Source of the DNA: an uncultured cyanobacterium | GTDB taxonomy: Bacteria; Acidobacteriota; Vicinamibacteria; Vicinamibacterales; UBA2999 | Direction: 5' to 3' | Assembly (NCBI GenBank): GCA_963833135.1 | Contig: CAWHWW010000010.1 | Coordinates: 16,822-80,821, forward strand | Length of the DNA: 64,000 bases | Part shown: positions 1-64,000 of the stretch, one piece after another | How positions within the stretch are numbered: position 1 is the stretch's first letter | Layout: each line of letters starts with the position of its first letter | The notes under the pieces: model-generated | The model's database searches: none | What the model saw: the letters and a program-made list of their open reading frames with translations, nothing else | What the model was told of the DNA's origin: nothing | Position numbers and translations under genes: made by a program

Positions 1-856
<856 letters not shown>

Positions 857-859
857 CCG

Positions 860-1201
860 TCACGGCTCCTTGCGCGGGCCGGTATCCACCTTCCCGCTGA
901 GGCTGGCGCCGTCGGCGAGCACGATCTTCGGCGCGGTGATGTCGCCTTCGACCTTCGCGGTCGGTTTCAATTCGACGGTGGCATTGCCGATCACGTTGCC
1001 CTTGACGGTGCCGCTGATGACGACGGCCTTGGCCTCGAGATCCGCCTCGACCATCGCAACGTCGCCAATCGTCAGATTGTTTTCGCCGACCTCGATGGTG
1101 CCGTGCACCTGTCCGTCGATGACGAGATCCTCCGTCGCGACGACCGTCCCCCGGACGACGACCATGCCGCCGATCCACGCTGACCTACGACGTTCCTGCA
1201 T
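860..1201 (-). CDS. bactofilin-like polymer-forming protein
   Basis: Internal ATG at 1201 of ORF 860..1345 (MQERRRSAWIGG...). A repetitive beta-helix pattern follows: VVRGTVVATEDLVIDGQVHGTIEVGENNLTIGDVAMVEADLEAKAVVISGTVKGNVIGNATVELKPTAKVEGDITAPKIVLADGASLSGKV. Reading frame intact. Confidence 0.75.
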   Translation of the reverse strand: MQERRRSAWIGGMVVVRGTVVATEDLVIDGQVHGTIEVGENNLTIGDVAMVEADLEAKAVVISGTVKGNVIGNATVELKPTAKVEGDITAPKIVLADGASLSGKVDTGPRKEP

Positions 1202-1354
1202 CAAATCCCCCGTCAGTTGAAATGCTACGACAACTGACGCGTGAACGCGCGATTCCTTGTGCGATCGATCGGCCGCGCGCACGGCCGGGGCGGCAGCGGC
1301 GCCCCGCGGCCGAGGTTTGACAAACGCAACTAAATGAACGACCATTAATTTCTT

Positions 1355-2026
1355 ATGGCACGCCCCAAGAACGCCGACGGGCAGCGGACCCGCCAGGCCA
1401 TCCTGGACGCGGCGCTCGACCTGTTCGCCGAAAAGGGCTTTTTCGGCACCAGCCTCCGCGACGTCGCCACCGCGGTCGGCGTGCGCGAAAGCGCCCTCTA
1501 CAACTACTTTCCCGGCAAGGACGCGCTGTTCGACGCGCTCCTGTCAGCCCAGCAGGATTCGCAGGGTCGAGCGGCTCGCGCCGCTCGCCGACGGTCCGAT
1601 CGACGACGGCCGGGCGGTGCTGCTGCGGCTGGCCACCGCCACGCTCAGCAGCTACGTCGAACCGCGCGAACAGAAGCTGTTCCGCATCCTGACGTCGGAC
1701 GGCATCCGTCTCGCCAAGAGCGGCCGGCTCAACCTCTACGAGCGCCTGGGCCACAGCCGCGAGCGGCTGCACGACATCCTGCGCCGGCTGATCCGCGACG
1801 GCTGGCTGCGCCGCGCCGACGCCCATGCTGCTGGCGGTCGCGTTCGTCAGCCCGCTGGTCACGTGGCGGCAGCTGCACGCCATCGACGCGGATCTGCCGA
1901 TGATCAAGAACCCGCGCGCCTTCGCGCGGCAGCACGTCGATCAGTTCCTGCTTGGAGCCGCCCGATCCGGATCGCGCCGGCCGCCGCTCTCCACGCCGCA
2001 TCGCCTCCCGGCGCCGACCGTCATGA
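1355..2026 (+). CDS. TetR/AcrR-family transcriptional regulator (frameshifted)
   Basis: N-terminal HTH RTRQAILDAALDLFAEKGFFGTSLRDVATAVGVRESALYNYFPGKDALF. The protein continues in ORFs 1617.. and 1825.. (at least 2 frame changes). The stop is unresolved; it is probably the TGA of the ATGA overlap at 2023-2026. Confidence 0.7.
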
Positions 2027-3226
2027 CCAGATCAGGAGTTCCCGTGTTTCGCTGCCTTCTCTCAATCCTGCTCGCCGCCGTCGCGGCGGGCTGCGGCGCC
2101 AACGCGACCGACGCCGGGTCGATCCGCCGAAGCTGTCGCCGTGAACGTGACGGCGATCACCGCCGCCGAACAGCCGATCACGCGCTTCATCCGCGTCAGC
2201 GGCACGCTGACGCCGCAGGAAGACGCCGAGGTCGCCGCAGAGATCGCCGGCCGCGTCGTCGCGACGCCCGTGGAGCGCGGCAGCGCTGGTCCGCGCCAAC
2301 GACGCGCTGATCCAGATCGCCTCCACCGACGTCGAGGCGCAGGCGCGCGAGGCCGCAGGCCAATGCGGCGCAGATCGAGGCACGGCTCGGTCTTGGCGGC
2401 GGCGCCGCGTTCGATCCCGAGCGCGTGCCCGAGGTCGCCAATGCGAAAGCCGCCTATCAGCTGGCGCGCAACGAGTTCGAGCGGGCCAAGACGGCTCTAC
2501 GACGACAAGCTGCTGTCGCAGTCGGATTTCGATCAGCGCAGCGCGCAGATGGAAGCCACCGAGCGCCAGTACGACGTGGCCAGGAACGGCGCCGCGCAGC
2601 AGTATCAGGCGCTGATGGGCGCACGCGCCCGCGTCACGGTGGCGCAGAAGGCGCTGGCCGACACCGTGGTTCGCGCGCCCTTTGCGGGCGCCGTCGGCGA
2701 GCGCTTCGTGTCCGTCGGCGACTACGTCACGAAAGGCACCAAGGTCGCCTCGGTCGTGCGGATCGATCCCCTGCGTGTCGAGCTCACCGTGCCTGAGCAG
2801 TACGTCGTCGGCGGTCGCCGTCGGCCGTGCCGTCACCTTCGAGGTCGACGCCTACCGAAGGAAACGTTCACCGGCCAGGTCCGATTCGTCTCGCCGTCGG
2901 TGACGGCGACGACGCGGGCGCTGACGCTCGAGGCGATCGTGCCGAACCCAGACGGACGGCTGAAGCCGGGATTCTTCGCGACCGCGCAGATCGAGGAGGC
3001 GGAGAAGCGCCCCGGCATCCTGGTGCCCGCCGCCGCCGTCCGCACCATCGCCGGCACCGCGAGGGTCTTCGTGATCAACGACGATCGCGCCGAAGAACGC
3101 ATCGTGATGACCGGCCAGGCCGTCGGCGATCAGATCGAGATCGCCAGCGGCATCAAGGCCGGCGAACGCGTTGCCACCGGCGGCGTCGATCAGCTGGTCG
3201 ACGGCGTCCGCGTCGTGGCGAGGTAA
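2023..3226 (+). CDS. RND efflux periplasmic adaptor (membrane fusion protein, HlyD family), frameshifted
   Basis: ATG 2023 with lipoprotein signal MTRSGVPVFRCLLSILLAAVAAGC. Motifs VRAPFAGAVGERFVSVGDYV, RIDPLRVELTVPE, ARVFVINDDRAEERIVMTG. Pieces lie in ORFs 1825.., 2141.., 2425.., 2682.. (several frame changes). Confidence 0.8.
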
Positions 3227-3232
3227 CCGGTC

Positions 3233-6200
3233 ATGCAGTGGCTGGCAGCCCTCTGCGTCCGGCGTCCCGTCTTCGCGTGGGTGCTCGTGCTCTCGCTGAC
3301 CGTGGTCGGCCTGTTCGCCTTCGGCCAGCTGGGCGTCGATCGCTTTCCGAACGTCGACGTCCCGACCATTTCGGTCACGACCCGGCTGCCCGGCGCCGCG
3401 CCGGAGCAGATCGAGACCGAGGTCACCGACAAGATCGAGGAATCGGTCAACACCATCAGCGCCATCGACACGCTGAGCTCGACCTCGTCCGAGGGCATCT
3501 CGCAGGTCGTCGTCTCGTTCAAGCTCGAGAAGGACGCCGACATCGCGGCGCAGGAAGTTCGCGATCGCGTCAACCGCGTCATGCCGCAGCTGCCGCGCAC
3601 GGTGCTGCAGCCGACCGTCGAGAAGCTCGATTTCACCGCCGCGCCGGTGATCACGGTGGCGGTGACGGCGGACAAACCGGTGCGCGACATCACCGAGTTC
3701 GCCGATCGCGTCCTCCGCCGCCGGCTCGAAAGCTCCGACGGCGTCGGCCAGGTGGTGGTGATCGGCGGCCGCAAGCGCCAGGTCAACCTGTGGCTCGATC
3801 CCGCACTGCTGCGCGCCCAGCGCTTGTCGGTGAACGACGTGGCGCGCGCGCTGCAATCGCAGAACGCCGACGTGCCCGGCGGCCGCATGGACCAGGGCGG
3901 GCAGACGGTGACGCTGCGCACGCGCGGACGCATCGAGACGATCGACGGTTTCGGCGACGTGGTCCTTCGCGAAGTCGACGGCCACCCGATCCGGCTGCGG
4001 GACGTCGCCCGCGTCGAGGACGGCATGGCCGAGCCGCGAACGCAGGCCAGCGTCAACGGCGACGCCGACGGTGCTGCTGCAGATCCGCAAGCAGTCCGGC
4101 ACCAACACGGTGGAGGTCGCGGCGAACGTGAAACGCCGCCTCGCCGAGCTCGAACCGATCCTGCCGCCCGGCTATCAGCTGCGCATCGTCCGCGACGAAG
4201 CGCAGTTCATCGAGGCCTCGATCGCCAGCGTGCAGGAACACCTGATCGTCGGCTCGATCCTCGCCGCCATCGTCGTCTTCGTGTTCCTCGGCAACTTCCG
4301 CTCCACGATGATCGCGGCCATCGCGATTCCGACCTCGATCGTCGCGACCTTCGCGCTGATCTGGTACATGGGCTTCACGCTCAACATGCTGACCATGCTG
4401 GCGCTGACGCTCTCGGTCGGCATCGTCATCGACGACGCGATCGTGGTGCTCGAGAACATCTATCGGTTCATCGAAGAGAAGGGCATGCCGCCGCTGCAGG
4501 CGGCCGTCGAAGCGACGCAAGGAGATCGGCCTCGCGGTGATGGCCACCACCCTGTCGCTCGTGGCGATCTTCGCGCCGGTGGGCTTCATGAGCGGCATGG
4601 TCGGCCGCTTCATGCAGAGCTTCGGCTTGACGATGGCGTTCGCGGTGCTGGTGTCGCTGTTCGTGAGCTTCACGCTGACGCCGATGATGTCGGCGTACTG
4701 GCTCAAGGCGCTGCCGAAAGACGCCCGAGCACGATTCCAAGCACAACCGGCTGTTCGACCCGCTCGATCGCGGCTACACGCGCCTGCTCGAATGGGCGAT
4801 GGCGCATCGCGGCCTGGTGGCGGTCGCGACCGTGCTGGTGCTGCTGTCGAGCGTGCCGCTGTTCATGATCACCGCCGTGAACTTCACGCCCGAGGACGAT
4901 CAGTCGCAGTTCGACATTTCGTTGCGGGCCCCGGAAGGCACCAGCCTCGCGGCGATGGACGTGCTCGCCAACCGGCTCGGCTGCCGCGGTTCGCAAGATT
5001 CCGGAAGTCGACTTCACGCTCACGACGGTGGCCGGCGACGCGGCCGGCACGCTGAACACGGCGACGATCCTGGTGCGCCTGCATCCCATCGAGGAGCGCG
5101 ATCGCGATCAGTTCGCGGTGATGTCCGAAGTCCGCACCACGCTGCTGCCCGACTACGTGAAGGCCGGCGTCCGAACGGCGGTGTCGCTCGGCGGCGGCCC
5201 GGGCGGCGGTGGCGGCGGCATCCAGTTCATGGTGCAGGGTCCCGACCTGGATCAGCTCGAGAAGTACAGCGAGGCGCTGCTCGACCAAGGCCCGGACGAT
5301 TCCCGGCCTGGTCGACGTCGACACGACTCTCAATGCCGGCAAGCCCGAGATGTCGGTGCTGCTCGATCGCCCGAAGGCCGCCGACCTCGGCGTGCAGGTG
5401 GCGGACGCGGCGGAAGCGCTGCGCCTGCTCGTCGCGGGCGATCAGGTCACGACCTTCAACGAGTCACGGCGAGCAGTACGAGGTTCACCTGCGCGCCGAA
5501 GAGGGCGAGCGCGGCTCGCAAGAAGCAATCGCGGCGCTGCCGGTGCCGTCGTCGCGCCTCGGCATCGTCACGCTCGACAACATTGCGACCTTCGCGGCGA
5601 GCGATTCGCCCGCGACGATCAGCCGCATGGGCCGTCAGCGCCAGGTGACCCTCAACGCCAACATGCTGCCGGGCACGTCACAGGCGACCGCGCAGGAGGC
5701 GATTGCCGCCGCCGCCGCCGAGCTCAACTTCGGCCCCGAGTACCGGGCGGACTTTGCCGGACGCTCGCGGGAGCTGAATCGCACGGCGACGGCGTTCCTG
5801 ACGGCGATCGCGCTGTCGTTCATCTTCATGTACCTGATTCTGGCCGCGCAGTTCGAGTCGTGGCTGCATCCGGTGACGATCCTGCTGTCGCTGCCGCTGA
5901 CGCTGCCGTTCGCGCTGCTCTCGCTCATCATCTTCCAGCAGTCGCTGAACATCTTTTCGGGACTGGGCCTGCTGGTGCTCTTCGGCGTCGTCAAGAAGAA
6001 CTCGATCCTGCAGATCGATCACGCCAACCAGCTGAAGGAACGCGGCATGAACACGCACGACGCGGTCGTCCAGGCGAGCCGCGATCGGCTGCGCCCGATC
6101 CTGATGACGACGCTGGCGTTCGTGGCGGGCATGATCCCGCTGGTCGTCACGACCGGCGTCGGCGCCGCGACCAATCACGCGATCGGCTGGGTCGTGATCG

Positions 6201-6331
6201 GCGGCCAGACGATGGTGCTGCTCGTGACGCTGGTGGTGACGCCGGTCGCGTATTCGCTCTTCGACGAGCTCGCCGTACGAATGCGGCGGCGCTCAGTAAG
6301 TCTTGCGAGCGACCCACTCCCGATAGAGTGA
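3233..6331 (+). CDS. RND efflux permease (AcrB/HAE1-like), frameshifted
   Basis: [105 protein letters not shown]. The protein is spread over ORFs 3233.., 4071.., 4537.., 4799.., 5028.., 5209.. (at least 6 frame changes). Confidence 0.85.
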
Positions 6332-7444
6332 ATCGACGGTGACGTAGCGGCCGTCGTCCTTCGTGATGATGTCCATGCGCAGGAGCGCCGCCAGGGCCGC
6401 TTGAACGGTTGATGTGCCCGGCAATCGATGGCGGGAGCGCACGTCGGCGGACATCAGCTCGCGGCCTTCTTCGATCACGAGCGCGCGAAGCACGGCGCGC
6501 TGCGGCAGCGTCAGCCGCTGCCACGATTCCTCGAACACGGTGTGCTGTTCGCCCAGCAGCCGCGTCAGGGTGACGTGCAGGTCTTCGAGCCCCGCCGGTC
6601 TGTCTTGCCGGCCTCCCTGACGTCGTCCCACGTTTCGTGCGCGAGCCGCTGCACGTCGTAGGGCACGTTGGCGGCGAGATCGACGATCGCCTCGCCGAGC
6701 CCGTCGTCGGGGCGGACGCCGCTGCCGCGGAATCGTTCGTCGATGAAGGCCGCGAAGTCGTCGGGGTTGATCTTTTCGAGGCGCATCACCGGTCCGGCCT
6801 TGTAGAACGGCCGCCGCGGGCCGAGCATGCGCTCCATCAACGACGGCTCGGAACCCGAGAACACATAGCCGACCTGGCGCTGATCCTGGACCGCGGCGCG
6901 GAGCGCGTTTTCGACGGTGCCGCCGTCGAATGCGGTGATCGCCTGGAACTCGTCGAGGGCGATGGCCAGCCGCTGCTTGCGTGCCTGCGCGATCCGCGCC
7001 GGCAGGGCGAACACTTCCGCGGCGACGCGCGCGGTGTCGCGCGCCGAGCGGACGGTCGGGAAGCCGATCGAGAACTTGGTGCGGCCGCTCGGGTCGGCGT
7101 CGAAGCGCAGCTCGGGGTGGATCGCGCCGAGCAGTTCGGAGGTCCAGCCGCTTGAGGCGGCCGGCCGGCGTGTCGGCGGCGATGAGCGCCTGCGCGTAGG
7201 ACTCGAGGAAGCCGATGTAGGAGCTGGACGCGGCGACGGTGACCTCGACGGTCAGGATCTTCTGGCGGGCCAGGCCGCGCATCACGTCGCGGACCAGCGA
7301 CGACTTGCCGTAGCGGCGCGGCGAGATCAGGAAGACCTTCTGGCCGGAGGCGAGGTCGCGGCCGAGCCGCTCGCGCTCGTCCTCGCGGTCGGCGAAGGCC
7401 GCCGCGGTGACGATCTCGCCGTAGACGAAGGGGTTGTCGCCCAT
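6293..7444 (-). CDS. P-loop ATPase (archaeal-type ATPase/DUF234-like) with C-terminal winged-helix-like tail, frameshifted
   Basis: Start at internal ATG 7444 ([27 protein letters not shown]). Walker A-like [13 protein letters not shown]-terminus [25 protein letters not shown]...[15 protein letters not shown]. Middle part lies in ORF 6565..7014. Confidence 0.55.
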
Positions 7445-7505
7445 TACGTTAGTTGACGTAATCATTACGCAATTATACGTAATGGCGTCGCCGACCCAGC
7501 GTAAT
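7443..7505. promoter_or_regulatory. AT-rich divergent promoter region with five ACGTAAT/ATTACG(T/C) half-sites, including palindrome ACGTAAT-C-ATTACGC
   Basis: Read directly: ATTACGT 7443-7449, ACGTAAT 7456-7462, ATTACGC 7464-7470, ACGTAAT 7477-7483, GCGTAAT 7499-7505. It sits between divergent starts 7444 (-) and 7524 (+) and is the only AT-rich patch in this neighbourhood. Confidence 0.3.
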
Positions 7506-7523
7506 ATCGCCACTCACCACTCA

Positions 7524-8974
7524 ATGGCGTTACTCGCAATCGCCCTGATGTACGCCTCGTTCATCGGCATCGGCTGGCTGGCATCGCGGCGGCTGGCGGC
7601 GGCGCGGTGTCGACGCGTTCATGGTCGCCGGGCGGTCGATGCCGCTGTGGCTGGCGACGTTCACCATGACCGCGACGTGGGTGGACGGCGGCTACCTGCT
7701 CGGCACCGCCGAGGGCGTCTACCGGTCGAGCCTGGCGAGCGGTCTGCAGGGCGGCGTCTGCTTCGGCATCAGCCTGATCATCGGCGGCCTGTTCTTCGCG
7801 CGGCGGATGCGCGCGCTCGAGTTCCACACGCTGATCGATCCGTTCGAGGCGCGCTTCGGCGCGAAGTGGGCGGTGGTGCTGGCGATGCCGGCGGTCCTCG
7901 CCGAAATGTTCTGGAGCGCGGAGCTGCTGGTCGCGCTCGGCTCGACCTTCGGCGTCGTCCTCGATCTGGACCTGGCGACCGGCATTGTGATCTCGGCGGC
8001 GGTGGTCACGCTCTACACGATGGCCGGCGGGATGTGGGCGGTCGCCTACACCGACGCGTTCCAGCTGCTGCTGGTCGGCGTCGGCCTCGCCGCGGCGTTG
8101 CCGTATGCGCTGTCGGCGGCCGGCGGCATCAGCCATGCGTGGTCGGTGTTACCAGGCGGCGCCGCAGCCAGGCTGTCGCTGACTCGACCGTGTCGTGGTG
8201 GGACGTCAGCATCATGCTGATGCTCGGCGGCGTGCCGTGGAACTGTTACTTCCAGCGCGTGCTGTCGTGCCGCTCGCCGGGCGCGGCGCAGGCGCACTCG
8301 ATCCTTTCCGGCCTGCATGACGATCGCGCTGACGATTCCGCCGCTGCTGATGGGCCTGGTCGCGTTCGCGTATGCGTGGCCGCCGGCGCTGGCGGATCGT
8401 CTCGCGGCGCAGCCCGCGGATGCGCTGCCGTTGATCTTCCGCTACGTGACGCCGCCGGTGATCGGCCTGCTCGGTCTCGCCGCGATCGTCGGCGCCGTGA
8501 CGTCGAGTTTCTCGTCGTCGATCCTTTCGGCTGGATCGATGTTCGCGTGGAACGTCTACCGCCGCCTGCTCCAGCCCGGACATGTCGGTCCGCGGCCTGA
8601 CGATGGTGATGCGGATCGCGATTGCGCTCCTCGGAGTCGGCGCGGTGTGGATGGCGCTGAAGGTCCAGAGCGTGCAGGCGCTGTGGTTCTTCACGAGCGA
8701 TCTCGTCTTCGTGCTGCTGTTCCCGCAGCTGGTCGCGGCGCTCTTCGACAGCAAGGCGAACCTGATCGGATCGATGGCGGCGTTCAGCGTGTCGCTGATC
8801 CTGCGATTGGGCGGCGGAGAGCCGCTGTTCGGGATTCCGGCGTTGATTCCGTATCCGGAATGGGTGCCGTTCAAGACGATCGCGGCGTCCGCCGGTCATG
8901 ATCCTGCTCCCGGCGGTATCACGTTTGACGCAGGACTACTTACCGGCGCGGCCGCTCAGGGAAGTAGCCAGTAG
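7524..8974 (+). CDS. sodium:solute symporter family transporter (choline-transporter-like), frameshifted
   Basis: MALLAIALMYASFIGIGWLASRR, WLATFTMTATWVDGGYLLGTAEGVY, TLYTMAGGMWAVAYTDAFQLLL, LGGVPWNCYFQRVLS, AIVGAVTSSFSSSILSAGSMF. Pieces lie in ORFs 7434.., 7621.., 8317.., 8582... Confidence 0.75.
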
Positions 8975-9064
8975 CCAGTAGCCGGTAGCCAGAAGCACTC
9001 GTCCTCGGTCTTCCTGGCTTCTGGCTCTGGCACTGGCATCTGGCTACTGGCTACTGGCTACTAC
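8963..9064. repeat. Long imperfect hairpin built from tandem heptamers: (AGTAGCC)n arm and (GGCTACT/GGCTTCT)n arm
   Basis: Read directly: AGTAGCCAGTAGCCAGTAGCCGGTAGCCAGAAGC ... GCTTCTGGCTCTGGCACTGGCATCTGGCTACTGGCTACTGGCTACT. It fills the spacer between convergent stops 8974 (+) and 9061 (-) and is a candidate bidirectional terminator. Confidence 0.7.
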
Positions 9065-11727
9065 TGTGGCGTGTAATGCAGCCACATCTCCGGCGTGATG
9101 TTGTCCCACTCACACATCGGCGGACGCGCCAGCCAGTGCTGGCCCACATCGCCGCCGATCGGCGCGCCCGGCGGCGCCGGTGACGGCGGCACGATGCGCG
9201 CCGACAGGGCGTCGTTCATCGGGCGCTCGAGGAAGCGCTTGATGTCGGCGGCCATCAGCGTGCGATGCGCGCGCTCGCTCTCCGCCTGGGAACCCTGTGC
9301 GGCGGCGCCGCCGTTCGCGGTACGCAGCGCGGGCGGCGAGGCGCTCGAGCTTGAGCGAGGCGATCGCGCGCACCTGCGCATTCGGCGACGCGGCGGCGAG
9401 CCACATCACGCGATCGACCAGCACGCGTTCCTCGGCGCGACGCACTTCCGCTTCGTAGGGCCCGGACGTCGGCTGATCGAACGTCGCCCGGACCAGCCTG
9501 TCGATCACTTCGCCGAGGCCCGGCAGGGACTGATCGACGGCGTTCTGCGTGACCATGCGGGCGGCGCGATCCGGCTGCAGGATGAAGCCGATCGTGACGT
9601 CGGCGGCGATCGACGCCGGGTTCACCGGATCGAAGCCTTCACCGGTCGTGCGCGGGAACAGCTCACGGTGCATGCCGTAGCCTGGCGGCCGCGGCGGCAG
9701 CAGATCGAGGATTCGCTTCGGAATGGTCAGCTCCGACGGCTTCAACGTGGCGGTCAGCGCGTCGATCGCCTTGCGCTGCATCTCGCCGCTGACCCATTCG
9801 AGCGGCGTGCGGTTGTCGCCGCGCATCGCGTAGACGAAGTCCTGTCCGCCGATCGCCGATGCGGTGCTCTCGACCGCGTAGCGGTGATACATGTAGATCG
9901 GCACCAGCGGCTCTTCGATCATCACCGTCGGCACGCCGGTGCGAATGGTGTTGGTGCCGATCCGATCGAGCGCGGCGCGCCGGACCTTCATCAGCCGCGT
10001 CAACTCGTCGGTCTGGTTGGCGCCGTTGGTCCACTGATCGGCCTTCGGATGAATGTCGATGTCCTGGTTCGTGTAGTAGCGGTAAGTCCGCCGGTCCACG
10101 CATCGGCGATGATCTTGTCGAGCGCGGCTTCGTCATTCCCGCGATTCGGGAACTCGCGGTAGCCCCAGTTGATGGCGATCTTGTCCCACTCGCCGATGTT
10201 CTGGTGATAGGCCTTCGAGAGATCGATGGTGCCGTCGGCCTTCAGCTCGGCGAGCGCCGTCGGGTAGTCCATCACCGAGATCCAGCCCTTGCTGCTGTCG
10301 TAGTAGTTGTGGCCGAGACCGAGCGTGTGGCCGACTTCGTGCGCCGACAACTGGCGGATGCGCTGCCAGCGCGGTCTCGTACAGCACCGCCGGCCGCTCG
10401 GTGCCGTTGGTGTAGGGCGAGAGCAGACCCTTCGAAGATCATGTAGTCCTGGCGGTCGCGCAGCGAGCCGAGCGTGACGGTGGCCTTGATGATCTCGCCG
10501 GTGCGCGGATCCGAGACCGAGCCGCCCGAGCTCCAGCCGCGCGTCGAGCGATGGACCCAGTTGATCATGTTGTAGCGGATGTCCATCGGATCGGCGTCCG
10601 TCGGGCAGGATGTCGACCTTGAACGCGTTGCGGAACCCGGCGGCTTCGAACGCCTTGTCCCACCACATCGCGCCTTCGACCAGCGCCTTCTTGACGTCTT
10701 CCGGCGCGCCGGAATCCACCCAGTACTGAATCGGCTTGATCGGTTCGCTCATCGCCGCGCCCGGGTCCTTCTTCTGGAGCCGATGACGACGGATGTAGCG
10801 GAACTGGATCGACTCGGCGATCGGCTGGCTGAAATCGACGAACGTCGCGCCGCCGTAGCCGGCGCGCGGATCGTCGAGCCGCGGCGTGTAACCGGTGATG
10901 TCCGGCAACTCGACGAACGACACGTGCTCGCGCATCGTCACGGCCTCGGGCGACGGCGTCACGCTGCCGACCGATCCGGAGAACAGGCCGCCGCCGAACC
11001 CGCCACCGCCGCCACCACCGCCGGTCGCGCCGATCGGCGCGGGGCCCTGGGTCGGACCGCCACCGCCGCCGCCACCACCGCCGGTCTGCTCGTTGACGAA
11101 CGTCAACGTCATGTCGACTTCGGTGTTCTTCGGGAAGTTGCGCGTGTTGGGCAGGTAGAACGCGCTGCGCGTGCGATCGACGCGGTAGTTGCCGGGCCGC
11201 AGGCTGGACGCCGCATTCACGACATCGCGCAGGAAGAAATCGGTGGCGTCGACGAGGACGCGCCCGGATGATTCAGCCGCGACCGCGAATCCCCAGAGGA
11301 TCGACTTGGCAAACGAGTCCTCGACCGACTTCCTCTCGAGCGGATTCTTGCTGCTCGATCGGAACGACTGGTTCGGCTGCACCAGGAAGACGCGCGGGCC
11401 GACGCGCTGGAACTGCACCAGCCGTCCGCCGCCGCGGCCGGATCCGCGATCGAGACCGATGTCGTTCGAGCCGAGGCCGGCAGACAGCCCGCTCGAAAAC
11501 AGGAAGTCGGTATCGAACCGGGAGATCTCGAGGAACATGCCGCCGGTGCGCTCATCCCAGTAGAGCGGGAAGTAACCGTCGAGCTTCTTCAGGCCCGCCG
11601 TGCGATCTTCGACCGACTGCGGCGCGGCCGGACGCTGTTGCTGCTGCGCGGGTTGCCGGGCTTCGAGCACCGGACCTGCAAGCAGCAGCGTACTGATCAG
11701 TAAAGCAGATTGTTTCAACATGACCAC
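9061..11727 (-). CDS. secreted zinc metalloprotease (DUF4953/DUF5117-type architecture), frameshifted
   Basis: Signal peptide [26 protein letters not shown] in [18 protein letters not shown]. Gly tract [33 protein letters not shown]. Pieces lie in ORFs 10000..11727, 10272..10586, 9110..10099, 9061..9381. Confidence 0.75.
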
Positions 11728-11770
11728 TCCTGGAGAGTGGTCATTCTAACGTTGCGCGGCCGGAGTGCGG

Positions 11771-12267
11771 TCAGCTCTTTCGGCGTTTCGCGGCCGGACG
11801 CGGCTTCGGTCCACCGCCGCCGACGTTGCGGGCCAGCACTGCTTTTCGCTCGAGCCTGGTCGCGGTTCGCTTCGCCGCCGTTTTCGCGACCTTGCCGGTC
11901 TTGGCTTTCCCGCCGGTTTTCTTCGCCGTTCGCGGTCTTGGCCGCCTTGGCTTCGCCGCCTTGGCCTTGCGCGACTTTCGCCGGCGCGGCTTTCCTCGCG
12001 ATGTTCTGCTTCGTCGCACGCGACACCGGCTGCGTCTCTGCGTCCGGCTGCGGTCGTATCCTCGATCGCATTGTCTTCAGACGTCTCCGAATCGCGGTCC
12101 GGTTCGTTTGCCGATCCGAGCCGCGGCATCTGGTCCTTCTTCACCGGCTGCCAGGTGTGCTGCGATCCGATCGAGCGCTGCTCGCGCAGCTCGCGCGCGG
12201 CATCGTCCTGCGTCAGGCGTCCGCGCTGCGTGTACATCCCGGGATTCACTTTGTTCTGTCTGCTCAT
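11771..12267 (-). CDS. small unrecognised protein with Lys/Ala/Arg-rich (histone-H1-like) C-terminal tail, probably frameshifted
   Basis: ATG at 12267 overlaps the upstream stop (ATGA). N-terminus MSRQNKVNPGMYTQRGRLTQDDAARELREQRSIGSQHTWQPVKKDQMPRLG. An alternative frame (ORF 11771..12019) gives KSRKAKAAKPRRPRPRTAKKTGGKAKTGKVAKTAAKR. The end point depends on which frame is real. Confidence 0.4.
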
Positions 12268-13428
12268 ATGCGGAACCTTAGCAGTGCGCCAACGCCACCG
12301 ACATCGGCCAGCAGCGATGGCGTCCTCGATGAACCTGATGCGAGCCGCGGTCTGCTGCGCGCGCGTGATCAATTCGTCCGACAGCTTCAGCGCGCGCTTC
12401 GTCGGTCTGCTCCGCCGGGATTCGACGTCTCCACCTGCACGTCGCCGGGCGCCGCGTCGTCCGGCAGTTTCTGGACCGGCTTCAGCGTTTCCGGCGAGCC
12501 GGTGATGATCAACTCGTCGACCTGACCGAGCTGGAACGCCGACAGCGTCGCTTCGGGTCCGGCGACGCCGAGGCCGCCGCTCTGCCACGCGTCCATCAGC
12601 TCCTGGACCTTTTCGACGTCGGTCTCCGCATCCTTCTCGCGCAACGCCGCCATCGTCCGCTGCGACGAAGCTGCCGCTCTCGCCATCTTCATGCGGCGCC
12701 GATCTCGACGATCTTGTCGGCGAGCTGCTTGCGGCAGCTGCTCGCGCAGGATCGGCATCGCCACTTCGTCGCCGGCGACGACGATCTGGTGGATGTCTTC
12801 TTCGCGCACGATCTTGTCGAGCGTGTCGACGACTTCCTTGATGTGATGCATGTGGAAGTTGTCGGCGCGGCGCTGATAGCGCGCCTGCGACCAGCCGCCC
12901 TTCGAGGTGCGGCGGGTCTTCTCGCCGACGATCTTTTCTTCGCGCTCGGTGCTCGGCGCCGAACACGAAGATGCGCGCCTTGTTGGTGTCGAGCATCACG
13001 GCCGCGTAGCGCGGGTAGTTCTCGACGAGCTTGGCGAGCGGATAGAGATGCGGCGACCGAGCTGATGAACAGCGAGTGCTCGTCGATCGGCGCTTCAAGC
13101 GGGATGGCTTCGAACAGGTCCGAGCCGCTGCACGCGAAGATCGCGAGTGCCTGCCCCGGCGGCTGTTGTCCTTGTTCTCGAGGTACTCCTGGATGCGCGC
13201 GGCGTCCTTGTCGAAGCTCTCGCGCTCGGGGGACTCGCTCGGGCAGCGCCTTTCGCGCGCTCGTTGAAGACCTTGCGCACGAACTGTTCGTAGCTCCTCG
13301 CGGCCGTTCTGGTTGGTCGTGAGGCTGAGGTAGAGGCTGATGACAGGGAACGGACTGGGCTCCAGCGCGGCCAGAGTTTCCATTCGCTGACTCAAAGACT
13401 GCACGGATACGGGTGTCGACTCGGCCAT
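12264..13428 (-). CDS. bacterial eRF1-like protein (baeRF/Vms1-type release-factor fold), frameshifted
   Basis: MAESTPVSVQSLSQRMETLAALEPSPFPVISLYLSL, ALAIFACSGSDLFEAIPLEAPIDEHSLFISS, PHLYPLAKLVENYPRYAAVMLDTNKARIFVFG. Hand translation of 12880-12960 (-) gives EEKIVGEKTRRTSKGGWSQARYQRRADNFHMHHIKEVVDTL, so the GGQ-loop position reads GGWSQ. C-terminus QSGGLGVAGPEATLSAFQLGQVDELIITG. Confidence 0.6.
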
Positions 13429-13524
13429 ACCGCGATAACTGCAAGGGCGGTGCCGCCGCCGAGAGGATGGCTGCCCGGCGCGGCCTGCACGAAACTCGAC
13501 CAGCTCGAGCCGGCGCGGCAGGTC

Positions 13525-14135
13525 TCAGGCGCGCACGTACGGGATCTCCTTGAACATCGGCAGCCCGGCGGCGCGGATGATGCTCGAGCAGCCCGCGCCG
13601 CTCGTGGAACTCCTTGCTGTCGCGATCGATCACGATCGTGTTCGGATAGAGCGGCGCCAGCCGCCGGAACTCGAAGTCGATCAGCCGGAAGCGCCGCACC
13701 ATGTTCTCGACTTCTTCGTGATCGCGGTTGCGCAGGCGGATGTGCTTTTCGATCGTGTCGGTGCTCGACGTCAGCACGATGACCTTGTCGGGATTCCAGG
13801 CATCGCCGATCGACAGGACCTGGCGCAGCGCCGGATGGTCGATCAGCGGATATTCCGCCATGTGCGCTTCGAGCGTGATGCGCGCGCCTTCGAAAAAGAT
13901 CACGCGGCTGCGGGCCATCGTGCAGCGCGGCGTCCCGGTAGTTGGCGTCGTAGAGCCGCGCAAAGTATTCGGTGACACCGACGGAGTTGACGCCGGCGGC
14001 GATGTCTTCGAGGACGCTGGGATCCCAGACGCCCTTCTCGCCCTCGCCGTACGAGCCGTTGTGATAGAGGTCGGCGAGCTGGCGGACGAGCGTGCTCTTC
14101 CCGACACCCGGTCCGCCGACAATGGCTACTCGCAC
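13525..14135 (-). CDS. small P-loop NTPase (AAA/nucleoside-kinase-like), frameshifted
   Basis: GTG 14135. Walker A MRVAIVGGPGVGKSTLVRQLADLY. The protein continues in ORF 12689..14122 (VIFFEGARITLEAHMAEYPLIDHPALRQVLSIGDAWNPDKVIVLTSSTDTIEKHIRLRNRDHEEVENMVRRF). Hand-derived stop TGA at 13525-13527. Confidence 0.55.
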
Positions 14136-14157
14136 ACCGCGATATTACTGCGGCTCT

Positions 14158-14183
14158 TCCGTGTAGTCCGTGTAATCCGTGGA
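14158..14183. repeat. Tandem TCCGTGTA/ATCCGTG words, same word family as the termini of the 44404..44605 element
   Basis: Read directly: TCCGTGTAGTCCGTGTAATCCGTGG. Compare GTCCGTAGTCCGTGTAATCCGTGAAATCTGTGGAT at 44571-44605. Confidence 0.6.
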
Positions 14184-14541
14184 CTACTTGCGAGTCACAT
14201 GCGCCGACACGGCCAGCCACTGCCGTTGCGGCGCGCCCAGACGTCCGTGTAGCGGCCGCCGCTTTCGCGCCGTCGCCGTCGTGTAGCTGCGTTCGCGCGT
14301 GGATGATCGCGAAATCGCCCATCAGCCGCACGTTGACGTCGTGCGCCTGGAGGTTCCGAATGGTCACCGGCCTGCCGTCTGCTGCAGGAACGCCTTGCGA
14401 TCGATCAGCGACCGTCGGCATCGAGCAGAGAAGTCGTCAGAGAGGATTTCTCGAAGCGCTTCACGTTCGAGTGCTGCACCGACTGGATGTAATCGTCGTT
14501 CAACTGTCGCCAGCAGGTCGACGGTCGCTGGTCGTGCGCAT
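14184..14541 (-). CDS. SnoaL-like/DUF4440 (NTF2-fold) protein, frameshifted
   Basis: Pieces CWRQLNDDYIQSVQHSNVKRFE (tail of ORF 14405..15379), TIRNLQAHDVNVRLMGDFAIIHARTQLHDGDG (ORF 13900..14421) and hand-read GGRYTDVWARRNG. Start (ATG 14541) and stop are approximate. Confidence 0.45.
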
Positions 14542-16018
14542 GTGGAGTCCTCCGAACCGGTCGATCGCGATCCTTGCCGCCTGCCACAGCAGCATCACCG
14601 CGTAGGCGCGCCAGGGCCGCCAGGCTTCGCTGCGGCGCTCGAGCTCGCGCGCGCTGCAGTCGCCGGCCATCCGCCTCAGCACGAGATCGCCCGACGGGAA
14701 CGCATCCGGCTCGTTGAGCGCGCGCATCGCGACGTACTGCGCCGTCCAGTCGCCGATTCCCGGAATGGCGCGCAGCGACTCGAGCGTCGAGACGCCGTCG
14801 AAGACGACGCCGCCGTCGCGCACGGCCCGCGCCAGCGCTCGCAAGGTTCGCGCCCGTGCAGAGATGATGCCGGCCTCTTCGAGCGGCGCATCGGCGAGTT
14901 GATCGGGAGTTGGGAACAGGCGATTGAGCGTCGAGTGGCCCGATTGCCCGCTCGCACTCCGCACTCGATTGGCGTGCCCCATCGCTCGGCGATCCGTCCG
15001 GCGATCGTCGTCGCGGCCTTCGACCGAGATCTGCTGGCCAAGGATCGCGCGCACGGTGATCTCGAAGGGATCCCACGCGCCTGGCGTCCGAATGCCGGCA
15101 TGCGCGGCGGCGGCGCGGCGCAGCAGAGCGATCGCCCGACAACTGCTGCGCGATCAGCGACGGGTCGGCGCCGAGGTCGAACATCCGCCGGACGCGCTCG
15201 ACGATCGTGAGCAGCGCGCGCGGATCGCCGAACTGCACGTCGAGCATCAGCGCCGAGCCCTCGCCGGCCGGCGCAATCGCGATCGTGCCCGTCGTGCTCG
15301 CCGATCGCGATCGTTCGCTGGTAGCGGTCGGCTTCGACGAGCTCGACGCCCGGCGTGGCGCGGGCGGCCAGGAAGCCAATCACCTGCGGCCAGTCGTAGG
15401 GCGGCCGGTAGGCGAGGCGGAAGCGATAGCCGTCCGAACCGTCCGATCGCTTGCGCGAGAGCTTGCGCAGCTCGGTCGGCGTTCGCGAAAAAGTCCTGCG
15501 GCATTTCGCCGTTGAAGCGGCGCAGGCTGCCGAATCCGGCGGCAAACGCGACCTGCGCGATCGGCAGCTGCGTTTCGTCGAGCAGCTTCTTGGCGAAGTG
15601 CACGCGCCGGGTCAGCGCGACCTCGATCGGCGTCGCGCCGAGATGCTGCACGAACAGCCGGCGCAGGTGGCGCGCCGTCACGCCGAGGCGATCGGCCAGC
15701 TGCCTCGACGCCCTCGCGATCGAGCGCGCCTTCGCCGATGAGACGCAGCCCGCGCGACACCACGCTCGAGGTGCCCGACCAGGCCGGCGTGCCCGGCGAT
15801 GCTTCGGGACGGCAACGCAGGCACGGACGGAATCCGGCCGCCTGCGCGGCCGCCGCGGTCGCGTAGTAGCGGACGTTCTCGTCCTTCGGCGATCGCGCCG
15901 GGCAGATCGGCCGGCAATAGATGCGCGTGCTGGTGACGGCGATGAAGAACTTGCCGTCGAACCGCGCATCGCGGGAGCGCCGCGCGCGATCGCAGACCCG
16001 CCGGTCGAGCTCCATCAC
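14500..16018 (-). CDS. Ada-type regulator fused to DNA-3-methyladenine glycosylase II (Ada Zn-domain + AraC HTH + AlkA), frameshifted
   Basis: FFIAVTSTRIYCRPICPARSPKDENVRYYATAAAAQAAGFRPCLRCRPE (Ada Zn site). LADRLGVTARHLRRLFVQHLGATPIEVALTRRVHFAKKLL (AraC HTH). IPGIGDWTAQYVAMRALNEPDAFPSGDLVLRR and WRPWRAYAVMLLW (HhH-GPD/AlkA). Pieces lie in ORFs 15380.., 15247.., 14676.., 14500... Confidence 0.8.
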
Positions 16019-16095
16019 CGACCGAGCTTAGATCGGATCGACAGCGCCGAACTGGTCAGAAACGGACCTCGTCAACAACAAGGCAGAATAGGGAT

Positions 16096-16987
16096 GTGCC
16101 CACGTTGCCGGTCCTGCTCGCTCTGCTGCTTCTCGTTCGCTCAGGCCCCGACATTCAAGTCCGATCCGCCGCACAAGTGCGACAGCTGCGACGAGTGGAA
16201 CAAGCCGCGCGAGCCGTTCAAGCTCTTCGGCAACAGCTATTACGTCGGCACCGACGGACTGTCGGCGATCCTGATCGCCGGCGACGCGGGTCACATCCTG
16301 CTCGACGGCGGTCTCGAGCAGTCCGCCGCGGTGATCGACGCGAACATCCGCAAGCTTGGATTCAAGACCGAGGACATCAAGCTGATCGTCAACTCGCACG
16401 GCCATTACGATCACGCCGGCGGCATTGCGGCACTGCAGCGGGCCAGCGGCGCCACCGTCGCGGCCAGCCCGTCGGGCGCGGACGCACTGCAGCGCGGCGA
16501 GAACACGACCGACGATCCGCAATATGGATTCGGCAAGGCAGTACAACGGCTTTCCGCCGGTCAAGAACGTCAAGGTGATCAAGGACAGCGAAGTGCTGCG
16601 CGTCGGCAACGCTCGCGATCACCGCGAACTTCACGCCAGGACACACGCCCGGCAGCACGACCTGGACATGGCAATCGTGCGAGGGATCGCAATGCCTGAA
16701 CATGGTCTACGCCGACAGCATTTCCGCCGTGTCGGCGCCGGGCTTCAAGTTCACCGATCAACCCGAGCGTCGTCAACGCGTTTCGGCGCAGCATCACTCG
16801 CGTCGCCGAGCTGCCCTGCGACATCGTCGTCTCGACGCATCCGTCGGCGACGAATCTCGATGACAAGATCAAGAAGCGGGCGGCGCAGAAGGGCGGTCCC
16901 GATCCGTTCGTCGATCACGGCTGCAAGGCGCTGGCGGCAACCGCGATGAAGGGCCTCGAGGCCCGCATCGCCGAGGAGAAGAAGTGA
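16096..16987 (+). CDS. subclass B3-like metallo-beta-lactamase fold hydrolase, frameshifted
   Basis: PFKLFGNSYYVGTDGLSAILIAGDAGHILLDGG and VNSHGHYDHAGGIAALQ (HxHxDH) in the tail of ORF 14924..16699. Signal-peptide-like start in ORF 16096... Hand-read C-terminus CDIVVSTHPSATNLDDKIKKR...EARIAEEKK, stop at 16985-16987. Confidence 0.75.
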
Positions 16988-17393
16988 TGGCAGACGCAAT
17001 GGCCGTCGTACGTCGAGAACGCTCGGCGCGTCGCTGGCGGTGGCGATGTTCACCGCCGCGTGCTCAGCGGCCGCTGCAGCTGGCCAACATCCAGGTTGGC
17101 CGCTCGCTCAACCAGGATCGCAGCGTCGCAAGCATCACGACGCTTGTTCAAGCCGAGCGAAACCGTCTACGTTGCGGTGCAGACGCGGCGCGGGCAAGGG
17201 CATGATCGGCGTGAAGTGGAAGTTCGGCGACAAGGTCATCGACGAGCCGACCAAGCCGGTCGATTACAACGACGGCCCGACGTCCACCGAGTTCCACTTG
17301 CAGAACTCCGGTGGATTCCCGCCGGGCGACTACAGCGTCGACGTCTTCATCGACGGCGTGCAGGTCGGCACGCGCGCTTTCAAGGTCGAGTAG
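16984..17393 (+). CDS. small putative lipoprotein, unrecognised family, frameshifted
   Basis: Lipobox-like AMFTAACS in ORF 17040... Clean C-terminal domain MIGVKWKFGDKVIDEPTKPVDYNDGPTSTEFHLQNSGGFPPGDYSVDVFIDGVQVGTRAFKVE. The start is uncertain. Confidence 0.4.
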
Positions 17394-17397
17394 CGAT

Positions 17398-17430
17398 CAA
17401 GCCCGCAAGCCCGTAGCCCGCAAGCCCGCG
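17398..17430. repeat. One-armed tandem array CAAGCCCG/TAGCCCG (complement of GGGCTTGC/GGGCTAC words)
   Basis: Read directly: CAAGCCCGCAAGCCCGTAGCCCGCAAGCCCGCG, between convergent stops 17393 (+) and 17437 (-). On the minus strand it reads (GGGCTTGC)-type G3N4-5 tracts. Confidence 0.7.
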
Positions 17431-17436
17431 ATTCAC

Positions 17437-19935
17437 TCATAGCGCAAGCGCCAGGATCGGATCGATCCGGCTCGCCCTCGTCGCCGGAATCAGACCCGCC
17501 GCCGCGGAGACCACCGTCAACAGCAGCACGGTGCCGATCGCCATCCACGGATCGTTCGGCTGGATTCCATACAGCTGCGACGAGACGTAGCGGCCGAGCC
17601 CGATCGCCGCGGGCACGCCGACGGCGAGACCGATGGCCAGCAGGATCAGCACTTCCCTCATCACGATCCACAACACGCCGGACGGCTCCGCGCCGAGCGC
17701 GAGACGAAGGCCGATCTCCTTGCGGCGGCGCGCGACGATGAACGCCATGACGCCGTAGAGGCCGATCGACGCCAGCAGCGTCGCGAGCATCCCGAAGCCC
17801 GCGGAGAGCAGCGCAATCAGCCGATCGGTGAGCAGCGTTTCGTCGAGTTGACCCTGCACGGTCTTCACGTCGTACACGGGCATGCCCGCATCGAGCCGCT
17901 TCACTTCGCTCCTGATGATGTTGAACGCGGAGGCCGACGCCTCGGTGGTGCGAACGTAGAACGTGGAGCTGCCGCCATATCCCGGCCAGAACACCTGGCG
18001 GCGGACGCCTTCACGCGGACCTTCATAGAGCGAGTCTTCGACGACGCCGATGATCTCGATGTCGAGCTTCGTCTCCGGACCCAGCCCGCGGCCCAGCCGC
18101 CTGCCGATCGCGCTCTTGTCGCCGAAGAAGTGCTGCGCGAACTTGCGGTTGACGATGGCGATCTTCGGGTTCTCGACGATGTCCGACGTCCTGAAGTCGC
18201 GTCCCTCGAGCACCTTGATGCCCATCGTCTCGAAGTAGCCGGGCGAAAGCGCGTTCATGAACGCCTGCATGTCCTCGCCGTCCTTGGCCTGGTGGCCTTC
18301 GACCGACGTGGTGCTGTCCCACTCATCGCCGGCCAGGATCGACACTCCGGCATGCCCGGCCGACTTGATGCCCGGCGTGCTGCGCAGGCGATCGAGCAGC
18401 TCGTTGTAGAGATTCACCGTTCGCGGATTGTCGTATCCGCTGAGCGCCGGCGACAGCCGGAAGGTGACGAGGTTGTCCATCTGCACGCCGGTGTCGGTGG
18501 TCTGGAGGTTCTGCAGGCTGCGCACGAACAGTCCGGCGCCGAACAGCAGCAGGAAGCTCAACGCCACCTGCGCGGCGACGAGGCCCTTGCGCAGGAAGAG
18601 CGATCCGCCGGTGCCCGCGATCCCGCCGACCGTGTCCTTGAGCGTCGCCCACTGATCGGGATTGCTGGCCTTGAGCGCCGGCAGCAACCCGAACACGATG
18701 CCGGTGAGGAGCGTCAGCGCGAACGTGAACGACAGGATCCGAAGATCCGGAGTCGGTTGGATCAGCAGCGGTTGTTGTTGCGGAATGAAGGCGATCAAGC
18801 CGCGCGTCAACGCCACGGACAGCGCGATGCCAATCGCGCCGCCGATCAGCGACAGCAGCACGCTCTCCGTCAGCAGTTGGCGCACCAGTTGGCCGCGCGT
18901 GGCGCCGAGCGACAGGCGCACCGCGATCTCGCGCTGGCGCATGAAGCCGCGCGCGATCAGCAGGTTCGCGACGTTGGCGCACGCGATCAGCAGCACGAGG
19001 CCGACCATCGCCATCAGCACGACCAGCGCGGTCGAGAAGTCGTTGCGGAGCGGCGAATAGCCGATGTTCGGCCTTGTCCAGCTTCAACTGCCCCTGTCAT
19101 GAAGCGCTCGCGGATGAAGGGCGTCCAGTTCTTCGCGCCCGGCAGCGTCATCTCGTGCTGGCGGATCTGCGTGAACAGTCCCTGCAGCGGGCCCTGCGCG
19201 TTCTCGATCGTGTAGCCGGGCTTGAGCCGCGCGAAGACCTGGACCCAGCGCGTGCGCTCATCGTCCATCCGCACCCAGCCCCACTCGGGCACGATGACCG
19301 GCTTCATCAGGATCGGCACGCGCATCTGCGGCGAGCGCGCCGGATCGATGCCCGGCAAAGCCGGCCGCGGACACGCCGACGATCGTCATCGGGATAGTTG
19401 TTGACGAGGATCTTCTTGCCGACCGCCTGCTGGTCGCGATTGAATCGCCGCGTCCAGTAGTCGTAGACTGATGACGACCGACTGGATGGCCCTGGTAGAT
19501 CTGATCGTCTTCCTGCGAATTGAAGACGCGCCCGGCGGCCGGTCCAACGCCGAGCATCGTGAAGTAGTTGCCCGACACCATCTCGATGTCGATGCGCTCG
19601 GTCTGGTTGTCGATCGCGACCGATGCATCGGCAAGCCGGCGCGCCAGCACCTCGCCGAGCGGCTCGGCGCGCTTCTGGTACTCCTGGTAAATCGGATAGG
19701 AGTGCATGCGCGAGCCCATGTTGCTGCCGCTGTGCGGTCCTGACTGATACAGCATCACCAGTTCGTCCGGGTTCTTCACCGGCAGCTTGCGTAGCAGGAT
19801 CTGGTCGATCAACGTGAAGATCGCGGTGTTGGCGCCGATGCCGAGCGCGAGCGACAGGATCGCGACGATCGAGAACAGCGGGCTGCGAAAGAGGCCGCGG
19901 ACGGCCAGCTTGAGGTCATTGGTTGGCAGCGTCAT
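17437..19935 (-). CDS. ADOP-family duplicated ABC permease (MacB-like periplasmic domain + FtsX), copy 1, frameshifted
   Basis: N-terminus MTLPTNDLKLAVRGLFRSPLFSIVAILSLALGIGANTAIFTLIDQILLRKLP. 527-aa C-terminal piece (ORF 17437..19020) with two FtsX-type TM blocks. Linking pieces 19014..19358 and 19258..19935. Confidence 0.85.
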
Positions 19936-19979
19936 TCCGAGAAGTTAGACGGGCCACCGAAGCAGGGGTTGTTATCCCA

Positions 19980-20059
19980 GGGCCACAGAAATGCCAGGCA
20001 GAAGGCGCAGACTCAGACAAATCAAAGTCATTCTGTGCTTTCTGTGCCTTCTGTGGCCC
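19980..20059. repeat. Hairpin built from CAGAA/TTCTGTG-type 9-mers (GGGCCACAGAAATGCCAGGCAGAAGGCGCAGA ... TTCTGTGCTTTCTGTGCCTTCTGTGGCCC)
   Basis: Read directly. It lies just upstream of the ADOP copy 1 start codon at 19935 (-) and upstream of the small + strand ORF. The same CTTTCTGTG word recurs at 36221-36252. Confidence 0.65.
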
Positions 20060-20111
20060 AACCTTGAACCGTCTCGGGCCCGTCGAACGTATCAAGAAAA
20101 ACGGAGGTTTC

Positions 20112-20276
20112 ATGTCGTTTCTGAGCAAATTGCTAGGTAAGAGCGAACCCCCCAAGCCGCGAGTTCAGGTCTGCGTCGAATGTGGTATGCCGGTGGCCGA
20201 CCACAAGCAGTGGTGTTCGATCCTGCAGGGCCAGAACGAAATGAAGCTGAAGGCGGCAGAAAAGAAAACGGCCTAG
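20112..20276 (+). CDS. 54-aa CxxC...C protein (possible zinc-ribbon-like), unrecognised
   Basis: ATG 20112 is preceded by GGAGG (20104-20108). MSFLSKLLGKSEPPKPRVQVCVECGMPVADHKQWCSILQGQNEMKLKAAEKKTA. The longer table ORF (19923..) starts inside the upstream hairpin and is probably not translated. Confidence 0.4.
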   Translation: MSFLSKLLGKSEPPKPRVQVCVECGMPVADHKQWCSILQGQNEMKLKAAEKKTA

Positions 20277-20327
20277 TCCTCAGCTGGCATATGATTCGCA
20301 GCCTCAGGCACTTTCCTGGAGGCCGCC

Positions 20328-21230
20328 GTGTCGCAACCACAAGCTGACGATCCGGATCCGCTCCTCGAATTTTCGGCCGAACGCAGCGCCGTGATTCAGG
20401 TCCCGAGCGCGCGCAAGGCGGGCCCTCAACCCGTTGAAGCGCCGGTAGATCCAGCGCCTGCGCTGCCGAAGCCGTCCCCGTCCGTTTCGGCTGAAGCGCT
20501 GCTTGCGCGAATCAATCGTCTCGAGTCCGCGCTAGTGGATTCGAAGTTCCAGGTGTCGACTTTGAAGTCCGAACTGGCGACATTAGTCCGCGCCATCGGC
20601 GACATCAAGAAGCAATCCCGGCGCGAGAAGAGCCCGGAGATTAGCCTGCGGGGCGCCGTGAAGAACCCCGGGATTGACTTGTTGACCGCCGTGCGGGCGC
20701 CGAAGAAAGCTTCGGCCCTTCTAGGAGCGATCGTTGGACTCGGTTTCGTGGTGTTCGGCTGGGTCTATTTCACGGGCGCCGCTGCTGATACGACGCTCGT
20801 CGGCTCCGCACCTGAGCCCCAGGAAACAACTGTCTTCGTTCCGGCCGACCAACCGGTCGCACCGGCGGAACTGGAAACACCGTCGCCGCCCGCCCGTGTC
20901 CCGGCCCGCGTGCCCGCCCGTGCGCCCGCGCGTGTTGTGCCTGTTCCCGTCGCCGCGCGCGCGCCTGCGCCGGACACGCCTGTCAAACCGGACACGCCGA
21001 TCAAATACGTCGGCTCGCTTTCAATCGATTCGAAACCCGGCGACGGCGAAGTGTTCCTCAACCGGGAGAGCGCCGGCCGTACGCCGCTGCGTCTCAACGA
21101 TCTGAAAGCTGGGTCGCACCTGATCTGGGTCGAGCGCGCCGGCTATCGTCGGTGGACGCGCGTGGTGCAAGTGCCTTCCAATCGCGTGACCCGGCTCTTC
21201 GCGGATCTCGAGCCGACCGCGGCTCGCTGA
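20328..21230 (+). CDS. single-pass membrane protein with C-terminal PEGA domain
   Basis: Coiled-coil-like LLARINRLESALVDSKFQVSTLKSELATLVRAIGDIKK. TM segment ALLGAIVGLGFVVFGWVYF. Pro-rich ARVPARVPARAPARV linker. PEGA-like GSLSIDSKPGDGEVFLNRESAGRTPLRLNDLKAGSHLIWVERAGYRRW. Frame intact. Confidence 0.7.
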   Translation: MSQPQADDPDPLLEFSAERSAVIQVPSARKAGPQPVEAPVDPAPALPKPSPSVSAEALLARINRLESALVDSKFQVSTLKSELATLVRAIGDIKKQSRREKSPEISLRGAVKNPGIDLLTAVRAPKKASALLGAIVGLGFVVFGWVYFTGAAADTTLVGSAPEPQETTVFVPADQPVAPAELETPSPPARVPARVPARAPARVVPVPVAARAPAPDTPVKPDTPIKYVGSLSIDSKPGDGEVFLNRESAGRTPLRLNDLKAGSHLIWVERAGYRRWTRVVQVPSNRVTRLFADLEPTAAR

Positions 21231-21262
21231 CCCCCAAACCGCTTCTCCTTAATCACTCGGTC

Positions 21263-21413
21263 GGTTCAGGGGTTCAGAGGTTCAAGCAGTTCACGGGTTC
21301 TCTTTCGTTCATGCGTTCACGTGTTCAAACGTTCACCTGTGAACCCATTGAACGCTGAACCAAATGAACCTGTGAACATCTTGAACAATTGAACTATTTG
21401 AACCGACGAGTTA
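21263..21413. repeat. About 150-nt imperfect palindrome made of phased GTTCA words (left arm) and TGAAC words (right arm), centre GTTCAC-CT-GTGAAC at 21331-21344
   Basis: Read directly: GGTTCAGGGGTTCAGAGGTTCAAGCAGTTCACGGGTTC...GTTCATGCGTTCACGTGTTCAAACGTTCACCTGTGAACCCATTGAACGCTGAACCAAATGAACCTGTGAACATCTTGAACAATTGAACTATTTGAACC. It ends with TTGAACCGACGAGTTA (21398-21413). Confidence 0.75.
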
Positions 21414-21415
21414 CA

Positions 21416-21649
21416 TCAACTGGCGCGAACGAGCCGCCGGACCGTCAATCCGGCAAACAACACGGTCACGCCCGCCAACGCCGCGAAGTGCATGGTCTGC
21501 GAGAAGATGCTGCCGACGCCGGCCATCGCCAGGCACAGCTGATTGAAGTGAAACGCCGGCGAGAAGACGGCGATCCAGCGGATCGATGCCGGCAGCGGAA
21601 TGAACAGCCCCGACAGGTAGATCATGGCCAGGTAGACGACGTTGACCAC
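21416..21649 (-). pseudogene. C-terminal remnant of an ABC-2-type transporter permease
   Basis: 77-aa ORF VVYLAMIYLSGLFIPLPASIRWIAVFSPAFHFNQLCLAMAGVGSIF...LFAGLTVRRL resembles the last TM helices of ABC-2 permeases. There is no upstream coding continuation; repeat arrays flank both sides. Confidence 0.5.
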
Positions 21650-21681
21650 CGCCGGTGCGGTGCGGCCGCTTACCCGTGCAT

Positions 21682-21795
21682 GGGTTCAAGGGTTCAAGGG
21701 TTCAAGGGTTCAAGGGTTCAAGGGTTGACGACTCGGTGAACCTAAATGAACCGTTGAACTGCTTGAACTCCTTGAACCGTTGAACCGACGAGTTA
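21682..21795. repeat. (GGGTTCAA)x5 + GGGTTGAC tandem array followed by an opposing TGAAC-word arm; ends with TTGAACCGACGAGTTA
   Basis: Read directly: GGGTTCAA at 21682, 21690, 21698, 21706, 21714, then GTGAACCTAAATGAACCGTTGAACTGCTTGAACTCCTTGAACCGTTGAACCGACGAGTTA. The last TTA is the complement of the ADOP copy 2 stop codon (21793). Confidence 0.8.
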
Positions 21796-24244
21796 TTCGG
21801 AGCGCAGCGCTTCCATCACGTCGACGCGCGAGGCGCGCGTAGCGGGCATCAGCGAGGCGACCACGGCGGCGGCGACCAGCACCGCCGCTGCTCCGGCGAG
21901 CGGCGCCACGCCTGGCACCTCGATGTTGCCGAAGAAGCCGCCGGCAAACCGCAGCAACGCCAGTCCTGCGATCACGCCGGTCACGATACCCGCGGCGGCG
22001 ATCACCGCGCCCTCGCCGAGAATCCGCGTCAGCAGGTTCGACGGCGTCGATCCGATCGCGAGCCGCACGCCAAACTCGCGCATGCGCGCGCTCACCGAGA
22101 ACGCCAGCACGCCGGCCACGCCGACGATCGCGATCGTCAACGCGACGAGCGCGAAGCCGCCGAACACCAGCGTGTTCAGGCGATTCGGGGCCAGCACTTC
22201 GGCGCGCACGTCCTCGAGCGTCGCCGCGCGCTCGACGGGCTGCTCCGCGGAAATGTCGCGGATGATCTTCGTGATCGGCGTCACCAGCGTGTAGGGATCG
22301 ACCTTGGCGTGCACGAACAGGCGCCCGCCGCCGAATTCCTGCTCCATCGGGTGATACACCGTCATCTTCGGTCCCGGGACGATGTTCTCGTCGTCCAGGT
22401 CGGCGGTGATGCCGACGATGCGGCGGCCGCCGGTCGAGACGCCGATGAACTTCATCACCGGATCGGTCCACATCAACTTGCGGTTGACCGCGTCCTGGCC
22501 GTTGAACATGCGACGCACGACGCTCTCGCTGACGATCACGACCTTCTCGCTGTCGGCGAGATCGTCGGCGTTGAAGTCGCGGCCGGCGATGATCGGCACG
22601 CCCAGCGACTTGAAGAAGCCCGGCGACACCGTGCGGAAGCTGGCGCGCGGGTCGTCCTCGCCGGCCGACCTTCGCGTATCCCTCCACGGTGAACTGCGCG
22701 TCAAAGGTGAACGCGCCCGCTTCACGCCACGGGACGATGGTGCCGATGGCGACCTGTTCCACGCCGGGCAGCTCGCCGATCTTGCGAATCGCTTCGCGAT
22801 AGAGCGGCAGCGTCTGCTCCGGCGGACGCTCGAAGTTGAGCGGCACGTGCACCGCCAGCACGTTGCTCAGGTTCAGGCCGGTCTTGCGTCTGCTGCAGCG
22901 CGATCAACGTGGTCAGCAATGCGCCGGCGCCGGCCAGCAGCACGAACGACGCGGCAATCTGCGTGACGGCGAACAGGCGCAGGCGGCGATTGGTGCCGGT
23001 CGTGATGCGGACGCTGCCGCTCGACAGCCCCAGGCCGGCCGCCGCATCGGCCGACGGCAGGCGTGGAATGAATGCCAGCAGCACGGACGAAATCAGCGCG
23101 AGGCTCACGCCGACCCACAGCAGCGTGCTGTCGACGGTGAGATCGAGCGCGCGCACAGAGTAGCGGGACGCATAGCGCGCGATGACCGACAGCATCGGCC
23201 GCGCGATCAGGACGCCGAGCAGCGCGCCGGCGCCGCACAGCAGCACGCTCTCGGCGAGCAGCGTTCGCCGCAGCGCCCCTCGACTGGCGCCGAGGGCGGC
23301 GCGAACCGCCAGCTCGCCTTCGCGGCGCACCGATCGCGCGAGGATCAGGTTGGCGACGTTCGAGCACGCGATCACGAAGATCAAGCCGGATGCGGCCAGC
23401 AGCACCAGCAGGATCGTGCGCGCCGGCGAGGTGATCTGATCGCGCAGGCGGACGGCGTTGATGCGGAAGTCATCCTTCACCGGATACGCCTCCTCGATGC
23501 GCGGTCGAGCATGCCGCCATGAATCGCGCGCAGCTCGGCGACCGCCTGTTCGAGCGACGCCTCGGGCGTCAGGCGCCCGAACAACTCGGTCATGCGATGC
23601 ACGCGGCCGTCCTGCATCGTCGCCGACATGTGATGCGAGCTGGTCACGACGTTGGCGATCAGCTGCGTTTCCGCGGGATACGGCACCGACGGCTCGAGCA
23701 CGCCGATGATCGTCGATGCGCGATCGCCCAGCTTGATCTGCTTGCCGAGAATGGTCTCGTCGCTATTCAGTGACTCGGTCCAGAAGCGGTGGGTGAGGAC
23801 CGTCACGCTCGCCGCCTGCGGCGCCGTCGTCGGTGGCATCGACCAGGCGGCCGCGGATCGGCTGCAGTCCCATCACCGGGAAGAACGATCCGCTGACGAC
23901 GCCGGCGCGGACGACGCGCGGTTCGCCGAGACCGACGAGCGTGAACTCGATCGTCGAAAAATCACCGAGCGCGTAATCGACTTGATGCCGGTCTTGAGAT
24001 CGTTGATCTCCGGCACCGAGAAGTTGACGTTCTCGCTGCCGGCGCCGGGTGCGCTCTGCCGGATGTAGACGAGCCGCTCCTCGTCGTCGTTGACGAGCGG
24101 CGTGAGCAGGACGCCCCGGACGACGCTGAAGATCGCGGCGTTGGCGCCGATGCCAAGCGCCAGCGTGACGATGACGGTGATGGCCAGGCCGCGGGCCCGG
24201 GCCAGTGAACGAAGCGCGTAGCGGAAATCGGTCAGCAGTCCCAT
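21793..24244 (-). CDS. ADOP-family duplicated ABC permease, copy 2, frameshifted
   Basis: N-terminus MGLLTDFRYALRSLARARGLAITVIVTLALGIGANAAIFSVVRGVLLTPL. FtsX-type blocks in ORFs 22722..23480 and 21793..22725. Linking pieces 23477..23839 and 23873..24244. Confidence 0.85.
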
Positions 24245-24255
24245 GACTTATCCAT

Positions 24256-25092
24256 TCAACGTTGAAGGGCCAATTCTTTTGCCGGGGCCGGTTGGGAATC
24301 AAGCGCGAAGAACTCGATGAGCTCAGGCGCCAGCACGTCCTGTTTGACCATGTGCGTCTGACCGGCGAGGGTCTGGTGGACGGCGTTCGGAAACGCCTCG
24401 GCCCACGCTTTCATCGAGTTCTGCATGTAGGCCGGGCTCTTGCCGCCCGCCATCACCAGGACCGGCAGCGTCACCATCGACCACTTGCCCGGCGGGAACG
24501 GCTTGCCGTTGTGATGCGGCGCGATGATCTCGAGATCGTTCGGCAGCGTGTGCGCGATCGCCGTGAGCTTCTTCCAGAACGGCAGCAGCGACATCACGAA
24601 CACCGCGATCGCCGGCGTGCCGACGTAGCGCATGAACTTCTTCACCGCGGCGCTGCGATCGCCGGAAGCGACGAAGGCCTTGGTTTCGGCGATGAAGTCG
24701 GGCGGCAGCGGTTCGTGCGTGCCGTCGATCACGTAGGGCGCTTCATACAGCGCGAGGCGGCGAATACCGCGCAGCTGGCGCACGGCCTCGCCGGCGAGTG
24801 CGGCGCCCGACGAGATGCCGAACACCATTGCCGATCCGCCGGCGTGCTGCAGCACCGCATCGAGGTCTTCGATCTCGCGTTGCACGTCGTAGCGGGTGCC
24901 GTTGCCGCTATCGCCGCGGCCGCGGCGATCGTAGTGATACACCGTGAACTGCGACGCCAGCTCTTTCGCGAGGGGCGGCATCGGCCCAAAGCCGCGCGAG
25001 CACATCGCGCCATCGACCAGGATGAGCGCCGGGCCGTCGCCGAACCGATCCACCGCGATTGGAGTGCCGTCCTTCGAGATGACCTTGTCCAC
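24256..25092 (-). CDS. alpha/beta-fold hydrolase
   Basis: GTG 25092 is preceded by AGGAGA. DGTPIAVDRFGDGPALILVDGA, nucleophile elbow VFGISSGAAL, TLAGQTHMV. Frame intact. Confidence 0.75.
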   Translation of the reverse strand: MDKVISKDGTPIAVDRFGDGPALILVDGAMCSRGFGPMPPLAKELASQFTVYHYDRRGRGDSGNGTRYDVQREIEDLDAVLQHAGGSAMVFGISSGAALAGEAVRQLRGIRRLALYEAPYVIDGTHEPLPPDFIAETKAFVASGDRSAAVKKFMRYVGTPAIAVFVMSLLPFWKKLTAIAHTLPNDLEIIAPHHNGKPFPPGKWSMVTLPVLVMAGGKSPAYMQNSMKAWAEAFPNAVHQTLAGQTHMVKQDVLAPELIEFFALDSQPAPAKELALQR

Positions 25093-25167
25093 GGTTGTTC
25101 TCCTGCTTACACGTCGAACGGCCCGCCCTGAAATCGACGCGGCCGTAAACATCTGAATCGAAACCGT

Positions 25168-26916
25168 TTACAGCTGGGCCTGGCTGAAAAGCTCCTGGTG
25201 GGCGCGATCGCGCTCGCGTTCGATTTGCTCGGCAGTGGCGCCCAGCCTCGATAACAAATCCTCGACGAACGCCAGCGCCACCTCGCCTTCACCGGTGAAG
25301 ACGGTATCAGCGCCTGCGCGCTTCAGGTCGGGCAGTTCCCGCAGATACATCGCGCGCGCCAGGACACGAATGCCCGGATTCACATCGCGGGCGGCACGGA
25401 TCACTTCCGTGCTGTTCGCCATGCCCGCCGACGTGAGAATCAGGCTGTCGCGCCGACGCGATGCCGGCTTCGACAAGCGTCTCCGGTCGCGTCGCATCCC
25501 CGTAGACCGCATCACAACCCGCTTCTCTGATCGCGCGGACGGTTTCGATGTTCAACTCGACGACGGTGGGCTCGATGCCGCTTTCCTTGAGCAGGCGGGC
25601 GACTGTCTTTCCGGTCGGTCCGAATCCGATCAGCACCGCCCGATGCTCGTGTCGTGCCGCGCGTGCTTCCGGCGGCGGTGCATCGGTGTCGATCAGACGC
25701 GGTCGATCCATAAGGCCGCGCAGGCGAGGCTGCCGCGCCATCCACTGAACGATCGGGTCGATCGCGCGGAACAGCACGGGATTCACGACGATGGAGAACA
25801 TCGATGTGGCCACCAGCATGTTGGTGGCCTCGGGCGTCAGCAGGCCAAGATCGCGGCCGAGCGTCGCCAGGATGAAAGAGAATTCGCCGATTTGTGCGAG
25901 GGCCACGGCTACCATCACGCTGGTACCGGAACGGCTCGCGCGTCATCCACATGATGAGGAATGCCACGAGGGGATTGGCGACGAGGACAATGGCGATCGA
26001 GCCGGCAAGCAAGCCCGGCGAGTCGAGCAACGACGCCGGATCGAGCAGAATGCCGACCGAGACGAAGAACAGGACCGCGAAGGCGTCGCGCATTGGTAAC
26101 GCGTCCGATGCGGCGCGAAGGCTGTACTCGGACCGACCGACCACCATGCCGGCGAGGAACGCGCCGAGCGCCATCGAGACACCGAAGATCCGCGCTGATC
26201 CCACCGCGATACCGAGCGCGATGACCAGTACCGTGAGCGTGAACAACTCACGCGATCGCGTCAGGGCGACGCGATCGAGCAGGCGCGGGATCACGCGCGC
26301 GCCGACGATCGCGGTGAATGCGACGAGCGCGGTGACCTTCAGCAGCGTGAACGCGATAGCCATCCACAACGGCTGGCCGGTTCCATCGCGTTCGAACACC
26401 GCCGGCAGCAGGACGAGCGCCAGCACCGTCAACACGTCCTGGACCACGAGCCAACCGACCGCAACGTGGCCGGCACGGGTGTGCAGCACGTTGTGATCGG
26501 ACAGGACGCGGACCACGACGACCGTGCTCGCCACCGACAGCGCGATACCGAAGACGAGTGCGGCGTCGATCGTCCAGCCGAGCGAGATCACCAGCCAGGC
26601 GCCGAGCAGCGTCGCGATCAGGCTCTGACCGATCGCGCCGGGTATAGCCACGCGCGCGCACCGCCAGCAACTCTTCGATGTGAAACTGCAGGCCGACGCC
26701 GAACATCAGCAGGATGACGCCGATCTCGGCGAGCTGCTCGGCCATCGCCGAGTCGACGGCCAGCCCAGGGGTGTTCGGGCCGAGGAGCGTGCCGGCGAGC
26801 AGGTAGCCGACGATCGGCGACAAGCCCAGCCGCTGCGTGATGTAGCCGAGGACAAGCGCGCCCGCGAATCCGCCAGTGAGCGTCAGGATCAGGTCATATT
26901 CGTGCACTGTGGGCAC
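25168..26916 (-). CDS. CPA2 monovalent cation:proton antiporter with C-terminal RCK/TrkA-N domain (Kef-type), frameshifted
   Basis: GLSPIVGYLLAGTLLGPNTPGL, AEIGVILLMFGVGLQFHIEEL, GAFLAGMVVGRSEY, then Rossmann AVLIGFGPTGKTVARLLKESGIEPTVVELN. Pieces lie in ORFs 26248.., 25512.., 25307.., 25168... Confidence 0.85.
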
Positions 26917-26965
26917 TAGTCTGACAGATCCACCACTGGCCTCCGGGACTGACTGGCGCTAGAGT

Positions 26966-29129
26966 GTGCGGCGAGAGGTTTCCATGAAGCTCGTGGCTGC
27001 CGTCGTCGCCGCCTGTGTCGCCCTCACCCTTCCATCCTCGTCGCTGGTTGCGCAGTCGCAGCGCGCGCTGACGATCGAGGATTACTACAGGATCAAGACG
27101 GTCGGCGATCCGCAGATCTCTCCGGACGGCAAGTGGGTTGCCTTCACGCTGACCACGCGCGTGGAAGAGGACAACACCAACGCGATCGAGACGTTCGTGG
27201 TGCCCGCGGATGGATCGGCGGCGCCTCGACGCATCACGCATGAAGGCAAGAGCGTCGCGTCGCCGCGATGGACCGACGACAACCTGCTGCAGTATTCGCT
27301 CAATGCGAAGGTGAACAGCGACGTGTTCCTCGGCGGACCGCCTCCACAGCCCGCGCATTCGCATGGACGCCGCGCTGTTCAAGGTCGCCGTCGATGACTC
27401 CGAATGCGACGCCGGTAGTCGGCGACGGCGTCGCCCGCAGGAGCGCTTAGCGCCGATGGCAAGTGGCGCGCGCAGGCGCGCGAGCTGCCGCGCACGCCGG
27501 CTGCCGAAGTCACGGGCACCGACTTCGAGAAGCGGCATGCATCGCGATTCAAGGGCCGCACCTTCGACTGGATGCGATTCCAGTCCGACGGTCAGGACTA
27601 TCCGACGCCGGATCCGCGCACGCGCCCTGCCGCGGAGATCGCGATCACGGCGGTGGATGGCGGTCAGCCGAAGACCATCACGACCCTCGGCATGCGCGCC
27701 GCCAATGTCGCGTGGCATCCGGATGGTGCGACGATCGCGTTCACGGCCGACGACATGTGGAAGAACGAACAGGCGTACGAGCAGCCAGACATCTACACCG
27801 TGACCACGAGTGGCGACGTGAAGCGCCTGACGAACGACGGTTACGTGTGGGGTTCGCTCTCGTATTCGCCGGACGGACAGTTCCTGCTGTCGGAGCGGAC
27901 CTTCGGCACCGCGATGATCATCGAGAAGAAGCTGTCGCATGGCGGCTCGGATGATCTGATCGCGTGGCCGGCCTCGGGCGGCGCGCCGATCAATCTCACC
28001 GCGTCGTGGGATCTGGAGCCGAACGCGCCGCGCTGGTCCGCCGATTCGAAGCACGTGTATTTCACCGCCGAGAAGGGCGGCACGACTCACGTGTTCCGCG
28101 TCGCGGCACGCGCCGGCGCGCCCGTCGAGCAGATCACGAAAGGCGAACGCCGGGTCAACAACGTCACCTTCGACAAGGCCATGACGCGCATCGCCTACAG
28201 CGTCGGCACCTATGAGAGTCCGTCCGACATCTGGACCGCGAACATCGACGGCAGCGGCGAAAAACGTCTCACCGACCTCTTCGCCGAGATCCGCGCCGAG
28301 ATCGGCATCACGAAGACCGAGCGCATCACGTGGAAGAGCAACGACGGCACCGAGATCGAGGGCTGGCTCACGCAGCCGTACGGATTCAGCAAGACCGGGG
28401 GATCCGTATCCTCTCGTCGTCTTCAATCACGGCGGCCCGCATTCAGCGGTCGGCTACGGCTTCAACTTCAAGCAGCAGTACTTCGCCGCGAACGGCTACT
28501 TCGTGCTCGACACGAACTTCCGCAGCTCGACCGGCTACGGCGATGCGTTCAAGTGGGCGACGTGGGGCGCGTGGGGCACGAAGGACGGCCAGGACGTCGT
28601 CTCCGGCATCGACTACGTGATCGCGCACCACCCGATCGATCGGGCGCGCGTCGCGACGATGGGACATTCCTACGGCGGGTTCATGACCAACTGGCTGATC
28701 ACGCAGTATCCCGATCGCTTCGCGGCCGCGGCATCGGGCGCCGGCATTTCAAACTGGTTCAGCGATTACGGCACCGCCGACATCTATCGCACGAAGGAAA
28801 TGGAATTCTTCGGCGCGCCGTGGCAGGAGGAGGGCATCAGGCGGATGATCCTGCAGTCGCCGCTGATGCAGGCCGGGCACGTGCGCACGCCGACCCTCTT
28901 CATCAACGGCGAGATGGATCAGCGCGTGCCGTACGAAGAGGGCGAGCAGATGTTCTTCGCGCTGCGGCGCCAGGGCGTGCCGGCGAAGATGATTCAGTAT
29001 GCGGGGCAGCCGCACGGCATCAGCGGGCACTGGAACAACGTGCACCGCATGCTGAACGAGCTGAAGTGGATCGATACCTACGCGAAGAGGGGACGCGGCA
29101 CGACGACGTCCGCGTCCCGTCAGGACTAA
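26966..29129 (+). CDS. S9-family serine peptidase (beta-propeller + prolyl oligopeptidase/DPP-type catalytic domain), frameshifted
   Basis: Signal peptide MKLVAAVVAACVALTLPSSSLVA. Propeller part in ORF 27572... Catalytic domain MGHSYGGFMTNWLI, TPTLFINGEMDQRVPYEEG, GQPHGI in ORF 28212..29129. Confidence 0.85.
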
Positions 29130-29142
29130 GCTGAAGCTGTGC

Positions 29143-29688
29143 TTAATCTGTGGACACTCGGCGGCTGATGCGATCGATCTGATTGAGGTGCATCAGATCG
29201 TGGCCGGCGTAGAGACGCACGAGGTATCCGGCGCTCTCTTCGCCGCGCTCGGCGTGCACGCCGACACGCTCGAGATCCTCGCGCGTGGCGCGCTCGATCA
29301 AGCGCAGGTTGTCGCGTCGCAGCACCGCGAACACCTCGAGTGACTCATTCGGATCCGCGTTCGCGTAATCGAGCCGGTCGGCCCAGAGATCCTGATCGAA
29401 GCCGGTGATGACCGGCCGATCCTGCGCGAGGATCAGCCGCATCCGCCATCCCCACACCACGTCGGTATCCGCCAGGTGACGCAGGACCATGGCGACCGAC
29501 CATTTCCCCGGTGCTTCCGGCGTGCGTAGTTTTTCCGGCGTGAGTGTGGCAACGGCGCGTGCGGCGGCCCCCGGCGTCTCGCGAAGCACGTCCAGTGCGG
29601 GGCGTTCGCCAACCAGCCCCAAAACTGCCGTCGCATACTGAGCGCGAAGCTCCGGAGAATCCTTGGAAGTATTGGAAAAAACAGACAT
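29143..29688 (-). CDS. DinB-family (four-helix-bundle metal-binding) protein
   Basis: ATG 29688 (MSVFSNTSKDSPELRAQY...). WSVAMVLRHLADTDVVWGWRMRL and YAGHDLMHLNQI (His triad pattern). Frame intact, 181 aa. Confidence 0.7.
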   Translation of the reverse strand: MSVFSNTSKDSPELRAQYATAVLGLVGERPALDVLRETPGAAARAVATLTPEKLRTPEAPGKWSVAMVLRHLADTDVVWGWRMRLILAQDRPVITGFDQDLWADRLDYANADPNESLEVFAVLRRDNLRLIERATREDLERVGVHAERGEESAGYLVRLYAGHDLMHLNQIDRISRRVSTD

Positions 29689-29706
29689 ATCAACCCTTCT
29701 TTGGCA

Positions 29707-29741
29707 CCTTACGCACCCTACGCACTGTACGCACCCTAACC
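29707..29741. repeat. One-armed tandem TACGCACC-type words
   Basis: Read directly: CCTTACGCACCCTACGCACTGTACGCACCCTAACC, in the divergent spacer between 29688 (-) and 29770 (+). Confidence 0.6.
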
Positions 29742-29769
29742 ACCCGTGCCCCGTGACGTCTAAAGGGGG

Positions 29770-32206
29770 ATGATGACGCAGACGATCGTACAGGATCTCC
29801 GCATCGGCATCCGCAGCCTGCTGCGCGTGCCGCTGCTGACGCTGACAATCGTCGCGACGGTCGGCGTCGGCATTGGCGCCACCGCGGCGATCTTCAGCGC
29901 GATCGATGCCGCGATGCTGCGGCCGCTGCCGTACGCGCATCCCGATCGGCTGGTGCGCATCTACACCGACACGCCGCCGTTCAAGTTCCGATTCTCGGCT
30001 GCGGATTACCTGGCGTTCACGGAGCAGCAGACCCGCTTCGAGCGGCACGCGACCTACACCGATCGTTCGGTGAGCTTCAGCAACGGCGAGGTTGCGGAGC
30101 TGCTGCGCACGCGCGTGGTGTCGTGGGCAGTTCTTTTCGGTGCTCGGCGATCAGCCCCGTGCAGGGCCGCGATTTCAACGAGAGCGGACGGACGCGTTGG
30201 CGCGCCTGTCGTCGCGCTGGCCAGTCAGCGTTCTGGCAACAGCGTCTTGGCGGCCGCGCCGACGCCATCGGCAAGCCTGTTCGCCTCGACGGCAACGACG
30301 TGCACGATCGTCGGCGTGATGCCGCCGGCCGCGGGTCCGCTCGAGCGCCGGCAGGATCTGTTCCTGATTCAGCAGTTCACGCCGCCGACGCGCAAGGGCC
30401 CGTTCTTCTATTCGGTCGTCGCGCGGCTGCCGGAAGGCGCCGATCGCGGGCTCGCCGCCGGCGAGCTGCGCGCGCATCAATCGCGCCCTGTTCCCGATCT
30501 GGAAGTCGTCCTACCAGGACGAAAAGTCCACGTGGAGCATGGAGGATCTCAAGACGAACCTCGTCGGCGACGTGCGCGCGATCGCCGGCCTTTCGCTCGC
30601 GCGCCGTCGCTCTCGTCTGGCTGATCGCCTGCGCGAATGCGTCGAACCTGCTGATCGCGCGCGTCGCCGGCCGGCGCCAGGAGCTGGCGGTACGAGCGGC
30701 GCTCGGCGCGTCGCGCGGGCGCGTCATTCGCTACCTGCTCGTCGAAAGCGGCCTGCTCGCGGCCGGCGCGGCGATTGTCGCGATCGCCGATCGCGTACGG
30801 CGGCATGCAGCTGCTGCAGACGCTCGGCGCGACCTACTTTCCCGCGCACCGGCGAGATTCAGTTCGATGCCGCAACTGGCTTGGCTGATGCTCGCGCTGG
30901 CGATGTCGAGCGCGTTGCTGTTCGGACTCGTTCCGGCATTGCACGTCACCGGCGGCAGCGTCGACGAATCGTTGCGATCAAGTCGATCGTCGACGGCCGG
31001 CGTCGGTGTCCGCCGCCTGCGACGGGGACTCGTGGCGCACAGTTCGCGATCGCCACGCCGCTGCTCGTCGTCGCGGGGCTGCTGCTGTCGAGTCTCAATG
31101 CACCTGAAGCAGCGTGGATCTGGGTGTCGACGGCGATCGGATCCTGACCGGATCGATTCGATTGCCGGGCGCGCAGTATCGCGAGCAGCCGCGCATCGAC
31201 GCATTCTGGGATGAGCTCGAAGCGGCGTGTCGAAGCGCAACCCGGCGTCGACCGGTGTCGCGTTCGCCGACGGCCGTGCCGCCGAACCACGGCCGGACAG
31301 CACAACAACTTCGATCTCGAACAGTCTCCGGCCGGCGCCGACGAGTCGCAGCCGGTGACGCCGTGGGTCGGCGATCTCGCCCGACTACGTGCACGCGCTC
31401 GGGATGCGGCTGATCGAAGGCCGGCTGCTCGATCAGCGTGACATGCGCGAGCTCCGCGAGAATCTGCTCGTCGGTCATCGTCGATCGCGCGTGGGCGCGG
31501 CGGTTCTTCCCGAACGAGACGGCGGTCGGCAAGCGGTTGAAGTCCGGCGGCTGCAGCGACCTGCCCGTGGACAACCGTGGTCGGGGTCGTCAGCGACGTG
31601 AACTACGACGGGCTCGATCAGCCGGATCAGGGCACGGTCTATTTCGCGATCTCGCGGTCAGCACCTTCCGTTATCTTGTCGTGCGCACGAAAGGTGATCC
31701 CACCCAGGAGTCGCGCCGACGGTGCGCGCAGATCGTGCGCGAGCTCGAGCCGGGCGCGCCGCTGTCGGAACGTGGCGACCGTCGATCAACTGATCGATCA
31801 GTCGCTGGTGCGACCGCAGTCGATATCGGTGCTGGTCGCGAGCTTTGCCGGTGTCGCCCTGTTGCTGTCGATCATCGGCATCTACGGCGTGATGGGCTAC
31901 TACGTCCAGCAGCACCTCAAGGAGATCAGCATCCGCATGGCGCTCGGCGGCAGCCGCGGCGATGTGGCGAAGCTGGTGGTCGGGCAGGGAATGACGGTCG
32001 TGATCGGCGGCGTGATCGCCGGAACCGCGCTCGCGTTTGCCGCGACGCGGTTGATGTCGAGCCTGCTGTTCGGCGTCGGCGCCACCGATCCGCTCGCGTT
32101 CACCGGCGTCGCGTCGTTGATGGTGTCGGTCGCGCTGATCGCGTGCGCGGTGCCGGCCTGGCGCGCCATGCGCGTGCAGCCGGCCGTGGTGTTGAGAAAC
32201 GAGTAG
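29770..32206 (+). CDS. ADOP-family duplicated ABC permease, copy 3, frameshifted
   Basis: MMTQTIVQDLRIGIRSLLRVPLLTLTIVATVGVGIGATAAIFSAIDAAMLRPLPY. C-terminal FtsX block SISVLVASFAGVALLLSIIGIYGVMGYYVQQHLKEISIRMALGGSRGDV (ORF 31577..32206). Many frame changes in between. Confidence 0.85.
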
Positions 32207-32217
32207 CTGAAGGCGAC

Positions 32218-33778
32218 CTAAGCTCTCGCCAGTCGTTCTTTCTCGACGAGCACTCGCCGCAGAATCTTGCCCGACGGCGACTTCGGAATCGCGTCGACGA
32301 ACGCAACGTGCTTCACGCACTTGTAGTGCGCGACCTTCGGCTGGAGGAACGCGATGACCTCTTCGGCGGTCAGCGAGTCGCGCTTGACGATGATGGCCTT
32401 CGGCACTTCGCCGCATTGTTCGTCGGCGACGGGAATCACCGCGACGTCGGCAATCTTCGGGTGCTTCAGCAGCAGCGACTCGAGCTCCGCGGGCGCAACC
32501 TGGAAGCCCTTCACCTTGATCAGCTCCTTCAATCGATCGACGACGGTGAGATAGCCGTCGTCGTCGGCGACGCCGATATCGCCGGTGTGAAGCCAGCCGT
32601 CCGCATCGACGGTGCGCGCGGTGGCTTCGGGATTGTTCAAGTAGCCCTTCATCACGTTCGGGCCGCGCACCCAGACTTCGCCCGGCTGCCCGCTCGGCAC
32701 ATCCTTGCCGGTTTCCGGATCTGATGATGCGCATCTCCATGCTGGGCATCAGCCGTCCGGCCGTGCCGGACCGCTCGGTGCCGGCGACGGTGTAGTGCGT
32801 GGCCGGGCTCGCCTCGGTCATGCCGTAGCCCTGCCGGATCTTGACGTTGAGCCGTTTCTCGACGGCGTCGGTCAGCTCGGGTCCGAGCGGCGCGGCTCCC
32901 GAAAACAGATATTTCAAGTGCGGGAACTTGTAGTTGTCGACCGCCGGGTGCTTGCCGAGTCCGACGACCACCGGCGGGACGATGTGAGCGGTCACGATCG
33001 GCCAGTCCTGCAGCACCTTCAGGAACGGCTCGAACTCGAACTTCGGCATCGTGACGATCGTTGAGCCGCGCATCAGCCCATGCATCACGAGGATCACCAT
33101 GCCGTAGATATGAAAGAACGGCAGCACGCCGAGCAGCGCCGGCGTCTGAACGCTTTCGATCGCATCGATCTGATTCAGCTGGGCCACCAGGTTGCGATGG
33201 GTCAGCATCACGCCCTTCGGCAAGCCCGTCGTGCCTGACGAGTACGGCAGCACGCACAAGTCGTTGGCCGGATCGATCGACACCGCCGGCGGATCCTTGT
33301 CGATCGCGAGCGAGGCGAGCGACGGAATGCCCGGCGTCTCGTCGATCGTGAACGAGCTCGATCGGCGTCTGTCGACTCAACGATCGCCGCCTTCGCCTTG
33401 TCGGCCAGCGCGTTGACCGTGAACAGCATCTTCACGTCGCCGTCGTTGAGCTGAAACGCGAGCTCGTCCGGCGTGCTTACCGGATTCGAGGTGTGCACGA
33501 TCGCGCCCGAGCTTGATCGACCGCGAAGAACACGATCGGCCACTCCGGCACGTTCGGCGACCACAGCGACACGACGTCGCCCTTCTTGATGCCGCGGGCG
33601 GCAAGGCCCGCCGCGGTCCGGCGGATGCGTCGAACAGCGCGCCGTAGGTGATCGTGCGTCCCGTCAGGCCGCACGCCATCGCGATCGACCCGGGTTTCGT
33701 CGCCGCGTTGAGGAAAACCTGGTCCGTAAGGGAAATATCGGGGACGGTGATGTCCGGGTAAGGACTGCGATACGCCAT
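32218..33778 (-). CDS. AMP-dependent acyl-CoA synthetase/ligase (4-coumarate-CoA-ligase-like), frameshifted
   Basis: [24 protein letters not shown] (AMP-binding P-loop), [59 protein letters not shown]. Pieces lie in ORFs 33377.., 31658..33283, 32218..32700. Confidence 0.85.
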
Positions 33779-33801
33779 GGCGCGCGAATTATAGTGTAGC
33801 G

Positions 33802-34982
33802 ATGGCTAGAACACTCGCGATTGCGGCCCTGGTCCTTCTTGGCGGAATTCAGCTTTCCGGCCAAACCACTTCCCGCTCGGCGTATTACGACTACCGGGTG
33901 GTGACCTACGTAGACGCGCTCGTCCAGCCGTGGTCGATCGCGTTTCTTCCCGGCGGCGACACCCTGATCACGGAGCGTCCCGGCCGGCTGCGCATCGTCC
34001 GCAACGGCAAGTTGCTGCCGAACCCGGTTGAGGGCGTGCCGCCCGTCGTGCACAGCAGCCAGGGCGGTCTGCTCGAAGTGGCGCCGCATCCGAATTTCGC
34101 GACCAACCGGCTGCTCTACCTGACCTATTCAAAGACAGATCGGTGAGCCGGCGACACCGAAAGACCCGGTGCCGGCGACGACGGCGCTCATCCGCGGCGC
34201 GGTTCGAGAACGATCGGCTGACCGACGTGCAGCAGCTGTTCCAATCGGTGTCGCAGGGACGCGGGCACTTCGGCGGCAAGATCGCGTTCGACAAGAACGG
34301 CTTTCTGTTCCTCACGCTCGGCGATCGCCAGGTGCCGCCCGAAGGCAACCTCTCGGCGCATCCGGCGCAGGACCTGACCAACCATCACGGCAAGATGATC
34401 CGCCTCCACGACGACGGGCGAGTGCCCGCGGACAACCCGTTCGCAAAGCAGACCGGCGCCAAGCCCGAGATCTGGAGCTACGGTCATCGCAACATTCAGG
34501 GGCTCGCGATTCATCCCGAGACCGGCGAAGTGTGGACCAACGAACATGGCCCCCAGGGCGGCGACGAGCTGAACCTGATCAGGCCGATGGTCAACTACGG
34601 ATGGCCGGTGATCGGCTTCGGCGTGAACTACACGACGGGCCTCGCCATCCATGCCGGCACGCACCGCGAGGGCATGCAGCAGCCCGCGCAGGTGTGGGTG
34701 CCTTCGATCGGCATTTCCGGCCTGATGATCTACACCGGCGACAAGTTTCCGATGTGGCAGGGCAATTTCTTCGTCGGCGGCATGGCGGGCCAGCAGGTGG
34801 TCCGGCTCACGCGCGATCCGAAACGCGGCTTCACCGGCCGCGAGCTGCTCGCGACGGACCTCGGCCGCATTCGCGATATCAAGCAGGGGCTCGACGGTTT
34901 CATCTATCTCGTGACCGACGATCGCGACGGCAAGCCGACGCCGGTGCTGCGACTGGAGCCAGTCGAGCGACAGACGAAGTAG
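33802..34982 (+). CDS. PQQ-dependent sugar dehydrogenase (full-length paralog of 1..856), one frameshift near 34140
   Basis: Signal [97 protein letters not shown]. Confidence 0.85.
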
Positions 34983-35027
34983 GTTCTACGGACGTTCGAC
35001 GCGGGTTCTACGTACGTTCTACGTACG
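34982..35027. repeat. Tandem GTTCTACG-type words
   Basis: Read directly: GGTTCTACGGACGTTCGACGCGGGTTCTACGTACGTTCTACGTACG. It lies between the convergent stops 34982 (+) and 35008 (-), and its right end encodes the last codons (YVERT*) of the MerE-like ORF. Confidence 0.6.
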
Positions 35028-35223
35028 AGCGCGCGGATCGAATCAGGTTGAAGCCGCGCCAGGTGCCGGCCGCCCAGAGAACTGTGACGACCGCCCCTGC
35101 GATGTAAGGGTGGGCGCGCAGCAGCGCACCGGCCGCGGTGCCGCCGAGGAGAAGCGCCAGCACGCTCAAGGTGATCGGCAGGTGACAGGGGCAGAAGACG
35201 AACGCCCCTATCACCCACATCAT
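35008..35223 (-). CDS. MerE-like small membrane protein (CPC motif)
   Basis: ATG-ATG at 35223/35220 is preceded by GGAGA. MMWVIGAFVFCPCHLPITLSVLALLLGGTAAGALL resembles Tn21 MerE as I recall it (LTCPCHLPILAAVLAGTTAGAFL). No other mer genes are nearby. Confidence 0.5.
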   Translation of the reverse strand: MMWVIGAFVFCPCHLPITLSVLALLLGGTAAGALLRAHPYIAGAVVTVLWAAGTWRGFNLIRSARSYVERT

Positions 35224-35341
35224 TCCCCGATTCTCCAGCCTGCCCGCCGTCTGTCCGCCGTAGCCTTGGCGGAGGAGGAAGCCTTGGCGAAGGTGGCTTC
35301 GCCGAGTCGGGATCTCACATGCCTTCATAAAGGAGCTCATC

Positions 35342-35419
35342 TTACGCGCCCTTCGCGCGCATGAAGACGACGCCGGCCACGAGTGCCGCGACGACGCCGA
35401 TGCAGGCAGCGATCATCAT
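35342..35419 (-). CDS. possible 25-aa single-TM micropeptide (below the ORF-table cutoff)
   Basis: Hand translation: GGAGC-N5-ATGATGATCGCT... = MMIAACIGVVAALVAGVVFMRAKGA*. Same strand, about 120 nt upstream of the MerE-like ORF. There is no further support. Confidence 0.2.
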   Translation of the reverse strand: MMIAACIGVVAALVAGVVFMRAKGA

Positions 35420-35444
35420 GATGTGCTCCTAGAAATCACGGCGT

Positions 35445-36210
35445 TCAAGTGTTTCCGCAGCGCTGTATAGCAACGCCGTCGCTATCACCGCGCTTGTCAG
35501 GAATCCCGCCCACGGCAGCGATCCCGTCTTGAAGTACGACTCGCCGCTCATCACGCTGAAGATGTCGAGCTGCGGCACGACGAACGATGCGAACGCGAGC
35601 GCGCACGCGATGCCCGATCGCGATCAGCAGCGGCCGCCAGATGTCGGCGAACAGCGTCGACAGGAACGACGCCAGGCTGAAGAACACCGCGCGCGACGAA
35701 CGAAGAGGCAGATGCCGTGCGCGAGCGCGTCGACGACGCTGAATTGCTGGCCGATCGACGGCGCGAGGATCGGAATGACGAGCGGCGGCACCATCGCGAT
35801 CGCGAAGCAGCTGCGCGAGCCCGGTGCCGGTTCGCGCGCCGAGCAGCTGCCTGCGTGTCACCGGCAGCGACAGCGTGAAAAGCGCCGAGCCCTTCGACGA
35901 TTCTGACAGCAGTCCGCCGCAGCCGAGCAGGATCGCGAAGAACACCCCCATGTTCGTCAGGTTGTCGCGAAACGTCCGGTACCAGATGAAGCCGCGGAAG
36001 TCCTTCTGCATCTCGATCGCTTCGCGGATGCACGCGGCCAGCGCCGGTCGACTCCGCGACCGGTGACGCTCGGTCGTCGACGCTGAGCTGCGGCAGCAGC
36101 TGCTGGGTCGCGAGATAGTCGTAGACGTTGCTGCCGGCCATCATCGTCAGGATCACCAGCGCGCTGATGAAGCGCCACCGCGTTTCAAGCCACGCTTTGT
36201 GCCACAACAT
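35445..36210 (-). CDS. ABC-2-type transporter permease, frameshifted
   Basis: ATG 36210 (MLWHKAWLETRWRFISALVILTMMAGSNVYDY). Later pieces FIWYRTFRDNLTNMGVFFAILLGCGGLLSESSKGSALFTLSLPVTRRQLLGAR (ORF 35445..36011). It follows the ATPase of the GntR-ABC module. Confidence 0.6.
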
Positions 36211-37138
36211 GTCAGTCCCGCCTTTCTGTGCTTTCTGTGTCATCTGCGGCCCTACCGACTCGAGAAAAATGTCCTTCAGGCTGACCGGCGAGACCTCGAA
36301 CGAAGTCGGGCGGTAACCACGCAGTTCCTCGATCACGGCGTCGCCGCCGGAAGAGGAGAGCACCGTGATCACGCGACCCTCGCGACGCAGGCGATGCGTG
36401 CCCGACGCGTGCACCTTGATATCAGGCGCGTTGCCTTCGAACACCAGCTGGATTCGCCGATACTGCGCGCGCAGATCGTCCAGCGCGCCGGCGACCACCG
36501 TCTGGCCGCGGTCGATGATCGCGACGTGATCGGCGATCTGCTCGACTTCGGCGAGCTGATGCGACGAGAAGAACACCGTCGACCCTTCGGCGGCGACATG
36601 GCCGACGAGCGCCTGCAGCATCTCTTCCGCCATCGCCGGATCGAGGCCCGAGGTGGGCTCGTCGAGCATCAGCAGCTCGGCGCCCCGGCAGAGCGCGAGC
36701 AGCATCGCCAGCTTCGTGCGCATGCCGCGCGAGAGGGTCTTGATGCCGCGATTCGGCGACAGGTCGAAGGTGCGCAGATAGCTGCTGCTCGAGGTCGCCG
36801 CGCCATCGCGGGTAGAACGATCGCGTGAAGGCGATGATCTCGCCGACGGTCATGTAGTCGTAGAGGTCCTTTTCGTCGCTCACGAACGCGGTGCGTCTGC
36901 GGACCTCGACGCCGGTGTCGCTGCCGAAAGGCGACTGGCCGAAGACGCGTGCCTCGCCCCGGCTCGGTTTCGACATCCCGAGCAGCACCTTGATGGTCGT
37001 CGTCTTGCCGGCGCCGTTCCTGCCGAGGAAGCCGAAGATCGATCCCACCGGCACTTGCAGATCGAGTCCTCGCAGCGCCTCGACATCGTCGTAGCGCTTC
37101 CACAGTCCCGCCGTTTCGATCACGTGGCGATCGCTCAT
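36211..37138 (-). CDS. ABC transporter ATP-binding protein, frameshifted, stop not resolved
   Basis: MSDRHVIETAGLWKRYDDVEALRGLDLQVPVGSIFGFLGRNGAGKTTTIKVLLGM (Walker A). LLMLDEPTSGLDP (Walker B) in ORF 35551..36723. That frame runs through a CTTTCTGTG repeat into the permease start without a stop. Confidence 0.8.
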
Positions 37139-37564
37139 TTTGATCTACCCTCCGAAGCCTTCACGGCGGACGGGCCTCCAGTTCGGTAAACACCCGAGAG
37201 CTCTGCTTCGACGAGGCGCCGGATTTCCTCGTCCGTGACACCACGCGATCGCAGTTTCTCGATCGCGCCTGCCACCGTCGACTGCGCCGCCCGCAGTTTG
37301 TCGGCGTCCTTCTTCGTTGGCGCCTTGTCGGACACGAACGCGCCGGCGCCCTGGCGCAGCTCGATCGACGCCGTCGTGCTCCAGCTCGCGATACGCCTTT
37401 GCCACGGTGTTGGGATTGACGACGAGCTCCTCGGCGAGCGGCCGGATGCTCGGCAGCTGTTCGCCCGGCTTCAGCGCGCCGGTTTCGATGGCGTGCTTCA
37501 CCTGCTCCATCAGCTGGAGGTAGATGGGCACGCCCGACGAGGGATTGGGTTTGAGCAGTATCAC
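37135..37564 (-). CDS. GntR-family (YtrA-like, short) transcriptional regulator, one frameshift
   Basis: GTG 37564. VPIYLQLMEQVKHAIETGALKPGEQLPSIRPLAEELVVNPNTVAKAYRELEHDGV. C-terminus in ORF 37135..37335. The stop overlaps the ATPase start (ATGA at 37135-37138). Confidence 0.8.
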
Positions 37565-37593
37565 TGTGCTACTGAACTAATACAGTAATACTG
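37556..37593. promoter_or_regulatory. Array of CAGTA/TACTG half-sites at the GntR start (candidate autoregulatory operator)
   Basis: Read directly: CAGTA 37556, CACTG 37562, TACTG 37570, CAGTA 37583, TACTG 37589. TACTG-N8-CAGTA forms an inverted repeat. Confidence 0.3.
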
Positions 37594-37803
37594 TCGCGGA
37601 AGTTCCGGGCGTTTGTCAAGTGCCCGGTCGCTGATGATGCGGTGGACCACCCGTCGATGCGACGGCTTCAACTCGACTACGGCCGAGTATGCCGCCACCA
37701 GATGGTCGTTGCGTGCGCACCGATCGGAGGCTAACATCGGGCCGCCTCACTGCCCATTCCTTGTACGCCGTCGCGTCGTTGATGCCTTTAGGGAGGAGAA
37801 CCT

Positions 37804-40627
37804 ATGCGTCGCCCTCTGCTGAGCCTCGTCGTCGTGTTCGCCGCGATACTGATCCTGCCGCCTGATGTGCACGCGCAAGCCGCCATTGCCGGAGTCGTGA
37901 AAGACGGGACGGGAGCGTCGCTTCCCGGCGTGACCGTGGAAGCGTCCAGTCCCGCGCTCATTGAACGCGCGCGCAGCGTTGTGAGCGACGGCGCCGGACA
38001 GTACCGCATCATCGATCTGAGCCCGGGCATCTATGACGTGACGTTTACGATCACCGGCTTCAAGCCGATCCGGCGCGCCGGCATCGTGCTCGAGGGCAAC
38101 TTCACCGCACCGGTGAACGTTTCACTCGAAGTGGGCAACGTCAACGAAACCGTCACGGTATTGGGCGAGTCGCCGGTCGTCGACGTGACCAGCAACCGCG
38201 CCACCGTCGTCGTGAACCGCGACATGATGGACGCCATTCCCACCTCGACGCGCAGCTTGCAGGCGCGCGCCTACCTGATTCCCGGCACCATGGTGACGCC
38301 GGTCGGTTCCGGCCAGACCAGCATGACCATTTACGGCTCGCAGGCCGCCGATCAGGTCGTGATGGTGGATGGCATGCGACTCAATCTGCTGGAAGGGCAG
38401 GGACAGTTCAGCGGCATTTACCTGAACGACGGCATGGCCCAGGAGATCTCGTACGACACCGGCGCGCAGAGCGCCGAAGTGGGGCAGGGCGGGCTGCGCG
38501 TGAACATGATTCCGCGTGAGGGCGGCAATCAGTTCAAGGGCATCTTCTTCATCCAGGGCGCCAACGGGCCGCTGGCGAGCGATAACCGGTCGGATGAGGT
38601 CAAGGCGTTTATCCCCGAGCCGCTCGGCCTCGCCTACACGTATGAAATCAACCCGTCGTTTGGCGGTCCGATCATGCGCGACAAGGCCTGGTTCTATTTC
38701 ACCTACAAGCTGTCGGACACCAAGAGCTACACCACGCTGCCGGACCGCAGCCAGGGGACCCAGCAGAACTGGCCCAACTACAGCTACGTGGTTCGCCTCA
38801 CGTGGCAGGCGACCCAGCGCGACAAGTTCCGCGTCTACGTCGACAAGCAGATGAACGGCCAGCGCTATGAAGGCCTCGGCGCCACGACCACGATCGAAGC
38901 GTCTCACCAGCTCTGGACGCCGCGCGGCATGACGCCGCAGTTCAAGTGGATGCAGACCACGACCAACCGGTTGATGCTCGAGGCGGGCATTACGATGTAC
39001 GACCTGAACTTCCGGCGCGAGCCGCAGCCCGGGGTCGGTCCGCTCGACCTGCCGCGATTCGAAGTGGCCTCCGGCGTCAACTCCGGCACCTACGCCGGCA
39101 CGATGGACAGCTGGACGAAGAACTACACGTCGGTGGCGTCGGCGAGCTACGTCACGGGATCGCACACGGTCAAGACCGGCATGAGCTACGGGTGGGGGCG
39201 CCGGATCCGCACGTGGCCCAGTCCCAATCCCGCGGACATCCTGCAGCTGCGCTTCACCAATGGAGCGCCGACGCAGGTGCAGGTCCGCAACACGCCGATC
39301 GACGAGTCGATCGAGCGGATGAACGCCGACCTCGGCTTCTACGCGCAGGACGCGTGGACGATGAACCGCCTGACGCTGAACCTCGGCGCGCGCTACGACT
39401 ACTTCAACGCCGAAGTCCCGGCCTTGTCGGCGCCGGCCAGCTTGTGGGTGGCGGCGCGCGATCGGCCGGCGGTCGAGAACGTGCCGAACTGGCACGACTG
39501 GGCGATCCGCCTCGCGGCGGCCTACGATCTGTTCGGCACCGGCAAGACGGCAATCAAAGTGAACGCGAGCAAGTACGTCGCCTCTGCGGCGCTGGGGTTT
39601 GCCGAAACCTTCAACACACTTGACGGCGGCGACCGAAACGCGCACGTGGAACGACGCCGACGGCAATCGCTCGGTGCTCGACGCGGCCGGCAACCTGCAA
39701 CGCAACGAGATCCTCGGCGGCACCGCCAACTTCGGCCAGGCATCGGGCACCGACCGGCCGGATCCGGCGCTGCAGCGCGAGTACAACTGGGAATACGGCG
39801 CGGTGATCCAGCACGAGCTGTTCCCGCGCGTTTCGGTGTCGGGCGGCTATCACCGCCGGACCTACGGCAACCTTGCCGTCACCGACAACCTGAACCTCGG
39901 CGTGGACGAGTGGTCGCCGTTCACGATTACCGCGCCGCTCGACGATCGCCTGCCCGGCGGCGGCGGTTATCCGATCACGATGTACACGCTGAACGCGAAC
40001 AAGGTCGGCTCGGCCACCGACAACCTGCGCACGTTCTCGACGAAGAACGCGCGCACCTACAACGGCGTGGACCTCAACGTGAACGCGCGTATTGGCGCGT
40101 CGGCGTTCCTGCTCGGCGGCGTCACGCACGAGCGCTCGGTGTCCACCACCTGCGATCAGCGCGACAACCCGAACAGCCTGCGATTCTGCGATTCGGCGGG
40201 CCCCTACCGCACGCTGTTCAAGGTGGCGGGCTCGTACGAGCTGCCGTACAAGATTCAGATCAGCGGCAGCTTCATCTCCCGGCCGGGCATCAGCGTCTCC
40301 GCGAACTACACGGTGACCAGCGCCCTGGCCGGCCGGCCCATCATCGGCAGCACGGCGGGCGCGGCGCAGATCAACGTCAACCTGATCGAGCCGGGCACGA
40401 TGTTCACCGATTACCTCAACACGCTCGATCTGCGCCTGGCGAGGACGTTCACGATTGGCAAGACCAGGCTTCAGGGCCTCCTCGATATCTACAACTTGCT
40501 GAACGCCGGCACGGTGACGACGGTCAATACGACGTTCGGCGCGGTTGCGGCGACCCGCGTCTGGAACAACCCGCAGACGATCCAGACGAGCCGCTACGTG
40601 CGCTTCGGGGCGCAGCTGACCTTCTGA
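37804..40627 (+). CDS. TonB-dependent outer-membrane receptor with N-terminal carboxypeptidase-regulatory-like domain, one frameshift near 39630
   Basis: Signal MRRPLLSLVVVFAAILILPPDVHA. IAGVVKDGTGASLPGVTVEASSP...GQYRIIDLSPGIYDVTFTITGFK. Plug VTVLGESPVVDVTS. Terminal beta-strand RYVRFGAQLTF*. Confidence 0.85.
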
Positions 40628-40703
40628 GGGCTTGCGGGCTTGCGGACGACGGGCTTGCGGGTTGCGGACTTTCGTAAGCCCGTAGCCCGTAAGCCCGTAG
40701 CCC
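40628..40703. repeat. Hairpin of GGGCTTGC-type words versus AAGCCCGT/AGCCCGT words
   Basis: Read directly: GGGCTTGCGGGCTTGCGGACGACGGGCTTGCGGGTTGCGGAC-TTTCG-TAAGCCCGTAGCCCGTAAGCCCGTAGCCC. It starts 1 nt after the receptor stop and lies between convergent genes. Confidence 0.75.
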
Positions 40704-40730
40704 ACTTTGGCCACTGGCGGCTAGCGCACG

Positions 40731-42421
40731 AGAACCCTGCCGGGCGTCGCGTGCGTCAGCTTGCCGGCGTCGACGACGGCGGTGCCGTTGATGAAGCACG
40801 TAGTCGACGCCTTCGGAGTGCTGATGCGGCTCGAAGAAGGTCGCCTTGTCGCGGATCGTCGCGAGGTCGAAGATCACGATGTCGGCGGCGAAGCCTTCGC
40901 GGAGCTGGCCGCGATCCTTCAGGTCCATGATTCGCGCCGGCAGCGACGTCGACGATCGAATCGCGTGCTCGAGCGTGATCGCGCCGCGATCGATCGAGTA
41001 GTGGCGAATCTTTCGTGTGAAGCTGCCGTAGAAACGCGCGTGCGTCGTCGGACCGTCCGCGGGCATCGCGATGCCGCCGTCGGTGGACGTTGCGACCCAC
41101 TGCTGCTTGGCGATGTTCTCCATGTCGAACTCCGCCATCGAGAAGCCGCGCATGCGGGCGCCGCCGTTTCGCTCCTGCAGCCCCTCCATCTGGATCTTGA
41201 TCGCGGTCTCGACCGGATCGAGCTTCCACAGCCGCGCGATCTCCGCGAGTGACTTTCCGTAGAGCGACTTGTCCGTGTACTCGTAGACGGTGATGTTCTC
41301 GGCGCCGCCGCGGCGGCGGATCTCGTGCGCGATGTCGGATCGCACGAGCTTCGCCGAAGGCGGATCGCCGAGGACGCGCTTGAGGATGTCGGCGCGATTG
41401 GTCCGCGGCTGGTTCGCGTTCGCGCCCGGCGGACGCGTCGCCCATGCCGGAATCAGGACGGTCGATCCGTCGGTGCCGCTCGTCGGATACGGATACTGAT
41501 CGGCCCACACGTCGACGCCGCGATCGCGCGCGCGTTGGATCAGCGTGACCGCGGCCGCGCTCGATCCCCAGTAGTGCTCGCCCTTCGCCTTCAGATGCGA
41601 CGCGACGACGCGGGCGCCGGTCTTCTCGCCGATCTCGATGGTCTCGCGCACCGCATCGAGCAGCGTGACGGCATTCGGGCCGTCCTGGCTCGGCACATAC
41701 CAGAGCGGATCGCTGCCTTCGCTCCGTTCGTGCGAAATGTAGATGCCGTTGAACGCGGGCAGCTCGCGCGCGAGCTCGACGACTTCATCGGTCGTGCTCC
41801 ATCGGCCCGGCTCGTACTCGAGTCCGGCGGACATCCCCACCGCGCCTTCCTGCAGCGCCTGCTTCACCAGCGCGCGCATGCGCGTGATCTCATCCGCCCT
41901 CGCCGGCCGCCGCACATCGTCGCCCATCACGCTGCGGCGGACCGTGCCATGACCGACGAGCAGCATCGCGTTCGGACCGATGCCGGTCTTCTCGAGCAGC
42001 GCCCGCTGATCGGCGACGCGGCCACGGCGAGCGGCCGTCCTGGTTGACGACGACGGTGGTGATGCCTTGCGAGACGAGGTTCGGCGCCGATCGGCGGATC
42101 GGATCGGGATCGCGGAACCCACCACGCGGCCCCGATCCATCGTCGGCGTGCGAGTGAATATCGATGAAACCGGGGACGACGTACTTGCCCGCCGCGTCGA
42201 TCACGCGCGCGGCCTGCGGCGCCTGTCGAGCTTGCCGATCGCCGCGATGCGCCCGTTCGGATGCCGATGTCGGCCGGGAACCACGGGTTGCCGGTGCCGT
42301 CCATGACGCGGCCGTTCCGAATCAGCAGATCGAACCGTTGAGCCGGCTGCGCGCCAACGATTGCGAGAAATACCGAGACGAAGGAGGCGATCAGGGCGGT
42401 CCGGCTCTTCATGCCCGCCAT
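40731..42421 (-). CDS. N-acyl-D-amino-acid deacylase (D-aminoacylase) family amidohydrolase, frameshifted
   Basis: Signal MKSRTALIASFVSVFLAIVGA. FDLLIRNGRVMDGTGNPWFPADIGI. IDAAGKYVVPGFIDIHSHADD. 538-aa ORF 40524..42140 body. Hand-read C-terminus GVDYV.INGTAVVDAGKLTHATPGRVLVR*, stop at 40731-40733. Confidence 0.8.
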
Positions 42422-42481
42422 TCTAGGCCCTGTGTCGATCTGCCGGCAGTCGGTTCGACGTGTTGATAGAGGAGGGGAGGC

Positions 42482-43744
42482 CTAAGTCGTCGCAACCGTG
42501 GCGAACGACCGGCGCGCAACGTAAACGAGCGATGCGATTGCGATGCAGGCGCCGAAGCCGAGCCACTCGTCAGTCGTCAGGCCGGTCAGCAGCCACGCGA
42601 TCACGCCGCATGCGAGGAGTGGAACAATCGGTGATTGTCCAAGCTTCCATGCGGCGACCGCGCAGCCGAGGTAGAGCGCCAGCGCCGAGACGTTGGCGAT
42701 GACGGCGAGCTGCTCGAAGGTGCTGGTGATGGCGAGCGCGAGCGTGAGGATTGACTGAGTGATGATCGCCAGTTGCGGCGATCGATAGATCGGGTGCACG
42801 CTCGAGAGCGCGCGGGGCAGATAGCCGTCGCGCGCGAGCGCGTAGACGATGCGCGGGATCGACAGCGTCATGCCGCCGAGATGGCCGAACATCGAGATCG
42901 CGGCGCCGGCAAGCAGCAGCGATCGCGCCCACGCGCCGAGTGATGCGCCGGCCGCATCAGCGAGCGGCACCGCTGATTGCGACAGCGCCGGCGCCGAGAA
43001 TGCCCTGCGCCACGACCTGCAGCGCGATGTAGAGGATGGTGACGCCCACCATCGCCAGCACGATGGCTTTCGGCACGGTTCGTTCCGGGATCGCGCACTT
43101 CGCCGCTGGGGATCAGTGCCACCTCGATTCCCGCGAACGCGAAGACGAGAATCAGCGACATGCGCGCGAAGTCGCCGGCCGCCGGCCACTCGGCGACCTG
43201 GAGATTCTCGGCTCGCACGAAAAACATGCCCGCGACCGCGATCAACACGAGCGGCAGCAGCTTCGCCACCGTCATCGCGGTGTTGAGCCGCACGCCGAGC
43301 GTCACGCCGCGCATGTTGACCCACGACCAGAACCCGAACGCGACGACGAGAATCGCGGCGTGCATCGCCCTGCCGGACAACGCCGGCAGCAGCTCGCCGA
43401 TGCTGAACGCCATCACCGACGACACCGCGGCGGTCGCGAACACGCCGATCATCCACAACAGCACGCCGGAGAGGAATCCCGCGTAAGGCCCGAGAGTGGC
43501 GCCCGACGTAGGCGTACGGACCACCGGTCAGCGTCACGCGCCTGCCGGCGGCGGCAATGCAGGTGACGATCAGGGCCATCGCGACGGCGCAGATCACATA
43601 GGCCACCGGCGCCGCCGCGCCGAGCGAGGCGGCGACCAATGCGGGCACCCGGAAGATGCCGCCGCCGATCATGATGTTGATGATCCCGGCCGCGAGGCCA
43701 ACCGTGCCGATGGCGCGCGTCAGCGATTCCCGTTCGGAATTCAT
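42482..43744 (-). CDS. APC-superfamily amino acid permease, frameshifted
   Basis: [42 protein letters not shown]. Hydrophobic pieces in ORFs 42868..43524 and 42482..43834. Start at Met 43744 is preferred because Met 43768 would overlap the divergent kynB start. Confidence 0.8.
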
Positions 43745-43766
43745 CCGCGCTATTGTGTGCTGAGAC

Positions 43767-44400
43767 ATGTCGCGCCTCTGGGATATTTCGCCGCCGATCT
43801 CGCCGGCCACGCCGGCGTTCCCGGGCGACACCATCTACCAGCAGCGATGGACCGCCGAGATCGGGCCCGGGCTGCCCGGTGAATCGTCAGCGCGATCACG
43901 ATGTCGCCGCACCTCGGCGCGCACGCCGATGCGCCGCTGCATTACGGGCGGGATGCGCGCCGCGATCGGCGCGGTCGATCTCGATCCGTTCCTCGGCCGC
44001 TGCCGCGTCATCCACGCGATCGACAAGGGACCGCTTGATCACGCAGGGCGCATCTCGAACACGCCGTCGGCGAACCTGCCGCCGCGCGTGCTGGTGCGAA
44101 CCTGCGCGAAGGCACCGACCGACGTGGTCGCCGCATTTCTCGGCGTTCGCGCCCGACACGATCGCGTGGCTCGCGTCACTGGGCGTGAAGCTCGTCGGGA
44201 TTGATTCGCAGTCGGTCGATCCCGCCGACAGCAAGACGCTCGACAGCCACCAGCAGCTGCTGACGCACGATCTGCGCGTGCTCGAAAACCTGGTCCTTGA
44301 TGACGTCGACGCCGGCGACTACGAATTGATCGCGCTGCCCCTGAAGCTCACCCAGGCGTGCGCCTCGCCGGTCCGCGCCGTACTGCGCTCGCTGTCATGA
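43767..44400 (+). CDS. kynB: kynurenine formamidase (cyclase-family arylformamidase), frameshifted
   Basis: [28 protein letters not shown]. Hand-read [16 protein letters not shown]-terminus [61 protein letters not shown]. Adjacent to kynU. Confidence 0.75.
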
Positions 44401-44403
44401 ACG

Positions 44404-44605
44404 ATCCACAGATTCCACTGATTACACGGATCGCAAGGACCCGCGACGCCGGGCTTCGGCCGGCGAAATGACGAGATCGAGAGGCGCGATCAAGAGAGCC
44501 CGATTGACGCGGTTCCGCTCTCTTGATTCGCGCCTCTCGACCTCGTCAATGGCCCGAAGGGCCATCGCGGGTCCGTAGTCCGTGTAATCCGTGAAATCTG
44601 TGGAT
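44404..44605. repeat. About 200-nt MITE-like/structured element with 27-nt terminal inverted repeats and a nested 23-nt inverted repeat
   Basis: Read directly. ATCCACAGATTCCACTGATTACACGGA (44404-44430) versus the reverse complement of 44579-44605, ATCCACAGATTTCACGGATTACACGGA (2 mismatches). Inner TCGAGAGGCGCGATCAAGAGAGC (44477-44499) versus GCTCTCTTGATTCGCGCCTCTCGA (44517-44540). Also small hairpins GCCGG..CCGGC and GGCCC-GAA-GGGCC. Confidence 0.6.
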
Positions 44606-44619
44606 GTATTCTTGTCACA

Positions 44620-45931
44620 GTGAACCGGGACGACTGCCTCAACGAGGACGCGCGCGATCAGCTGGCGCCGCTGCGCGAGCTGTTCGCGCTCGATCGCGTC
44701 GATGCCGCAGGCATCATCTATCTCGACGGCAACTCGCTTGGCGTGCTGCCCAAAGCCGCCATCGATCGCGTCCGCGACGTCGTCGAAACCGAGTGGGGCG
44801 TCGGGCTGATTCGCAGCTGGACGGCCGCCGGCTGGATCGATCTCTCGCAGCGCATCGGCGACAAGATCGCGCGGCTCGTCGGCGCGGGAGCCGGCGAGAT
44901 CATCGTCGCCGATTCGACATCGGTGAATCTCTTCAAGGCCCTGAGCGCCGCGGTGGCGCTTCCACCTCCGCGTGGGCCTTCGGCGAGACAGGCTCGCACT
45001 CGGATCCTGTCGGAGCGCACGAACTTCCCGACCGATCTCTACATCGCCGAGACTTTCGCGCGTGAGCGCGGCCTCGAGCTCACGCTCGTCGATCACGAGG
45101 AGATCGCTTCGCATCTCGACGATCGCGTGGCGGTCCTGATGCTGACCCACGCCAGCTACCGCACCGGACGCATGCTACGACATGGCAGCGGTGACCCGGT
45201 CGGCCAGGGATGCGGGCGCGATCGTGATCTGGGATCTCGCGCACTCCGCCGGCGCCGTGCCGGTCGATCTGCACGGGGCCGGCGCGGACATCGCGGTCGG
45301 CTGTGGCTACAAGTACTTGAACGGCGGCCCTGGCGCGCCGGCGTTCATCTGGGTCCATCCGCGCCACACGGAGCGACTGGATCGCGAGAGCTGGCGCCCG
45401 CCACTGTCAGGATGGCTCGGTCACGCGCAACCGTTTGCCTTCGCGCCGCACTATCAGCCCGCGAACGGCATTCAGCGATTCATCTGCGGCACGCCGCCGG
45501 TGCTGTCCATGGCGGCGCTCGAATGCGGCGTCGATACCGTGCTCGCTGCAGGCGATCGCGGCGGCATCGCGGCGATCAGGAGCAAATCGCTGGCGCTGAC
45601 CGACCTGTTCATGCGGCTCGTCGACGAGCGCTGCGCCGGTCACGGTTTCACGATCGTCACGCCTCGCGAACCCGGCCAGCGCGGCAGCCAGGTGTCATCA
45701 GTTGTCGGCGCATCACGCGAGCGCGGAGGGGATGGCTACGCGATCATGCAGGCGCTGATCGCCAAGGGAGTCATCGGCGACTTCCGGCCGCCCGACATCC
45801 TGCGCTTCGGCTTCACGCCGCTCTACACCCGCTTCGTCGACGTGTGGGATGCCGTCGATCGCCTCACGCAGGTGATGACGAGCGGCGAATGGCGCGATCC
45901 GCGCTTCGCAATCCGCGCCGCCGTCACCTAA
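44620..45931 (+). CDS. kynU: kynureninase, one frameshift near 45175
   Basis: GTG 44620. [116 protein letters not shown]. Confidence 0.85.
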
Positions 45932-45937
45932 CCCGAC

Positions 45938-45995
45938 CGCTACTGTCGTTCTACGATCGTTCTAATGGCGTTTCTGCGTAGCGTTCGACGATCGG
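45938..45995. repeat. Tandem CGTTCTA-type words with flanking short inverted repeat (CGCTAC ... GTAGCG)
   Basis: Read directly: CGCTACTGTCGTTCTACGATCGTTCTAATGGCGTTTCTGCGTAGCGTTCGACGATCGG, downstream of the kynU stop. Confidence 0.5.
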
Positions 45996-45996
45996 C

Positions 45997-46026
45997 TTGA
46001 CATATTCCCATATCGGAATATATAAC
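45997..46026 (+). promoter_or_regulatory. Candidate sigma-70-type promoter (TTGACA-N16-18-TATATAAC) overlapping inverted repeat ATATTCC-N6-GGAATAT; would give a leaderless or near-leaderless arsR-like mRNA
   Basis: Read directly: TTGACA 45997-46002. ATATTCCCATATCGGAATAT 46002-46021. TATATAAC 46019-46026. ATG at 46033. Confidence 0.35.
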
Positions 46027-46032
46027 TCTGGA

Positions 46033-46357
46033 ATGCCGCGCGCTGCGACGACCTCGGATCCCTTCAATGCGATTGCGGAACCGCGCCGCCGTCACATCCT
46101 GGAGTTCATTGCCGGCGAGGAGCGCTCGGTTTCGGAAATTGCGGATGCGCTCGACCTGAACCAACCGTCGGTCTCGAAGCACCTGATCGTGCTCCGCGAC
46201 GTGGGCCTGGTTACGGCCAGGCGTGACGGGAGGCGAACCATGTATCGAACCAACGCCGACATGCTGCGCTCGATCCACGAGTGGAGCGCGATGTTCGAGA
46301 AGTACTGGCGCGGACAGTTGCGGCGCATCAAGGCGCACGCGGAGGCACAGACGATGA
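46033..46357 (+). CDS. ArsR/SmtB-family transcriptional regulator (stop unresolved; reads in frame into the next gene)
   Basis: MPRAATTSDPFNAIAEPRRRHILEFIAGEERSVSEIADALDLNQPSVSKHLIVLRDVGLVTARRDGRRTMYR. Confidence 0.8.
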
Positions 46358-46812
46358 CCACTACAGCACAAGCAGTCGATCAGCCCACCTTCACGATCAC
46401 CGAGGAGATTCTGGTGCGCGCGTCAATGGAGACGACGTTCGCGTCGCTCATCGCGCAGTCTCGGACGGCTCAACGAAACCCCGGACGGCAAGCCGCTGGC
46501 GATGATCCTCGAAGCCAGACCAGGCGGCCGCTGGTATCGCGATCTCGGCGGCGACAACGGGCACCTCTGGGGATTCGTGCAGAGCATCAAGCGCCCGGCG
46601 CTGCTCGAGATCTGGGGCCCGCTGTTCATGTCGACCGCGACGAGCAACAACCTGATCTACCGTCTGTCCGAAGTCGACGGCGGCACGCTGATCGCGTTCA
46701 AGCACACGCTGGTTGGCCCCGTGCCCGACGACTTCCGCGAGCAACATGGCGCCCGGGTGGGAAGCGCATCCACGCCCGCGTCAAGAAGCAGGCCGAAGCG
46801 GCGAAGGAATAA
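46354..46812 (+). CDS. SRPBCC (Aha1/START-like) domain protein, frameshifted
   Basis: MTTTAQAVDQPTFTITEEILVRASMETTFASLIAQ, then EARPGGRWYRDLGGDNGHLWGFVQSIKRPALLEIWGPLFMS...YRLSEVDGGTLIAFKHTLVG (ORF 46502..). The pairing with ArsR is typical. Confidence 0.65.
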   Translation: MTTTAQAVDQPTFTITEEILVRASMETTFASLIAQSRTAQRNPGRQAAGDDPRSQTRRPLVSRSRRRQRAPLGIRAEHQAPGAARDLGPAVHVDRDEQQPDLPSVRSRRRHADRVQAHAGWPRARRLPRATWRPGGKRIHARVKKQAEAAKE

Positions 46813-46816
46813 GGAG

Positions 46817-47348
46817 ATGGCAATGAAAATGATCGACGTACTTCTCGCGGAGATGGATCAGGAAGCGCACAGCACCGCGCGCGTGCTCGAACGCGTGCCG
46901 CAGGCGAAGTTATCGTGGCGGCCGCACGCGAAGTCGATGTCGCTCGGGCAGCTCGCGCTGCACGTCGCGACGATCCCGGGCAACGTCGCCGAGCTCGCGT
47001 CGCACGACACGCTTCCGGAACCGCCGGCAGTTCATTCAGCCGGAAGCAGCCACCGCGGCCGAGCTCGTCCCCACGCTCAAGGCCAGCCTCGAGAAGGCGC
47101 GACAGATTCTCGGCGGCATGGACGATGCGAAGTTGATGGAAACGTGGCGGCTGATGAGCGGCGGCAAGGAGCTGATGGCGATGCCGCGCGCCGCGATTGT
47201 TCGCGTGATCATGCTCAACCACTGGTATCACCACCGCGGCCAGCTGCTGGTGTATCTGCGCATGCACGACGTGCCGCTACCGTCGGTCTACGGACCGACC
47301 GCCGACGAGAACCCGTTCGCAGCTGCCATGGCCGCGGCGGCGCACTGA
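46817..47348 (+). CDS. DinB-family protein, one frameshift
   Basis: AAGGAG RBS at 46811-46816. MKMIDVLLAEMDQEAHSTARVLERVPQAKLSWRPHAKSMSLGQLALHVA. C-terminus AAIVRVIMLNHWYHHRGQLLVYLRMHDVPLPSVYGPT (ORF 47118..47348). Confidence 0.7.
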
Positions 47349-47374
47349 TCCGGCGGGCATGCTACAAGTGACGG

Positions 47375-48194
47375 GTGCCCGAACTTCCGGAAGTTGAAAC
47401 CGTGCGGCGGATGCTCGAGCCTGCCATGAAAGGCTCGCGCTTCCGCCGGGTCATCGTCAATCGGCCGAACCTTCGCATCCCTTTTCCCGATCGATTCGCC
47501 GACCGCCTGCGCGGTGCGACGGCCGTCGCCGTCTCGAGGCGCGGCAAATATCTGATCGTCGAGTTGTCGTCCCGCGAGACGCTGATCATGCACCTCGGCA
47601 TGTCCGGATGGTTTCACGTCGCGCCGATTGGCGATCGCTCGCGTGACGCCGATCCGCACGACCACGTCGCCTTCGTCATGTCATCGGGCCAGACGGTGCT
47701 GTTCAACGATCCACGGCGCTTTGGCTTCATGGATCTGGCCGGGGAGGGGCGTCTGCGCGAGTACCCCTCGCTGAGCGCGATGGGGCCCGAACCGCTGTCG
47801 ACCGAGTTCGACGACGCTTCACTCGCGCGCGCCTGCAAAGGCAAGAAGGTGTCGCTCAAGGTCGCGCTCCTCGATCAACGCGTCGTCGCCGGCCTCGGCA
47901 ACATCTACGCGAGCGAGGCGCTGCATCACGCCCGGCTCTCGCCGCTCAGGAAGGCGTCGACGATCGCCACGGCCTCGGGCGCGCCGAAACGATCAGCGAC
48001 GCAGCTGGCGTCAGCGATCAAGGCCGTGCTGACGAGCGCTATCGGGCGGCGCGAGTCACCGTACCGATCCGCGCGCTTCAAGGTTTACGAACGTGAAGGA
48101 CAACCGTGCTCTGCGGCGCGGCTGCGGCGGAACGATCCGCCGGCTCACCCAGGCGGGACGGTCGACCTATTACTGTCCGAAATGCCAGCGTTGA
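47375..48194 (+). CDS. mutM: formamidopyrimidine-DNA glycosylase, frameshift in the zinc-finger region
   Basis: [51 protein letters not shown]. Hand-read C-terminus [23 protein letters not shown], stop at 48192-48194. Confidence 0.85.
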
Positions 48195-48250
48195 ACTGAA
48201 CATGCGGAGTGCTACGCTGCCCTTCGACTCACTTCCTGGAGGACTGCCGC

Positions 48251-48838
48251 ATGAAAGGCCTGGCCGAGCTCACCAAGACGACGCTCATCGGCGGACTGCT
48301 CGTCGTCCTGCCGATCTACGTTTCCATCCTGTTACTGGTCAAGACGCTGGCCGGCATCCTCGCGTTGCTGTCGCCGGTCACCGCGGCGGTCCCGGCCGGG
48401 GCGCAGTTCCGGCAGGTCATCGCGATCCTGATCGTGCTCGCCGTTTGCCTGGTGGCCGGGATCATTGTTCGCACCGGCCCCGGACTGCGGGCCAAGAGGA
48501 GGTTCGAGCGCAAGGTCCTCAAGAAGATCCCCGGGTATTCGCTGGTGCGGGGCATCACCGAACGGGTTTCCGGCGAAGACACCGAAGGCGCATTTCAGCC
48601 GGCGCTCGTGGAAATCGAGGACGCGCTCTCTCCCGGCTTCATCATCGAAGAGCTCGAGGACGGGCGCTACACCGTCCTCGTGCCGTCGGTGCCGACGCCT
48701 GCCGCAGGTGCCCTCTACATCCTCCCGCGGGAGCGTGTGCATCCGCTGGACGTGCCATTCACGCAGGCGGTGACGGTCATCTCCAAGTGGGGCGCGGGCG
48801 CGGGGGTGCTTGCGCGCGGCATATCGGTTCGATCGTGA
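48251..48838 (+). CDS. DUF502-like membrane protein
   Basis: ATG 48251. MKGLAELTKTTLIGGLLVVLPIYVSILLLVKTL. KKIPGYSLVRGI. AGALYILPRERVHPLDVPFTQAVTVISKWG. Frame intact. Confidence 0.6.
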   Translation: MKGLAELTKTTLIGGLLVVLPIYVSILLLVKTLAGILALLSPVTAAVPAGAQFRQVIAILIVLAVCLVAGIIVRTGPGLRAKRRFERKVLKKIPGYSLVRGITERVSGEDTEGAFQPALVEIEDALSPGFIIEELEDGRYTVLVPSVPTPAAGALYILPRERVHPLDVPFTQAVTVISKWGAGAGVLARGISVRS

Positions 48839-48895
48839 CGGCTCGAGTTGTAATCCCGGTTGGCCCCAAGCTCATCCGTGGTAGGGTTTCGCCCG

Positions 48896-49593
48896 ATGGG
48901 CACAACCCTCTCCGTCATTCTCCTGATCGCCATCGTGCTCGCGGCTGGATTGCTGCGCGATTCGTTTCGCACGAAAGCCGTCACGCGCTGGGGCAAGACA
49001 CATGGCTTCTCGTTCGTGCCGAAACCGGAACATGACAACGAACGCCTGATCGCGTGGGCCAAACGGTTTGCCACGACCAGCGCTTCACATTGGGGCATCG
49101 TGCTCCGCGGCGAAACAGCCGGCCTCGAAACAACAATCGCGGAACACGAAGAGAGGTTCGTCAAGAGCCCGGCCCGCTGGCACACATTGGCGGTCACGCG
49201 CGTGCCGGGTCTGAAAATGGATGCCGTGCGATTCACCCAAGCGGGTCGCAGGTGATTCGCGCCGTCACGGACGCGGTGACTGCGCCCGGTCGCGCCGTGC
49301 GCGACGCGCTGGGCATCGAAGTGACGGAGCGATCCGTCCATCGCGTCGGTCAAGGAAAGTGGGCTGTCGAAGGGTCGAACGACGACGCGCTCGCCTTCTG
49401 GTCGAGCGAGACGCAAGCGGCGGCGATCGACGCATGGCCGCACGACGCGGAGCTTGCCGCCGTCGACGACTACGTGCTGGTGAGAGTGCCCGGGCCCATC
49501 AACGCGGGGCGTCTCGACGATCTTCTCGCGAGCGCAGACGCCGCCCGTGCACTCTTTACCCAGGCGGCTGCGCGGATGCCCGTGACTCGATGA
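48896..49593 (+). CDS. hypothetical N-terminally membrane-anchored protein, one frameshift
   Basis: MGTTLSVILLIAIVLAAGLL, then soluble part. Continues in ORF 49054..49593 (WAVEGSNDDALAFWSSETQAAAIDAWPHDAELAAVDDYVLVRV). No family recognised. Confidence 0.35.
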
Positions 49594-49623
49594 TTCGTCG
49601 AAGATCGCCGGCGCGCCGGATCC

Positions 49624-51061
49624 TCACATTGTCTTGAGGAACTCGAGCAGCGCCTCGCGATCCGCCACGGACAATTGGTGACCGTAGGTGTGCCCACCGT
49701 TGCCATTGCCGCGATCGGACGTCTTGAAAAGGACGCCTTGTTTCTCGGCCTCTGGTCCGGACGAGACGAAACCCACGCCCTGGAAGTCGTAGACGTCGTA
49801 GGCGCGATAGAACGCCGCCGGCCGCGGGTCGAGCAGCAGGAGCGCGCGAAGCGTCGGCACCGAACCGTTGTGCAGATACGGTGCCCGCAGCCAGATGCCG
49901 TCGAGCGGCATGCCGGCGTAGCCGTTCGTCTTGCGGAAGTGCGAAAACCTCCAGGGCTTGCCCGTGCCGATGGTGTTCATCATCTTCGCCAGTTCCGGCG
50001 TAAAGGAATTCAGTCGCTCCGGATCGGTCCCGATCTCGGCGATGTCGATCGTCTGTCCCACCTTCGGCTGGCCGACGTCGTGACAGCTTGCACAGTGCTG
50101 CTGATAGAGCGGCCGTCCCGTGCTCGCCAGGGCGGCATTGATGCGGTTGGAAGGATACGAAGGCGGCTTCAGATCGAGAATCCAGTTGGCAATCCGATCG
50201 AGCGCCGCCAGGTCGATGGAGTGCTCCGTCGCGCCGGCGCCTATCGCCGCACTCTTGTTCCGCTCGTCGACCGAATCGTTGTTGCCATCCCAGTGCAGCC
50301 ATAATCCCTGGCGAATCCGCTGATTCCAGAGGGACGGCAGATCGGCGGTGCCGACGCTCGTATCGGAGGCGAAATTCGTCTCGGCCGAGAACATCTCCTT
50401 GTACGGATTGAACGTATCCACACGCCCCGGTCCCTGGGGCGGCCGCTTGTCGAACCAGGCGATGCGCGGGTCACGCTCACGAATGCCCTTCTGCGTGGCG
50501 TTAATCGCGAACAACCGGTAGGTGAGGCCATCGAGGAATCCGAACTCCGGATGCTTCTGCATGGCGGCGACGAGGGTATCGGCGTTGAACCTGGGATCGC
50601 TGGCACAGGCTGACAGGAACCGCGCATAGGCCTGGAGATCCATCTGGTGCGCGGGCATCCCGAGAACGATCTTCGGCGCGGCTCCCGGCGCCTCGCGATA
50701 CTGCGCCGACATGACAGGTCGCGCAGTTCAGTCCCACGCGCGGAACCCAGTCGTTGCTCTTGGACGCGCCCATCGGCAGGTCGCCCTTGGGATTGTCGTA
50801 GGTGAATCCGATGCGCTCGTAGCCGTTCCCAGGGCGATTGGGCAGCTTGTCGGCGAACACTTCGGGCAGCACTTTCCACAGCCAGTAGGGCACCCCGACG
50901 GTTCCCTCGGTCCCGATTGATCCGTACTTGAACTCGGTGGCGATGTCCGGAGTGGACTGGGCTGCCAGGCCAATCCATGCGCAGATCACAATCGCGAAGA
51001 CAATCTTGGTCACGATCCGCGGCGATCCACCGACGCGCGCGCCGTTCTCAACTCGTCTCAT
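49624..51061 (-). CDS. di-haem c-type cytochrome, cytochrome-c-peroxidase/MauG-superfamily-like, one frameshift near 50700
   Basis: Signal or anchor KIVFAIVICAWIGLAA. Two CXXCH sites: GLNCATCHVG (ORF 50501..51061) and QQHCASCHDVG. WLRAPYLHNGSVPTLRALL resembles the CCP-family motif. Confidence 0.6.
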
Positions 51062-51074
51062 CGCGTACTACTCC

Positions 51075-52337
51075 TTACGTTCGAGCGACCGCGGTTGCGA
51101 AGGCGTACGTGATGGCCTCGTTGGTCACGTCGCTATGGTCCTTGATGAGGCCGCCCGAGCCGTCAAGGTTGTTGATGACCTGGCCCTTGAAGTCGTACGG
51201 CGTTCCCGCGGCATTCAGCCGCGAGCTGGCAACTTCCGTCGTCCGCAGCGCTCCATTGCGGCCCAACCCGCCGAATTCGTCGCTTGCGTCGCCGATCGCC
51301 CTCGTGTTGTCGCCGGCGAGACGCGACATGACCGAGTAGGCCTTCCCGACGACGGTGTCCTGGGCGGAGAAGGTCGACAGGAACGGGCCCTTGACGACCT
51401 TTTGAACGATCACGTCGCGGAAAAATCCGGCGCTGCCGTGCCCGTTGTCCGAACTGAAGCCAAAGTGCGAGAACGCCGCCTCGAGCAACATCAGGGAATC
51501 AAGGGGAGTCTTCGGTGCTTCGGCGAGCGCCTTGGCGCACGCCGCCGCCAGGCGGCCGCCCAGGCTGTGTCCCACGACGTGGAGGCGAAGACTCGGCGAG
51601 CTGGCGCGCAGTGTTCGCACCGCTTTGGCGAGGCCCGTGGCGCCTACCGTTCCCGATCGCTCCTTCATCACGTACCACGTCGTCAGGTTCAGGAATTGTC
51701 CGACGCCGCCGGCGATCCTGCCGGCAACGTCGCCGATCCCGCGGGTGCCATCAGCAGGCGGACTCAATCGCGCAAGAATCTCGGAACCTGATCGCTGGCG
51801 GATCCGCGTCAGTCCCTCCGTCGCATCCGCGCCGGAAGCGTCGACCAACGACAACACCAGCTCGACGAATTCGTCTTGCGCTTGCGGATTCGTCTCGAGC
51901 GTGGGCAGAAGTGCGATCGCTTTATCCAGGTTACGGCGCTGCGCGGGCGTCGCGTTGTCGTCCTTGAACTCCTCGAGCTGCGCCTTCGCGTCGGCCAGCG
52001 TGGGCGAAGGATCGTGCAGTCCGCGTGTGCGGCCCGATCCCTCGTCGAAGTCCTCTCGAAACTGCTTCGACGGCCAGTAGACGCCGGCGAAGACAAACTG
52101 CCGGTTGGCCAGCGCGCTGAATTCCGGACGTGAGAGGTTCGCCCTGAATGTCTGCAAGAAACGCGTGTAGAGGTTCGTCGCGTCGTTCTCGTCGTTGCGA
52201 AAGCCGTGCGCGATGAAGACCACATCGGTGGCGGAACTCGCGCGCGCGGCCAGCGCCTCGAATTCCTGCCGCGACTGCAACGTTCCGTGATCATCAAATT
52301 TCAGTGGGAAGAAATCGAATCCGTCGATGGTCGGCAT
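51075..52337 (-). CDS. alpha/beta-hydrolase, DUF900/lipase-like serine esterase
   Basis: VVFIAHGFRNDENDA ... VFAGVYWPSK, and nucleophile elbow LHVVGHSLGGRLAA. Intact 420-aa ORF, 14 nt upstream of the di-haem cytochrome gene. Confidence 0.6.
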   Translation of the reverse strand: MPTIDGFDFFPLKFDDHGTLQSRQEFEALAARASSATDVVFIAHGFRNDENDATNLYTRFLQTFRANLSRPEFSALANRQFVFAGVYWPSKQFREDFDEGSGRTRGLHDPSPTLADAKAQLEEFKDDNATPAQRRNLDKAIALLPTLETNPQAQDEFVELVLSLVDASGADATEGLTRIRQRSGSEILARLSPPADGTRGIGDVAGRIAGGVGQFLNLTTWYVMKERSGTVGATGLAKAVRTLRASSPSLRLHVVGHSLGGRLAAACAKALAEAPKTPLDSLMLLEAAFSHFGFSSDNGHGSAGFFRDVIVQKVVKGPFLSTFSAQDTVVGKAYSVMSRLAGDNTRAIGDASDEFGGLGRNGALRTTEVASSRLNAAGTPYDFKGQVINNLDGSGGLIKDHSDVTNEAITYAFATAVART

Positions 52338-52500
52338 ACGTTCCTCGCTCGCGCCTGCACCAGCTCATCCGGAACGCGACGGCGCAACCGCCATCCTAAC
52401 CGGACTCCGCAACCGTGTCTGCACTGTGATTGAATGGGCCGGGCAGCATCATGCTGAGGTGGCTGGGCCCGCGCCATGAGCGGCCTGACAAGGAGAGGGC

Positions 52501-53469
52501 ATGACCTTCAAGACACCGGCGCTGGCCGAAGAGGCTATCGACCCGGACGAGGCGGCGGTCGCGACGGCGTTCGTCGAGTTTCTCAAGGCGACAAGCACGA
52601 AGCATCACCCCACCGGTACGGTCCCGCGATTCAACCAGGGCCGCGCTGCCGGGTGTGTCGAGGCGGAGTTCATCGTGCCTGACGGCTTGCCGCAGGATCT
52701 TCGTGTCGGCCTCTTCGCTCACCCTCGCACCTACAAGGCGCGCATTCGATTCGCGCACGCCTCATCGGAGTCGGACACGGAGCGCGACGTTCGCGGCATG
52801 TCGATCAAGGTTGCAGGCGTGGGTGGCGAGAATCTGACCCCGGGTGTGGCGGACCACGACTTCATCCTGAACAGTCACCCGGTGATGATGGTGGGGCACA
52901 CCAAGGCCTTTCTCGACTTGCTCAAGGCGGTGGAGGAGGGCGGTGCCGCGCAAGGACTGTTCTTCGTCACACATCCGCGCGCCGCGGCCGTGGCGCTGGC
53001 CTCGCGGCAGCATGCCACCAGTCACCTCGAGATTCCCTACTGGAGCACGACGCCCTACCTCTTCGGGCCGGGCCGGGCGGTCAAATACAGCGTGCGTCCC
53101 GCTTCGCCTCGAAAGACGCCGCTGCCGGACCCGTTGACCGACAACTACTTGCGGGAGCGCCTGGTCGCCCATCTTGCGCGGGAAGAAGCTCGTTTCGAGT
53201 TTCTCGTGCAGTTTCAGACCGACGGCCGGAAGATGCCGATCGAAGACGCGAGCGTGGAATGGAAGGAGGACGACTCCGCGTTCCGCGCGGTCGCCGAAAT
53301 TCGCATCCCCGTCCAAACGCTCGAAGGTCCGAGCGCCGCGTCCTGCGAGCAGCTTTCGTTCAATCCCTGGCACGCCCCGGCGGATCACCGCCCGCTCGGC
53401 GACTTCAACCGCGCGCGCCGTGAGATCTATCGCGCGATGGCGGCTTTTCGTGGGACGCCACGGGCCTGA
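52501..53469 (+). CDS. small catalase-fold haem protein (mini-catalase, y4iL/srpA/AOS-like clade; not a canonical catalase)
   Basis: AAGGAGAGGG RBS. RDVRGMSIKV (cf. catalase D.RGFA.KF). DHDFILNSHPVMMV (cf. D.vgNN.PVFF). Proximal-Tyr-like NRARREIYRAMAAFR. The catalase VHAKG position reads FNQGR by eye. Intact 322 aa. Confidence 0.6.
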   Translation: MTFKTPALAEEAIDPDEAAVATAFVEFLKATSTKHHPTGTVPRFNQGRAAGCVEAEFIVPDGLPQDLRVGLFAHPRTYKARIRFAHASSESDTERDVRGMSIKVAGVGGENLTPGVADHDFILNSHPVMMVGHTKAFLDLLKAVEEGGAAQGLFFVTHPRAAAVALASRQHATSHLEIPYWSTTPYLFGPGRAVKYSVRPASPRKTPLPDPLTDNYLRERLVAHLAREEARFEFLVQFQTDGRKMPIEDASVEWKEDDSAFRAVAEIRIPVQTLEGPSAASCEQLSFNPWHAPADHRPLGDFNRARREIYRAMAAFRGTPRA

Positions 53470-53493
53470 GTCCAAGGAGATCGAATCACTCCC

Positions 53494-54462
53494 ATGAGAA
53501 AAGCACTGATCGTCGGCATCAACTACTACTCACAGATTCCCCGGCTGTATGGCTGCGTGAACGACGCCCATGCGGTGAAAAAAACCCTGGAGCGGAACGG
53601 TGACGGCACGATCAACTTCACCGCCAACCTCTTCACGGCCGACAGCGACGCCGACGCCATCAGCCGCAGCACTCTGAAGCGCCTCGTTCGCGAGCTCTTT
53701 GCCGAAGATCACGAGGTGGCATTGTTGTACTTCGCCGGTCACGGGCACGTGGAGCAAACCGGCGGTTATCTGTGCAGCAGCGATTCCAGTGAGGGAGACG
53801 ACCTCTCGCTCGCCGACGTGATGACGTTTGCCAATGACTCGCCGGCCAAGAACAAGGTGATATTTCTCGACAGCTGCCATTCCGGAATCGCCGGCACGCC
53901 GGCCGGTCAAAAGGCAGCCGAAGTGGCCGAGGGTGTGACCATCCTGACGGCGTCGACCAAGGAACAGTACGCGACCGAGAAGAATGGCAGCGGCGTCTTC
54001 ACGTCGCTACTCGTGGATGCCTTGAACGGCGGAGCATGCGACCTGGTCGGCACAGTTACGCCGGGCGCCGTGTATGCGCACATCGATCAGTCGCTCGGTC
54101 CGTGGGAGCAGCGGCCGGTGTTCAAGACGAATGTGAAGGAGTTCGTTTCGCTGAGGCGCGTGCCCGCGCCCATTCCACTGGAATATCTGCTTCGGCTCAC
54201 CGAGTTCTTCCCGAAGCCGGGGATGAAGTTCGATCTCGATCCGAGTTTTGAGCCCGAGCCGAACGGAAGGCCGCCCGGCGTCGCTCCTCCGGACCCTGAA
54301 AACACCGCGAAGTTCGACGTGCTTCGACAGTTCAACCGCGTCAACCTCCTCGTGCCCGTTGGCGCGCCCCACATGTGGCATGCGGCCATGGAATCAAAGA
54401 GCTGCAAGCTGACGGCGCTCGGCGAGCATTACCGTCGCCTGGTTGAACGGAATCGGATTTGA
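53494..54462 (+). CDS. caspase-fold (peptidase C14) protease with unrecognised ~150-aa C-terminal domain
   Basis: [12 protein letters not shown]...LYGCVNDA. His in LLYFAGHGH. Cys in [13 protein letters not shown]. Intact 322 aa, 25 nt after the mini-catalase stop. Confidence 0.8.
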
Positions 54463-54475
54463 CAGAGCATAAGGA

Positions 54476-54545
54476 GGGCTTGCGGGCTTGCGGGCTACGG
54501 GCTTGCGCGCTGCGGGCTACGGGCTTGCGGGTCACGGGCTTGGGG
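54476..54545. repeat. One-armed tandem array of GGGCTTGC/GGGCTAC words: nine G3+ tracts spaced 3-11 nt (mostly 4-5) on the + (sense) strand
   Basis: Read directly: GGGCTTGCGGGCTTGCGGGCTACGGGCTTGCGCGCTGCGGGCTACGGGCTTGCGGGTCACGGGCTTGGGG. It is preceded by AAGGAGG (54471-54477) and is in frame with the downstream ORF (table ORF 54488..55069). Confidence 0.8.
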
Positions 54546-54562
54546 TCGCCGGAGACCGCGCG

Positions 54563-55069
54563 ATGACACGCATCGGGATTACCGGACATCAACGGTTGGA
54601 CGATGAGACGACATGGCAATGGGTGAGCATCGCCTTGGCTGACGCCGTATCACGGTCACCTCGTCCTTTCGCAGGCCTGAGCTCGCTCGCGATTGGCGCC
54701 GATCAGCTTTTTGCGTCGATCGTGCTCGATCAAGACGGTGCGCTCGAGGTCGTCGTGCCGTTTCCTGACTACCGGAGCCGTTTCGCCGACGAGCAGGATG
54801 CGAAGCGCTACGACGCCTTGTTGTCGCGCGCGTCACGTGTCGAAGTCCTGCCGGCACAAGCGTCCGACGAGAAGGCCTACCTGGCGGCCGGAAAACGAAT
54901 CGTCGATCGCAGCAACGAAATGTTTGCGGTGTGGAATGGTCAGCCAGCCGCCGACGTCGGCGGAACCGGCGATATCGTGCAGTACGCGCGAGAGCGTCGG
55001 ACGCCTCTTGACCGTGTTCAATCCCGTGACCCGGACGGTGCTCCTCCCGGACCGCCGGTTGGCGAATGA
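54563..55069 (+). CDS. stand-alone SLOG/YpsA-like Rossmann-fold protein (putative nucleotide-derivative binding)
   Basis: MTRIGITGHQRL, LSSLAIGADQLFASIVL, EVVVPFPDYRSRF, MFAVWNGQPAADVGGTGDIVQYARERRTPL. This pattern matches my memory of YpsA/DprA-type SLOG motifs (G.TG..., G.A.G.D, vwdG...GGT..v.yA). Alternative TTG start at 54488 inside the repeat. Confidence 0.45.
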   Translation: MTRIGITGHQRLDDETTWQWVSIALADAVSRSPRPFAGLSSLAIGADQLFASIVLDQDGALEVVVPFPDYRSRFADEQDAKRYDALLSRASRVEVLPAQASDEKAYLAAGKRIVDRSNEMFAVWNGQPAADVGGTGDIVQYARERRTPLDRVQSRDPDGAPPGPPVGE

Positions 55070-55091
55070 TTCTCTCTGAGAGAAACCTGTC

Positions 55092-56505
55092 ATGCCTGAA
55101 CTGAGGAAAGTCTTCATCAGCCACTCTCACAAGGACGAACCACTGGCCTCGGCGTTCCGTGACACGCTGAAAAACATCTTCAACAACGTCGACGTCGCTT
55201 TTTCGTCTGACAAGACCGTTGGAGGAGGACCCTCGTCCGGGTCGAACTGGCTCGAGTGGATACACACTCGCATGCGCGACTGTCAGGAGTCACTGCTGTT
55301 GCTGACGCCGTATTCGATACGGCAGCCCTGGCCGATGTGGGAGGCGGGCGCCGTCGGCGGGATGGCGATCATCAATCCGGATCCGGCTGCCGCCCCGTTG
55401 AAGGTGGTGACGCCGATTCGCTTCAACATCGCGCAGGAAGCGCTGCCCGGCCCTTTCGTCGTCACGCAGGCAATCGACGGGCGGGATCCGGAATCGCTCC
55501 GAAAGCTGCTCGGCGATCTGATGAAGCGCTATGACTACGCGGGAACGCCGCAGGCGACCTATAGAGCCGTGCTGAACGATCAGATTCCTTCACTGGCCCA
55601 GACGATCAAAGGCTGGCTCGAAAACTCTCCGCCCATGGTGACCGAGGGGATGGTGATGGAGTGGTGCAGCCGGCTCGATGAACTGCGCGACCAGCGGCGC
55701 AGCTCGGAGGTCCGCTACCTGCACCACTGGATCCGCCTGATGTACGAGGGCCCGCAACAGGAGGAAGCGGACCGGCAGACCTGGAGCCAGACGCCGCGCC
55801 GGGAAACGTGGGACCTGCGCCTGCATTTGCGGCTGGCGCAGAACTACACGATCGCGCAACAGTACAAGGAAGCCATCGAGCAGTATTTGCTCGCGGCGCA
55901 ACTCGCGCCACTCGACGCGTTCGTCCTGCACCGTCTCGCCCAGGTCTATCTCGACGTCGCGGATGCGGACGCTTCGCGGCGGACGATCGATCAAGATCCT
56001 GAACCTCGACAAGGACGCCTTGAAATGGAATGCCGAGATCGCCGGCCTCGAGGGCCGTTATTGGAAGGACCAGGGCCGGAGGCATCAGGCCGAGAGCAAG
56101 CCCCAACAAGCGCAGGAGTCGTTCAGGAAATCGCTGCAGGCGTACGAGGCGGCAATGAACATCGACGGAGTCAAAGTTGATTTCTACATGGCCGACAACG
56201 TCGGGCAGTTGAGCCTGACGCTCGGCGACATCCCGGCTGCCAAGAGAGCCTACGAGCGCGCGCGCGTCGCTCTCGAGAATGTGACCCGCGAGACTGAGAG
56301 CGTGTGGAGCCTTGCGACGCGTGCGACCGCCGCACTGGTGCTGGAGGTTGATGACAAAGAGGCGCTCGACTACCTTGCCCGCATTCGGGAGTTCGAGCCG
56401 ACCGATTCCCAGAAGGCCAGCATCTCCCGGGGGCTGCAGCTGATCAAAAAGGCGCTCGACAAGACGGACGCCGACTATCGGCGCTGGGTCGGTCTGCTCG
56501 GATAG
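55092..56505 (+). CDS. TIR-domain protein fused to a TPR/DUF4071-like helical repeat module, one frameshift near 55985
   Basis: TIR: RKVFISHSHKDEPLASAFRDTL...SLLLLTPYSIRQPWPMWEAGA. Repeats: LRLAQNYTIAQQYKEAIEQYLLAAQLAP, VLHRLAQVYLDV, AEIAGLEGRYWKDQG (resembles the DUF4071 GR.YKD signature), SFRKSLQAYEAAM. Confidence 0.7.
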
Positions 56506-56506
56506 A

Positions 56507-56536
56507 CGGCGCCCGCTACCGTGCGGGCTCCTGCCG
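56507..56536. terminator. Short GC hairpin between convergent operons (GCCCGC-TACCGT-GCGGGC)
   Basis: Read directly at 56511-56528, with flanking CGGC/GCCG extension. It sits in the 33-nt spacer between stops 56505 (+) and 56539 (-). No clear U-tract. Confidence 0.35.
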
Positions 56537-56538
56537 AT

Positions 56539-57608
56539 TCAGTCGCGCTCGCGGGGCATGATCTTGGCTTTCTTTTTTCTGGCCTGCCGCGCGGCGCGGC
56601 GAACCGGTTTCCGGACGGCCCGCGCGCGTGTCGAGGGAGGCGCGATCGTTCGCAGCCGCGGCGCCACACGGGCGGTGGTATCGGCCGCCGGATCCAATAC
56701 GTAGCGGGGCAGGATCCCCTGGGTATAGAGCAACCCGTAGACCAGCGCCTGATTGGTCTTGTGGCCCGGCTTGAACACGTTGTTCTCGAGCCACTCCTTC
56801 GCGTGTGCGAGGCCCCGTCCGAGATCGATGTCGACATCGGCCGAGTGCACCATCGACGCGGGGTCCCCGCCAGGCAACGGCATTGCGTCCTTGGAGAACG
56901 ACAGTTGAACGTTTCCTTCGGCGAACCGCGTGTGCTTCCAGCTGTCGGGATGCGCGGGCAGATCGGCCAGGTCACCGCCGGGGGCGCCATGTCCCGGCGC
57001 GCCGGCAAACTCGCTTGCGCGCGGCATCCGCGCCTTGAGCGCGGCGTATCGAAAAACACGAACGCCCGATCGACGGCGACGTGACGCACGCCGCGCACGA
57101 ATCCGAGGAGCGGGGCCCCATCGAGAACGGTTTCGCGCAGCTTGGCCTCGATGTTCAGAAAGGCCATCTTGGCGGCCGACGTCCAGCGCACGAAAGGCCG
57201 CAGCGTCGATGCCGCTTTTTGGCGCCACAAACGGCGACGCGATCTGCTGCGAGACGATCGAAGCCGTTCGGGAGATCGGTCGTTCCGGGTGCATCGGGCA
57301 CCAGCATCAGCCGCAATACCAGGTCGTCGCCTTCGACGTTCTCCGGAACCCGAATGAAGTCCCGGCGCCGGATCAGTTGCCACGCCGGCCGATGTTGAGG
57401 CGCCGAAAACGTGATGCCGTACACCTGTCCGGCATCGAAGGGCAGCGCGAGCCGGAGCTCGAGCGTCGATTCGTCGGTCTTTCCCTGGAAGAGGAGACGC
57501 GGACCGCCGGAGGCGAAGACGTCGGAGACGCGGATGCTCAGCGGCACCGCCGCGCCAGAGATTTCGATCGCAGCCGTAGAGGATGACGGTCAGCCGTTTC
57601 TCGGTCAC
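56539..57608 (-). CDS. unrecognised protein, last gene of the gasdermin operon, basic C-terminal tail, at least 3 frameshifts
   Basis: GTG 57608 lies 5 nt after GGAGG, which follows the gasdermin TAA. Pieces: PLSIRVSDVFASGGPRLLFQGKTDESTLELRLALPFDAGQVYGITFSAP; AAKMAFLNIEAKLRETVLDGAPLLGFVRGVRHVAVDRAFVFFDT; HSADVDIDLGRGLAHAKEWLENNVFKPGHKTNQALVYGLLYTQGILPRYVLDP; tail RKPVRRAARQARKKKAKI. Confidence 0.5.
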
Positions 57609-57618
57609 CGTCGCCTCC

Positions 57619-58428
57619 TTACTGCGCCACGCGCACGAAGGCGCCGCGAGTCTCGAGAAAGACCGGGCGGCGGGCGGCCCCGCCGGCCGGAGGAAAGGCC
57701 CGCGCCGCCGCTTCTCCGGCGCCCAGTTGCTGCGTCGTCAGGAACTGACCGGATTCGTCGAACACGAGTTGCACGGCCTGAAACGCGAACGCCACCGGTA
57801 CGGCGCCCTCGAAGGCGATTTTCGATTCCATTCCGCTGGCCGTGCCGACGTTGACGCTGCCGCCGACGGCTTGCTGAATGACCGGCACGTCGACCTTGAC
57901 CGTGGCGCCGTTCTCGCCCTGCGCCGCGACGACGATCTTCTTGGTCTTCAAGACCGACGTCACGACATAGACCTCGTCATCGAGCAGCTTCTCCAGCGTG
58001 CCGGCCGGAATGTGCGGGCTGATCCGTCCCGCCTTGACGAATTTTTCGACCGCAAGGACATCGACGACGTCCTCCATCACCGCGGCGTATTGGAAGGTCA
58101 CGGTGCGCGCCTTGTTGAAGGCGACGTCGAGACCAAGCTTGCCGCCGCCGAGCGCCGAGATGAACGCACCGAGGATACTCAACCCGATCGCGACGTTGAC
58201 CTTGCTGGTTTCCTTCCCCTCGATGTCGATGCCCGGATTTCCGTCCCGCCGCACATCAGGTGCGGCGATCTCGCCGGCGTCGACGAGATCCGGCACCATG
58301 CCGAGACGCGTCAGATCCTTCCCGTCACGGTGCATCAGCTCGAGCGGTTGCGCCGATGCGCGCGGAAAACGAAACACACTGAACCCGAAGCTGCGCAGGA
58401 ACGTGATTGACTGATCAGGTCTCGACAT
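57619..58428 (-). CDS. bacterial gasdermin (bGSDM) homolog
   Basis: Intact 269-aa ORF from ATG 58428. FLRSFGFSVFRFPRASAQPLELMHRDGKDLTRLG, VAIGLSILGAFISALGGGKLGLDVAF, VPVIQQAVGGSVNVG, IAFEGAVPVAFAFQAVQLVFDESGQF match the bGSDM consensus as I remember it (GLSILG..I.A.GG.KLGLD; VP.IQ..VGG.V.V; EG.VP..F.FQAV.L). Followed by a ~35-aa tail. It lies 8 nt downstream of a caspase-like gene. Confidence 0.75.
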   Translation of the reverse strand: MSRPDQSITFLRSFGFSVFRFPRASAQPLELMHRDGKDLTRLGMVPDLVDAGEIAAPDVRRDGNPGIDIEGKETSKVNVAIGLSILGAFISALGGGKLGLDVAFNKARTVTFQYAAVMEDVVDVLAVEKFVKAGRISPHIPAGTLEKLLDDEVYVVTSVLKTKKIVVAAQGENGATVKVDVPVIQQAVGGSVNVGTASGMESKIAFEGAVPVAFAFQAVQLVFDESGQFLTTQQLGAGEAAARAFPPAGGAARRPVFLETRGAFVRVAQ

Positions 58429-58436
58429 GTGACACC

Positions 58437-59279
58437 TCAGGCGGAAAACAGCGGCGTTTCGAACCGGGCGGTCCGGCCTTCGAGCTGCGGCACCTGCTCG
58501 AACTTCCTGGTCTTGAGTACGACAGCAGCGCGATCGTGCAGCTGTTTGTAGGTGAGCGCGGCCTTGCCCTTGCGCATGGCCTCGACGAGCGCGAAGGTGA
58601 GCGCGCCGTTGTAGCGGCCGTTGATGAAGGCGTCGGCCGAGGTCTGCGTGTCGCGGCACCCGGTGATGAGCACTTCGGGAAGGTCCGCCTTCACGATGTC
58701 CTTGGTCTTGCGGGCCGCCCGCGAGCGAGCGCCGGAGCTCGCTCGTGACCTTTCTCGGCAGACTCCGTCCGGATTCCACCGCTTTCAGGCTCGCAGGGAC
58801 TCGGGAGGTAGCGTTGCCTGACGGGCGCGTCGGGCGGCAGGAAGGCGCGCGTGTTGGTGCCCGAATGGCAGCAGTCCATGATGACCGTGAGGTTGACGCC
58901 GTCTTTCATCCCGTCGAACGTGGTGCGCAGCCAGTCGTCGCGGAGCGGATCGTCCCAGTCAAGATCGGTCGGGCAGAGGATCTCGTCGCGGCCGTCGGCC
59001 TCGTCGCTGTTGTCGTCGGGCACGTTCGAACCGTGGCCGGAGTAATGAAGGACGGCGACATCGCCCTTCTTCGAGTCGCGCAGCAAGCGCCTTGATTCCG
59101 GCCTCTATCGCCTTCTTCGTTGCCTCGAAGTCGGTGAGCACGGCGATGTCGCTCTTCTTGAAGCCGTAACACTCGACGAGCGCGGAGCTCAGGTCCTCCA
59201 CGTCGTTGACGCACCCCCGGAGATCGGCGCCGTCTATCCGGTATTTGTTGATTCCAATCAGCAACGCTCGCTTAGCCAT
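58437..59279 (-). CDS. caspase-fold (peptidase C14) protease, 2 frameshifts
   Basis: MAKRALLIGINKYRIDGADLRGCVNDV. His in VAVLHYSGHGS. Cys in LTVIMDCCHSGT. C-terminus VLITGCRDTQTSADAFINGRYNGALTFALVEAM. Pieces lie in ORFs 58959.., 58691.., 58437... Confidence 0.8.
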
Positions 59280-61182
59280 TCACACCCTCCCACTCCAACG
59301 GAATGCCGTAACCAGCTGGTCATCGGCGACGGAATCTGATTTGCGCCGGATCGGTCAGCAGGGCGCCCACGCCCTTCGTCGTCACCGTCGAACGGATCAA
59401 GCTCGCTGAGTGAACCGAACGAAAGCCCGGCGCGCTCTTCGATGGTTGCGATCCGTGTCTGCGAGGTCTTGTGCTTCCCGAAGACGAACTCCTCGTCGCG
59501 CAGAAAATCTTCCTGCGACATCGTGTAGCCGGTCGCACACAGCTCCCTGGTCTCGTCGTGGATGAAGGCGATGACTTTCCAGAACGAGCGTGGAATCAGG
59601 ACGCCGTCACGGATCGGATCGTCGGGCATCAGGAACGGTCCCGTCATGACGGAGATGCGCATGTCATCGGACCGCGCGTTGTCGAGCGCGTAGCTCTCGA
59701 GCGCGAGCCAGATGCCGCCGTTGAACGGCTGCATCTGGGGCACGGTGTTCGTCACGTGCATCGAGTCGCTGTTGCCGAGCGCCGCCTCGTCGGGATCGCC
59801 CCAGACCGGGTCTTCGCGACGCGTCATGTGGCCGCGCGAGAACTTCGGCTCGCTCCCATAGCACTCGTCCTTGATTTGCTGCCTGACGGGAATGCGAGGA
59901 TCGAGGCGCCACGAAGGACGCTTGAACCGGCGAGGCGTTGCGCCGTCGATGTTGCCGGCAGCTGAAGATACACAGACGCCGGCTGCGGCTCATCACCACC
60001 GAGAAGTGCTGATACTTGAGCTCCGATTCCTGAGCACCATTCCAGGGGAATGTGAGGACGTCGGCCGCATTGTTCACCAGCGGGCAGTGGCACATCCACT
60101 CCGACAAACCGCGGGTCATACCCCTTGCGCCCGATGTAATCCTCGGGCACGCCTTCGACGAACACCTCGTAACCGGCAGGCGTCCCGGCGTCCGGTGTCG
60201 GCGTGACGATGGCGTGAGGAGTGACGGGACCCTGGGGCGGGCGGCTCGAGGGCTTTCCGGGCTTCGGATGTCGCACTTGTTCGAGGCGCTCCGCAACGAC
60301 CGTCATCGGTACGGCGTAGTTGGTTTCGAGAAAGCGGCCCGCGAAGTGCAATCCGACGGCGTGCCCGGTCCCCAGATCGAGCACGACCGAACCCGAGTTC
60401 CCTCCAAGCGTCGAACAGTCGTGGAGCAGGACATCCGTTTTCGCCTCCGTCACTTGACCCGGAGCCAGGCGCTTCTTGTCGAACACGTCGCCGAAGATCG
60501 ACTGCACCAACTGCTCGTCGGGCGCTCGGCTGTCCCTGGCGGGATATCCGATCACGGCCACCTGCTGCGCGGCGTGAGGCGGTGACACCGAGAGCGGGAT
60601 CGGAGGCGCGAGCGCCTGACCGCGCGATTCGCCCACGCGCAGGAGCGCGAAGTCCGGGCCATCGTCGTCTTCGATGTGCAGGATCTCGACGATCGGGAAC
60701 GAGAGGCGTTCCGGCCGGCCCACTTCTTCGAGGAAGTCGATGGACACGCCGGATGGTGATCCGTCTTCCTTCTTGAACATGAAACGATCGCGCCCTCGTT
60801 GCCCGAACTCACGCGCCACGTGACGATTCGTCACGATGGTGTCCTTCTCCACGAGCCAGCCCGTGCCGACGTACGGCACGCCCGGACGACCGGTGACGTT
60901 GATGCGTCCGACGGCACCCGCCGCGCGCTGCAGCTGCGCGCTCGAGGCCTGAAGACGGGTGCGCCAGACCTCGCTTTCGCTTTCCCTGAATTCCAGTTGT
61001 GCCGCGCCGCCGACGACCGCCAGAACCGGCCGTCCCACGCGAAGCACGATATTTCGAAGGCTCTGACCCGCATCGCGAAGCGAGCGGGTACCGCTGATCT
61101 GTCGGAGTTCGTCGGCGAGCAGCCGATCAGCCGTGTCGAGGGTCGAGATGAGTTGCTTCAGCCATTCGTCGAGGTCTCCCAT
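59258..61182 (-). CDS. fusion protein: N-terminal helical region + trypsin-like serine protease + DNA/RNA non-specific (NucA/EndoG, beta-beta-alpha-Me) endonuclease; at least 2 frameshifts
   Basis: Protease triad: TIVTNRHVAREF (H), GPDFALLRV (D), CSTLGGNSGSVVLD (S). Nuclease: KYQHFSVVMSRSRRLCIFS, hand-read AAGNIDGATPRRFKRPSWRLDPRI...EPKFSRGHMTRREDPVWG, NTVPQMQPFNGGIWLALESYAL. The stop is uncertain (59258 or ~59320). Confidence 0.75.
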
Positions 61183-61202
61183 CGCAGCCTTGCCAGAAGC
61201 GC

Positions 61203-62526
61203 CTATTGAAAGGTCTGCGGACGATAGACGGACAGAATCTGCTCGATCATCGCTTCACGCGACGGGTAGCGGCTTTCGTCGTAGCAGCCGAGCGGGTTCT
61301 CCGGTGCATTCACCAGGCAGCGGTTGCAGTACGTGCACGGGTTCTCCGGCCGGCCGATCCCGTTCGCGAACTGCTGCACGAGATCGTTGTTGGCGATCAG
61401 CGGCCGCGCAATGGTCACCGCGTCGCAGTCGCCACGAGCGATGGCGTCTTCGATGATCGCGGCCGTCTGGAATCCGCCGGTGCACAGCACCGGAATGCTG
61501 CCCACCGCCTGCTTGATCGCGCGGGCATCGTGGAGATTGAGTCCTTCAATCTTGTCCTTCGGACCGCGCGCGTTTTCCCATCGTTTCCTGAACAGTTCCC
61601 CGGTGATCCGCCCGCTGAACAAGATGTAGTTTCTGAGCGCCAGCACGCCGCTCGAGATCAGGCTGTCGTACGTCTTTCGCAGCTCGTCCACCGGCAGATC
61701 GCCGGCCGGATTCTTCGGGTGTGGAAACGAGCTGCCCGGACGACACGTGGATGGCGTCCACGCCGTCTTCCTTCAGCCACTGACAGACCTGGACGGAATC
61801 CTCCACGGTGTTGCCGGGCTTCTCGTCCGACAGCATCGCGTCGTTGAATTCCGTCGCGCTGATCTTCATCTGCAGGTGGAAGTCCCGCCCCACGCGCGCG
61901 CGGATTGCCTGGACGATCTCGCGCACGAACCGTGCGCGGTTGGCGAGCACGCCGCCGTATTCGTCGGTGCGATCGTTGATTGCGGAGCTGAGAAACTGCG
62001 TGATCAAGTAGCCGTTCGCGCCGTGCAGCTCCACGCCGTCGAGGCCCGCCTCGCGCGCGCGTCGTGCACCCTCGGCGAAGGATTGGATCGCTTCCTTGAT
62101 CTCGGCGAGCGTCATCGCTTCGCATTCGAAGCCATGTAGCGGATCACGTTTCCCCGTCGAGCTGAGACCCTTCGGATAGTCGAAGGTCGCGATGTCGCGT
62201 TGCCGGCCGCCATGGCTGAGTTGGAGGATGTACTTGCAGTCGTGTTCGTGCACGGCGTTGCCCAGCGCACGCCAGAACGGAATGCGATCGTCGCTCACGA
62301 TCGTCGCGTAATTCGGCAGGATGCGCCCGCGCTGATGCACCGGCACGAACGACGACACGATGGCGCCGACGCCTCCGCGCGCGAACTTGACTTCCCAGTT
62401 GATGCGCGCCTGCGCGCCAGTGCCATCGTAGTTGTCGAAGCGGCCCGCGATGTTCGATCGCAGAATGCGATTCTTCACCGTCAGATTGCGGAAGCTCAGG
62501 GGCGAAAAAATGCGTTCGTATGGCAT
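61203..62526 (-). CDS. Old Yellow Enzyme-family NAD(P)H:flavin oxidoreductase, frameshifted
   Basis: ATG 62526. MPYERIFSPLSFRNLTVKNRILRSNI, ILQLSHGGRQ, GLDGVELHGANGYLITQFLSSAINDRTDEYGG, DAVTIARPLIANNDLV. C-terminal piece in ORF 61203..61691. Its stop is only 20 nt upstream of the protease-nuclease start. Confidence 0.85.
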
Positions 62527-62636
62527 GGCGGCGCGAATTATATGCGCAAAAGGCGGGTGCACGAATTTCGATCTGTGGCATAGTCTGCGATTCTGCACGC
62601 TGATCATCGAGCACGTGGTTCTGCTGCGAGGGATGA

Positions 62637-63800
62637 ATGACGGACAAGCACCTGAAGGGACCGTGGTACAGGCAGCCGAAGTTGACCGCGATGCCGCAAC
62701 TCGTCGAAATTCGCAACCAGCTCAGGCGTGAGAATCTGCACGATACGGAAGAATCGCCACTTGAAAAGCGAGTTGATACTGCTGAGCCGGATGCCGCGCT
62801 GCGGGAAGAGCGCACCGTCGATGGCTCGTACAACGATCTCGAGCTCCACGCCAAGGCGAAGCTCATCAACTCAGCGCTCATGGCCAAGATCCATACCGTC
62901 GAGTGGACTCCGGCCATCCTGCCGCACCCGGTCACCCAGCTCGCAATGCACGCAAATTGGTACGGCCTGGCGGGCGACGAGCTGCAGGAAGTCCTGAAGT
63001 TTCTAAACGACAACGAGATTCTCGGAGGCATCGTCGGGTCGAAATACGATCACCACACGGCTCCCTACGCGTTCACCGAAGAGTTCGTATCCGTGTACCG
63101 GATGCACCCGCTCATTCCCGACGACGTGGCCATCAGGTCGTTGGACAACGATGCCGTCGCGGAAACGATCGAGCTGCCCGAGCTGTCCGGCCGTAAGGCT
63201 CCCGGCGTCGTGAACCGGATAGGCATGTCCGATTTGTTCTACTCGTTCGGACGGTGTCACCCCGGCGCCATCACCCTGCACAACTACCCGAAGCATCTGC
63301 AGAATCTCAGTCGCGACAACGGTGAACATCTCGACCTCGCCGCCGTAGACATCTTCAGAGATCGGGAACGTGGCGTGCCCCGGTACAACCAGTTCCGCCG
63401 GCTCTTTCACAAGGACCCGGTGAAGTCGTTCGAGGAGCTGACGGACAACCCGGTGTGGCGCGAAGAAATTCGACGCGTCTACGGAAACGATGTGGAGAAG
63501 GTCGACTTGATGACCGGGCTCTATGCCGAACCGCTGCCGCCCGGATTCGGTTTTAGCGATACGGCGTTCCGCGTCTTCGTCCTCATGGCGTCACGACGCC
63601 TGAAGAGCGACCGCTTCTTTACGAACGATTATCGCGCCGAGGTATATACCGAATTCGGACTGAACTACCTGAAGGACAACTCAATGTTAACGGTCTTGAA
63701 GCGACACCATCCGGATTTGGCGCCTGCCCTCCGGGGTGTCGACAATGCCTTCAAGCCATGGCGTAAGGTCGAAGCAGGGGGTGCACATGTCGCGTCGTAA
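62637..63800 (+). CDS. alpha-dioxygenase/COX-type (animal haem peroxidase superfamily) fatty-acid haem dioxygenase homolog, apparently lacking ~230 aa of the N-terminal catalytic half
   Basis: LINSALMAKIHTVEWTPAIL, HHTAPYAFTEEFVSVYRMHPLIPD (cf. plant alpha-DOX PYSLTEEFVSVYRMH.LLP with catalytic Tyr and proximal His), AAVDIFRDRERGVPRYNQFRR, LMASRRLKSDRFFT. The N-terminal LRRENLHDT...RTVDGSYNDLE joins directly to LHAKAKLIN. Confidence 0.7.
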   Translation: MTDKHLKGPWYRQPKLTAMPQLVEIRNQLRRENLHDTEESPLEKRVDTAEPDAALREERTVDGSYNDLELHAKAKLINSALMAKIHTVEWTPAILPHPVTQLAMHANWYGLAGDELQEVLKFLNDNEILGGIVGSKYDHHTAPYAFTEEFVSVYRMHPLIPDDVAIRSLDNDAVAETIELPELSGRKAPGVVNRIGMSDLFYSFGRCHPGAITLHNYPKHLQNLSRDNGEHLDLAAVDIFRDRERGVPRYNQFRRLFHKDPVKSFEELTDNPVWREEIRRVYGNDVEKVDLMTGLYAEPLPPGFGFSDTAFRVFVLMASRRLKSDRFFTNDYRAEVYTEFGLNYLKDNSMLTVLKRHHPDLAPALRGVDNAFKPWRKVEAGGAHVAS

Positions 63801-64000
63801 TCGCCCGTCATCGTTTGAACCGTCGGATCTCAACGACCGCTGCTGTGTTGCGCCGAGTCCTCAACTGCGGGAACGTATCCGCGAAGTCTTGCGGAGCATC
63901 AACGAAACTCCCGGGGTCGCCGCTCGTGGCCGCGTCGTGTTCCAGCCACAGCAACGTCCCGGCTTCAACGATGGTTTGATCATTCCCGGCACCGAGTTTC
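63787..64000 (+). CDS. partial ORF running off the right edge, unrecognised
   Basis: Hand translation from ATG 63787, which overlaps the previous stop by 14 nt: MSRRNRPSSFEPSDLNDRCCVAPSPQLRERIREVLRSINETPGVAARGRVVFQPQQRPGFNDGLIIPGTEF... There is no stop before 64000. It is not in the ORF table. Confidence 0.3.
   Translation, partial: MSRRNRPSSFEPSDLNDRCCVAPSPQLRERIREVLRSINETPGVAARGRVVFQPQQRPGFNDGLIIPGTEF

What the first reader, a model, noticed from the sequence alone, without database searches (positions are those of the whole stretch)
11771..14135. Bacterial eRF1-like gene translationally coupled to a lysine-rich small protein, next to a small P-loop NTPase
12264-13428 encodes a release-factor-fold (eRF1/Vms1-like) protein in which the GGQ-loop position reads SKGGWSQARYQRR. 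Its hand-derived stop overlaps (ATGA at 12264-12267) the start of a small gene. That gene has a conserved-looking N-terminus (MSRQNKVNPGMYTQRGRLTQDDAARELREQ) followed by a KAAK/KPRR-rich histone-H1-like tail, which could bind nucleic acid or the ribosome. A 200-aa Walker-A NTPase lies 97 nt upstream on the same strand. Bacterial eRF1 homologs (baeRF families) have been proposed on comparative-genomic grounds to act in ribosome/tRNA-directed rescue or conflict. As far as I know they are essentially uncharacterised experimentally.
Basis: partly seen in the sequence, partly recalled or inferred. Interest (0 to 1): 0.6.

Follow-up and report, generated by a model that had tools for sequence, protein, structure and literature searches.

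The report
Balon-like release-factor homologue with small partner
A soil acidobacterium (Vicinamibacterales) carries a gene for a bacterial cousin of the archaeal/eukaryotic release factor eRF1, related to the ribosome-hibernation factor Balon but keeping a release-type GG-x-SQ loop. It is almost always followed by a small, disordered, unnamed partner gene; the neighbouring kinase-like NTPase is an unrelated neighbour, and the many frameshifts here look like assembly errors.

Summary
On the minus strand lie a Walker-A protein (14135-13525), a 96-nt gap, an eRF1-fold gene (13428-12264) and a small gene (12267-11771) that starts in an ATGA overlap with the eRF1-like stop.

None of the three is an intact ORF in the window; the eRF1-like gene needs about 13 frame corrections. 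Flanking genes carry the same kind of indels, coding-phase switches are 2-3 times more frequent across the window than in relatives, and dN/dS is normal. I therefore read the breaks as assembly errors, about 85% likely.

The stitched protein is Pfam baeRF_family10 (E 1.4e-27). Its closest solved structures are the mycobacterial Balon homologues (TM 0.72-0.76). The GGWSQARxQR loop is invariant down to 44% identity.

The small protein has no family. It is predicted disordered, with a conserved N-terminal motif and tails that vary by lineage (basic, acidic or membrane-anchored). It occurs in exactly the same 11 of 41 related genomes as the baeRF, and directly downstream of one in 40 of 42 loci found across 185,579 species.

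The NTPase resembles the NadR kinase domain. It is present in 24 of 25 genus genomes whether or not the baeRF is there, so it is not part of the module.

My best reading is a Balon-related ribosomal A-site factor that may be hydrolysis-competent, working with a disordered co-factor. The function is inferred, not shown.

The parts
12264..13428 (-). eRF1-fold gene of Pfam baeRF_family10 (Balon-related, about 383-387 aa when intact). In the window it is broken by 12 single-base insertions and one 2-base deletion.
   Evidence: Three-frame reading. Pfam PF18854 at 97.2 bits, E 1.4e-27, plus eRF1_3 at residues 272-387. Intact orthologues. Indel map. dN/dS 0.125 after removing the indels. Fold search gives Msmeg1130/Balon at TM 0.72-0.76.
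12885..12899 (-). GGWSQ, the GGQ-equivalent loop, followed by ARYQRR at the start of a long helix.
   Evidence: Translation. G175 G176 W177 S178 Q179 A180 R181 Q183 R184 are invariant in 18 sequences down to 44% identity. In the AF2 model it is a loop before helix 179-208.
12264..12267 (-). ATGA overlap: the stop of the baeRF and the start of the small gene (translational coupling).
   Evidence: Sequence. The same 4-nt overlap occurs in L016, L015, L017, L020, L052 and L053.
11771..12267 (-). Small partner gene (about 150-165 aa when intact). Its parts are an N-terminal motif, an acidic stretch, a K/A/T/R-rich basic tail and a C-terminal motif. At least one frameshift lies between about 12060 and 12004.
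   Evidence: There are 560 metagenome homologues, all 'hypothetical' and without a Pfam family. AF2 predicts disorder except helix 20-33.
12133..12267 (-). Conserved N-terminal motif of the small protein (MSRQNKVNPGMYTQRGRLTQDDAARELREQRSIGSQHTWQPVKKD). M1 S2 N8 Y12 G16 R17 are invariant across the wider family.
   Evidence: This motif alone finds the same 11 of 41 genomes as the baeRF.
11774..11848 (-). C-terminal motif RKAVLARNVGGGGPKPRPAAKRRKS, shared by the closest subfamily of the small protein.
13525..14135 (-). 200-aa Walker-A protein resembling the NadR ribosylnicotinamide-kinase domain (AAA_28). It is a core gene of the genus and is NOT part of the module. Two frame breaks, at about 13908 and 13586.
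   Evidence: AAA_28 scores 24.7-25.1 bits, below the 27 cut-off. Matches to NadR models and to PDB 8x7f_A at E 1.2e-4. Present in 24 of 25 genus genomes.
13429..13524 (-). 96-nt spacer between the NTPase stop and the baeRF start.
   Evidence: No promoter- or terminator-like site was found on this strand. In relatives other genes are inserted at this point.

Best explanation
The locus holds a two-gene cassette typical of Vicinamibacterales (Acidobacteriota).

Gene 1 is a three-domain aeRF1-fold protein of Pfam baeRF_family10. It is a relative of the Balon/Msmeg1130/Rv2629 ribosome hibernation factors. Unlike them, it keeps a strictly conserved release-factor-type loop, GGWSQ, followed by an Arg-rich helix.

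Gene 2 is translationally coupled through an ATGA overlap. It encodes a small intrinsically disordered protein with a conserved N-terminal motif of 30-45 aa. Its tail differs by lineage: here it is K/A-rich and basic, elsewhere acidic or ending in a membrane helix.

Most likely mechanism (inferred): the large protein enters the A site of idle or stalled ribosomes as Balon and eRF1 do, and places its GGxSQ loop at the peptidyl-transferase centre. It either only blocks the ribosome or, as I lean, also releases the peptidyl-tRNA, acting as a rescue or termination-like step before storage. The small protein would act as its co-factor: the conserved N-motif contacts the factor or the ribosome, and the variable tail supplies rRNA or membrane affinity.

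The adjacent P-loop protein is an unrelated NadR-kinase-like housekeeping neighbour. The roughly 16 frame breaks in the three genes are assembly indel errors, not biology.
For: Shown:
- Family and fold. Pfam baeRF_family10 at 97 bits against a cut-off of 27.1. The best NCBIfam, PDB-sequence and Foldseek matches are Rv2629 and Msmeg1130 (Balon), then aRF1/eRF1 and Pelota. The AF2 model has pLDDT 76 and pTM 0.70.
- Loop. GGWSQARxQR is invariant in 18 homologues down to 44% identity. Family 10 was already noted as keeping the catalytic Gln (PMC6514570).
- Coupling. ATGA overlap.
- Co-occurrence. The N-motif and the baeRF are found in the identical 11 of 41 related genomes, and are adjacent in each. 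40 of 42 loci from a scan of 185,579 species have a baeRF directly upstream on the same strand. Adjacency survives rearrangement: the small gene lies upstream in G207 and is convergent in G183.
- The partner is predicted disordered, pLDDT 57 with a single helix.
- The NTPase is independent.
- Error reading of the frameshifts. The indels also hit the flanking SnoaL, Ada/AlkA, metalloprotease and ADOP permease genes. GC3-phase switches run at 1.77 per kb, against 0.50-0.79 in six relatives' loci, and are spread over the window. dN/dS is 0.125, against 0.118-0.141 for intact pairs. The genome is 23 contigs yet only 80.7% complete.

Inferred by analogy:
- A-site binding, from the Balon structures (PMC10901736).
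- Small basic or tail-anchored proteins acting on idle ribosomes. Examples are a CCDC124-80S-eRF1 complex, listed as entry 6zme, and the YqjD/ElaB/YgaM preprint 10.1101/2024.08.16.608256.
Against: - There is no experimental datum for any family-10 protein. Ribosome binding, hydrolysis and a physical contact between the two proteins are all inferred.
- The Trp-Ser between GG and Q departs from GGQ. The characterised bacterial relatives (Balon and its homologues) are non-catalytic.
- No eRF1_1/NIKS-type domain is detected by Pfam.
- GGWSQ-type baeRFs without the partner exist elsewhere in the phylum (L040, L042, L043, L051). The partner also occurs alone (G078, L058). It persists beside internally deleted baeRF remnants as well (L055/L066, L078, G006). 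The two are therefore not strictly interdependent.
- rpoB on another contig is intact, with a 1451-aa open frame.
Confidence: 0.6

Rival explanations
1. Pure hibernation factor. The protein works exactly like Balon: it plugs the A site of idle ribosomes without any chemistry. The conserved GGWSQ-ARYQRR element is kept only as a PTC/23S-rRNA contact, and the small basic protein plays the part that RaiA/HPF plays beside Balon.
For: The closest characterised relatives by sequence and fold are Msmeg1130, Rv2629 and Balon, all non-catalytic (PMC10901736). Other family-10 subtypes in the phylum sit next to a UspA-type stress gene. Balon genes are typically in stress operons next to a second ribosome-binding factor.
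Against: Balon-type loops are poorly conserved and variable in length (PMC6514570). Here the loop is invariant to the residue, including the Gln. Scores fall far below the NCBIfam hibernation-factor cut-offs, 87 against 320 and 57 against 480. The partner shows no similarity to HPF/RaiA.
Confidence: 0.28
2. Three-gene NTPase-baeRF-small operon. The P-loop protein would load or recycle the factor, as eRF3, Hbs1 or EF-Tu do for aeRF1-type proteins.
For: Same strand, with a 96-nt gap in the window. Directly adjacent in four same-genus genomes.
Against: The NTPase is present in 24 of 25 genus genomes, 16 of which lack the baeRF. It is absent from G031 and G037, which have the pair. Other genes are inserted between them in G007, G015, G021, G003 and L052. 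It lies within 3 kb in only 8 of 42 loci. Its only resemblance beyond the P-loop is to the NadR ribosylnicotinamide-kinase domain, not to translational GTPases.
Confidence: 0.04
3. The local genes are true pseudogenes. This strain has lost the cassette, and its neighbours, through real frameshift mutations.
For: There are about 13 frame breaks in 1.16 kb. rpoB elsewhere in the genome is intact. Natural decay of this gene does occur in relatives, as internal-deletion remnants in G006, L055/L066 and L078.
Against: The same ±1 indels hit the highly conserved NTPase and four other flanking genes. Phase switches are elevated over most of the 64 kb. The substitution pattern shows undiminished purifying selection, dN/dS 0.125. 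Sister long-read MAG contigs show similar isolated frameshifts (L052/L064, L080, L084, L101).
Confidence: 0.12
4. Conflict or toxin-antitoxin-like pair. The eRF1-like protein would be a translation-arresting effector and the small coupled protein its neutraliser, or the reverse, acting in phage defence or inter-bacterial conflict.
For: A two-gene, translationally coupled cassette with patchy distribution, found in 9 of 25 genomes of the genus. Burroughs and Aravind proposed conflict-driven origins for baeRF-1.
Against: No PADLOC defence model matches the baeRF or the small protein. The neighbourhood is housekeeping rather than an island, and the cassette sits at a syntenic position between the NTPase and the metalloprotease. 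dN/dS is low and the pair appears to co-diverge vertically within Vicinamibacterales. The partner's tail is too variable for a tight antitoxin. No mobile-element genes lie nearby.
Confidence: 0.05

Closest known systems
Balon and its mycobacterial homologues Msmeg1130 and Rv2629 (ribosome hibernation factors; PDB 8rd8, 8v9j, 8v9k; PMC10901736)
   Same: A bacterial branch of the aeRF1 superfamily with the same three-domain fold (Foldseek E 3e-20, TM 0.72-0.76 to 8v9j_z). These are the best sequence hits in the PDB and in NCBIfam. A similar size of about 360-385 aa and the same C-terminal ...GVGAxLR[FYW] ending.
   Different: Balon-type proteins lack a GGQ-like motif, whereas this family has an invariant GGWSQ. 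Scores fall far below the NCBIfam family cut-offs (87 against 320; 57 against 480). Identity is only 13-21%. The usual neighbour is not RaiA/HPF but an unnamed disordered protein. EF-Tu dependence is unknown.
Classical aRF1/eRF1 (TIGR03676; Pfam eRF1_1/2/3)
   Same: Fold. A GG..Q loop followed by a helix rich in Arg (GGQSAxRFxRLR compared with GGWSQARYQRR). eRF1_3 and eRF1_2 are detected weakly.
   Different: W-S lies between GG and Q. There is no eRF1_1/NIKS domain hit. The score is 43 bits against a 234.7 cut-off. The host has the normal bacterial release-factor system (established knowledge, not tested here).
Vms1/ANKZF1 and the prokaryotic VLRF1 families (acVLRF1, Pfam PF18859, NCBIfam NF041024)
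   Same: The GGxSQ form of the catalytic loop, described for aVLRF-1 and acVLRF-1 (PMC6514570). PF18859 scores 53.6 bits, above its 27.1 cut-off. NCBI names one close homologue 'Vms1/Ankzf1 family peptidyl-tRNA hydrolase'.
   Different: baeRF_family10 scores much higher. acVLRF1 lacks the N-terminal domain, while this protein has all three. NF041024 scores 25.8 against a 125 cut-off.
Small basic or tail-anchored ribosome-silencing proteins (CCDC124/Lso2 with eRF1 on idle 80S; YqjD/ElaB/YgaM). Analogy only.
   Same: A short, largely disordered protein with a basic tail or a C-terminal membrane anchor, encoded together with an A-site factor. A CCDC124-80S-eRF1 complex exists (entry 6zme, listed). 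C-tail-anchored ribosome inactivators are described in preprint 10.1101/2024.08.16.608256.
   Different: No sequence or fold similarity was shown. Ribosome binding of the acidobacterial protein is untested.
NadR C-terminal ribosylnicotinamide kinase domain (Pfam AAA_28), for the NTPase only
   Same: Walker A plus about 130 aligned residues (PDB 8x7f_A at E 1.2e-4, TIGR01526 at E 4.5e-5).
   Different: Below every curated cut-off. It is a stand-alone 200-aa protein and its substrate is unknown.

Membership tests
Pfam baeRF_family10 (PF18854) | HMM score above the gathering threshold on the central RNase-H-fold domain | tested here: met
   97.2 bits against 27.1 for the stitched window protein, residues 126-262. 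The family is also precomputed on all 120 listed homologues.
Pfam baeRF_family10 (PF18854) | Conserved glutamine in the catalytic loop (the property noted for family 10 in PMC6514570) | tested here: met
   GGWSQ is invariant in 18 sequences down to 44% identity. Other family-10 subtypes in the phylum have G-T-D-x-x-R-S-Q, and one subtype has no Q.
Balon-type ribosome hibernation factors (NCBIfam NF052289 Rv2629_fam_RHF; NF052288 MSMEG_1130_fam_RHF) | Score above the curated equivalog cut-off | tested here: not met
   87.2 against 320 and 57.0 against 480 bits.
Balon-type ribosome hibernation factors | Three-domain aeRF1-like fold superposable on ribosome-bound Balon homologues | tested here: met
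   Foldseek: 8v9j_z at E 3.4e-20, TM 0.72/0.76; 8v9k_z at TM 0.60; 8rd8_B at TM 0.61.
Balon-type ribosome hibernation factors | Absence of the GGQ and NIKS motifs (as described in PMC10901736) | tested here: not met
   A GGQ-type loop (GGWSQ) is present and invariant. NIKS could not be located, as there is no eRF1_1 hit.
Balon-type ribosome hibernation factors | Binds the ribosomal A site with EF-Tu and inhibits translation | not testable with these tools
   Needs ribosome pelleting, cryo-EM or in-vitro translation.
Classical aRF1/eRF1 (TIGR03676; Pfam eRF1_1, eRF1_2, eRF1_3) | [quoted passage not shown] | tested here: not met
   TIGR03676 scores 43.4 against 234.7. eRF1_3 scores 25.2 against 25.8 and eRF1_2 scores 22.5 against 27.1. 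There is no eRF1_1 hit. The loop reads GGWSQ, not GGQ.
VLRF1 / Vms1-like peptidyl-tRNA hydrolases (Pfam acVLRF1 PF18859; NCBIfam NF041024) | GGxSQ loop | tested here: met
   GGWSQ. The motif definition comes from PMC6514570.
VLRF1 / Vms1-like peptidyl-tRNA hydrolases (Pfam acVLRF1 PF18859; NCBIfam NF041024) | This family is the best-scoring model, and the architecture lacks the N-terminal codon-recognition-type domain | tested here: not met
   PF18859 scores 53.6 bits, below the 97.2 bits of PF18854. NF041024 scores 25.8 against 125. The model shows a full N domain, residues 1-125.
Peptidyl-tRNA hydrolase activity (any release-factor family) | Gln-dependent release of the nascent chain on the ribosome | not testable with these tools
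   A biochemical assay is required.
NadR-RNK / AAA_28 P-loop kinases (the NTPase) | Pfam AAA_28 score above the gathering threshold | tested here: not met
   24.7-25.1 against 27 bits. The Walker A GGPGVGKST is present. The best PDB profile hit is NadR 8x7f_A at E 1.2e-4.
Known anti-phage defence systems (PADLOC-DB 2.0) | Any protein of the module matches a defence model | tested here: not met
   No hit for the baeRF or the small protein. The NTPase has only P-loop-level hits at E 0.003-0.008.

The most novel reading that the evidence does not exclude
Family-10 baeRFs of Vicinamibacterales would be genuine aeRF1-type peptidyl-tRNA hydrolases working in bacteria, an archaeal-style release or rescue activity next to RF1/RF2. 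The coupled disordered protein would be an adaptor: its conserved N-terminal motif docks on the factor or ribosome, and its interchangeable tail (basic, acidic or membrane-anchored) selects which ribosome population is rescued or silenced. This would be a functional intermediate between release factor and hibernation factor.
Probability: 0.2. Interest if true: 0.75.

Novelty: new variant of a known kind. Interest (0 to 1): 0.45.

Why it matters
Balon (2024) showed that bacterial eRF1 homologues can silence ribosomes, but every characterised member has lost the catalytic loop. This Vicinamibacterales clade is abundant in soil metagenomes: 4,773 homologues at E <= 1e-5 among the 8,000 candidates scored. 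It keeps an invariant GG-x-SQ loop and comes with a conserved, unnamed, disordered partner.

That makes a long-standing question directly testable: do any bacteria use an archaeal-type factor to release or rescue nascent chains, or is the loop only a docking element? It also points to a second, undescribed component to look for in cryo-EM maps of dormant ribosomes.

For annotation, the small protein family is currently 'hypothetical' with no Pfam or NCBIfam model. I found no description of it, or of its pairing with baeRF genes, in the papers searched.

Tried and rejected
The indels could not be checked against reads, and expression could not be examined.
2. Promoter and terminator scan of 11500-14400: no promoter-like site, and terminator-like sites at chance level and only on the wrong strand. 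Uninformative.
3. Pfam, NCBIfam and PADLOC on the small protein: no family. AF2 gave a disordered model, pLDDT 57, so a fold search would be meaningless and was not run.
4. Looked for natural baeRF-small fusions among the 120 best homologues. The longer entries checked (P0160; L046) are N-terminal over-extensions, and no C-terminal fusion was seen.
5. The search for related loci with the 14-sequence motif alignment failed because no stretch was conserved enough. It worked with six closer sequences, so the 42 loci are biased towards the 'RLTxDDxARE' subtype.
6. Tested whether all PF18854 hits in the phylum carry the partner. They do not. The top-scoring GTDxxRSQ subtype is followed by a UspA-like gene instead, and four GGWSQ-type genes have other neighbours.
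7. Tested the idea of genome-wide uniform indel noise. rpoB is intact, so the noise is regional. It is window-wide, not genome-uniform.
8. The earlier scan notes were used as leads only. A sequence look-up of the small protein in them found nothing.
Full report
**What is in the sequence.** The window is high-GC (about 65%). It is part of contig C10 of a 6.4-Mb assembly in 23 contigs with only 80.7% estimated completeness. Three genes lie on the minus strand of 11771-14135:
- a Walker-A protein, from GTG 14135 to TGA 13527-13525;
- after 96 nt, an eRF1-like gene, from ATG 13428 to TGA 12266-12264;
- a small gene whose ATG (12267-12265) forms an ATGA overlap with that stop.

The quoted strings are all present. 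TSKGGWSQARYQRRAD has GGWSQ at 12899-12885. MSRQNKVNPGMYTQRGRLTQDDAARELREQRSIGSQ is confirmed. So is the K/A/R-rich tail ending RKAVLARNVGGGGPKPRPAAKRRKS*.

**The genes are broken in the window, and why I read that as assembly error.** No intact ORF covers any of the three genes. I aligned the region to the closest intact orthologous locus (L016, genome G013, 87% DNA identity).
- The baeRF has 12 single-base insertions and one 2-base deletion.
- The NTPase has two net frame breaks.
- The small gene has at least one.

The same ±1 events continue into the flanking SnoaL-like, Ada/AlkA-like and metalloprotease genes. An ADOP permease 5 kb away is also split over at least three frames.

A GC3-phase tracker counts 1.77 phase switches per kb in the window, against 0.50-0.79 in six relatives' loci. 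The excess is spread over most of the 64 kb.

After removing the indels, dN/dS against G013 is 0.125. That is indistinguishable from intact-intact pairs, at 0.118-0.141.

Many sister genomes found later are long-read 'MFD' MAGs with flye-style contig names, and some of them show isolated frameshifts in the same gene.

Against a uniform-noise picture, rpoB on another contig is intact. I put assembly error at about 85% and true local pseudogenisation at about 12%.

**What the large gene is.** The stitched 387-aa protein scores as follows on Pfam:
- baeRF_family10: 97.2 bits, E 1.4e-27, cut-off 27.1, residues 126-262;
- baeRF_family2: 64 bits;
- acVLRF1: 53.6 bits;
- eRF1_3: weak, over residues 272-387.

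Intact orthologues of 64-81% identity occur in seven other genomes of the same genus. An eighth, G006, keeps only an internally deleted remnant. Orthologues of 43-47% identity occur in two other families of the order.

For an intact orthologue, the NCBIfam scores are Rv2629-family 87 bits (cut-off 320), MSMEG_1130-family 57 (480), aRF1 43 (234.7) and acVLRF1 26 (125). All are related, and none reaches its cut-off.

The best PDB sequences are Msmeg1130 (E 6e-7), Rv2629 and aRF1.

An AF2 model built on 18 homologues (pLDDT 76, pTM 0.70) gives a three-domain protein. Its best structural matches are ribosome-bound Msmeg1130 (E 3e-20, TM 0.72/0.76). Next come aRF1, Rv2629, P. urativorans Balon, eRF1 and Pelota/Dom34.

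The GGWSQ loop immediately precedes the long helix 179-208, as GGQ does in eRF1. G175 G176 W177 S178 Q179 A180 R181 Q183 R184 are invariant down to 44% identity.

The family is abundant in soil metagenomes: 4,773 proteins at E <= 1e-5 among the 8,000 candidates scored. They are named 'peptide subunit release factor 1 (eRF1)' by JGI, and in one case 'Vms1/Ankzf1 family peptidyl-tRNA hydrolase' by NCBI.

**What is known about the family.** Burroughs and Aravind (PMC6514570) defined the baeRF-1 clade. [quoted passage not shown] The only neighbourhood they describe in the text is with HPF. [quoted passage not shown]

Helena-Bueno et al. (PMC10901736) then showed that the bacterial aeRF1 homologues Balon, Msmeg1130 and Rv2629 occupy the A site of idle ribosomes together with EF-Tu. 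They act as hibernation factors and lack GGQ and NIKS.

It remains true for family 10.

**The small gene is the real partner.** It has no Pfam or NCBIfam family. There are 560 metagenome homologues, all 'hypothetical'.

The close subfamily has four parts:
- an N-terminal motif, MSRQNKVNPGMYTQRGRLTQDDAARELKRQRSIGSxHTWQP;
- an acidic stretch;
- a K/A/T-rich basic tract;
- a C-terminal motif, RKAVLARNVGGGGxKPRxxAKRRKS.

Only the N-motif is general. Tails are acidic in G014, G015, G021 and G031. They carry a C-terminal hydrophobic helix in G003 and G281. Another subclade ends in ...RPRSAPEE.

More distant members read MSSKNNVNPDHYKxAGRERQGE... M1 S2 N8 Y12 G16 R17 are invariant across both types.

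AF2 predicts disorder (pLDDT 57, pTM 0.17) apart from one helix at residues 20-33.

Co-occurrence with the baeRF:
- A profile of the N-motif finds one copy in exactly the 11 of 41 related genomes that have the baeRF, each adjacent to it, and none in the other 30.
- In a 401-genome phylum sample, 10 genomes have the motif. In six of them it lies next to a family-10 baeRF, including one in reversed order (G207) and one convergent (G183). One genome carries it on another contig, and two to three cases are weak or stand-alone.
- A pattern scan of 185,579 species returned 42 loci, almost all Vicinamibacterales/Acidobacteriota MAGs. 40 of them have a baeRF homologue ending 0-225 nt upstream on the same strand. 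This scan is biased towards the close motif subtype.
- Contexts from metagenome contigs agree. L053 and L054 hold the pair with entirely different neighbours. L056 (Blastocatellales) and L057 hold the pair with a gap of 57-97 nt. L058 holds the small gene alone.

The link is not obligatory. Four GGWSQ-type baeRFs elsewhere in the phylum have other neighbours. The small gene also survives next to internally deleted baeRF remnants.

**The NTPase is not part of it.** It is a 200-202-aa protein, 80-91% identical across the genus. Apart from its P-loop it weakly resembles the ribosylnicotinamide-kinase domain of NadR:
- AAA_28 at 25 bits against a cut-off of 27;
- TIGR01526 at E 4.5e-5;
- PDB 8x7f_A at E 1.2e-4.

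It is present once in 24 of 25 genus genomes, 16 of which lack the baeRF. It is absent from G031 and G037, which have the pair.

Other genes lie between it and the baeRF in several genomes: a small exported protein in G007 and G015, 2.5-4.8 kb in G021 and G003, and TPR plus sulfatase genes in L052. It lies within 3 kb in 8 of 42 loci. In this genus the cassette simply sits between the NTPase and a DUF5117/DUF4953 metalloprotease.

**Mechanism.** Shown here:
- family, fold and invariant loop;
- translational coupling;
- tight co-occurrence and adjacency of the two genes;
- predicted disorder and tail variability of the partner.

Inferred: the factor binds the ribosomal A site like its nearest structural relatives, and the conserved GGxSQ-Arg-helix reaches the peptidyl-transferase centre.

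Whether it hydrolyses peptidyl-tRNA is open. I lean to hydrolysis competence, at roughly 40-45% against about 30% for a pure blocker. Non-catalytic baeRF loops drift in sequence and length, whereas this one is frozen.

The partner is most simply a co-factor. Its N-motif would dock on the factor or ribosome, and its tail would add rRNA or membrane affinity. The analogies are small basic proteins found with eRF1 on idle 80S (entry 6zme) and C-tail-anchored ribosome inactivators. These are analogies, not homologies.

A conflict or toxin-antitoxin reading is not excluded. It finds no support in PADLOC or in the neighbourhood.

**Novelty and verdict.** The large gene is a member of a named Pfam family whose special loop was pointed out in 2019, and its clade has a characterised function since 2024. 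The conserved disordered partner and its modular tails are not described in the papers I could search.

I tested that claim independently here.

This is a new variant of a known kind. It is moderately interesting and directly testable.

Noticed in passing
window 8300-15600 and most of the window: There is a dense scatter of single-base indels relative to intact orthologous loci, and 2-3 times more GC3-phase switches than in relatives. The SnoaL-like, Ada/AlkA-like, DUF5117/DUF4953 metalloprotease and ADOP permease genes are all frame-broken. rpoB on contig C16 is intact. Any ORF-based reading of this window needs frame correction.
   Followed up: partly
G006 (L014), L055/L066, L078: In three other genomes the baeRF is reduced to an in-frame or fragmentary remnant, keeping roughly residues 1-35/80 and 307/331-383 and lacking the catalytic middle domain. 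The small partner gene stays intact, which suggests the partner can be kept without a functional factor.
   Followed up: partly
L026-L031 (other Acidobacteriota families): The highest-scoring PF18854 proteins in the phylum have a longer loop, G-[TS]-D-x-x-R-S-Q-M-x-x-Q-R-K. They are followed by a universal-stress-protein-like gene (MLPI..ILAPTDFSD...) instead of the small partner. A third subtype (GGYGGYEE) has no glutamine.
   Followed up: no
P0122-P0140, P0130, P0152; L059 1249-1740: Distant small-partner proteins carry a second conserved motif, ...TSRKAGxxSxxQKxxxxRHPxxPAPxSxxVPGAFGREG. It also occurs as a separate small ORF: P0130, P0152, and possibly the ORF between the partner and the baeRF in G207.
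   Followed up: no
window 8955-9064: Relative to G013, the spacer after the metalloprotease stop contains 22-38-nt insertions made of heptamer repeats, (GTAGCCA)n / (GGCTACT)n. This is the hairpin already flagged by another first-stage note.
   Followed up: no
L063, L064, L070, L073, L090 (record titles): Several MAG records carrying this Vicinamibacterales-type cassette are labelled Acidimicrobiia, Burkholderiales or Hyphomonadaceae in their titles. One of these contigs (1,199,902 bases) has the same length and matching coordinates as contig C1 of G011, which the genome search groups in the window's own genus. The labels are probably binning or labelling errors.
   Followed up: no
L006 1531-1890; L019 8258-8638: In G007 and G015 a roughly 120-aa exported protein (…SKLDFTLxNRTGVxIxELYVSPDEADDWEEDVLGRDVL…CDWDLKIKDEDGDEIEW…) is inserted between the NTPase and the baeRF.
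   Followed up: no

Follow-up and report, generated by a model that had tools for sequence, protein, structure and literature searches.

Gene content and layout of the island

The window (the whole stretch of 64,000 nucleotides that was analysed) carries at 49.6-64 kb five redox genes, arranged around two caspases, a bacterial gasdermin (bGSDM), a trypsin-nuclease fusion, a TIR-TPR protein, a SLOG-like ORF and a conserved gene, p343. Genes were called from matches in Pfam, PDB, PADLOC and NCBIfam, which bear out the island genes named in an earlier note on this sequence, with the exceptions given below.

An alpha/beta-hydrolase of lipase-like type (51075-52337, minus strand) has a GHSLGG nucleophile elbow and weak matches to Lipase_3, DUF900 and Tle3. 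Two conserved T-R-G sites lie on either side of a helical insert (~95 residues), which makes the protein a candidate protease-gated zymogen; both TRG/TRS sites are present in 10/10 close orthologues aligned. A published caspase-activated hydrolase zymogen is cleaved twice, at R/G sites (PMC12642450), and the two proteins are likened here by this pattern of two R/G sites. The second gene of the operon encodes a RoxA-like/FadCcp-like di-haem cytochrome c (49624-51061, minus strand; PF21419, E 1.7e-15) with CATCH and CASCH motifs and an N-terminal signal or anchor helix. Mapping against locus L001 places one frameshift in it at ~50.68-50.71 kb, and the L001 orthologue matches the di-haem cytochrome c peroxidase family NF040606 (173.6 bits, cutoff 150). 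The divergent intergenic region between hydrolase and mini-catalase (52338-52500) contains a conserved TGTGATT[GC]AAT element, present in the window, L001 and L004 when these were compared together with L009.

Operon 1, on the plus strand, starts with the mini-catalase, a catalase-related haem protein (52501-53469). It has no match in Pfam, and its family profile matches MAP_2744c (3e4w, E 2.6e-5) as well as coral AOS (1u5u); there are at least 2527 homologues, with H36, R306 and the proximal tyrosine Y310 invariant. The next gene, caspase-like protease A (53494-54462, plus strand), is recognised by Peptidase_C14 (PF00656, E 2e-20) and the PADLOC "caspase" model (E 5e-16), carries the dyad motifs FAGHG and DSCHSG, and scores 97 bits, under the cutoff, against NF047832. 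The 168-aa ORF that follows (54563-55069, plus strand) is conserved in relatives, at 82-87% in L134 and L135 and at 27-32% in Flavipsychrobacter loci. Its earlier identification as SLOG is putative, with no Pfam, PADLOC, NCBIfam or PDB match, and we refer to it as SLOG-like. The TIR protein with a C-terminal TPR or TPR-S-like region (55092-56505, plus strand; TIR_2 35.3 bits, cutoff 28; TPR-S weak, E 0.001) also matches the PADLOC models TIR-TM and ThsB; its gene has one frameshift (~55.85-55.99 kb), and L135 shows the same gene order here as the window.

Operon 2 lies on the minus strand, its first gene encoding an OYE/FadH-type Fe-S flavoenzyme (61206-62526; Oxidored_FMN, E 7e-57) with one frameshift at ~61.72 kb and a TATAAT box 11 nt upstream of the ATG. 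An orthologue shows similarity to BaiCD and FadH N-domains, with every score under the cutoff. Downstream is a fusion of a trypsin-like protease with a DNA/RNA non-specific endonuclease (TrypNuc, 59327-61182, minus strand; Trypsin_2, E 1.5e-17; Endonuclease_NS, E 7e-35); despite at least three frameshifts, alignments show that it retains its catalytic H, D and S residues as well as the RGH motif. Caspase-like protease B (58437-59279, minus strand) matches Peptidase_C14 (PF00656) on two fragments; it has at least three frameshifts, is 74-87% identical to the L001 C14 protein over four frames, and is separated by 8 nt from the gasdermin gene downstream (57619-58428, minus strand; NF051890 186 bits, cutoff 100; PADLOC bGSDM, E 9e-66; 7n51, E 2.4e-32). 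The last gene is p343 (56557-57608, minus strand), located by tblastn with the 343-aa protein of L001 and broken by at least three frameshifts, which corrects the previous description of 56.5-57.6 kb. Some members of the p343 family (n = 417) are fused to VanY/Peptidase_M15_4, and in L138 a VanY gene lies just before p343; the AF2 model of p343 is poor.

The divergent intergenic region between OYE and alpha-dioxygenase (62527-62636) holds a conserved CAGAATC/GATTCTG element and a -10 box (eight loci compared). The gene beyond it (62637-63800, plus strand) encodes a plant-type fatty-acid alpha-dioxygenase homologue (alpha-DOX) of the An_peroxidase family (AnPox), which among PDB entries matches plant alpha-dioxygenases best (E 1.5e-76). 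Its assignment to the alpha-DOX/COX-type haem enzymes is thus confirmed for the family, but the window copy has lost ~198 internal residues in frame, corresponding to residues 77-274 of the L007 orthologue; the distal haem His region is gone, while YRMH is retained. What is left covers An_peroxidase profile positions 247-522 and 4kvj residues 292-617 only, whereas the L007 orthologue is intact (4kvj-like, E 2.4e-113) and keeps both the distal His and YRMH. The alpha-DOX of the window is probably dead, and the deletion could be an assembly collapse.

The promoter-proximal gene is the mini-catalase in one death operon and OYE in the other, as the earlier note had proposed, and the gaps that follow along these operons are 8-47 nt, with 100 nt before the SLOG-like ORF. 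The impression that the region is less GC-rich holds in a GC profile: the island has 63.2% GC against 66.1% in the remaining window, every equal-sized stretch of which is higher, and island GC3 is still ~0.8. No tRNA, Rfam match, integrase or IS was found, in agreement with the lack of defining borders reported before. Over the remaining 49.6 kb of the window, a search for caspase, CHAT, TPR-S and TIR genes found none.

Linkage of redox and death genes in relatives

Far from never being co-localised, redox and death genes share operons in many genomes and metagenome contigs and in several orders, and the link is conserved. L001 has the order OYE, TrypNuc, C14, p343, CHAT-TPR-S with gaps of 9-126 nt, and alpha-DOX and mini-catalase on the flanks; in relatives, CHAT-TPR-S proteins stand in place of C14 caspases. 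Among TrypNuc homologues of at least 57% identity, OYE or AnPox lies directly upstream in 16/18 (metagenome contigs with upstream sequence) and C14 downstream in 22/26, and the OYE-TrypNuc gap of ~15-45 nt is kept across proteins 57-83% identical. Below 57% identity OYE or AnPox is found in 0/41, and the L137 homologue, at 56%, has no redox genes. The mini-catalase is followed on the same strand by C14, CHAT or TPR-S in the window, L134, L135, L005, L009, L021, L022 and L025. A rearranged type B runs OYE, AnPox, TPR-S-trypsin, TrypNuc, TIR, AAA, together with GSDM and two cytochrome c genes, and a similar core from OYE to TrypNuc occurs on contigs of two further metagenome samples. At least three gene orders interleave redox and death genes.

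Individual parts come and go. L068 and L136 have no OYE, and AnPox is missing from L057, L066 and L083, besides having its internal deletion in the window; L083 and L138 carry inserted TIR genes; and in relatives a VanY peptidase occupies the place of the gasdermin, or that place is empty. In ~40% of redox clusters no death gene was detected within 10 kb, which implies that either part works alone. Caspase-type genes lie near 9/15 redox-cluster loci versus 1/12 mini-catalase-only loci (Fisher p 0.0075, with linkage counts inflated by shared ancestry). The linkage is limited to one island lineage and does not extend to gasdermin, caspase or TIR systems at large. Its composition had been put forward as undescribed for bacterial defence, and no description of such a redox-death linkage was found in the papers searched. 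In these soil Acidobacteria, enzymes that look like producers of plant and animal oxidised-lipid signals share operons with caspase, gasdermin, nuclease and TIR death genes.

The redox genes as one module

The redox genes form a genuine unit, because they recur as one conserved operon in ~20 Acidobacteriota genomes and because the mini-catalase is naturally fused to alpha-DOX and to RoxA-like cytochrome c. Of 52 species-level genome loci, ~20 carry OYE-AnPox-cytc-minicat or one of its permutations, and the order AnPox-minicat-cytc-cytc occurs in Oceanospirillales and Lysobacterales MAGs. Mini-catalase fusions involve An_peroxidase of the alpha-DOX type (in both orders), RoxA-like cytochrome c, DyP and lipid-binding SRPBCC; among 20 long mini-catalase proteins, none has a redox domain fused to caspase, CHAT or TIR. 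Precedents for an oxylipin module are the Nostoc 10S-DOX with its catalase-related lyase and the di-haem FadCcp enzymes of Pseudomonas. In sum of these points, the earlier proposal that the five genes behave as an oxylipin-type module is upheld.

Oxylipins as a possible output of the death programme

Our main reading, to which we give a probability of about 0.42, is tentative: the region would be a copy of a composite island that is conserved among soil Acidobacteriota (Vicinamibacterales-type) and has its genes for fatty-acid oxygenation (alpha-dioxygenase, mini-catalase, RoxA/FadCcp-like di-haem cytochrome c and OYE/FadH-type reductase) transcribed together with protease-gated death modules (two C14 caspases, bacterial gasdermin with p343, trypsin-nuclease fusion and TIR-TPR protein). 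It builds on what was observed directly: which genes are present, their conserved linkage in operons, the fusions between enzymes, and the R/G sites that orthologues share. Caspase or CHAT proteases would be switched on by TPR-S-type sensor parts and would cleave gasdermin, giving a membrane pore, and cut the alpha/beta-hydrolase at its two conserved Arg/Gly sites, giving an active lipase, while nuclease and TIR effectors act in parallel. Once the lipase has freed fatty acids, the alpha-dioxygenase and the periplasmic di-haem cytochrome would add oxygen to them; the mini-catalase would rearrange the hydroperoxides, and OYE would reduce the enal or enone products. The death programme would in this way put out an oxylipin that either diffuses to kin cells as an alarm or amplifies the attack by damaging membranes.

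We favour this output-side placement, a protease-gated lipase feeding oxylipin enzymes, from protein motifs and gene order, because the hydrolase has two conserved TR/G sites like the published double-cleaved zymogen, because it shares an operon with the cytochrome, and because single redox genes can be lost or swapped, as is usual for effectors. The tight adjacency of mini-catalase and TPR-S could equally mean that the sensor reads the enzyme or its product.

Alternative explanations

The earlier note placed the lipids at the other end. In that direction, oxidised lipids or peroxides, whether due to a damaged membrane, to phage entry or to ROS, would be the input, mini-catalase and alpha-DOX would make a ligand or change state, and TPR-S, TIR or SLOG parts would sense this and then fire caspases and gasdermin. 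Haem enzymes such as catalase-related AOS/HPL react fast with hydroperoxides, and the mini-catalase is promoter-proximal with TPR-S, CHAT or C14 next in at least eight genomes and three partner architectures, OYE likewise leading operon 2. We nevertheless think an input role rather unlikely: the core of protease, effector and TPR-S persists while single redox genes are lost or replaced, and the hydrolase looks protease-gated and thus downstream, both of which fit an output better; the ligand link is putative, and the SLOG call lacks a family-model match. Functional coupling might also be absent altogether, the redox genes being an independent operon of lipid or secondary metabolism in a variable region that gathers conflict genes, passed on by descent in one lineage. 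Such a region predicts the differing flanking genes of relatives, and is consistent with the redox clusters without nearby death genes, those of Proteobacteria included, and with TrypNuc, gasdermin and caspase families that are widespread without redox genes. It is rather improbable, however, given gaps so short that OYE and TrypNuc form one transcription unit in divergent relatives, interleaved gene orders that go beyond mere adjacency, and a remaining window in which no caspase, CHAT, TPR-S or TIR gene was found. Finally, the redox enzymes might be a safeguard that clears fatty-acid hydroperoxides, aldehydes and enals arising from a leaky lipase or oxidative stress, and so keeps the gasdermin/protease system silent or shields neighbouring cells. 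OYE-type reductases and catalase-related proteins do detoxify reactive lipid electrophiles and peroxides, and first-gene position guarantees co-expression with the toxins. Yet the 4kvj-like alpha-dioxygenase makes hydroperoxides rather than removing them, and islands survive without OYE or mini-catalase, which is unexpected for an antidote and makes this role very unlikely.

A separate question is whether the window copy is a decaying, non-functional island, its frameshifts and shortened alpha-DOX being true mutations. At least 12 frameshifts break island genes, and the in-frame loss from alpha-DOX includes the distal His. Frame switches are equally dense across the whole window, however, at ~1 per kb outside the island too, where housekeeping genes are also fragmented, and matches are split likewise in related nanopore-derived MAG loci; the frameshifts are therefore most likely assembly errors. 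With the alpha-DOX deletion open to the same kind of explanation, we regard decay as unlikely, and wherever the sequence is readable the catalytic motifs of the island are intact.

Gene content and borders of the island

The gene map was drawn from six-frame ORFs, GC3 frame plots and translations, together with searches of Pfam, PDB sequences, PADLOC and NCBIfam, and this evidence bears out the gene inventory of the earlier note. Four transcription units, H, 1, 2 and A, are predicted between 49.6 and 64 kb. Unit H lies on the minus strand and consists of an alpha/beta-hydrolase (51075-52337; GHSLGG motif, weak matches to Lipase_3, DUF900 and Tle3) and, 13 nt downstream of it, a di-haem cytochrome c with a RoxA-like domain (49624-51061). 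Unit 1, on the plus strand, runs from the mini-catalase (52501-53469) through C14 caspase A (53494-54462) and a conserved 168-aa ORF (54563-55069) to a TIR-TPR protein (55092-56505). Unit 2, on the minus strand, contains an OYE/FadH-type flavoenzyme (62526 to 61206), a fusion of a trypsin-like protease with Endonuclease_NS (TrypNuc, 61182 to ~59327), C14 caspase B (59279 to 58437), a bacterial gasdermin (58428 to 57619) and the conserved protein p343 (57608 to ~56557). Unit A is an An_peroxidase-family gene on the plus strand (62637-63800), for which the nearest structures are plant fatty-acid alpha-dioxygenases (alpha-DOX; E 1.5e-76). Intergenic gaps within the units measure 8-47 nt, with 100 nt ahead of the 168-aa ORF, and the units are read as operons because of their start codons, Shine-Dalgarno-like sequences and short gaps. 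As had been proposed, the two death operons are each headed by a redox enzyme, unit 1 by the mini-catalase and unit 2 by the OYE.

The genes of the left flank are ordinary (Fpg, DinB, ArsR, kynureninase, amino-acid permease and amidohydrolase). To the left, the island appears to end at 48811-49632, ~0.8 kb between a DUF502 gene and the cytochrome gene with no clear coding frame and only a 303-aa ORF that has no family match. The first impression of a lower GC content was correct, with 63.2% for the island versus 66.1%, a value beneath those of all other stretches of the same size in the window. Scans of the window also confirm that no tRNA or integrase accompanies the island, and there is no match to an Rfam family. 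Although GC is 2.9 points lower, the GC3 of the island stays at ~0.8, as in the host, and does not point to recent acquisition from a foreign source; on this ground, and in view of the lack of mobility genes, recent horizontal transfer was set aside.

A scan of promoter and terminator consensus sequences performed no better than on shuffled sequence. The region between the OYE and alpha-DOX genes (window 62527-62636, and the related loci L001, L054, L056, L057, L063, L074 and L077; L-numbers denote genome loci or metagenome contigs compared with the window) has in common a GATTCTG[TC]CACGAAC-like element, which is reverse-complemented in the window and L063, and a TA[GT]AAT box only ~11 nt before the OYE ATG, a distance that suggests a near-leaderless OYE transcript. 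The region between the hydrolase and mini-catalase genes (window 52338-52500, L001 and L004) has TGTGATT[GC]AAT in common. A different element is thus conserved in each of these divergent regions, and no convincing joint motif for a common operator was found.

Sequence quality and the alpha-dioxygenase gene

Comparison with orthologues reveals at least 12 frame breaks in the island genes. A frame-aware Viterbi pass gives roughly one same-strand switch of frame per kb, at equal density over the whole window; the amino-acid permease, kynureninase and GSDH genes outside the island cover only parts of their Pfam profiles, and matches are likewise split in related nanopore-derived MAG loci. The frameshifts are therefore interpreted as assembly errors and not as decay of the island. 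The window has the look of an error-prone long-read MAG assembly, and what follows draws on comparative genomics of uncultured organisms, with a window copy of poor sequence quality.

The alpha-DOX of the window lacks ~198 residues, equivalent to residues 77-274 of the orthologue in L007 and to residues ~90-291 of rice alpha-DOX. The loss is in frame (~594 nt), with its junction near 62830-62840, between ‘DGSYNDL’ and ‘ELHAKAKL’. In the intact gene, the flanks of the lost segment are alike, with NDL on one side and NDDRL on the other, which suggests a deletion by microhomology or else a collapse in the assembly. Missing with the segment is the distal haem histidine motif AAWIQFMVHDW; the L007 orthologue has this motif unchanged, and the fusion protein P0114 has it with one substitution. 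The window copy retains YRMH, with the catalytic Tyr and the proximal His, its SVYRMHPLIP aligning with SVYRMHSLIP of 4kvj. The copy in the window is probably defective, and if the deletion is real it would be dead.

Family membership of the island proteins

The gasdermin falls in the bGSDM family (NF051890, 186 bits against a cutoff of 100; PADLOC bGSDM, E 9.3e-66; PDB 7n51, E 2.4e-32), and a C14 protease adjoins it, with 8 nt between the protease stop (58437) and the gasdermin ATG (58428). The C14 domain is recognised by PF00656 at E 2e-20 in caspase A and in two fragments in caspase B, and both keep the motifs of the His-Cys dyad (FAGHG/DSCHSG and YSGHG/DCCHSG). The TIR protein scores 35.3 bits with TIR_2 (cutoff 28) and also matches TIR-TM and ThsB of PADLOC. 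Across the window and its relatives, it is TIR, CHAT or trypsin domains that carry TPR-S repeats. PADLOC recognises only parts of the island.

TrypNuc retains the Ser-protease triad and the RGH nuclease motif. The trypsin-like protein of the systems described by Wein et al. (PMC10312443) has a CARD-like N-terminal domain; the AF2 model of TrypNuc has four helices and a small sheet over residues 1-95, where its pLDDT of 25-62 makes it unreliable, and Foldseek returned trypsin-fold matches only.

Assignment of the dioxygenase to the alpha-DOX family is clear for the window copy (4kvj, E 1.5e-76) and for the L007 orthologue, with E 2.4e-113 versus 1.8e-26 for lactoperoxidase. The mini-catalase family (~320 aa) matches 3e4w (E 2.6e-5) and 1u5u (E 8.5e-4) when its profile is compared with PDB; relatives match PF00199, and the window protein alone has no Pfam match. 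R306 and Y310 are invariant, the Tyr aligning with that of 3e4w, and H36 is also invariant, outside the aligned stretch and preceded by Arg. A Thr before the distal His is typical of AOS-type catalase-related enzymes. Activity of the mini-catalase on fatty-acid hydroperoxides is inferred from its fusions and neighbours only. The cytochrome carries CATCH and CASCH motifs and matches PF21419 (E 1.7e-15); its orthologue in L001 is above the cutoff of NF040606 (‘di-haem cytochrome c peroxidase’) and far under those of the RoxA, RoxB and RoxC equivalogs. The OYE matches PF00724 (Oxidored_FMN, E 7e-57; orthologue 215 bits), and the orthologue is under the cutoffs of the BaiCD, FadH and NamA models.

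The 168-aa ORF, previously assigned to SLOG, is conserved, with motifs GxTGH...GADQ...W(N/D)G...GGT recognisable by eye; it has no match in Pfam, PADLOC, NCBIfam or PDB sequences, and the SLOG assignment finds no support in these libraries.

The redox genes as a unit

The mini-catalase family is large, with at least 2527 clusters when grouped at 90% identity and 5075 representatives when grouped at 50%. Screening a single genome for each species yielded 52 mini-catalase loci, nearly all from soil MAGs of Acidobacteriota/Vicinamibacterales, and in about 20 of these the gene is in a same-strand array with other redox genes. The order is either OYE, alpha-DOX, one or two cytochromes and mini-catalase, or alpha-DOX, OYE and mini-catalase with two divergent cytochromes; MAGs of Oceanospirillales and Lysobacterales have alpha-DOX, mini-catalase and two cytochromes. 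Natural fusions join the mini-catalase to an alpha-DOX-type peroxidase, in both orders (P0114, P0091, P0499 and P0507; P-numbers denote homologous proteins), to a RoxA-like di-haem cytochrome c (P0381, P0390 and P0441), to a DyP peroxidase (P0389, P0413, P0482, P0433 and P0484) and to a lipid-binding SRPBCC domain (P0396). Among published precedents is the oxygenation of oleate by PA2077 and PA2078 of P. aeruginosa, which are RoxA-related di-haem enzymes (PMC4496055). With arrays, fusions and precedents combined, the redox genes are a genuine unit, and ‘oxylipin-type pathway’ is a well-founded description of what they would encode.

Linkage of redox and cell-death genes across genomes

In L001, a 1.38-Mb Acidobacteriota contig with a mini-catalase 71% identical to that of the window, the cytochrome and hydrolase genes are divergent from the mini-catalase and alpha-DOX is divergent from OYE, which itself heads a run on the other strand of OYE, trypsin-nuclease, C14, p343 and DUF7379-CHAT-TPR-S with gaps of 9-126 nt. 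The variant of the window is shared by L134 (88%) and L135 (80%), where the mini-catalase is followed by CHAT (optionally), C14, the ORF, TIR and TPR-S. Other loci have rearranged the same parts. L007 and L075 carry OYE, alpha-DOX, TPR-S-trypsin, trypsin-nuclease, TIR and AAA, plus a gasdermin followed by two cytochromes, and a similar core from OYE to trypsin-nuclease is present on contigs from two further samples. Cytochrome, OYE, alpha-DOX and trypsin-nuclease follow one another in L082; alpha-DOX is directly divergent from trypsin-nuclease, without OYE, in L136. OYE, mini-catalase and a TPR-S protein are consecutive in L022, L021 and L025, with C11-CHAT, C14 and a PGAP1-type hydrolase on the opposite strand in L022 and L021, while L016 and L024 have OYE, alpha-DOX, cytochrome, mini-catalase and a DUF900 hydrolase, with CHAT further on.

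The reverse test was a metagenome scan anchored on TrypNuc (80 loci), which belongs to a family of at least 3550 members. OYE or alpha-DOX is directly upstream in 16 of the 18 homologues that have at least 57% identity and at least 300 nt of upstream sequence, with gaps of ~15-45 nt, versus none of 41 homologues below 57%. At or above the same identity, C14 is downstream in 22 of 26, and gasdermin and/or p343 in 11 of the 14 with enough downstream sequence.

For a census of death genes we used locally built HMMs, as tblastn alone missed CHAT and TPR-S in L016, L022, L024 and L025. A caspase-superfamily, TPR-S, TIR or gasdermin gene is present in 9 of 15 long redox-cluster loci and 1 of 12 long loci with the mini-catalase alone (Fisher p 0.0075), counts that are inflated by shared ancestry, with control loci partly from other phyla. 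Redox and death genes are thus co-localised in genomes other than that in which the association was suggested. A death-type gene directly abuts a redox gene in 9 of the 14 positive loci, and the remaining 49.6 kb of the window contains no caspase-superfamily, TPR-S, TIR or gasdermin gene by the same HMMs. Adjacency at the level of operons, repeated across proteins of 57-83% identity and across rearrangements, is a stronger argument than the counts. Of the original proposal, the oxylipin-type pathway and its co-localisation with death genes have gained support, from arrays, fusions and precedents on one side and operon linkage on the other, and its SLOG component and its direction of signalling have not. 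On comparative evidence, this is a caspase/gasdermin/TIR island with an embedded, putative fatty-acid-oxygenation module, widespread in soil Acidobacteriota. The linkage is lineage-specific and not general, gasdermins and caspases being mostly found without these redox enzymes.

The hydrolase and p343

All 10 close orthologues of the hydrolase have T-R-G/S at two positions, ~95 residues apart and just upstream of the catalytic core; the pair is missing from the distant paralogues in L016 and L024. CHAT or C14 proteases are neighbours of the hydrolase gene. A caspase-linked alpha/beta-hydrolase has been described as a zymogen that becomes lethal after two R|G cuts (Evans et al. 2025, PMC12642450), and we consider the hydrolase of the island a candidate for a lipase that proteases would gate at defined sites. 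No similarity was found between the hydrolase and the DUF7379 N-domain of the CHAT protein by BLASTP, or between it and p440, a protein encoded beside related islands, by hhalign.

The p343 family has 417 members, found only in soil metagenomes and without a Pfam match. Some are fused to VanY/Peptidase_M15_4 (P0178, P0207, P0220 and P0236), and in L138 (12736-14493) a VanY/M15 peptidase precedes p343 in the slot that the gasdermin has in the window. As gasdermin and VanY alternate just upstream of p343, and fusions with VanY exist, a role in envelope lysis is a reasonable guess, and p343 may be a lysis partner. Its AF2 model is poor (pLDDT 46.6), and Foldseek retrieved generic beta-sandwiches, none at E ≤0.001. 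A further ORF of L007, ‘p350’, was dropped as Arg-rich and probably a wrong-frame artefact.

Relation to known systems

Every part of the island belongs to a known family or is closely related to one, and it is their combination that was not encountered. Death modules of gasdermin, caspase and TIR type are known from bacteria, as are a few oxylipin enzymes. The earlier note knew of no described system with this composition, and none was found in the gasdermin, conflict-system and ferroptosis-like literature searched; the pairing of gasdermin with peroxidase or oxylipin enzymes, and in the ferroptosis-like death literature the combination of redox and death genes, were not encountered. To our knowledge, joining of death modules and oxylipin enzymes at the operon level has not been described in bacteria.

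The island resembles published systems of bGSDM and an adjacent caspase-like (C14/CHAT) or trypsin-like protease (Johnson et al. and Wein et al.; 10.1101/2021.06.07.447441, PMC10312443) in that its bGSDM is 8 nt downstream of C14, its relatives carry trypsin-like proteases, trypsin-fused effectors, ATPase and TPR-type repeats, and the gasdermin slot of relatives may hold another effector or none. Unlike in those systems, the operon is headed by an OYE and flanked by alpha-dioxygenase, mini-catalase, di-haem cytochrome and lipase, enzymes that were not found in the parts of the two papers covered. In the conflict systems of multicellular bacteria described by Kaur, Burroughs, Iyer and Aravind (PMC7159879, PMC8195603), TPR-S, which Pfam holds as a family of ‘sensor’ repeats, is similarly joined to CHAT, trypsin or TIR, and there is an ‘EACC1-associated type’ caspase as well as alpha/beta-hydrolase, nuclease and TIR effectors; searches by term in the parts of these articles covered returned no peroxidase, catalase, fatty-acid dioxygenase or oxidoreductase partners. 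Like the zymogen of Evans et al. (LcHydrolase; PMC12642450), which a caspase-like protease cuts twice at R|G, the hydrolase of the island neighbours caspase or CHAT genes and has two conserved sites, here T-R-G/S, flanking an insert by the catalytic core. The published insert is of ~44 residues and that of the island of ~95; the likeness is one of site pattern and neighbourhood, and the hydrolase of the island differs in being predicted to be co-transcribed with a di-haem cytochrome c beside oxylipin-type enzymes.

Among lipid-oxygenating systems, the cyanobacterial 10S-dioxygenase with its catalase-related hydroperoxide lyase (Brash et al. 2014, as cited in PMC13049297) likewise pairs a haem dioxygenase of the COX/alpha-DOX superfamily with a ~320-aa catalase-fold haem protein. 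It differs from the island, where the dioxygenase is nearest to plant alpha-DOX (C2 oxygenation) and where OYE, RoxA-like cytochromes and a lipase are added and interleaved with death genes. Fusions of dioxygenase and catalase fold, as in the coral AOS-lipoxygenase (PDB 1u5u), are natural in the family of the island too. The likeness to PA2077/PA2078 (FadCcp) of P. aeruginosa is at family level and consists of RoxA-related di-haem cytochromes c, often in tandem, in a context of fatty-acid oxygenation; unlike the Pseudomonas operon, the island has no OdsR-type regulator. Oleate-diol synthase and oxylipin-dependent quorum sensing of P. aeruginosa set a precedent for oxylipins as signals between bacterial cells (PMC4496055, PMC6377657).

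The cast of the island, i.e. caspase-family protease, gasdermin, lipase, COX-superfamily dioxygenase, catalase- or P450-type hydroperoxide transformer and OYE reductase, is the same as in certain animal and plant responses. In animals the inflammasome ‘eicosanoid storm’ involves caspase/gasdermin, cPLA2 and COX, and in plants the oxylipins of wounding and the hypersensitive response involve lipase, oxygenase, AOS and OPR3. The likeness is an analogy, without whole-pathway homology, and the OYE of the island is placed at the level of the family and not as OPR3. We know of no death modules in the PA2077/PA2078 operon of Pseudomonas.

Possible function of the island

Functional coupling of some kind between the redox and death genes is probable. 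The explanation that we put forward, at a probability of roughly 0.4, is that an oxylipin product is the output of the island, made by an oxygenation module that a protease-gated lipase would feed. Caspase or CHAT proteases activated by a sensor would open gasdermin pores and unlock the lipase; freed fatty acids would be oxygenated by the COX-superfamily dioxygenase and the di-haem cytochromes, and passed to the catalase-type hydroperoxide transformer and the OYE reductase, the product acting as an alarm signal or an amplifier of membrane damage. The lipase is placed downstream of the proteases because of its conserved T-R-G/S pair and the precedent of the R|G-cut zymogen (PMC12642450), and is taken to feed the oxygenation module because it appears co-transcribed with a periplasmic di-haem cytochrome, beside the mini-catalase.

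The reverse direction, as in the earlier note, would have an oxidised-lipid or peroxide signal feed into the death modules. The best support for it is the recurrent order of mini-catalase followed by TPR-S, CHAT or C14. Gene turnover is modular, however: L068 and L136 lack OYE; L057, L066 and L083 lack alpha-DOX, and the copy in the window carries the deletion; L083 and L138 have insertions of TIR and TIR-FGE genes beside CHAT; and the gasdermin slot is empty in L001 and holds the VanY/M15 peptidase in L138. This is how effectors usually behave and argues for an output role rather than an indispensable sensor, and we regard the input direction as unlikely. That redox and death genes have no coupling at all is likewise improbable, although about 40% of redox clusters have no death gene within 10 kb. 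No fusion of redox and death domains was seen among 20 long mini-catalase representatives. A safeguard role of the redox enzymes is given little weight.

If an oxylipin output is accepted, soil Acidobacteria might have a pyroptosis-like programme hard-wired to the enzymatic synthesis of a specific oxidised-lipid mediator that warns or kills neighbours, an extension that we hold to be doubtful. By analogy, such a programme would correspond in prokaryotes to the eicosanoid burst that follows inflammasome activation in animals and to the jasmonate and hypersensitive-response signalling of plants, a parallel that is speculative. If the coupling is functional, lipid oxygenation may have been a branch of regulated cell death since ancient times, or dying bacteria may emit lipid alarms, and the island would offer a tractable system for the link between pyroptosis and lipid mediators in animals and between cell death and oxylipins in plants. 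By-products of the analysis are the candidate protease-gated lipase, p343 as a putative gasdermin partner that can alternate with a cell-wall peptidase or be fused to one, and the widespread enzyme trio of mini-catalase, alpha-DOX and RoxA-like cytochrome.

Genes beside related islands

A Peptidase_S8 gene is present beside the islands of L136 (4010-7934), L137 (4582-8530) and the contigs that carry P0353, accompanied in L136 and L137 by an 86-aa ORF and a RimK-type ligase. Genes of nSTAND/LRR, HepT/MNT and phage-sheath-like type are also near these islands, and together with Peptidase_S8 they point to a wider conflict region. Extra lipid and redox genes are found beside the island in L057 (1573-7810) and L138 (3412-6050): an OYE paralogue, an SRPBCC/Polyketide_cyc2 protein, p440 with a nitroreductase-like motif recognised by eye, and a GMC oxidoreductase, after which comes a mini-catalase paralogue of 38% identity. 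In L047 (5215-16712) and L048, from Flavipsychrobacter MAGs (Bacteroidota), a distant mini-catalase is encoded beside a patatin phospholipase, a 513-aa protein with the SLOG-like region, a SnoaL protein and a giant kinase-STAND-GAF-guanylate cyclase, making a second neighbourhood of lipase, mini-catalase and signalling genes in another phylum.

Follow-up and report, generated by a model that had tools for sequence, protein, structure and literature searches.

A caspase, SLOG and TIR-TPR-S gene cassette, a probable variant of type IV Thoeris in a variable defence hotspot

Type IV Thoeris consists of a TIR protein, ThsB, and a caspase-like protease, ThsE (Rousset et al., bioRxiv 10.1101/2024.10.24.620036; Science 2025). 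In this system, N7-cADPR produced by the TIR leads to arginine-specific promiscuous proteolysis, and the arrest of phage by such promiscuous caspase cleavage was established experimentally for the systems of E. coli 328 and Pseudomonas sp. 1-7 (Rousset et al., 10.1101/2024.10.24.620036). The mutants reported by the same authors include PsCaspase C129A and PsTIR E79Q, and their MacSyFinder rule requires the TIR and the caspase to share an operon and allows no more than one gene between them (10.1101/2024.10.24.620036).

The locus studied here lies within a window of 64 kb, i.e., the whole stretch of DNA that was analysed, and comprises four same-strand open reading frames, g1 to g4, at positions 52501-56505 on the + strand. 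We consider it likely that g2, g3 and g4 together make up an abortive-infection cassette, a three-gene member of the type IV Thoeris family that occupies a variable defence hotspot 3' of g1. The locus is a variant of type IV Thoeris and not a new kind of system. The features are presented in Table 1.

Table 1. Features of the locus and of the adjoining operon, in window coordinates.
Feature	Coordinates	Strand	Basis or remark
g1, catalase-related haem protein, 322 aa	52501..53469	+	Conserved flank gene of insertion hotspot, outside cassette
g2, ThsE-type caspase-like protease (putative), 322 aa	53494..54462	+	Pfam, plasmid homologues, AF2 model
G-rich tandem repeat, GGGCTTGC/GGGCTAC units	54476..54545 (about)	.	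g2-g3 spacer; one copy of a dispersed REP-like intergenic repeat
g3, stand-alone YpsA-like SLOG protein (predicted), 171 aa corrected	54563..55079	+	Alignments, AF2, Foldseek, frameshift mapping
g4, TIR_2 + TPR-S fusion, 470 aa corrected	55092..56505	+	Pfam, alignment, frameshift mapping
Separate convergent operon: 368-aa protein, bacterial gasdermin, C14 protease, trypsin-Endonuclease_NS fusion	56539..61182	-	tblastn with L002 proteins; Pfam labels of L001/L002 genes

Frameshift mapping located one 1-nt insertion near 54994-54996 in g3 and another near 55993-55995 in g4. Their removal restores proteins of 171 and 470 aa, the intact orthologues having 171 and 469 aa, respectively. Like frameshifts occur in the window's housekeeping genes (fpg, OYE and a RoxA-like cytochrome c), and all of these are most likely assembly errors. 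The first-pass annotation had described four closely spaced genes with gaps of 25, about 100 and 22 nt; the close spacing and the repeat-filled gap stand, while the g1-g2 gap is 24 nt and the g3-g4 gap, with the corrected end of g3, is 12 nt. Between g2 and g3 lie 100 nt (54463-54562), with the G-tract repeat at about 54476-54542. Given further copies of this repeat are found at 17400-17427 and 40628-40696 of the window, the repeat is not specific to this operon. In the relative L002 the same spacer measures 39 nt and is free of the G-rich repeat.

In the Pfam scan, g2 matches Peptidase_C14 with an E-value of 1.8e-20, the C14 domain covering approximately residues 1-205 and a conserved C-terminal domain approximately residues 206-322. 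His83 and Cys128 are invariant among homologues, and the AF2 model (pLDDT 82) has caspase, paracaspase and metacaspase folds as its top PDB matches; the earlier reading of a C14 caspase fold with an intact His/Cys dyad is thus confirmed. That reading had also taken the C-terminal domain for an unknown one; by itself, this domain presents 51-62% identity to TIR-adjacent plasmid caspases. Over its full length, C-terminal domain included, g2 is 58-66% identical to these caspases, which lie directly 3' of a TIR gene of 123-124 aa in E. coli pCREC-591_1, a P. aeruginosa plasmid and Bradyrhizobium BTAi1. Cys128 of g2 aligns with Cys129/130 of the plasmid caspases, and the P. aeruginosa plasmid TIR carries Glu79; Cys129 and Glu79 are the residue numbers mutated by Rousset et al. 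Judging from sequence, g2 is a canonical type IV Thoeris (ThsE-type) caspase, a placement made by comparison with plasmid operons that match in architecture and residue numbering, in lieu of the authentic PsCaspase and EcCaspase sequences. The proposal of a conflict (anti-phage) locus stands. The operon had been put forward as a novel candidate, but its pairing of a TIR with a caspase-like protease is already that of type IV Thoeris.

The TIR_2 domain of g4 (residues 7-139) scores 34.8 bits against a Pfam cut-off of 28, and the TPR-S repeats of the corrected protein score 29.4 bits against a cut-off of 27.6. Glu84, within WPMWEAG, aligns with the catalytic Glu79/80 of the short plasmid TIRs. 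The fusion of a TIR to repeats, as first described, is thereby upheld, but the repeats are TPR-S, and the Pfam scan yielded no match to DUF4071, the alternative label initially proposed. When compared with HMMs of TIR groups, which are bootstrapped and crude, as are the ORF calls, the g4 TIR falls with the 'extra' downstream TIR clade c20 (E 1e-19 versus 2e-3 for the short upstream TIRs, c3). Given this clade differs from the short ThsB-type TIRs, the signal of g4 may differ from N7-cADPR. No TIR other than that of g4 was found in the whole window, and in particular no short stand-alone ThsB-type TIR lies directly upstream of g2.

For g3, the AF2 model (pLDDT 94.2) was matched by Foldseek to YpsA (2nx2) with an E-value of 1.6e-9 and a TM of 0.73; DprA, ShosA, the ThsA SLOG and LOG are among the other matches. 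The alignments present three invariant motifs: GITGH, GAD (the GxD/E motif; G45-A46-D47) and GGT (G133-G134-T135). Sequence profiles yielded no match in Pfam, NCBIfam, PADLOC or PDB, and none to Pfam YpsA (PF06908) even at E up to 1, while two relatives of g3 (P0457 and P0369) match Pfam YpsA weakly, under the cut-off. The modelled structure, and not a profile, is what identifies g3 as a SLOG/YpsA-like protein. Hence, the first-pass assignments of a TIR and of a stand-alone SLOG both survive, the former by profile and the latter by predicted fold.

The g3 family comprises 388 clusters at 50% identity (E <= 1e-30). In 44 of the 85 non-redundant loci with g3, a g2-type caspase lies immediately 5' of it, the stop and start codons often overlapping, and a TIR is found within 3 kb in 34 of these 44; the fetched loci, 80 in all, were the best of more than 570, i.e., a non-random sample. 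The usual order is short TIR-caspase-SLOG, a trio also present in cultured strains, including B. subtilis pBS72 and an Agrobacterium Ti plasmid. The order caspase-SLOG-TIR/TPR of our locus repeats in six related loci (L001-L003, L106, L112 and L119), and the three genes are also linked in L065, where the identity to g4 is just 34%. The TIR, SLOG and caspase genes thus co-occur elsewhere, in support of that part of the initial hypothesis, and their linkage extends across phyla. Elsewhere, g3-like SLOG domains are fused to TIR-WD40, TPR, STAND NTPases and membrane effector domains (8xMP, DUF4231), which fits a domain that handles TIR-derived nucleotides. On the other hand, L111, whose g4 relative is 88% identical, has the caspase followed directly by the TIR-TPR gene, and just 8 of about 50 full-length plasmid homologues are accompanied by a SLOG. 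Given these SLOG-less systems, the g3 SLOG is a frequent but dispensable accessory.

In common with canonical type IV Thoeris, the locus has a caspase close to those of the two-gene operons, a TIR that shares its operon and retains the catalytic Glu, and a defence-island context, and the single gene between caspase and TIR is in keeping with the MacSyFinder rule. It differs in this additional SLOG gene and in its TIR, which is part of a 470-aa TIR_2/TPR-S protein of another clade encoded downstream, whereas the ThsB-type TIR has about 124 aa and is encoded upstream. In type I Thoeris, ThsA (SIR2-SLOG) senses 3'cADPR, and its SLOG (7uxs, E 4e-5) offers the parallel of a SLOG fold beside a TIR signal producer. 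However, g3 is a 171-aa SLOG alone, with no SIR2, Macro or transmembrane effector, its structure is nearer to YpsA/DprA than to the ThsA SLOG (TM 0.73 versus 0.45), the effector role falls to a protease that itself carries a putative sensor domain, and PADLOC gave no ThsA match. Shosta ShosA, a DprA-like SLOG antitoxin (8zva), also matches g3 structurally (E 4e-6). In Shosta, this SLOG protein restrains the toxic effector with which it is paired, but it is about twice as long as g3, and no PRTase toxin partner is present here. The best structural match, YpsA/DUF1273 of B. subtilis (2nx2; Brzozowski et al. 2019, PMC6459960), shares the GxD/E signature and the glycine-rich loop with g3, and some g3 homologues bear the label DUF1273 or 'SLOG family protein'; g3 has no significant Pfam YpsA match, though, and its context is TIR and caspase instead of gpsB. 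Finally, type VIII Thoeris ThsI/BcTpr (glycosidase + TPR-S) has the repeat class of g4, there joined to a CMP-hydrolase-like effector and here to a TIR; the TPR-S of ThsI was suggested to perceive cADPR (Yirmiya et al.).

By analogy with the characterized systems, g4 would sense infection via its repeat region, and its TIR would use NAD+ to make a signal of the cyclic ADP-ribose type, with N7-cADPR or something closely related as the probable product. Binding of this signal would fall to the conserved C-terminal domain of g2, as expected of the ThsE family, and the activated caspase would cut cellular proteins promiscuously, so that phage replication stops. The g3 SLOG would handle the same nucleotide and most likely modulate the response: it could buffer the signal, turn it over or gate the caspase with which it is co-translated, and the system would then fire only once a threshold is passed; a second receptor would be less likely than a modulator. 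A further reading, which we put forward tentatively, is that the free YpsA-like SLOG is a dedicated regulator of TIR signalling new to Thoeris, be it an enzyme or buffer that clears the cADPR-type signal and so serves as an off-switch or threshold setter, much like the ring nucleases of type III CRISPR, or a checkpoint subunit keeping the caspase inactive, with the TIR-TPR-S protein replacing ThsB as sensor and signal maker.

The initial hypothesis followed the logic of Thoeris, with the SLOG as the sensor of the TIR signal. In its strict form, the free SLOG would be an obligatory receptor that binds the signal and, as a sensor subunit, switches on the caspase in trans, which would agree with the role of the SLOG in ThsA and the presence of 7uxs among the g3 structural matches, with the sensor-effector arrangement of g3-like SLOGs fused to membrane effectors (P0372, P0486), and with the frequent translational coupling of the caspase and SLOG genes. 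Given g2 retains the C-terminal domain proposed to bind N7-cADPR, closely resembling that of SLOG-less two-gene operons of a type shown to work alone, and given a SLOG is missing from L111 and from most plasmid systems, an obligatory sensor relaying the signal to the protease is unlikely. The same cassette could also be divided differently, with g4 as an independent single-gene defence, i.e., an NAD+-depleting effector with its own sensor, and the caspase-SLOG pair responding to something else or orphaned. Homologues of g4 with 63-71% identity stand solo in housekeeping surroundings (genes for cytochrome oxidase, dipeptidase, kinase and glycosidase), so that g4 might function by itself, and the proposed cADPR perception by the TPR-S of ThsI means a TIR-TPR-S protein could be a responder rather than a signal producer. 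Yet the caspase would then have no second TIR in the window to serve it, g3 and g4 are 9-12 nt apart, and they remain neighbours in at least 8 contigs and in the lineage of 34% identity, which makes this division quite improbable.

The extent of the cassette and its integrity were considered likewise. The first-pass annotation had proposed a four-gene operon headed by g1, which might be a functional first component, e.g., for the handling of reactive oxygen species (ROS) or the making of a lipid-derived cue. The 24-nt same-strand gap to g2, the g1-cassette adjacency kept in L002 and L111, a preprint that ties a TIR/TPR system to ROS homeostasis and the oxidative-stress protection reported for B. 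subtilis YpsA would be in its favour. The comparative data, however, largely refute this reading, to which we assign hardly any probability: just one of the 85 non-redundant g3 loci has a g1 homologue, the family is common as 'catalase family protein' outside defence contexts, and relatives of g1 with 66-75% identity have the same flanks with different cargo 3' of it (CHAT-TPR-S; TPR-S and patatin; or VanY, C14 and trypsin-nuclease). The flanks kept are a RoxA-like cytochrome c and a 420-aa gene on one side, and OYE and An_peroxidase on the other. Since only the closest relatives have g1 beside the cassette, the unit is one of three genes and not four, with g1 outside it, in the conserved flank of a hotspot with varying defence cargo. 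As for g1 itself, it scores below threshold in Pfam Catalase (14 bits, cut-off 25; E 0.028), its best PDB match is coral allene oxide synthase (E 0.11), and homologues at 31-37% identity are annotated 'catalase family protein'. With regard to the suspected loss of the canonical distal His, 120 g1 orthologues have an invariant Asn45 instead of His in the segment that was aligned with this motif by eye; judging from sequence, the conserved R306/Y310 would suit a proximal Tyr ligand. Were the frameshifts genuine, the cassette would be a decaying pseudogene remnant, non-functional in the source organism, and 1-nt insertions do affect two of its three genes. Against this, equivalent frameshifts in fpg, OYE, the cytochrome c and most genes of the neighbouring operon are the typical pattern of assembly errors, the frames of g3 and g4 past the shift are still open and conserved, and the orthologues are intact in L001-L003. 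We therefore regard decay as very improbable, and the three-gene cassette as the preferred reading.

The earlier reading had also linked the cassette to a neighbouring gasdermin operon. A convergent operon does follow g4 directly, with the gasdermin at about 57628-58428 as its only gene free of frameshifts in the window. The link, and with it a part of g2 in gasdermin cleavage, is not supported: a gasdermin occurs in 2 of 92 g3 loci, both close relatives, and the operon has its own adjacent C14 protease, as in bacterial gasdermin-protease systems. It is thus a separate operon on the other strand, and its adjacency to the cassette is lineage-specific, restricted to the nearest relatives.

Given the TIR-caspase system itself is known, the novelty lies in a SLOG accessory undescribed for type IV Thoeris and in a TIR-TPR-S signal maker. 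The chromosomal hotspot bears Thoeris, gasdermin, CHAT and patatin cargo between the same flanks in different relatives. In type IV Thoeris, TIR signalling meets caspase-type proteases, both of them hallmarks of innate immunity in animals, and the widespread SLOG accessory gives a concrete way to ask how a promiscuous protease is silenced and its signal terminated. This accessory is within reach in tractable strains, as it lies by this caspase in about half of the sampled loci, B. subtilis pBS72 and an Agrobacterium Ti plasmid included. The TIR-TPR-S fusion, in turn, suggests an alternative coupling of infection sensing to signal synthesis.

By ORF calling, region 52501-56505 holds four ORFs on one strand, encoding a catalase-related protein (g1), a caspase-like protease (g2), a SLOG protein (g3) and a TIR-TPR-S protein (g4). 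When the proteins of a close syntenic relative (L002) were used as tblastn queries, g1-g4 were recovered at 79-89% amino-acid identity, with a single frame change in each of g3 and g4. Removal of one base near 54994-54996 yields a g3 of 171 aa, as in intact orthologues, and removal of one near 55993-55995 yields a g4 of 470 aa, intact orthologues having 469 aa. In the same comparison many genes between 47375 and 62526, housekeeping genes included, are broken by single-base frame changes relative to intact L002 orthologues; most genes of the convergent gasdermin operon are among them. Because fpg, the RoxA-like and OYE genes and this neighbouring operon show frame changes too, we read the g3 and g4 indels, from these alignments, as assembly errors rather than decay. 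The window assembly looks error-prone, perhaps long-read; therefore, ORF-based readings anywhere in the window need frameshift-tolerant comparison. Coordinates are collected in the table below.

Features of the window discussed in the text
Feature	Position	Strand	Remarks
fpg	47375-48199		frame change vs L002
RoxA-like cytochrome c	49624-51061		frame change vs L002
g1-to-OYE/An_peroxidase interval	52501-62900		
g1	52501-53469	+	ORF intact
g2	53494-54462	+	ORF intact
g3	start ATG 54563	+	start agrees with N-termini of >900 homologues (M-x-R-I-G-I-T-G-H); frame change at 54993-55009
g4	55092-56180 and 55963-56505	+	two overlapping ORFs; frame change at ~55993
Gasdermin operon	56539-61182	-	368-aa protein, gasdermin, C14 protease, trypsin-Endonuclease_NS fusion
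C14 protease (gasdermin operon)	58437-59279	-	frame change vs L002
Trypsin-nuclease (gasdermin operon)	59258-61182	-	frame change vs L002
OYE reductase	61206-62526		frame change vs L002
G-rich repeat family	17400-17427, 40628-40696, 54476-54545		GGGCTTGCGGGCT units; copies directly 3' of stop codons

The 100-nt spacer between g2 and g3 contains a G-rich tandem repeat. An operon-specific regulatory role was rejected for it, since the repeat recurs at two other intergenic sites; given these copies, and a matching spacer of just 39 nt in L002, it is regarded as a dispersed REP-like element. The family may represent a REP-like or terminator element of the source genome. The 40.6-kb copy consists of an inverted pair, for which a long hairpin is possible.

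The domain assignments of the first-pass annotation were largely right. The g2 protein matches Peptidase_C14 in Pfam (E 1.8e-20), and its AF2 model (pLDDT 82) matches MALT1, metacaspases and caspases; the additional C-terminal domain remarked on earlier is predicted in this model as a confidently folded unit of residues 206-322. A tblastn search of plasmids returned 49 near-full-length g2 homologues, the closest aligning across 100% of the query with 58-66% identity. Three of these closest homologues, on E. coli pCREC-591_1 (L093), a P. aeruginosa plasmid (L095) and Bradyrhizobium sp. BTAi1 pBBta01 (L094), are encoded about 10 nt downstream of a gene for a "TIR domain-containing protein" of 123-124 aa.

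Immunity that pairs TIR and caspase is already known: Rousset et al. cloned this two-gene architecture from two strains, E. coli 328 and Pseudomonas sp. 1-7, and termed it type IV Thoeris; in it, N7-cADPR produced by the TIR protein causes the caspase-like protease to degrade proteins indiscriminately. The same authors describe the mutants PsTIR E79Q and PsCaspase C129A, and propose the caspase C-terminal domain as the signal-binding site. Residue numbering in the plasmid pairs is consistent with these mutants, the TIR glutamate being at position 79 (P. aeruginosa) or 80 (E. coli) and the catalytic cysteine at 129 (E. coli) or 130 (P. aeruginosa), with position 128 in g2. The g2 C-terminal domain is 51-62% identical to those of the three plasmid caspases. 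Comparison by way of plasmid operons with the same architecture and numbering strongly indicates, but does not prove, that g2 belongs to type IV Thoeris as its effector.

Directly 3' of the caspase, these SLOG-less plasmid systems carry a gene of 93-97 aa (L094:5006-5299, L095:5002-5283) that matches the RyR domain weakly (E about 1e-3); on the E. coli plasmid (L093 about 5063-5167), the stretch 3' of the caspase gene is similar to a portion of that protein's C-terminal domain. Pycsar-Thoeris IV hybrids have an extra uncharacterised gene after the caspase (2026 NAR paper), and the 93-97 aa gene may correspond to the "fifth gene" left uncharacterised in PMC13069673.

Once corrected, g4 matches TIR_2 (34.8 bits) and TPR-S (29.4 bits), both above the Pfam cut-offs; the repeats first described as TPR/DUF4071-like are assigned to TPR-S. 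PADLOC gives ThsB-like TIR matches for g4, which is the sole TIR in the 64-kb window, and its Glu84, in the WPMWEAG context singled out from sequence, is aligned to the catalytic glutamate of the short plasmid TIRs. However, the g4 TIR is not of the short upstream ThsB type of type IV Thoeris (HMM E 2e-3); it belongs to a clade of additional TIRs often located 3' of SLOG elsewhere (HMM E 1e-19). A metagenome scan with g4 orthologues as query found the same cassette in three contigs (L106, L112, L119), g1 + caspase + TIR-TPR without SLOG in another (L111, 88% identity), and g4 homologues of 63-71% identity standing alone between housekeeping genes.

Searches of Pfam, NCBIfam, PADLOC profiles and PDB sequences gave no match for g3, and its identity as a SLOG protein was resolved by structure prediction only. 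Built from an alignment of 64 homologues, the AF2 model (pLDDT 94.2) best matches YpsA (2nx2; E 1.6e-9, TM 0.73), followed by DprA, ShosA, the ThsA SLOG domain and LOG enzymes. The GxD/E signature, a feature of the YpsA clade (Brzozowski et al., PMC6459960), is present as invariant G45-A46-D47, and the homologue alignment shows G-I-T-G-H9 and G133-G134-T135 to be invariant as well.

Among 185,579 species genomes scanned, >570 g3 relatives were found, the best 80 of which were taken for locus analysis; our ORF and HMM analysis covered 85 non-redundant loci. Among these loci, from the best of >570, a g2-type caspase with both domains ends at the g3 start in 44 of 85, the stop codon of the one frequently overlapping the start codon of the other, and a TIR is recognisable within 3 kb in 34 of the 44. 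A Pfam scan of adjacent downstream ORFs placed a TIR directly 3' of g3 in only ~12 of 81 loci (again from the best of >570); this result pointed the way to the usual position of the TIR, upstream of the caspase. The modal layout is a short TIR (~125 aa), caspase (~320 aa) and SLOG (~160 aa), at times with more TIRs after. Loci span Acidobacteriota, Actinomycetota, Dehalococcoides, Armatimonadota, Cyanobacteria and a Bathyarchaeia MAG, and the trio is annotated on Agrobacterium pTiCFBP5877 and B. subtilis pBS72. In Dehalococcoides mccartyi (L010:6141-9152), TIR-caspase-SLOG-TIR adjoins DUF2188, MarR-like, resolvase and type IIG restriction-modification genes, DUF2188 being a putative Thoeris effector (Yirmiya et al.).

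Only 8 records among ~50 full-length plasmid caspase homologues have a g3 match, and SLOG-associated caspases are mostly just 33-46% identical to g2; these figures imply repeated gain, loss or shuffling of SLOG. Together with the SLOG-less L111, these counts speak against the relay from TIR to SLOG envisaged in the first-pass annotation. Actinomycetes (L099:6739-8471, L042 and others) carry the SLOG family without caspase, paired with an HTH-TPR regulator in a two-gene module. A conserved Streptomyces SLOG locus (L048-L092) has trypsin/MreB upstream and radical SAM-acetyltransferase downstream; a TIR_2 protein of 440-470 aa is encoded on the same strand, ~4 kb further down. Against 1.84 billion representative proteins, the g3-family profile found 388 clusters at E <= 1e-30, mostly stand-alone; fusions include SLOG-TIR-WD40, TPR-SLOG, STAND-SLOG, SLOG-8xMP and SLOG-DUF4231, a pattern that would be expected of a domain binding or processing TIR-derived nucleotides. 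Phage-borne relatives were sought because a signal-degrading anti-defence enzyme might occur in phages, and 2.9 million viral contigs held only 2. The literature searched contained no description of a SLOG accessory in type IV Thoeris, an earlier computational mention of TIR-SLOG-caspase neighbourhoods being possible.

Co-occurrence of all four genes, on which a novel operon headed by a haem enzyme depended, holds for caspase, SLOG and TIR but not for g1, a homologue of which is found at 1 of the 85 loci. Profiles relate g1 to catalase only weakly (E 0.028 in Pfam; E 0.11 to coral allene oxide synthase); homologues with 31-37% identity are annotated "catalase family protein". Three g1 relatives with 66-75% identity keep the flanks and carry different cargo: a CHAT-TPR-S protein (L102), TPR-S + patatin + DUF5995 (L104), or VanY, C14 and trypsin-nuclease (L105), with the Thoeris cassette and gasdermin operon in the window and L002. 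Upstream lie a RoxA-like cytochrome c (L102, L104) and a ~420-aa gene (L102, L105); past the cargo, L104 and L105 have OYE and An_peroxidase. The g1-to-OYE/An_peroxidase interval in the window, L102, L104 and L105 is a variable defence hotspot with conserved flanks, whose genes look to us like oxylipin or peroxide metabolism. A DUF5995 gene is present in L001, L002 and L104 and absent from the window. The 420-aa hydrolase upstream in the window was considered as the counterpart of the PGAP1-like gene upstream in L003 and rejected, the two not being homologous. Two database proteins, P0381 and P0234, are curious in view of the genes that flank the hotspot (RoxA-like, catalase-related, An_peroxidase): in one, a g3-like SLOG domain is joined to a haem oxygenase domain of MpaB/Lcp (rubber-oxygenase) type, and in one a g1-like catalase-related protein to an animal-haem-peroxidase domain.

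Nor is a connection with the gasdermin operon supported: gasdermin is found at only 2 of 92 g3 loci (from the best of >570), both near relatives, and the operon carries its own C14 protease. Both g1 and the gasdermin operon lie beside the cassette without being parts of it. In the corresponding stretch of L105 (8981-13457) a VanY/M15 peptidase occupies the gasdermin slot, and the trypsin-Endonuclease_NS fusion is reminiscent of nuclease-protease pairs in PMC12799240.

The best-supported reading of g2-g3-g4 is a type IV Thoeris-family cassette. The TIR-TPR-S protein g4, in place of the short ThsB, would act as the sensor and produce the signal, g2 would be the effector as a ThsE-type caspase, and the YpsA-like g3 would be a dispensable accessory that handles the same nucleotide, its most plausible role being modulation.

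Follow-up and report, generated by a model that had tools for sequence, protein, structure and literature searches.

The locus described here raises the question whether a bacterial gasdermin and the caspase-family protease encoded directly upstream of it form a working death system, or whether the frameshifts in the protease gene point to a decaying one. Within the window (the whole stretch of 64,000 nucleotides that was analysed; Table 1), the answer that we consider likely is a two-gene gasdermin system in a longer operon, in which a metacaspase would cut the gasdermin tail to give pores and death, the frameshifts being artefactual. The assessment draws on the identities of the two proteins, on their genes being adjacent and conserved as a pair, and on frameshifts that are most probably artefacts; that the gasdermin is cut, and where, the pores, the trigger and a role in defence we infer.

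Table 1. Features of the gasdermin locus and of the adjacent module, in window coordinates.
Feature	Coordinates	Strand	Remarks	Basis
Bacterial gasdermin (bGSDM) CDS	57619..58428	(-)	269 aa, intact, cysteine-free	Profile, structure and fold matches
Peptidase_C14 (metacaspase-like) gene	58437..59279	(-)	279 aa after removal of three single-base insertions	PF00656, Yca1, AtMC4
HYSGHG, catalytic His motif	59030..59047	(-)	Ser equivalent to TbMCA2 Ser156	Sequence, Yca1 alignment
DCCHSG, catalytic Cys motif	58859..58876	(-)	Asp equivalent to TbMCA2 S1-pocket Asp211	Sequence, Yca1 alignment
AAAR motif, gasdermin residues 240-243	57700..57711	(-)	Arg243 is the predicted P1 of the activating cleavage	Conservation
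Variable linker, gasdermin residues 244-253	57670..57699	(-)	Presumed flexible, protease-accessible loop	Alignment, AF2
Conserved C-terminal block RPVFLETRGAFVRVAQ, gasdermin residues 254-269	57622..57669	(-)	Predicted autoinhibitory peptide	Conservation, analogy
Trypsin_2 + Endonuclease_NS (NucA/EndoG-type) fusion, Tryp-NUC	59320..61182	(-)	About 621 aa, three +1 insertions	
F354, conserved protein without Pfam match	56539..57608	(-)	At least three frameshifts	
Adjacent convergent module	53494..56505	(+)	Second C14 caspase, SLOG-like protein, TIR_2 + TPR-S protein	
Second C14 caspase (C14b)	53494-54462	(+)		
SLOG-like protein	54563-55079	(+)	171 aa	
TIR_2 plus TPR-S protein	55092-56505	(+)		

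The identity of the downstream gene product was assessed by profile, sequence-to-structure and fold comparisons, which agree and confirm that the protein is a bacterial gasdermin. The reading frame is uninterrupted, starts with MSRPDQSITF and contains the three consensus blocks GLSILGAFISALGGGKLGLD, VPVIQQAVGGSVNV and EGAVPVAFAFQAVQLVFD, on which an earlier note on this DNA had based the same assignment. The profile or structure search against known bGSDMs that the note had proposed gave strong matches. The PADLOC bGSDM profile matched residues 1-264 (E = 1.3e-67), and the NCBIfam model NF051890 (prok_gasdermin) scored 185.9 bits (curated equivalog cutoff, 100). The closest solved structure by sequence was the Vitiosangium bGSDM, PDB 7n51 (E = 2.6e-33; residues 5-252 versus 6-248). 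The AF2 model of the protein was of moderate confidence (pLDDT 61, pTM 0.61); at that confidence its fold is that of the gasdermin N-terminal domain, which is built on a twisted central antiparallel β-sheet. Foldseek again returned 7n51 as the best PDB match (E = 4.5e-15, TM 0.61), and the first 23 PDB matches were gasdermins only (7n51, 7n52, 7n50 and 8sl0, followed by eukaryotic GSDMs). An exact-sequence look-up of the window protein gave no record, and P0002, which is 91% identical, was used in its place. The precomputed family PF26164 (Bact_GSDM) was found on 120 of the 120 gasdermin homologues listed. A local Pfam-A scan gave no match at E 0.01, presumably with a library lacking the PF26164 model; this result was not interpreted as absence, given the precomputed PF26164 matches of the homologues and the strong matches in the other libraries.

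The ATG of the gasdermin gene lies 8 nt behind the stop codon (TGA, 58437-58439) of the upstream gene, and the gap contains a Shine-Dalgarno-like stretch (GAGG). The spacing, as well as the HYSGHG and DCCHSG motifs that had been read as those of a caspase-fold gene, were verified. Judged by its profile and motif matches, the upstream product is a C14 caspase-family protease, metacaspase-like, with a His/Cys dyad. Each fragment of the interrupted gene passed the Pfam Peptidase_C14 threshold by itself (PF00656; 4.2e-09, 6.5e-10 and 5.2e-07), with an intact orthologue reaching 1.2e-34, and the corrected protease matched yeast Yca1 (4f6o) at 1.1e-29 and AtMC4 at 7.5e-29. Its GCVND, YSGHG and DCCHSG motifs align with identical motifs in Yca1. 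By motif offset, it has equivalents of Cys92, Asp95, Ser156 and Asp211 of TbMCA2, that is, the acidic S1 pocket that confers Arg/Lys specificity (PMC4357240, PMC6426788). A p10-like region was detected as a second HMMER domain (residues 199-265, versus 272-336 in Yca1 and 338-406 in AtMC4). The protease shares with the metacaspases Yca1, AtMC4 (6w8s) and TbMCA2 (4afr) both the p20 and the p10 region, the motifs GCxND, SGHG and DxCHSG and the acidic S1 pocket. An acidic loop (DE.DGRDE / RDD) occupies the place of the Ca2+ site, where, by offset, three of the four TbMCA2 aspartates (Asp173, 189, 190 and 220) are matched by GRDE and RDD. The protease differs from these three enzymes in that an N-terminal prodomain is absent, the fourth Ca2+-site Asp is unmatched and the partner is a gasdermin. 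At Cys+7 it has Arg where Yca1 has Asp. No sensor domain is fused to the 279-residue protein. The EACC1-type caspases (NCBIfam NF047832) were considered as a family and rejected, the intact orthologue scoring 56.8 bits against a cutoff of 140.

The termini of the gasdermin bear on membrane targeting and activation, respectively. The absence of an N-terminal cysteine, reported earlier, was borne out, the window protein having no cysteine at all; the members of its close clade all begin with MSRPDQS. The N-terminal cysteine (palmitoylation) is common in bGSDMs, not universal, and its lack is neither unusual nor disqualifying, since it is likewise missing in 19 of 40 divergent representatives (present in 21); a bGSDM without it was also described by Johnson et al. 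(10.1101/2021.06.07.447441). At the other end, a tail of about 35 residues with the layout of a cleavable peptide had been proposed; the layout stands, but the tail (TTQQLGAGEAAARAFPPAGGAARRPVFLETRGAFVRVAQ) measures 39 aa. In the alignment of close homologues it consists of a conserved block ending at Arg243, a linker that varies in length from about 9 to 20 residues, and a conserved hydrophobic C-terminal block in which G262, F264 and R266 are invariant. As in other bGSDMs, where it measures about 20-30 aa, a short C-terminal peptide follows a presumably flexible loop, and a large C-terminal domain of the eukaryotic type is absent. This order supports the layout expected for a cleavable autoinhibitory peptide. 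That the C-terminal block is this peptide is predicted from its analogy to the C-terminal peptides in the bGSDMs of Bradyrhizobium and Vitiosangium; the AF2 model is uninformative on the tail (pLDDT below 50 for residues 234-269).

The cleavage site was predicted from residue conservation and the specificity of the protease family. Since the protease is metacaspase-like, its dyad being His/Cys and its S1 pocket acidic, a basic P1 residue is predicted, and the cut in the gasdermin would probably fall after the near-invariant Arg243 (AAAR). Of 37 close homologues, 36 have this arginine, and among 41 divergent representatives the column is basic (R or K) in 25. Cleavage here is predicted to free a C-terminal inhibitory peptide of 26 aa. 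In the literature on these systems compared here, the only experimentally mapped bGSDM site is that of Runella, which is cut by a CHAT protease and has Leu at P1 (Johnson et al., 10.1101/2021.06.07.447441); the specificity of caspase-family proteases in gasdermin systems can therefore be atypical.

In the mechanism that we propose, the gasdermin would be made as an autoinhibited monomer, with its last 16-26 residues (PVFLExRGAFVRV) folded back over the core. The metacaspase, once activated, would cut the flexible region that precedes the C-terminal peptide, with Arg243 as the most likely P1 (AAAR↓A), and the freed N-terminal fragment would oligomerise into large pores in the inner membrane. 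These pores would kill the cell, with abortive infection or programmed lysis as the outcome. There is precedent for such an activation of bGSDMs, in that an adjacent caspase-family protease cuts them in a loop, behind which an inhibitory peptide of 20-30 aa follows (Johnson et al., 10.1101/2021.06.07.447441).

The conservation of the pair was examined in related loci. All 11 genome matches were MAGs of Acidobacteriota, mostly Vicinamibacterales, in agreement with the Acidobacteriota-like host suggested before; the hosts are uncultured soil Vicinamibacterales and the cassette is chromosomal. In 19 of the 19 metagenome loci with enough sequence, and also in L001-L006, L008 and L015, the gene upstream of the gasdermin is the 279-aa C14. 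The gasdermins of L009 and L010 are accompanied by a different, longer C14, and next to the more distant clade members of L007 and L011-L014 no protease was recognisable; the AAAR motif is kept in the gasdermins of all these loci. The slot behind C14 varies: it may hold the gasdermin, an M15 cell-wall peptidase, the two together or none of them, and it is flanked by the trypsin-nuclease fusion and F354. Synteny and gene fusions suggest a functional coupling of C14, gasdermin, M15, Tryp-NUC and F354.

The state of the protease gene has to be weighed against this conservation. In the window it reads as four pieces in three frames, owing to single-base insertions at 59086, 58793 and 58725 when compared with two relatives at about 85% DNA identity, in which the gene is intact (279 aa). 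The earlier note had called for frameshift correction of the protease; the need for it holds, and the number of frameshifts is three. One might conclude that the locus is decaying, with C14 a true pseudogene and the gasdermin an orphan, inert or under the control of another protease, and the facts that the gene is untranslatable as given and that the neighbouring Tryp-NUC and F354 genes are broken too would fit such a state. The same damage is, however, found throughout the 64 kb: same-strand frame switches occur at 1.38 per kb with similar density everywhere (0.13-0.29 per kb in short-read contigs and about 1.0 per kb in long-read MAG contigs), and MutM, a TonB-type receptor, an S9 peptidase and kynureninase are interrupted as well. 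In 10 syntenic genes compared with L001, 10 of 10 frame-breaking indels were +1 insertions and none was a 1-nt deletion. The three insertions in C14 add up to +3, so that the frame is regained, and the corrected gene has no premature stop and has lost none of the residues invariant across 32 orthologues. Because the +1 insertions run through the whole window, housekeeping genes included, the frameshifts in C14 are most likely technical (sequencing or assembly) and do not reflect decay; in view of the window-wide frame switches and the uniform +1 type of the indels, a pseudogene was rejected as the main explanation, and we regard decay of the locus as very improbable.

With an intact protease, two further readings compete with the proposed one. 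The gasdermin could be activated by another protease of the island, either the trypsin domain of Tryp-NUC or C14b, with the 279-aa C14 acting on other substrates, F354 or M15 for example. C14 is indeed not dedicated to the gasdermin, as it occurs with F354 and without a gasdermin in 12 of 61 loci and in the order C14-M15-F354, again without gasdermin, in 5; in addition, a Lysobacter bGSDM is activated by trypsin-like proteases (PMC10312443), and the H/D/S triad motifs of the Tryp-NUC trypsin domain are intact (the nuclease motifs RGH and TNTVPQ...ALE are readable as well). Yet the gasdermin clade was never found without the upstream 279-aa C14 at the resolvable loci, Tryp-NUC is missing in L008, L054, L056 and L064 where C14 and gasdermin remain, the module that contains C14b is limited to the lineage of the window, and the predicted site, with its conserved basic residue, suits an Arg/Lys-specific metacaspase. 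Activation by another protease is thus improbable in our view. Slightly less remote, though still rather unlikely, is that the operon is a chromosomal module for programmed lysis or development and not an anti-phage system. The gasdermin would then act in a holin-like manner, for instance in the release of DNA or cell contents, together with a nuclease and with the peptidoglycan peptidase found in relatives, by an unchanged molecular mechanism. The cassette occupies one conserved chromosomal position, after an OYE gene, in many Vicinamibacterales contigs, searches of plasmid and phage collections gave no relatives of it, the flanks that were examined showed neither integrase nor mobile-element genes, and the M15 peptidase and nuclease that occur together recall a set of lysis tools. 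Against this, defence-type domains are abundant nearby (TIR, TPR-S, CHAT, nSTAND1, SLOG-like and ankyrin PDC-M72A), and presence or absence of the cassette varies, as is typical of defence islands.

The proposed gasdermin-metacaspase system was compared with characterised ones. Like the Runella zeae bGSDM system (10.1101/2021.06.07.447441), it combines a protein of about 265 aa resembling the gasdermin N-terminal domain, with a short C-terminal inhibitory peptide, and a caspase-family protease encoded next door, which in Runella cuts the loop just before the peptide to yield pores and death. The Runella protease is a large Roc-COR-CHAT protein with sensor domains that cuts after Leu247, whereas here a stand-alone C14 with Arg243 as the predicted P1 is found; Cys3 of the Runella gasdermin is palmitoylated, in contrast to the cysteine-free window protein. 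The gasdermin of Vitiosangium sp. (7n51, inactive; 8sl0 and 9a84, pore forms) is similar in overall length and in the position of the C-terminal peptide; its Cys4 is palmitoylated, whereas the window protein has Arg3/Pro4 there, and the tail sequences are unrelated. With the CARD-type gasdermin system of Lysobacter (Wein et al.; PMC10312443) the operon shares a gene for a trypsin-like protease, but the Lysobacter operon encodes two CARD-trypsin proteases and a STAND ATPase as sensor, and here the trypsin domain is fused to Endonuclease_NS. Assignment to the CARD/NLR type was rejected because of this fusion and because neither the window nor L001 has an ATPase gene between OYE and TIR-TPR. The effectors of the prokaryotic protease-effector defence modules described by Evans et al. 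2025 (PMC12642450) and Tuck et al. 2025 (PMC12799240), namely MBL, alpha/beta-hydrolase and Pepco as well as EACC1, are of other families than those present here (bGSDM, the Endonuclease_NS fusion, M15 peptidase and F354).

The gasdermin and C14 genes, adjacent and on the same strand, are a further example of a bacterial defence operon type that has already been described: as the earlier note recognised, gasdermin-protease operons are known, and those with Peptidase_C14 number 15 in Johnson et al. (Science 2022; 10.1101/2021.06.07.447441). By itself the pair is one more bGSDM + C14 operon, from the poorly studied soil Acidobacteriota (Vicinamibacterales). It does offer a small protease-gasdermin pair without a sensor (279 + 269 aa), for which a specific cleavage site is predicted (AAAR243↓A), and a whole gasdermin clade that manages without a palmitoylated cysteine. 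A metacaspase-type activator with Arg at P1 would, if true, broaden the known modes of bacterial gasdermin licensing. More interesting than the pair alone is the comparison of loci, in which the gasdermin appears as one interchangeable insert behind the protease.

This interchangeability allows a wider reading, which we put forward as a tentative possibility: the sensor-less metacaspase may be the hub of a combinatorial death cassette, licensing several latent effectors that bear tails. These would comprise the gasdermin (membrane pores), in relatives the M15/VanY-type peptidoglycan peptidase, which has a basic tail and is sometimes fused to F354, the His/Asp-rich F354 with its Arg/Lys tail, and possibly the trypsin-NucA/EndoG-type nuclease fusion. 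A single proteolytic switch would then join pyroptosis-like pores, endolysin-like wall breakdown and apoptosis-like destruction of DNA, with the trigger supplied in trans by the neighbouring CHAT-TPR-S or TIR-TPR-S sensors, perhaps via a protease cascade. If the protease did control all effectors, the cassette would be a simple model for bundling death effectors under one proteolytic switch.

The place of F354 in such a cassette is seen differently from different loci. Its gene starts with GTG, 10 nt behind the stop of the gasdermin gene, and AGGAGG precedes this start. The protein has a beta-sandwich at its N-terminus, a core rich in His and Asp and a tail rich in Arg and Lys; a PDB sequence search gave no match, the AF2 model was moderate, and poor over the conserved His/Asp motifs, and Foldseek recognised only the N-terminal beta-sandwich, which is transthyretin-like. 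Four loci in which OYE is directly followed by F354, with no protease, favour the view that F354 is a mere conserved chromosomal flank; the in-frame M15-F354 fusions argue for a functional link.

A scan for promoters and terminators over 56300-62700 gave nothing beyond shuffled expectation. The convergent module on the other strand, in which the second C14 caspase carries a C-terminal extension, is confined to the window and L001-L004 and missing at the other gasdermin loci. Because its conservation with the gasdermin ends at the lineage of the window, it was rejected as an upstream activator and is considered a neighbour only. With type IV Thoeris (10.1101/2024.10.24.620036), the caspase of which is Arg-specific and prefers small residues around the site, the module has a TIR and a C14 caspase in common, a likeness in gene content only; unlike in Thoeris, the TIR is fused to TPR-S, a SLOG-like gene lies between TIR and caspase, and the module is not conserved with the gasdermin.

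The earlier note's central claim, a gasdermin directly downstream of a caspase-like protease, proved real and correctly interpreted, as judged from profiles, structures, the Peptidase_C14 match and the 8-nt spacing. The three gasdermin consensus blocks listed there are all present in the ORF (see table), and its identity was upheld by (i) profile searches; (ii) sequence searches of the PDB; and (iii) Foldseek. The HMM and structure searches that the note had proposed thus returned both bacterial gasdermin (bGSDM) profiles and bGSDM structures. The PADLOC bGSDM model matched from end to end (E 1.3e-67; residues 1-264 on profile positions 1-254 of 257), and the NCBIfam equivalog prok_gasdermin scored 185.9 bits (cutoff 100). 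A Pfam scan with a local copy gave no match; precomputed PF26164 (Bact_GSDM) is found on all 120 gasdermin homologues among the matches listed. The best PDB sequence matches were to the Vitiosangium bGSDM (7n51, E 2.6e-33; 8sl0, 1.1e-32), followed by Runella (7n52) and Bradyrhizobium (7n50). The AlphaFold2 model, based on 37 homologues, was of moderate confidence (pLDDT 61.3, pTM 0.61; tail below 50), but when it was compared with the PDB by Foldseek, gasdermins filled the first 23 ranks, with 7n51 first (E 4.5e-15, TM 0.61) and other bacterial, placozoan and mammalian gasdermins below it. The family is large and established: when 1.84 billion cluster representatives were searched exhaustively with HMMER, 907 relatives fell within E<=1e-3 and 475 within E<=1e-10. 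Among these representatives, P0263, P0268, P0270, P0278, P0288, P0292, P0311 and P0351 carry an N-terminal bGSDM domain within proteins of 600-950 aa, that is, a gasdermin fused to a large C-terminal region, whereas the canonical bacterial gasdermin has ~265 aa.

Coordinates of the gasdermin operon, its neighbours and related M15 genes (window positions unless a locus is named).
Feature	Position	Strand	Description
bGSDM CDS	57619-58428	-	uninterrupted ORF, 269 aa, MSRPDQSITF...VRVAQ
C14 protease gene	58437-59279	-	four pieces, three frames, not a single ORF
HYSGHG motif of C14	59030-59047	-	
DCCHSG motif of C14	58859-58876	-	
Tryp-NUC	59320-61182	-	~621 aa, V8/Trypsin_2-like serine protease + Endonuclease_NS nuclease (NucA/Serratia/EndoG-type), Pro-rich linker
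F354	56539-57608	-	~354 aa, no Pfam match; GTG start 10 nt past gasdermin stop, preceded by AGGAGG
Convergent three-gene module	53494-56505	+	C14 caspase 325 aa, 171-aa SLOG-like, TIR_2 + TPR-S
M15 peptidase gene in relatives	L034 3376-4028; L040 6497-7171; L063 7292-8003		also L058, L044, L019, L057

The protease gene, C14, had been described as a caspase-fold gene with HYSGHG and DCCHSG motifs 8 nt upstream of the gasdermin. This description holds: both motifs were placed, the Pfam Peptidase_C14 threshold was passed separately by each of the three fragments scanned, and 8 nt containing GAGG separate the C14 stop (TGA, 58437-58439) from the gasdermin ATG. In four related loci (L001-L004; metagenome contigs with ~85% DNA identity and full synteny to the window) an intact Peptidase_C14 gene of 279 aa stands 9 nt before a Bact_GSDM gene of 269 aa. 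The same-strand order in the window and these loci is OYE-type oxidoreductase (OYE), Tryp-NUC, C14, gasdermin and F354.

Aligned to L001 and L005, the window C14 contains exactly three 1-nt insertions, at 59086, 58793 and 58725, and removal of the three bases yields a stop-free protein of 279 aa. These frameshifts are most likely technical and the organism's protease gene intact, because four observations point the same way. All 10 frame-breaking indels in ten genes syntenic with L001 were +1 insertions (OYE 1, Tryp-NUC 3, C14 3, TIR-TPR 1, 171aa 1, RoxA 1), with no 1-nt deletions and the remaining indels in multiples of three. According to a GC3-based frame HMM, the reading frame switches on the same strand 1.38 times per kb across the 64-kb window, ~5-10x as often as in relatives' short-read contigs (0.13-0.29 per kb); contigs of long-read MAGs gave ~1.0. 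Genes of housekeeping type (MutM, a TonB-type receptor, S9 peptidase, kynureninase) are also frame-broken, and the corrected C14 keeps all residues that are invariant across 32 orthologues. Examples of frame-break sites are 39650, 28412, 45177 and ~48150. Claims of a pseudogene or frameshift anywhere in the window should be discounted.

The best solved matches of the corrected C14 were metacaspases: yeast Yca1 (4f6o, 1.1e-29), Arabidopsis AtMC4 (6w8s, 7.5e-29) and, further down, T. brucei MCA2 (4afr, 2.7e-20). With Yca1 and AtMC4, a second domain aligned over the p10 region, and GCVND, YSGHG and DCCHSG align to identical motifs of Yca1. Metacaspases have a strict preference for Arg/Lys; in TbMCA2 the S1 pocket is formed by Cys92, Asp95, Ser156 and Asp211, of which the two aspartates accommodate the basic P1 residue (PMC4357240, PMC6426788). 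Counterparts of these four residues in C14 were assigned by their offset from the catalytic dyad. Three of the four Ca2+-site aspartates of TbMCA2 have counterparts (GRDE, RDD) and the fourth has none. The p20-p10 linker carries arginines invariant in the 32 orthologues, which we infer to be candidate autoprocessing sites. A domain scan of C14 found no sensor domain, whether repeat, NACHT or of another kind. Assignment as an EACC1-associated caspase was rejected, the score being under the cutoff.

A tail of ~35 aa after the last conserved gasdermin strand had been proposed; the tail is present and measures 39 aa. Its comparison in 37 homologues (63-90% identity) revealed a conserved block, FLTTQQLpAGdAAAR, which ends in Arg243, then a linker variable in both length and sequence, and finally a conserved end, (R)xPVFLExRGAFVRV, in which G262, F264 and R266 are invariant. 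Arg243 is kept in 36 of the 37, and in a separate set of 41 sequences, 40 of them divergent cluster representatives (27-47% identity), the column holds Arg or Lys in 25. In bGSDMs a C-terminal peptide of 20-30 residues maintains the inactive state, the protease cuts in a flexible ~12-residue loop immediately before it, and proteins with the inhibitory peptide truncated are toxic (Johnson et al., 10.1101/2021.06.07.447441). From this architecture, and because C14 is expected to be specific for Arg/Lys, we predict a cut after Arg243, between AAAR and AFPPAG (57700-57711, minus strand), which would free a 26-aa peptide (57622-57699). Precedent for Arg specificity and protease cascades is provided by the caspase-like proteases of type IV Thoeris (10.1101/2024.10.24.620036) and type III CRISPR. 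The Runella protease (CHAT) cuts its bGSDM after Leu (Johnson et al.), and therefore the C14 site could prove to be other than Arg243.

The gasdermin indeed has no N-terminal Cys, as had been stated, and the 269-aa protein and its whole clade are cysteine-free. The clade has R-P-D-Q in place of the palmitoylated-Cys motif C-x-D-P of relatives. A Cys is present within the first eight residues in 21 of 40 divergent representatives and absent in 19, and a bGSDM without one has been reported (Johnson et al.); judged from these sequences, the missing Cys is a common feature among bGSDMs.

The pair belongs to a known kind of system. A protease gene lies beside 43/50 bGSDMs, among them 15 Peptidase_C14 and 23 CHAT, with repeat or NACHT fusions in only some (Johnson et al., 10.1101/2021.06.07.447441); a bGSDM with a stand-alone C14 is thus a configuration already described. 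Standard defence-annotation profiles recognise both proteins, and the logic agrees with widespread protease-effector modules (PMC12642450, PMC12799240). A CARD/NLR-type Lysobacter gasdermin system was rejected, as the window operon is without an ATPase. What we have is a minimal metacaspase-gasdermin pair with a testable cleavage prediction; the trigger of C14 and all biochemical steps are what we infer.

The slot behind C14 varies among relatives. F354 belongs to a large, strongly conserved family (>470 matches), whose members share invariant motifs rich in His and Asp (APGH, HPDSWKH, HSADVDIDLGRGLAH, PGHKT) and end in a variable C-terminal tail rich in Arg and Lys. No match to F354 was found in the PDB, the only recognisable part of its structure model was a transthyretin-like N-terminal beta-sandwich, and the protein looks like an uncharacterised metal-dependent enzyme. 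The gene immediately upstream was scored in 61 metagenome loci seeded on F354: gasdermin in 31 (six with an M15 gene before it), M15 alone in 5, C14 directly in 12, OYE directly in 4 and another gene in 5, the contig being too short in 4. M15 does not occur in the window. It is a peptidoglycan peptidase (VanY/Peptidase_M15_4-like, ~200 aa) that carries a basic tail of its own, and it lies between C14 and gasdermin or F354; gasdermin and M15 together are reminiscent of a holin and an endolysin. In loci found through F354, the 279-aa C14 often has F354 immediately behind it, gasdermin being absent (L018, L020). C14 precedes gasdermin in 19/19 gasdermin loci with enough sequence. Since the F354-seeded loci hold gasdermin, M15, both or neither, gene order indicates that gasdermin is one interchangeable insert behind C14. 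F354 may be either an effector or no more than a conserved flank. A flank is suggested by the four loci with OYE directly before it, and linkage by its tight placement behind whichever gene precedes (gasdermin, M15, C14 or OYE) and by the in-frame M15-F354 fusions of L019, L044 and L057. This synteny of gasdermin, M15 and F354 behind C14 hints at a cassette in which several effectors are variably combined under the control of a single protease without a sensor domain.

Giant DUF7379-CHAT(-TPR-S), TIR_2 and nSTAND1 ATPase genes lie beside the caspase-F354 core in L018 (1461-5070), L020 (9115-15780) and L005 (14752-16293), and are candidates for a sensor or initiator of C14. Distant gasdermins of the clade occur with a 574-711-aa C14 protein and S8 or CHAT-C11 proteases (L009, L010, L017); the neighbourhoods of the others contained no recognisable protease.

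Tryp-NUC adjoins C14 upstream, and it is conserved in the majority of related loci but missing from some. It has legible catalytic motifs in both halves and may be a nuclease zymogen, self-contained or caspase-controlled. The convergent module was regarded as a neighbour and not a component because it is confined to the window lineage; by domain make-up it recalls the TIR-to-caspase signalling of type IV Thoeris. Its C14 caspase is intact with a C-terminal extension, and the SLOG-like protein was assigned by a weak YpsA match. A DUF5995 gene follows F354 in L001-L004 (L001 11888-12670), is absent from the window between 56505 and 56539, and also lies near the cassette in L005, L018, L055 and L067. 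The conserved flanks (49624-53469 and 61203-63800) hold a gene set like oxylipin-type enzymes: animal-haem-peroxidase-like, OYE reductase, a catalase-related 322-aa protein, a class-3-lipase-like alpha/beta hydrolase and a RoxA-like dihaem cytochrome. The peroxidase-like gene (62549-63797) aligns to its L001 orthologue only at residues 3-16, 29-100 and 297-620, with ~196 aa apparently missing.

No relatives were found in the plasmid and phage collections searched. The Acidobacteriota-like host suggested earlier is supported by the genome collections, in which 11/11 loci came from Acidobacteriota MAGs (Vicinamibacterales, Vicinamibacteraceae, Luteitalea and one Bryobacteraceae, 52%).
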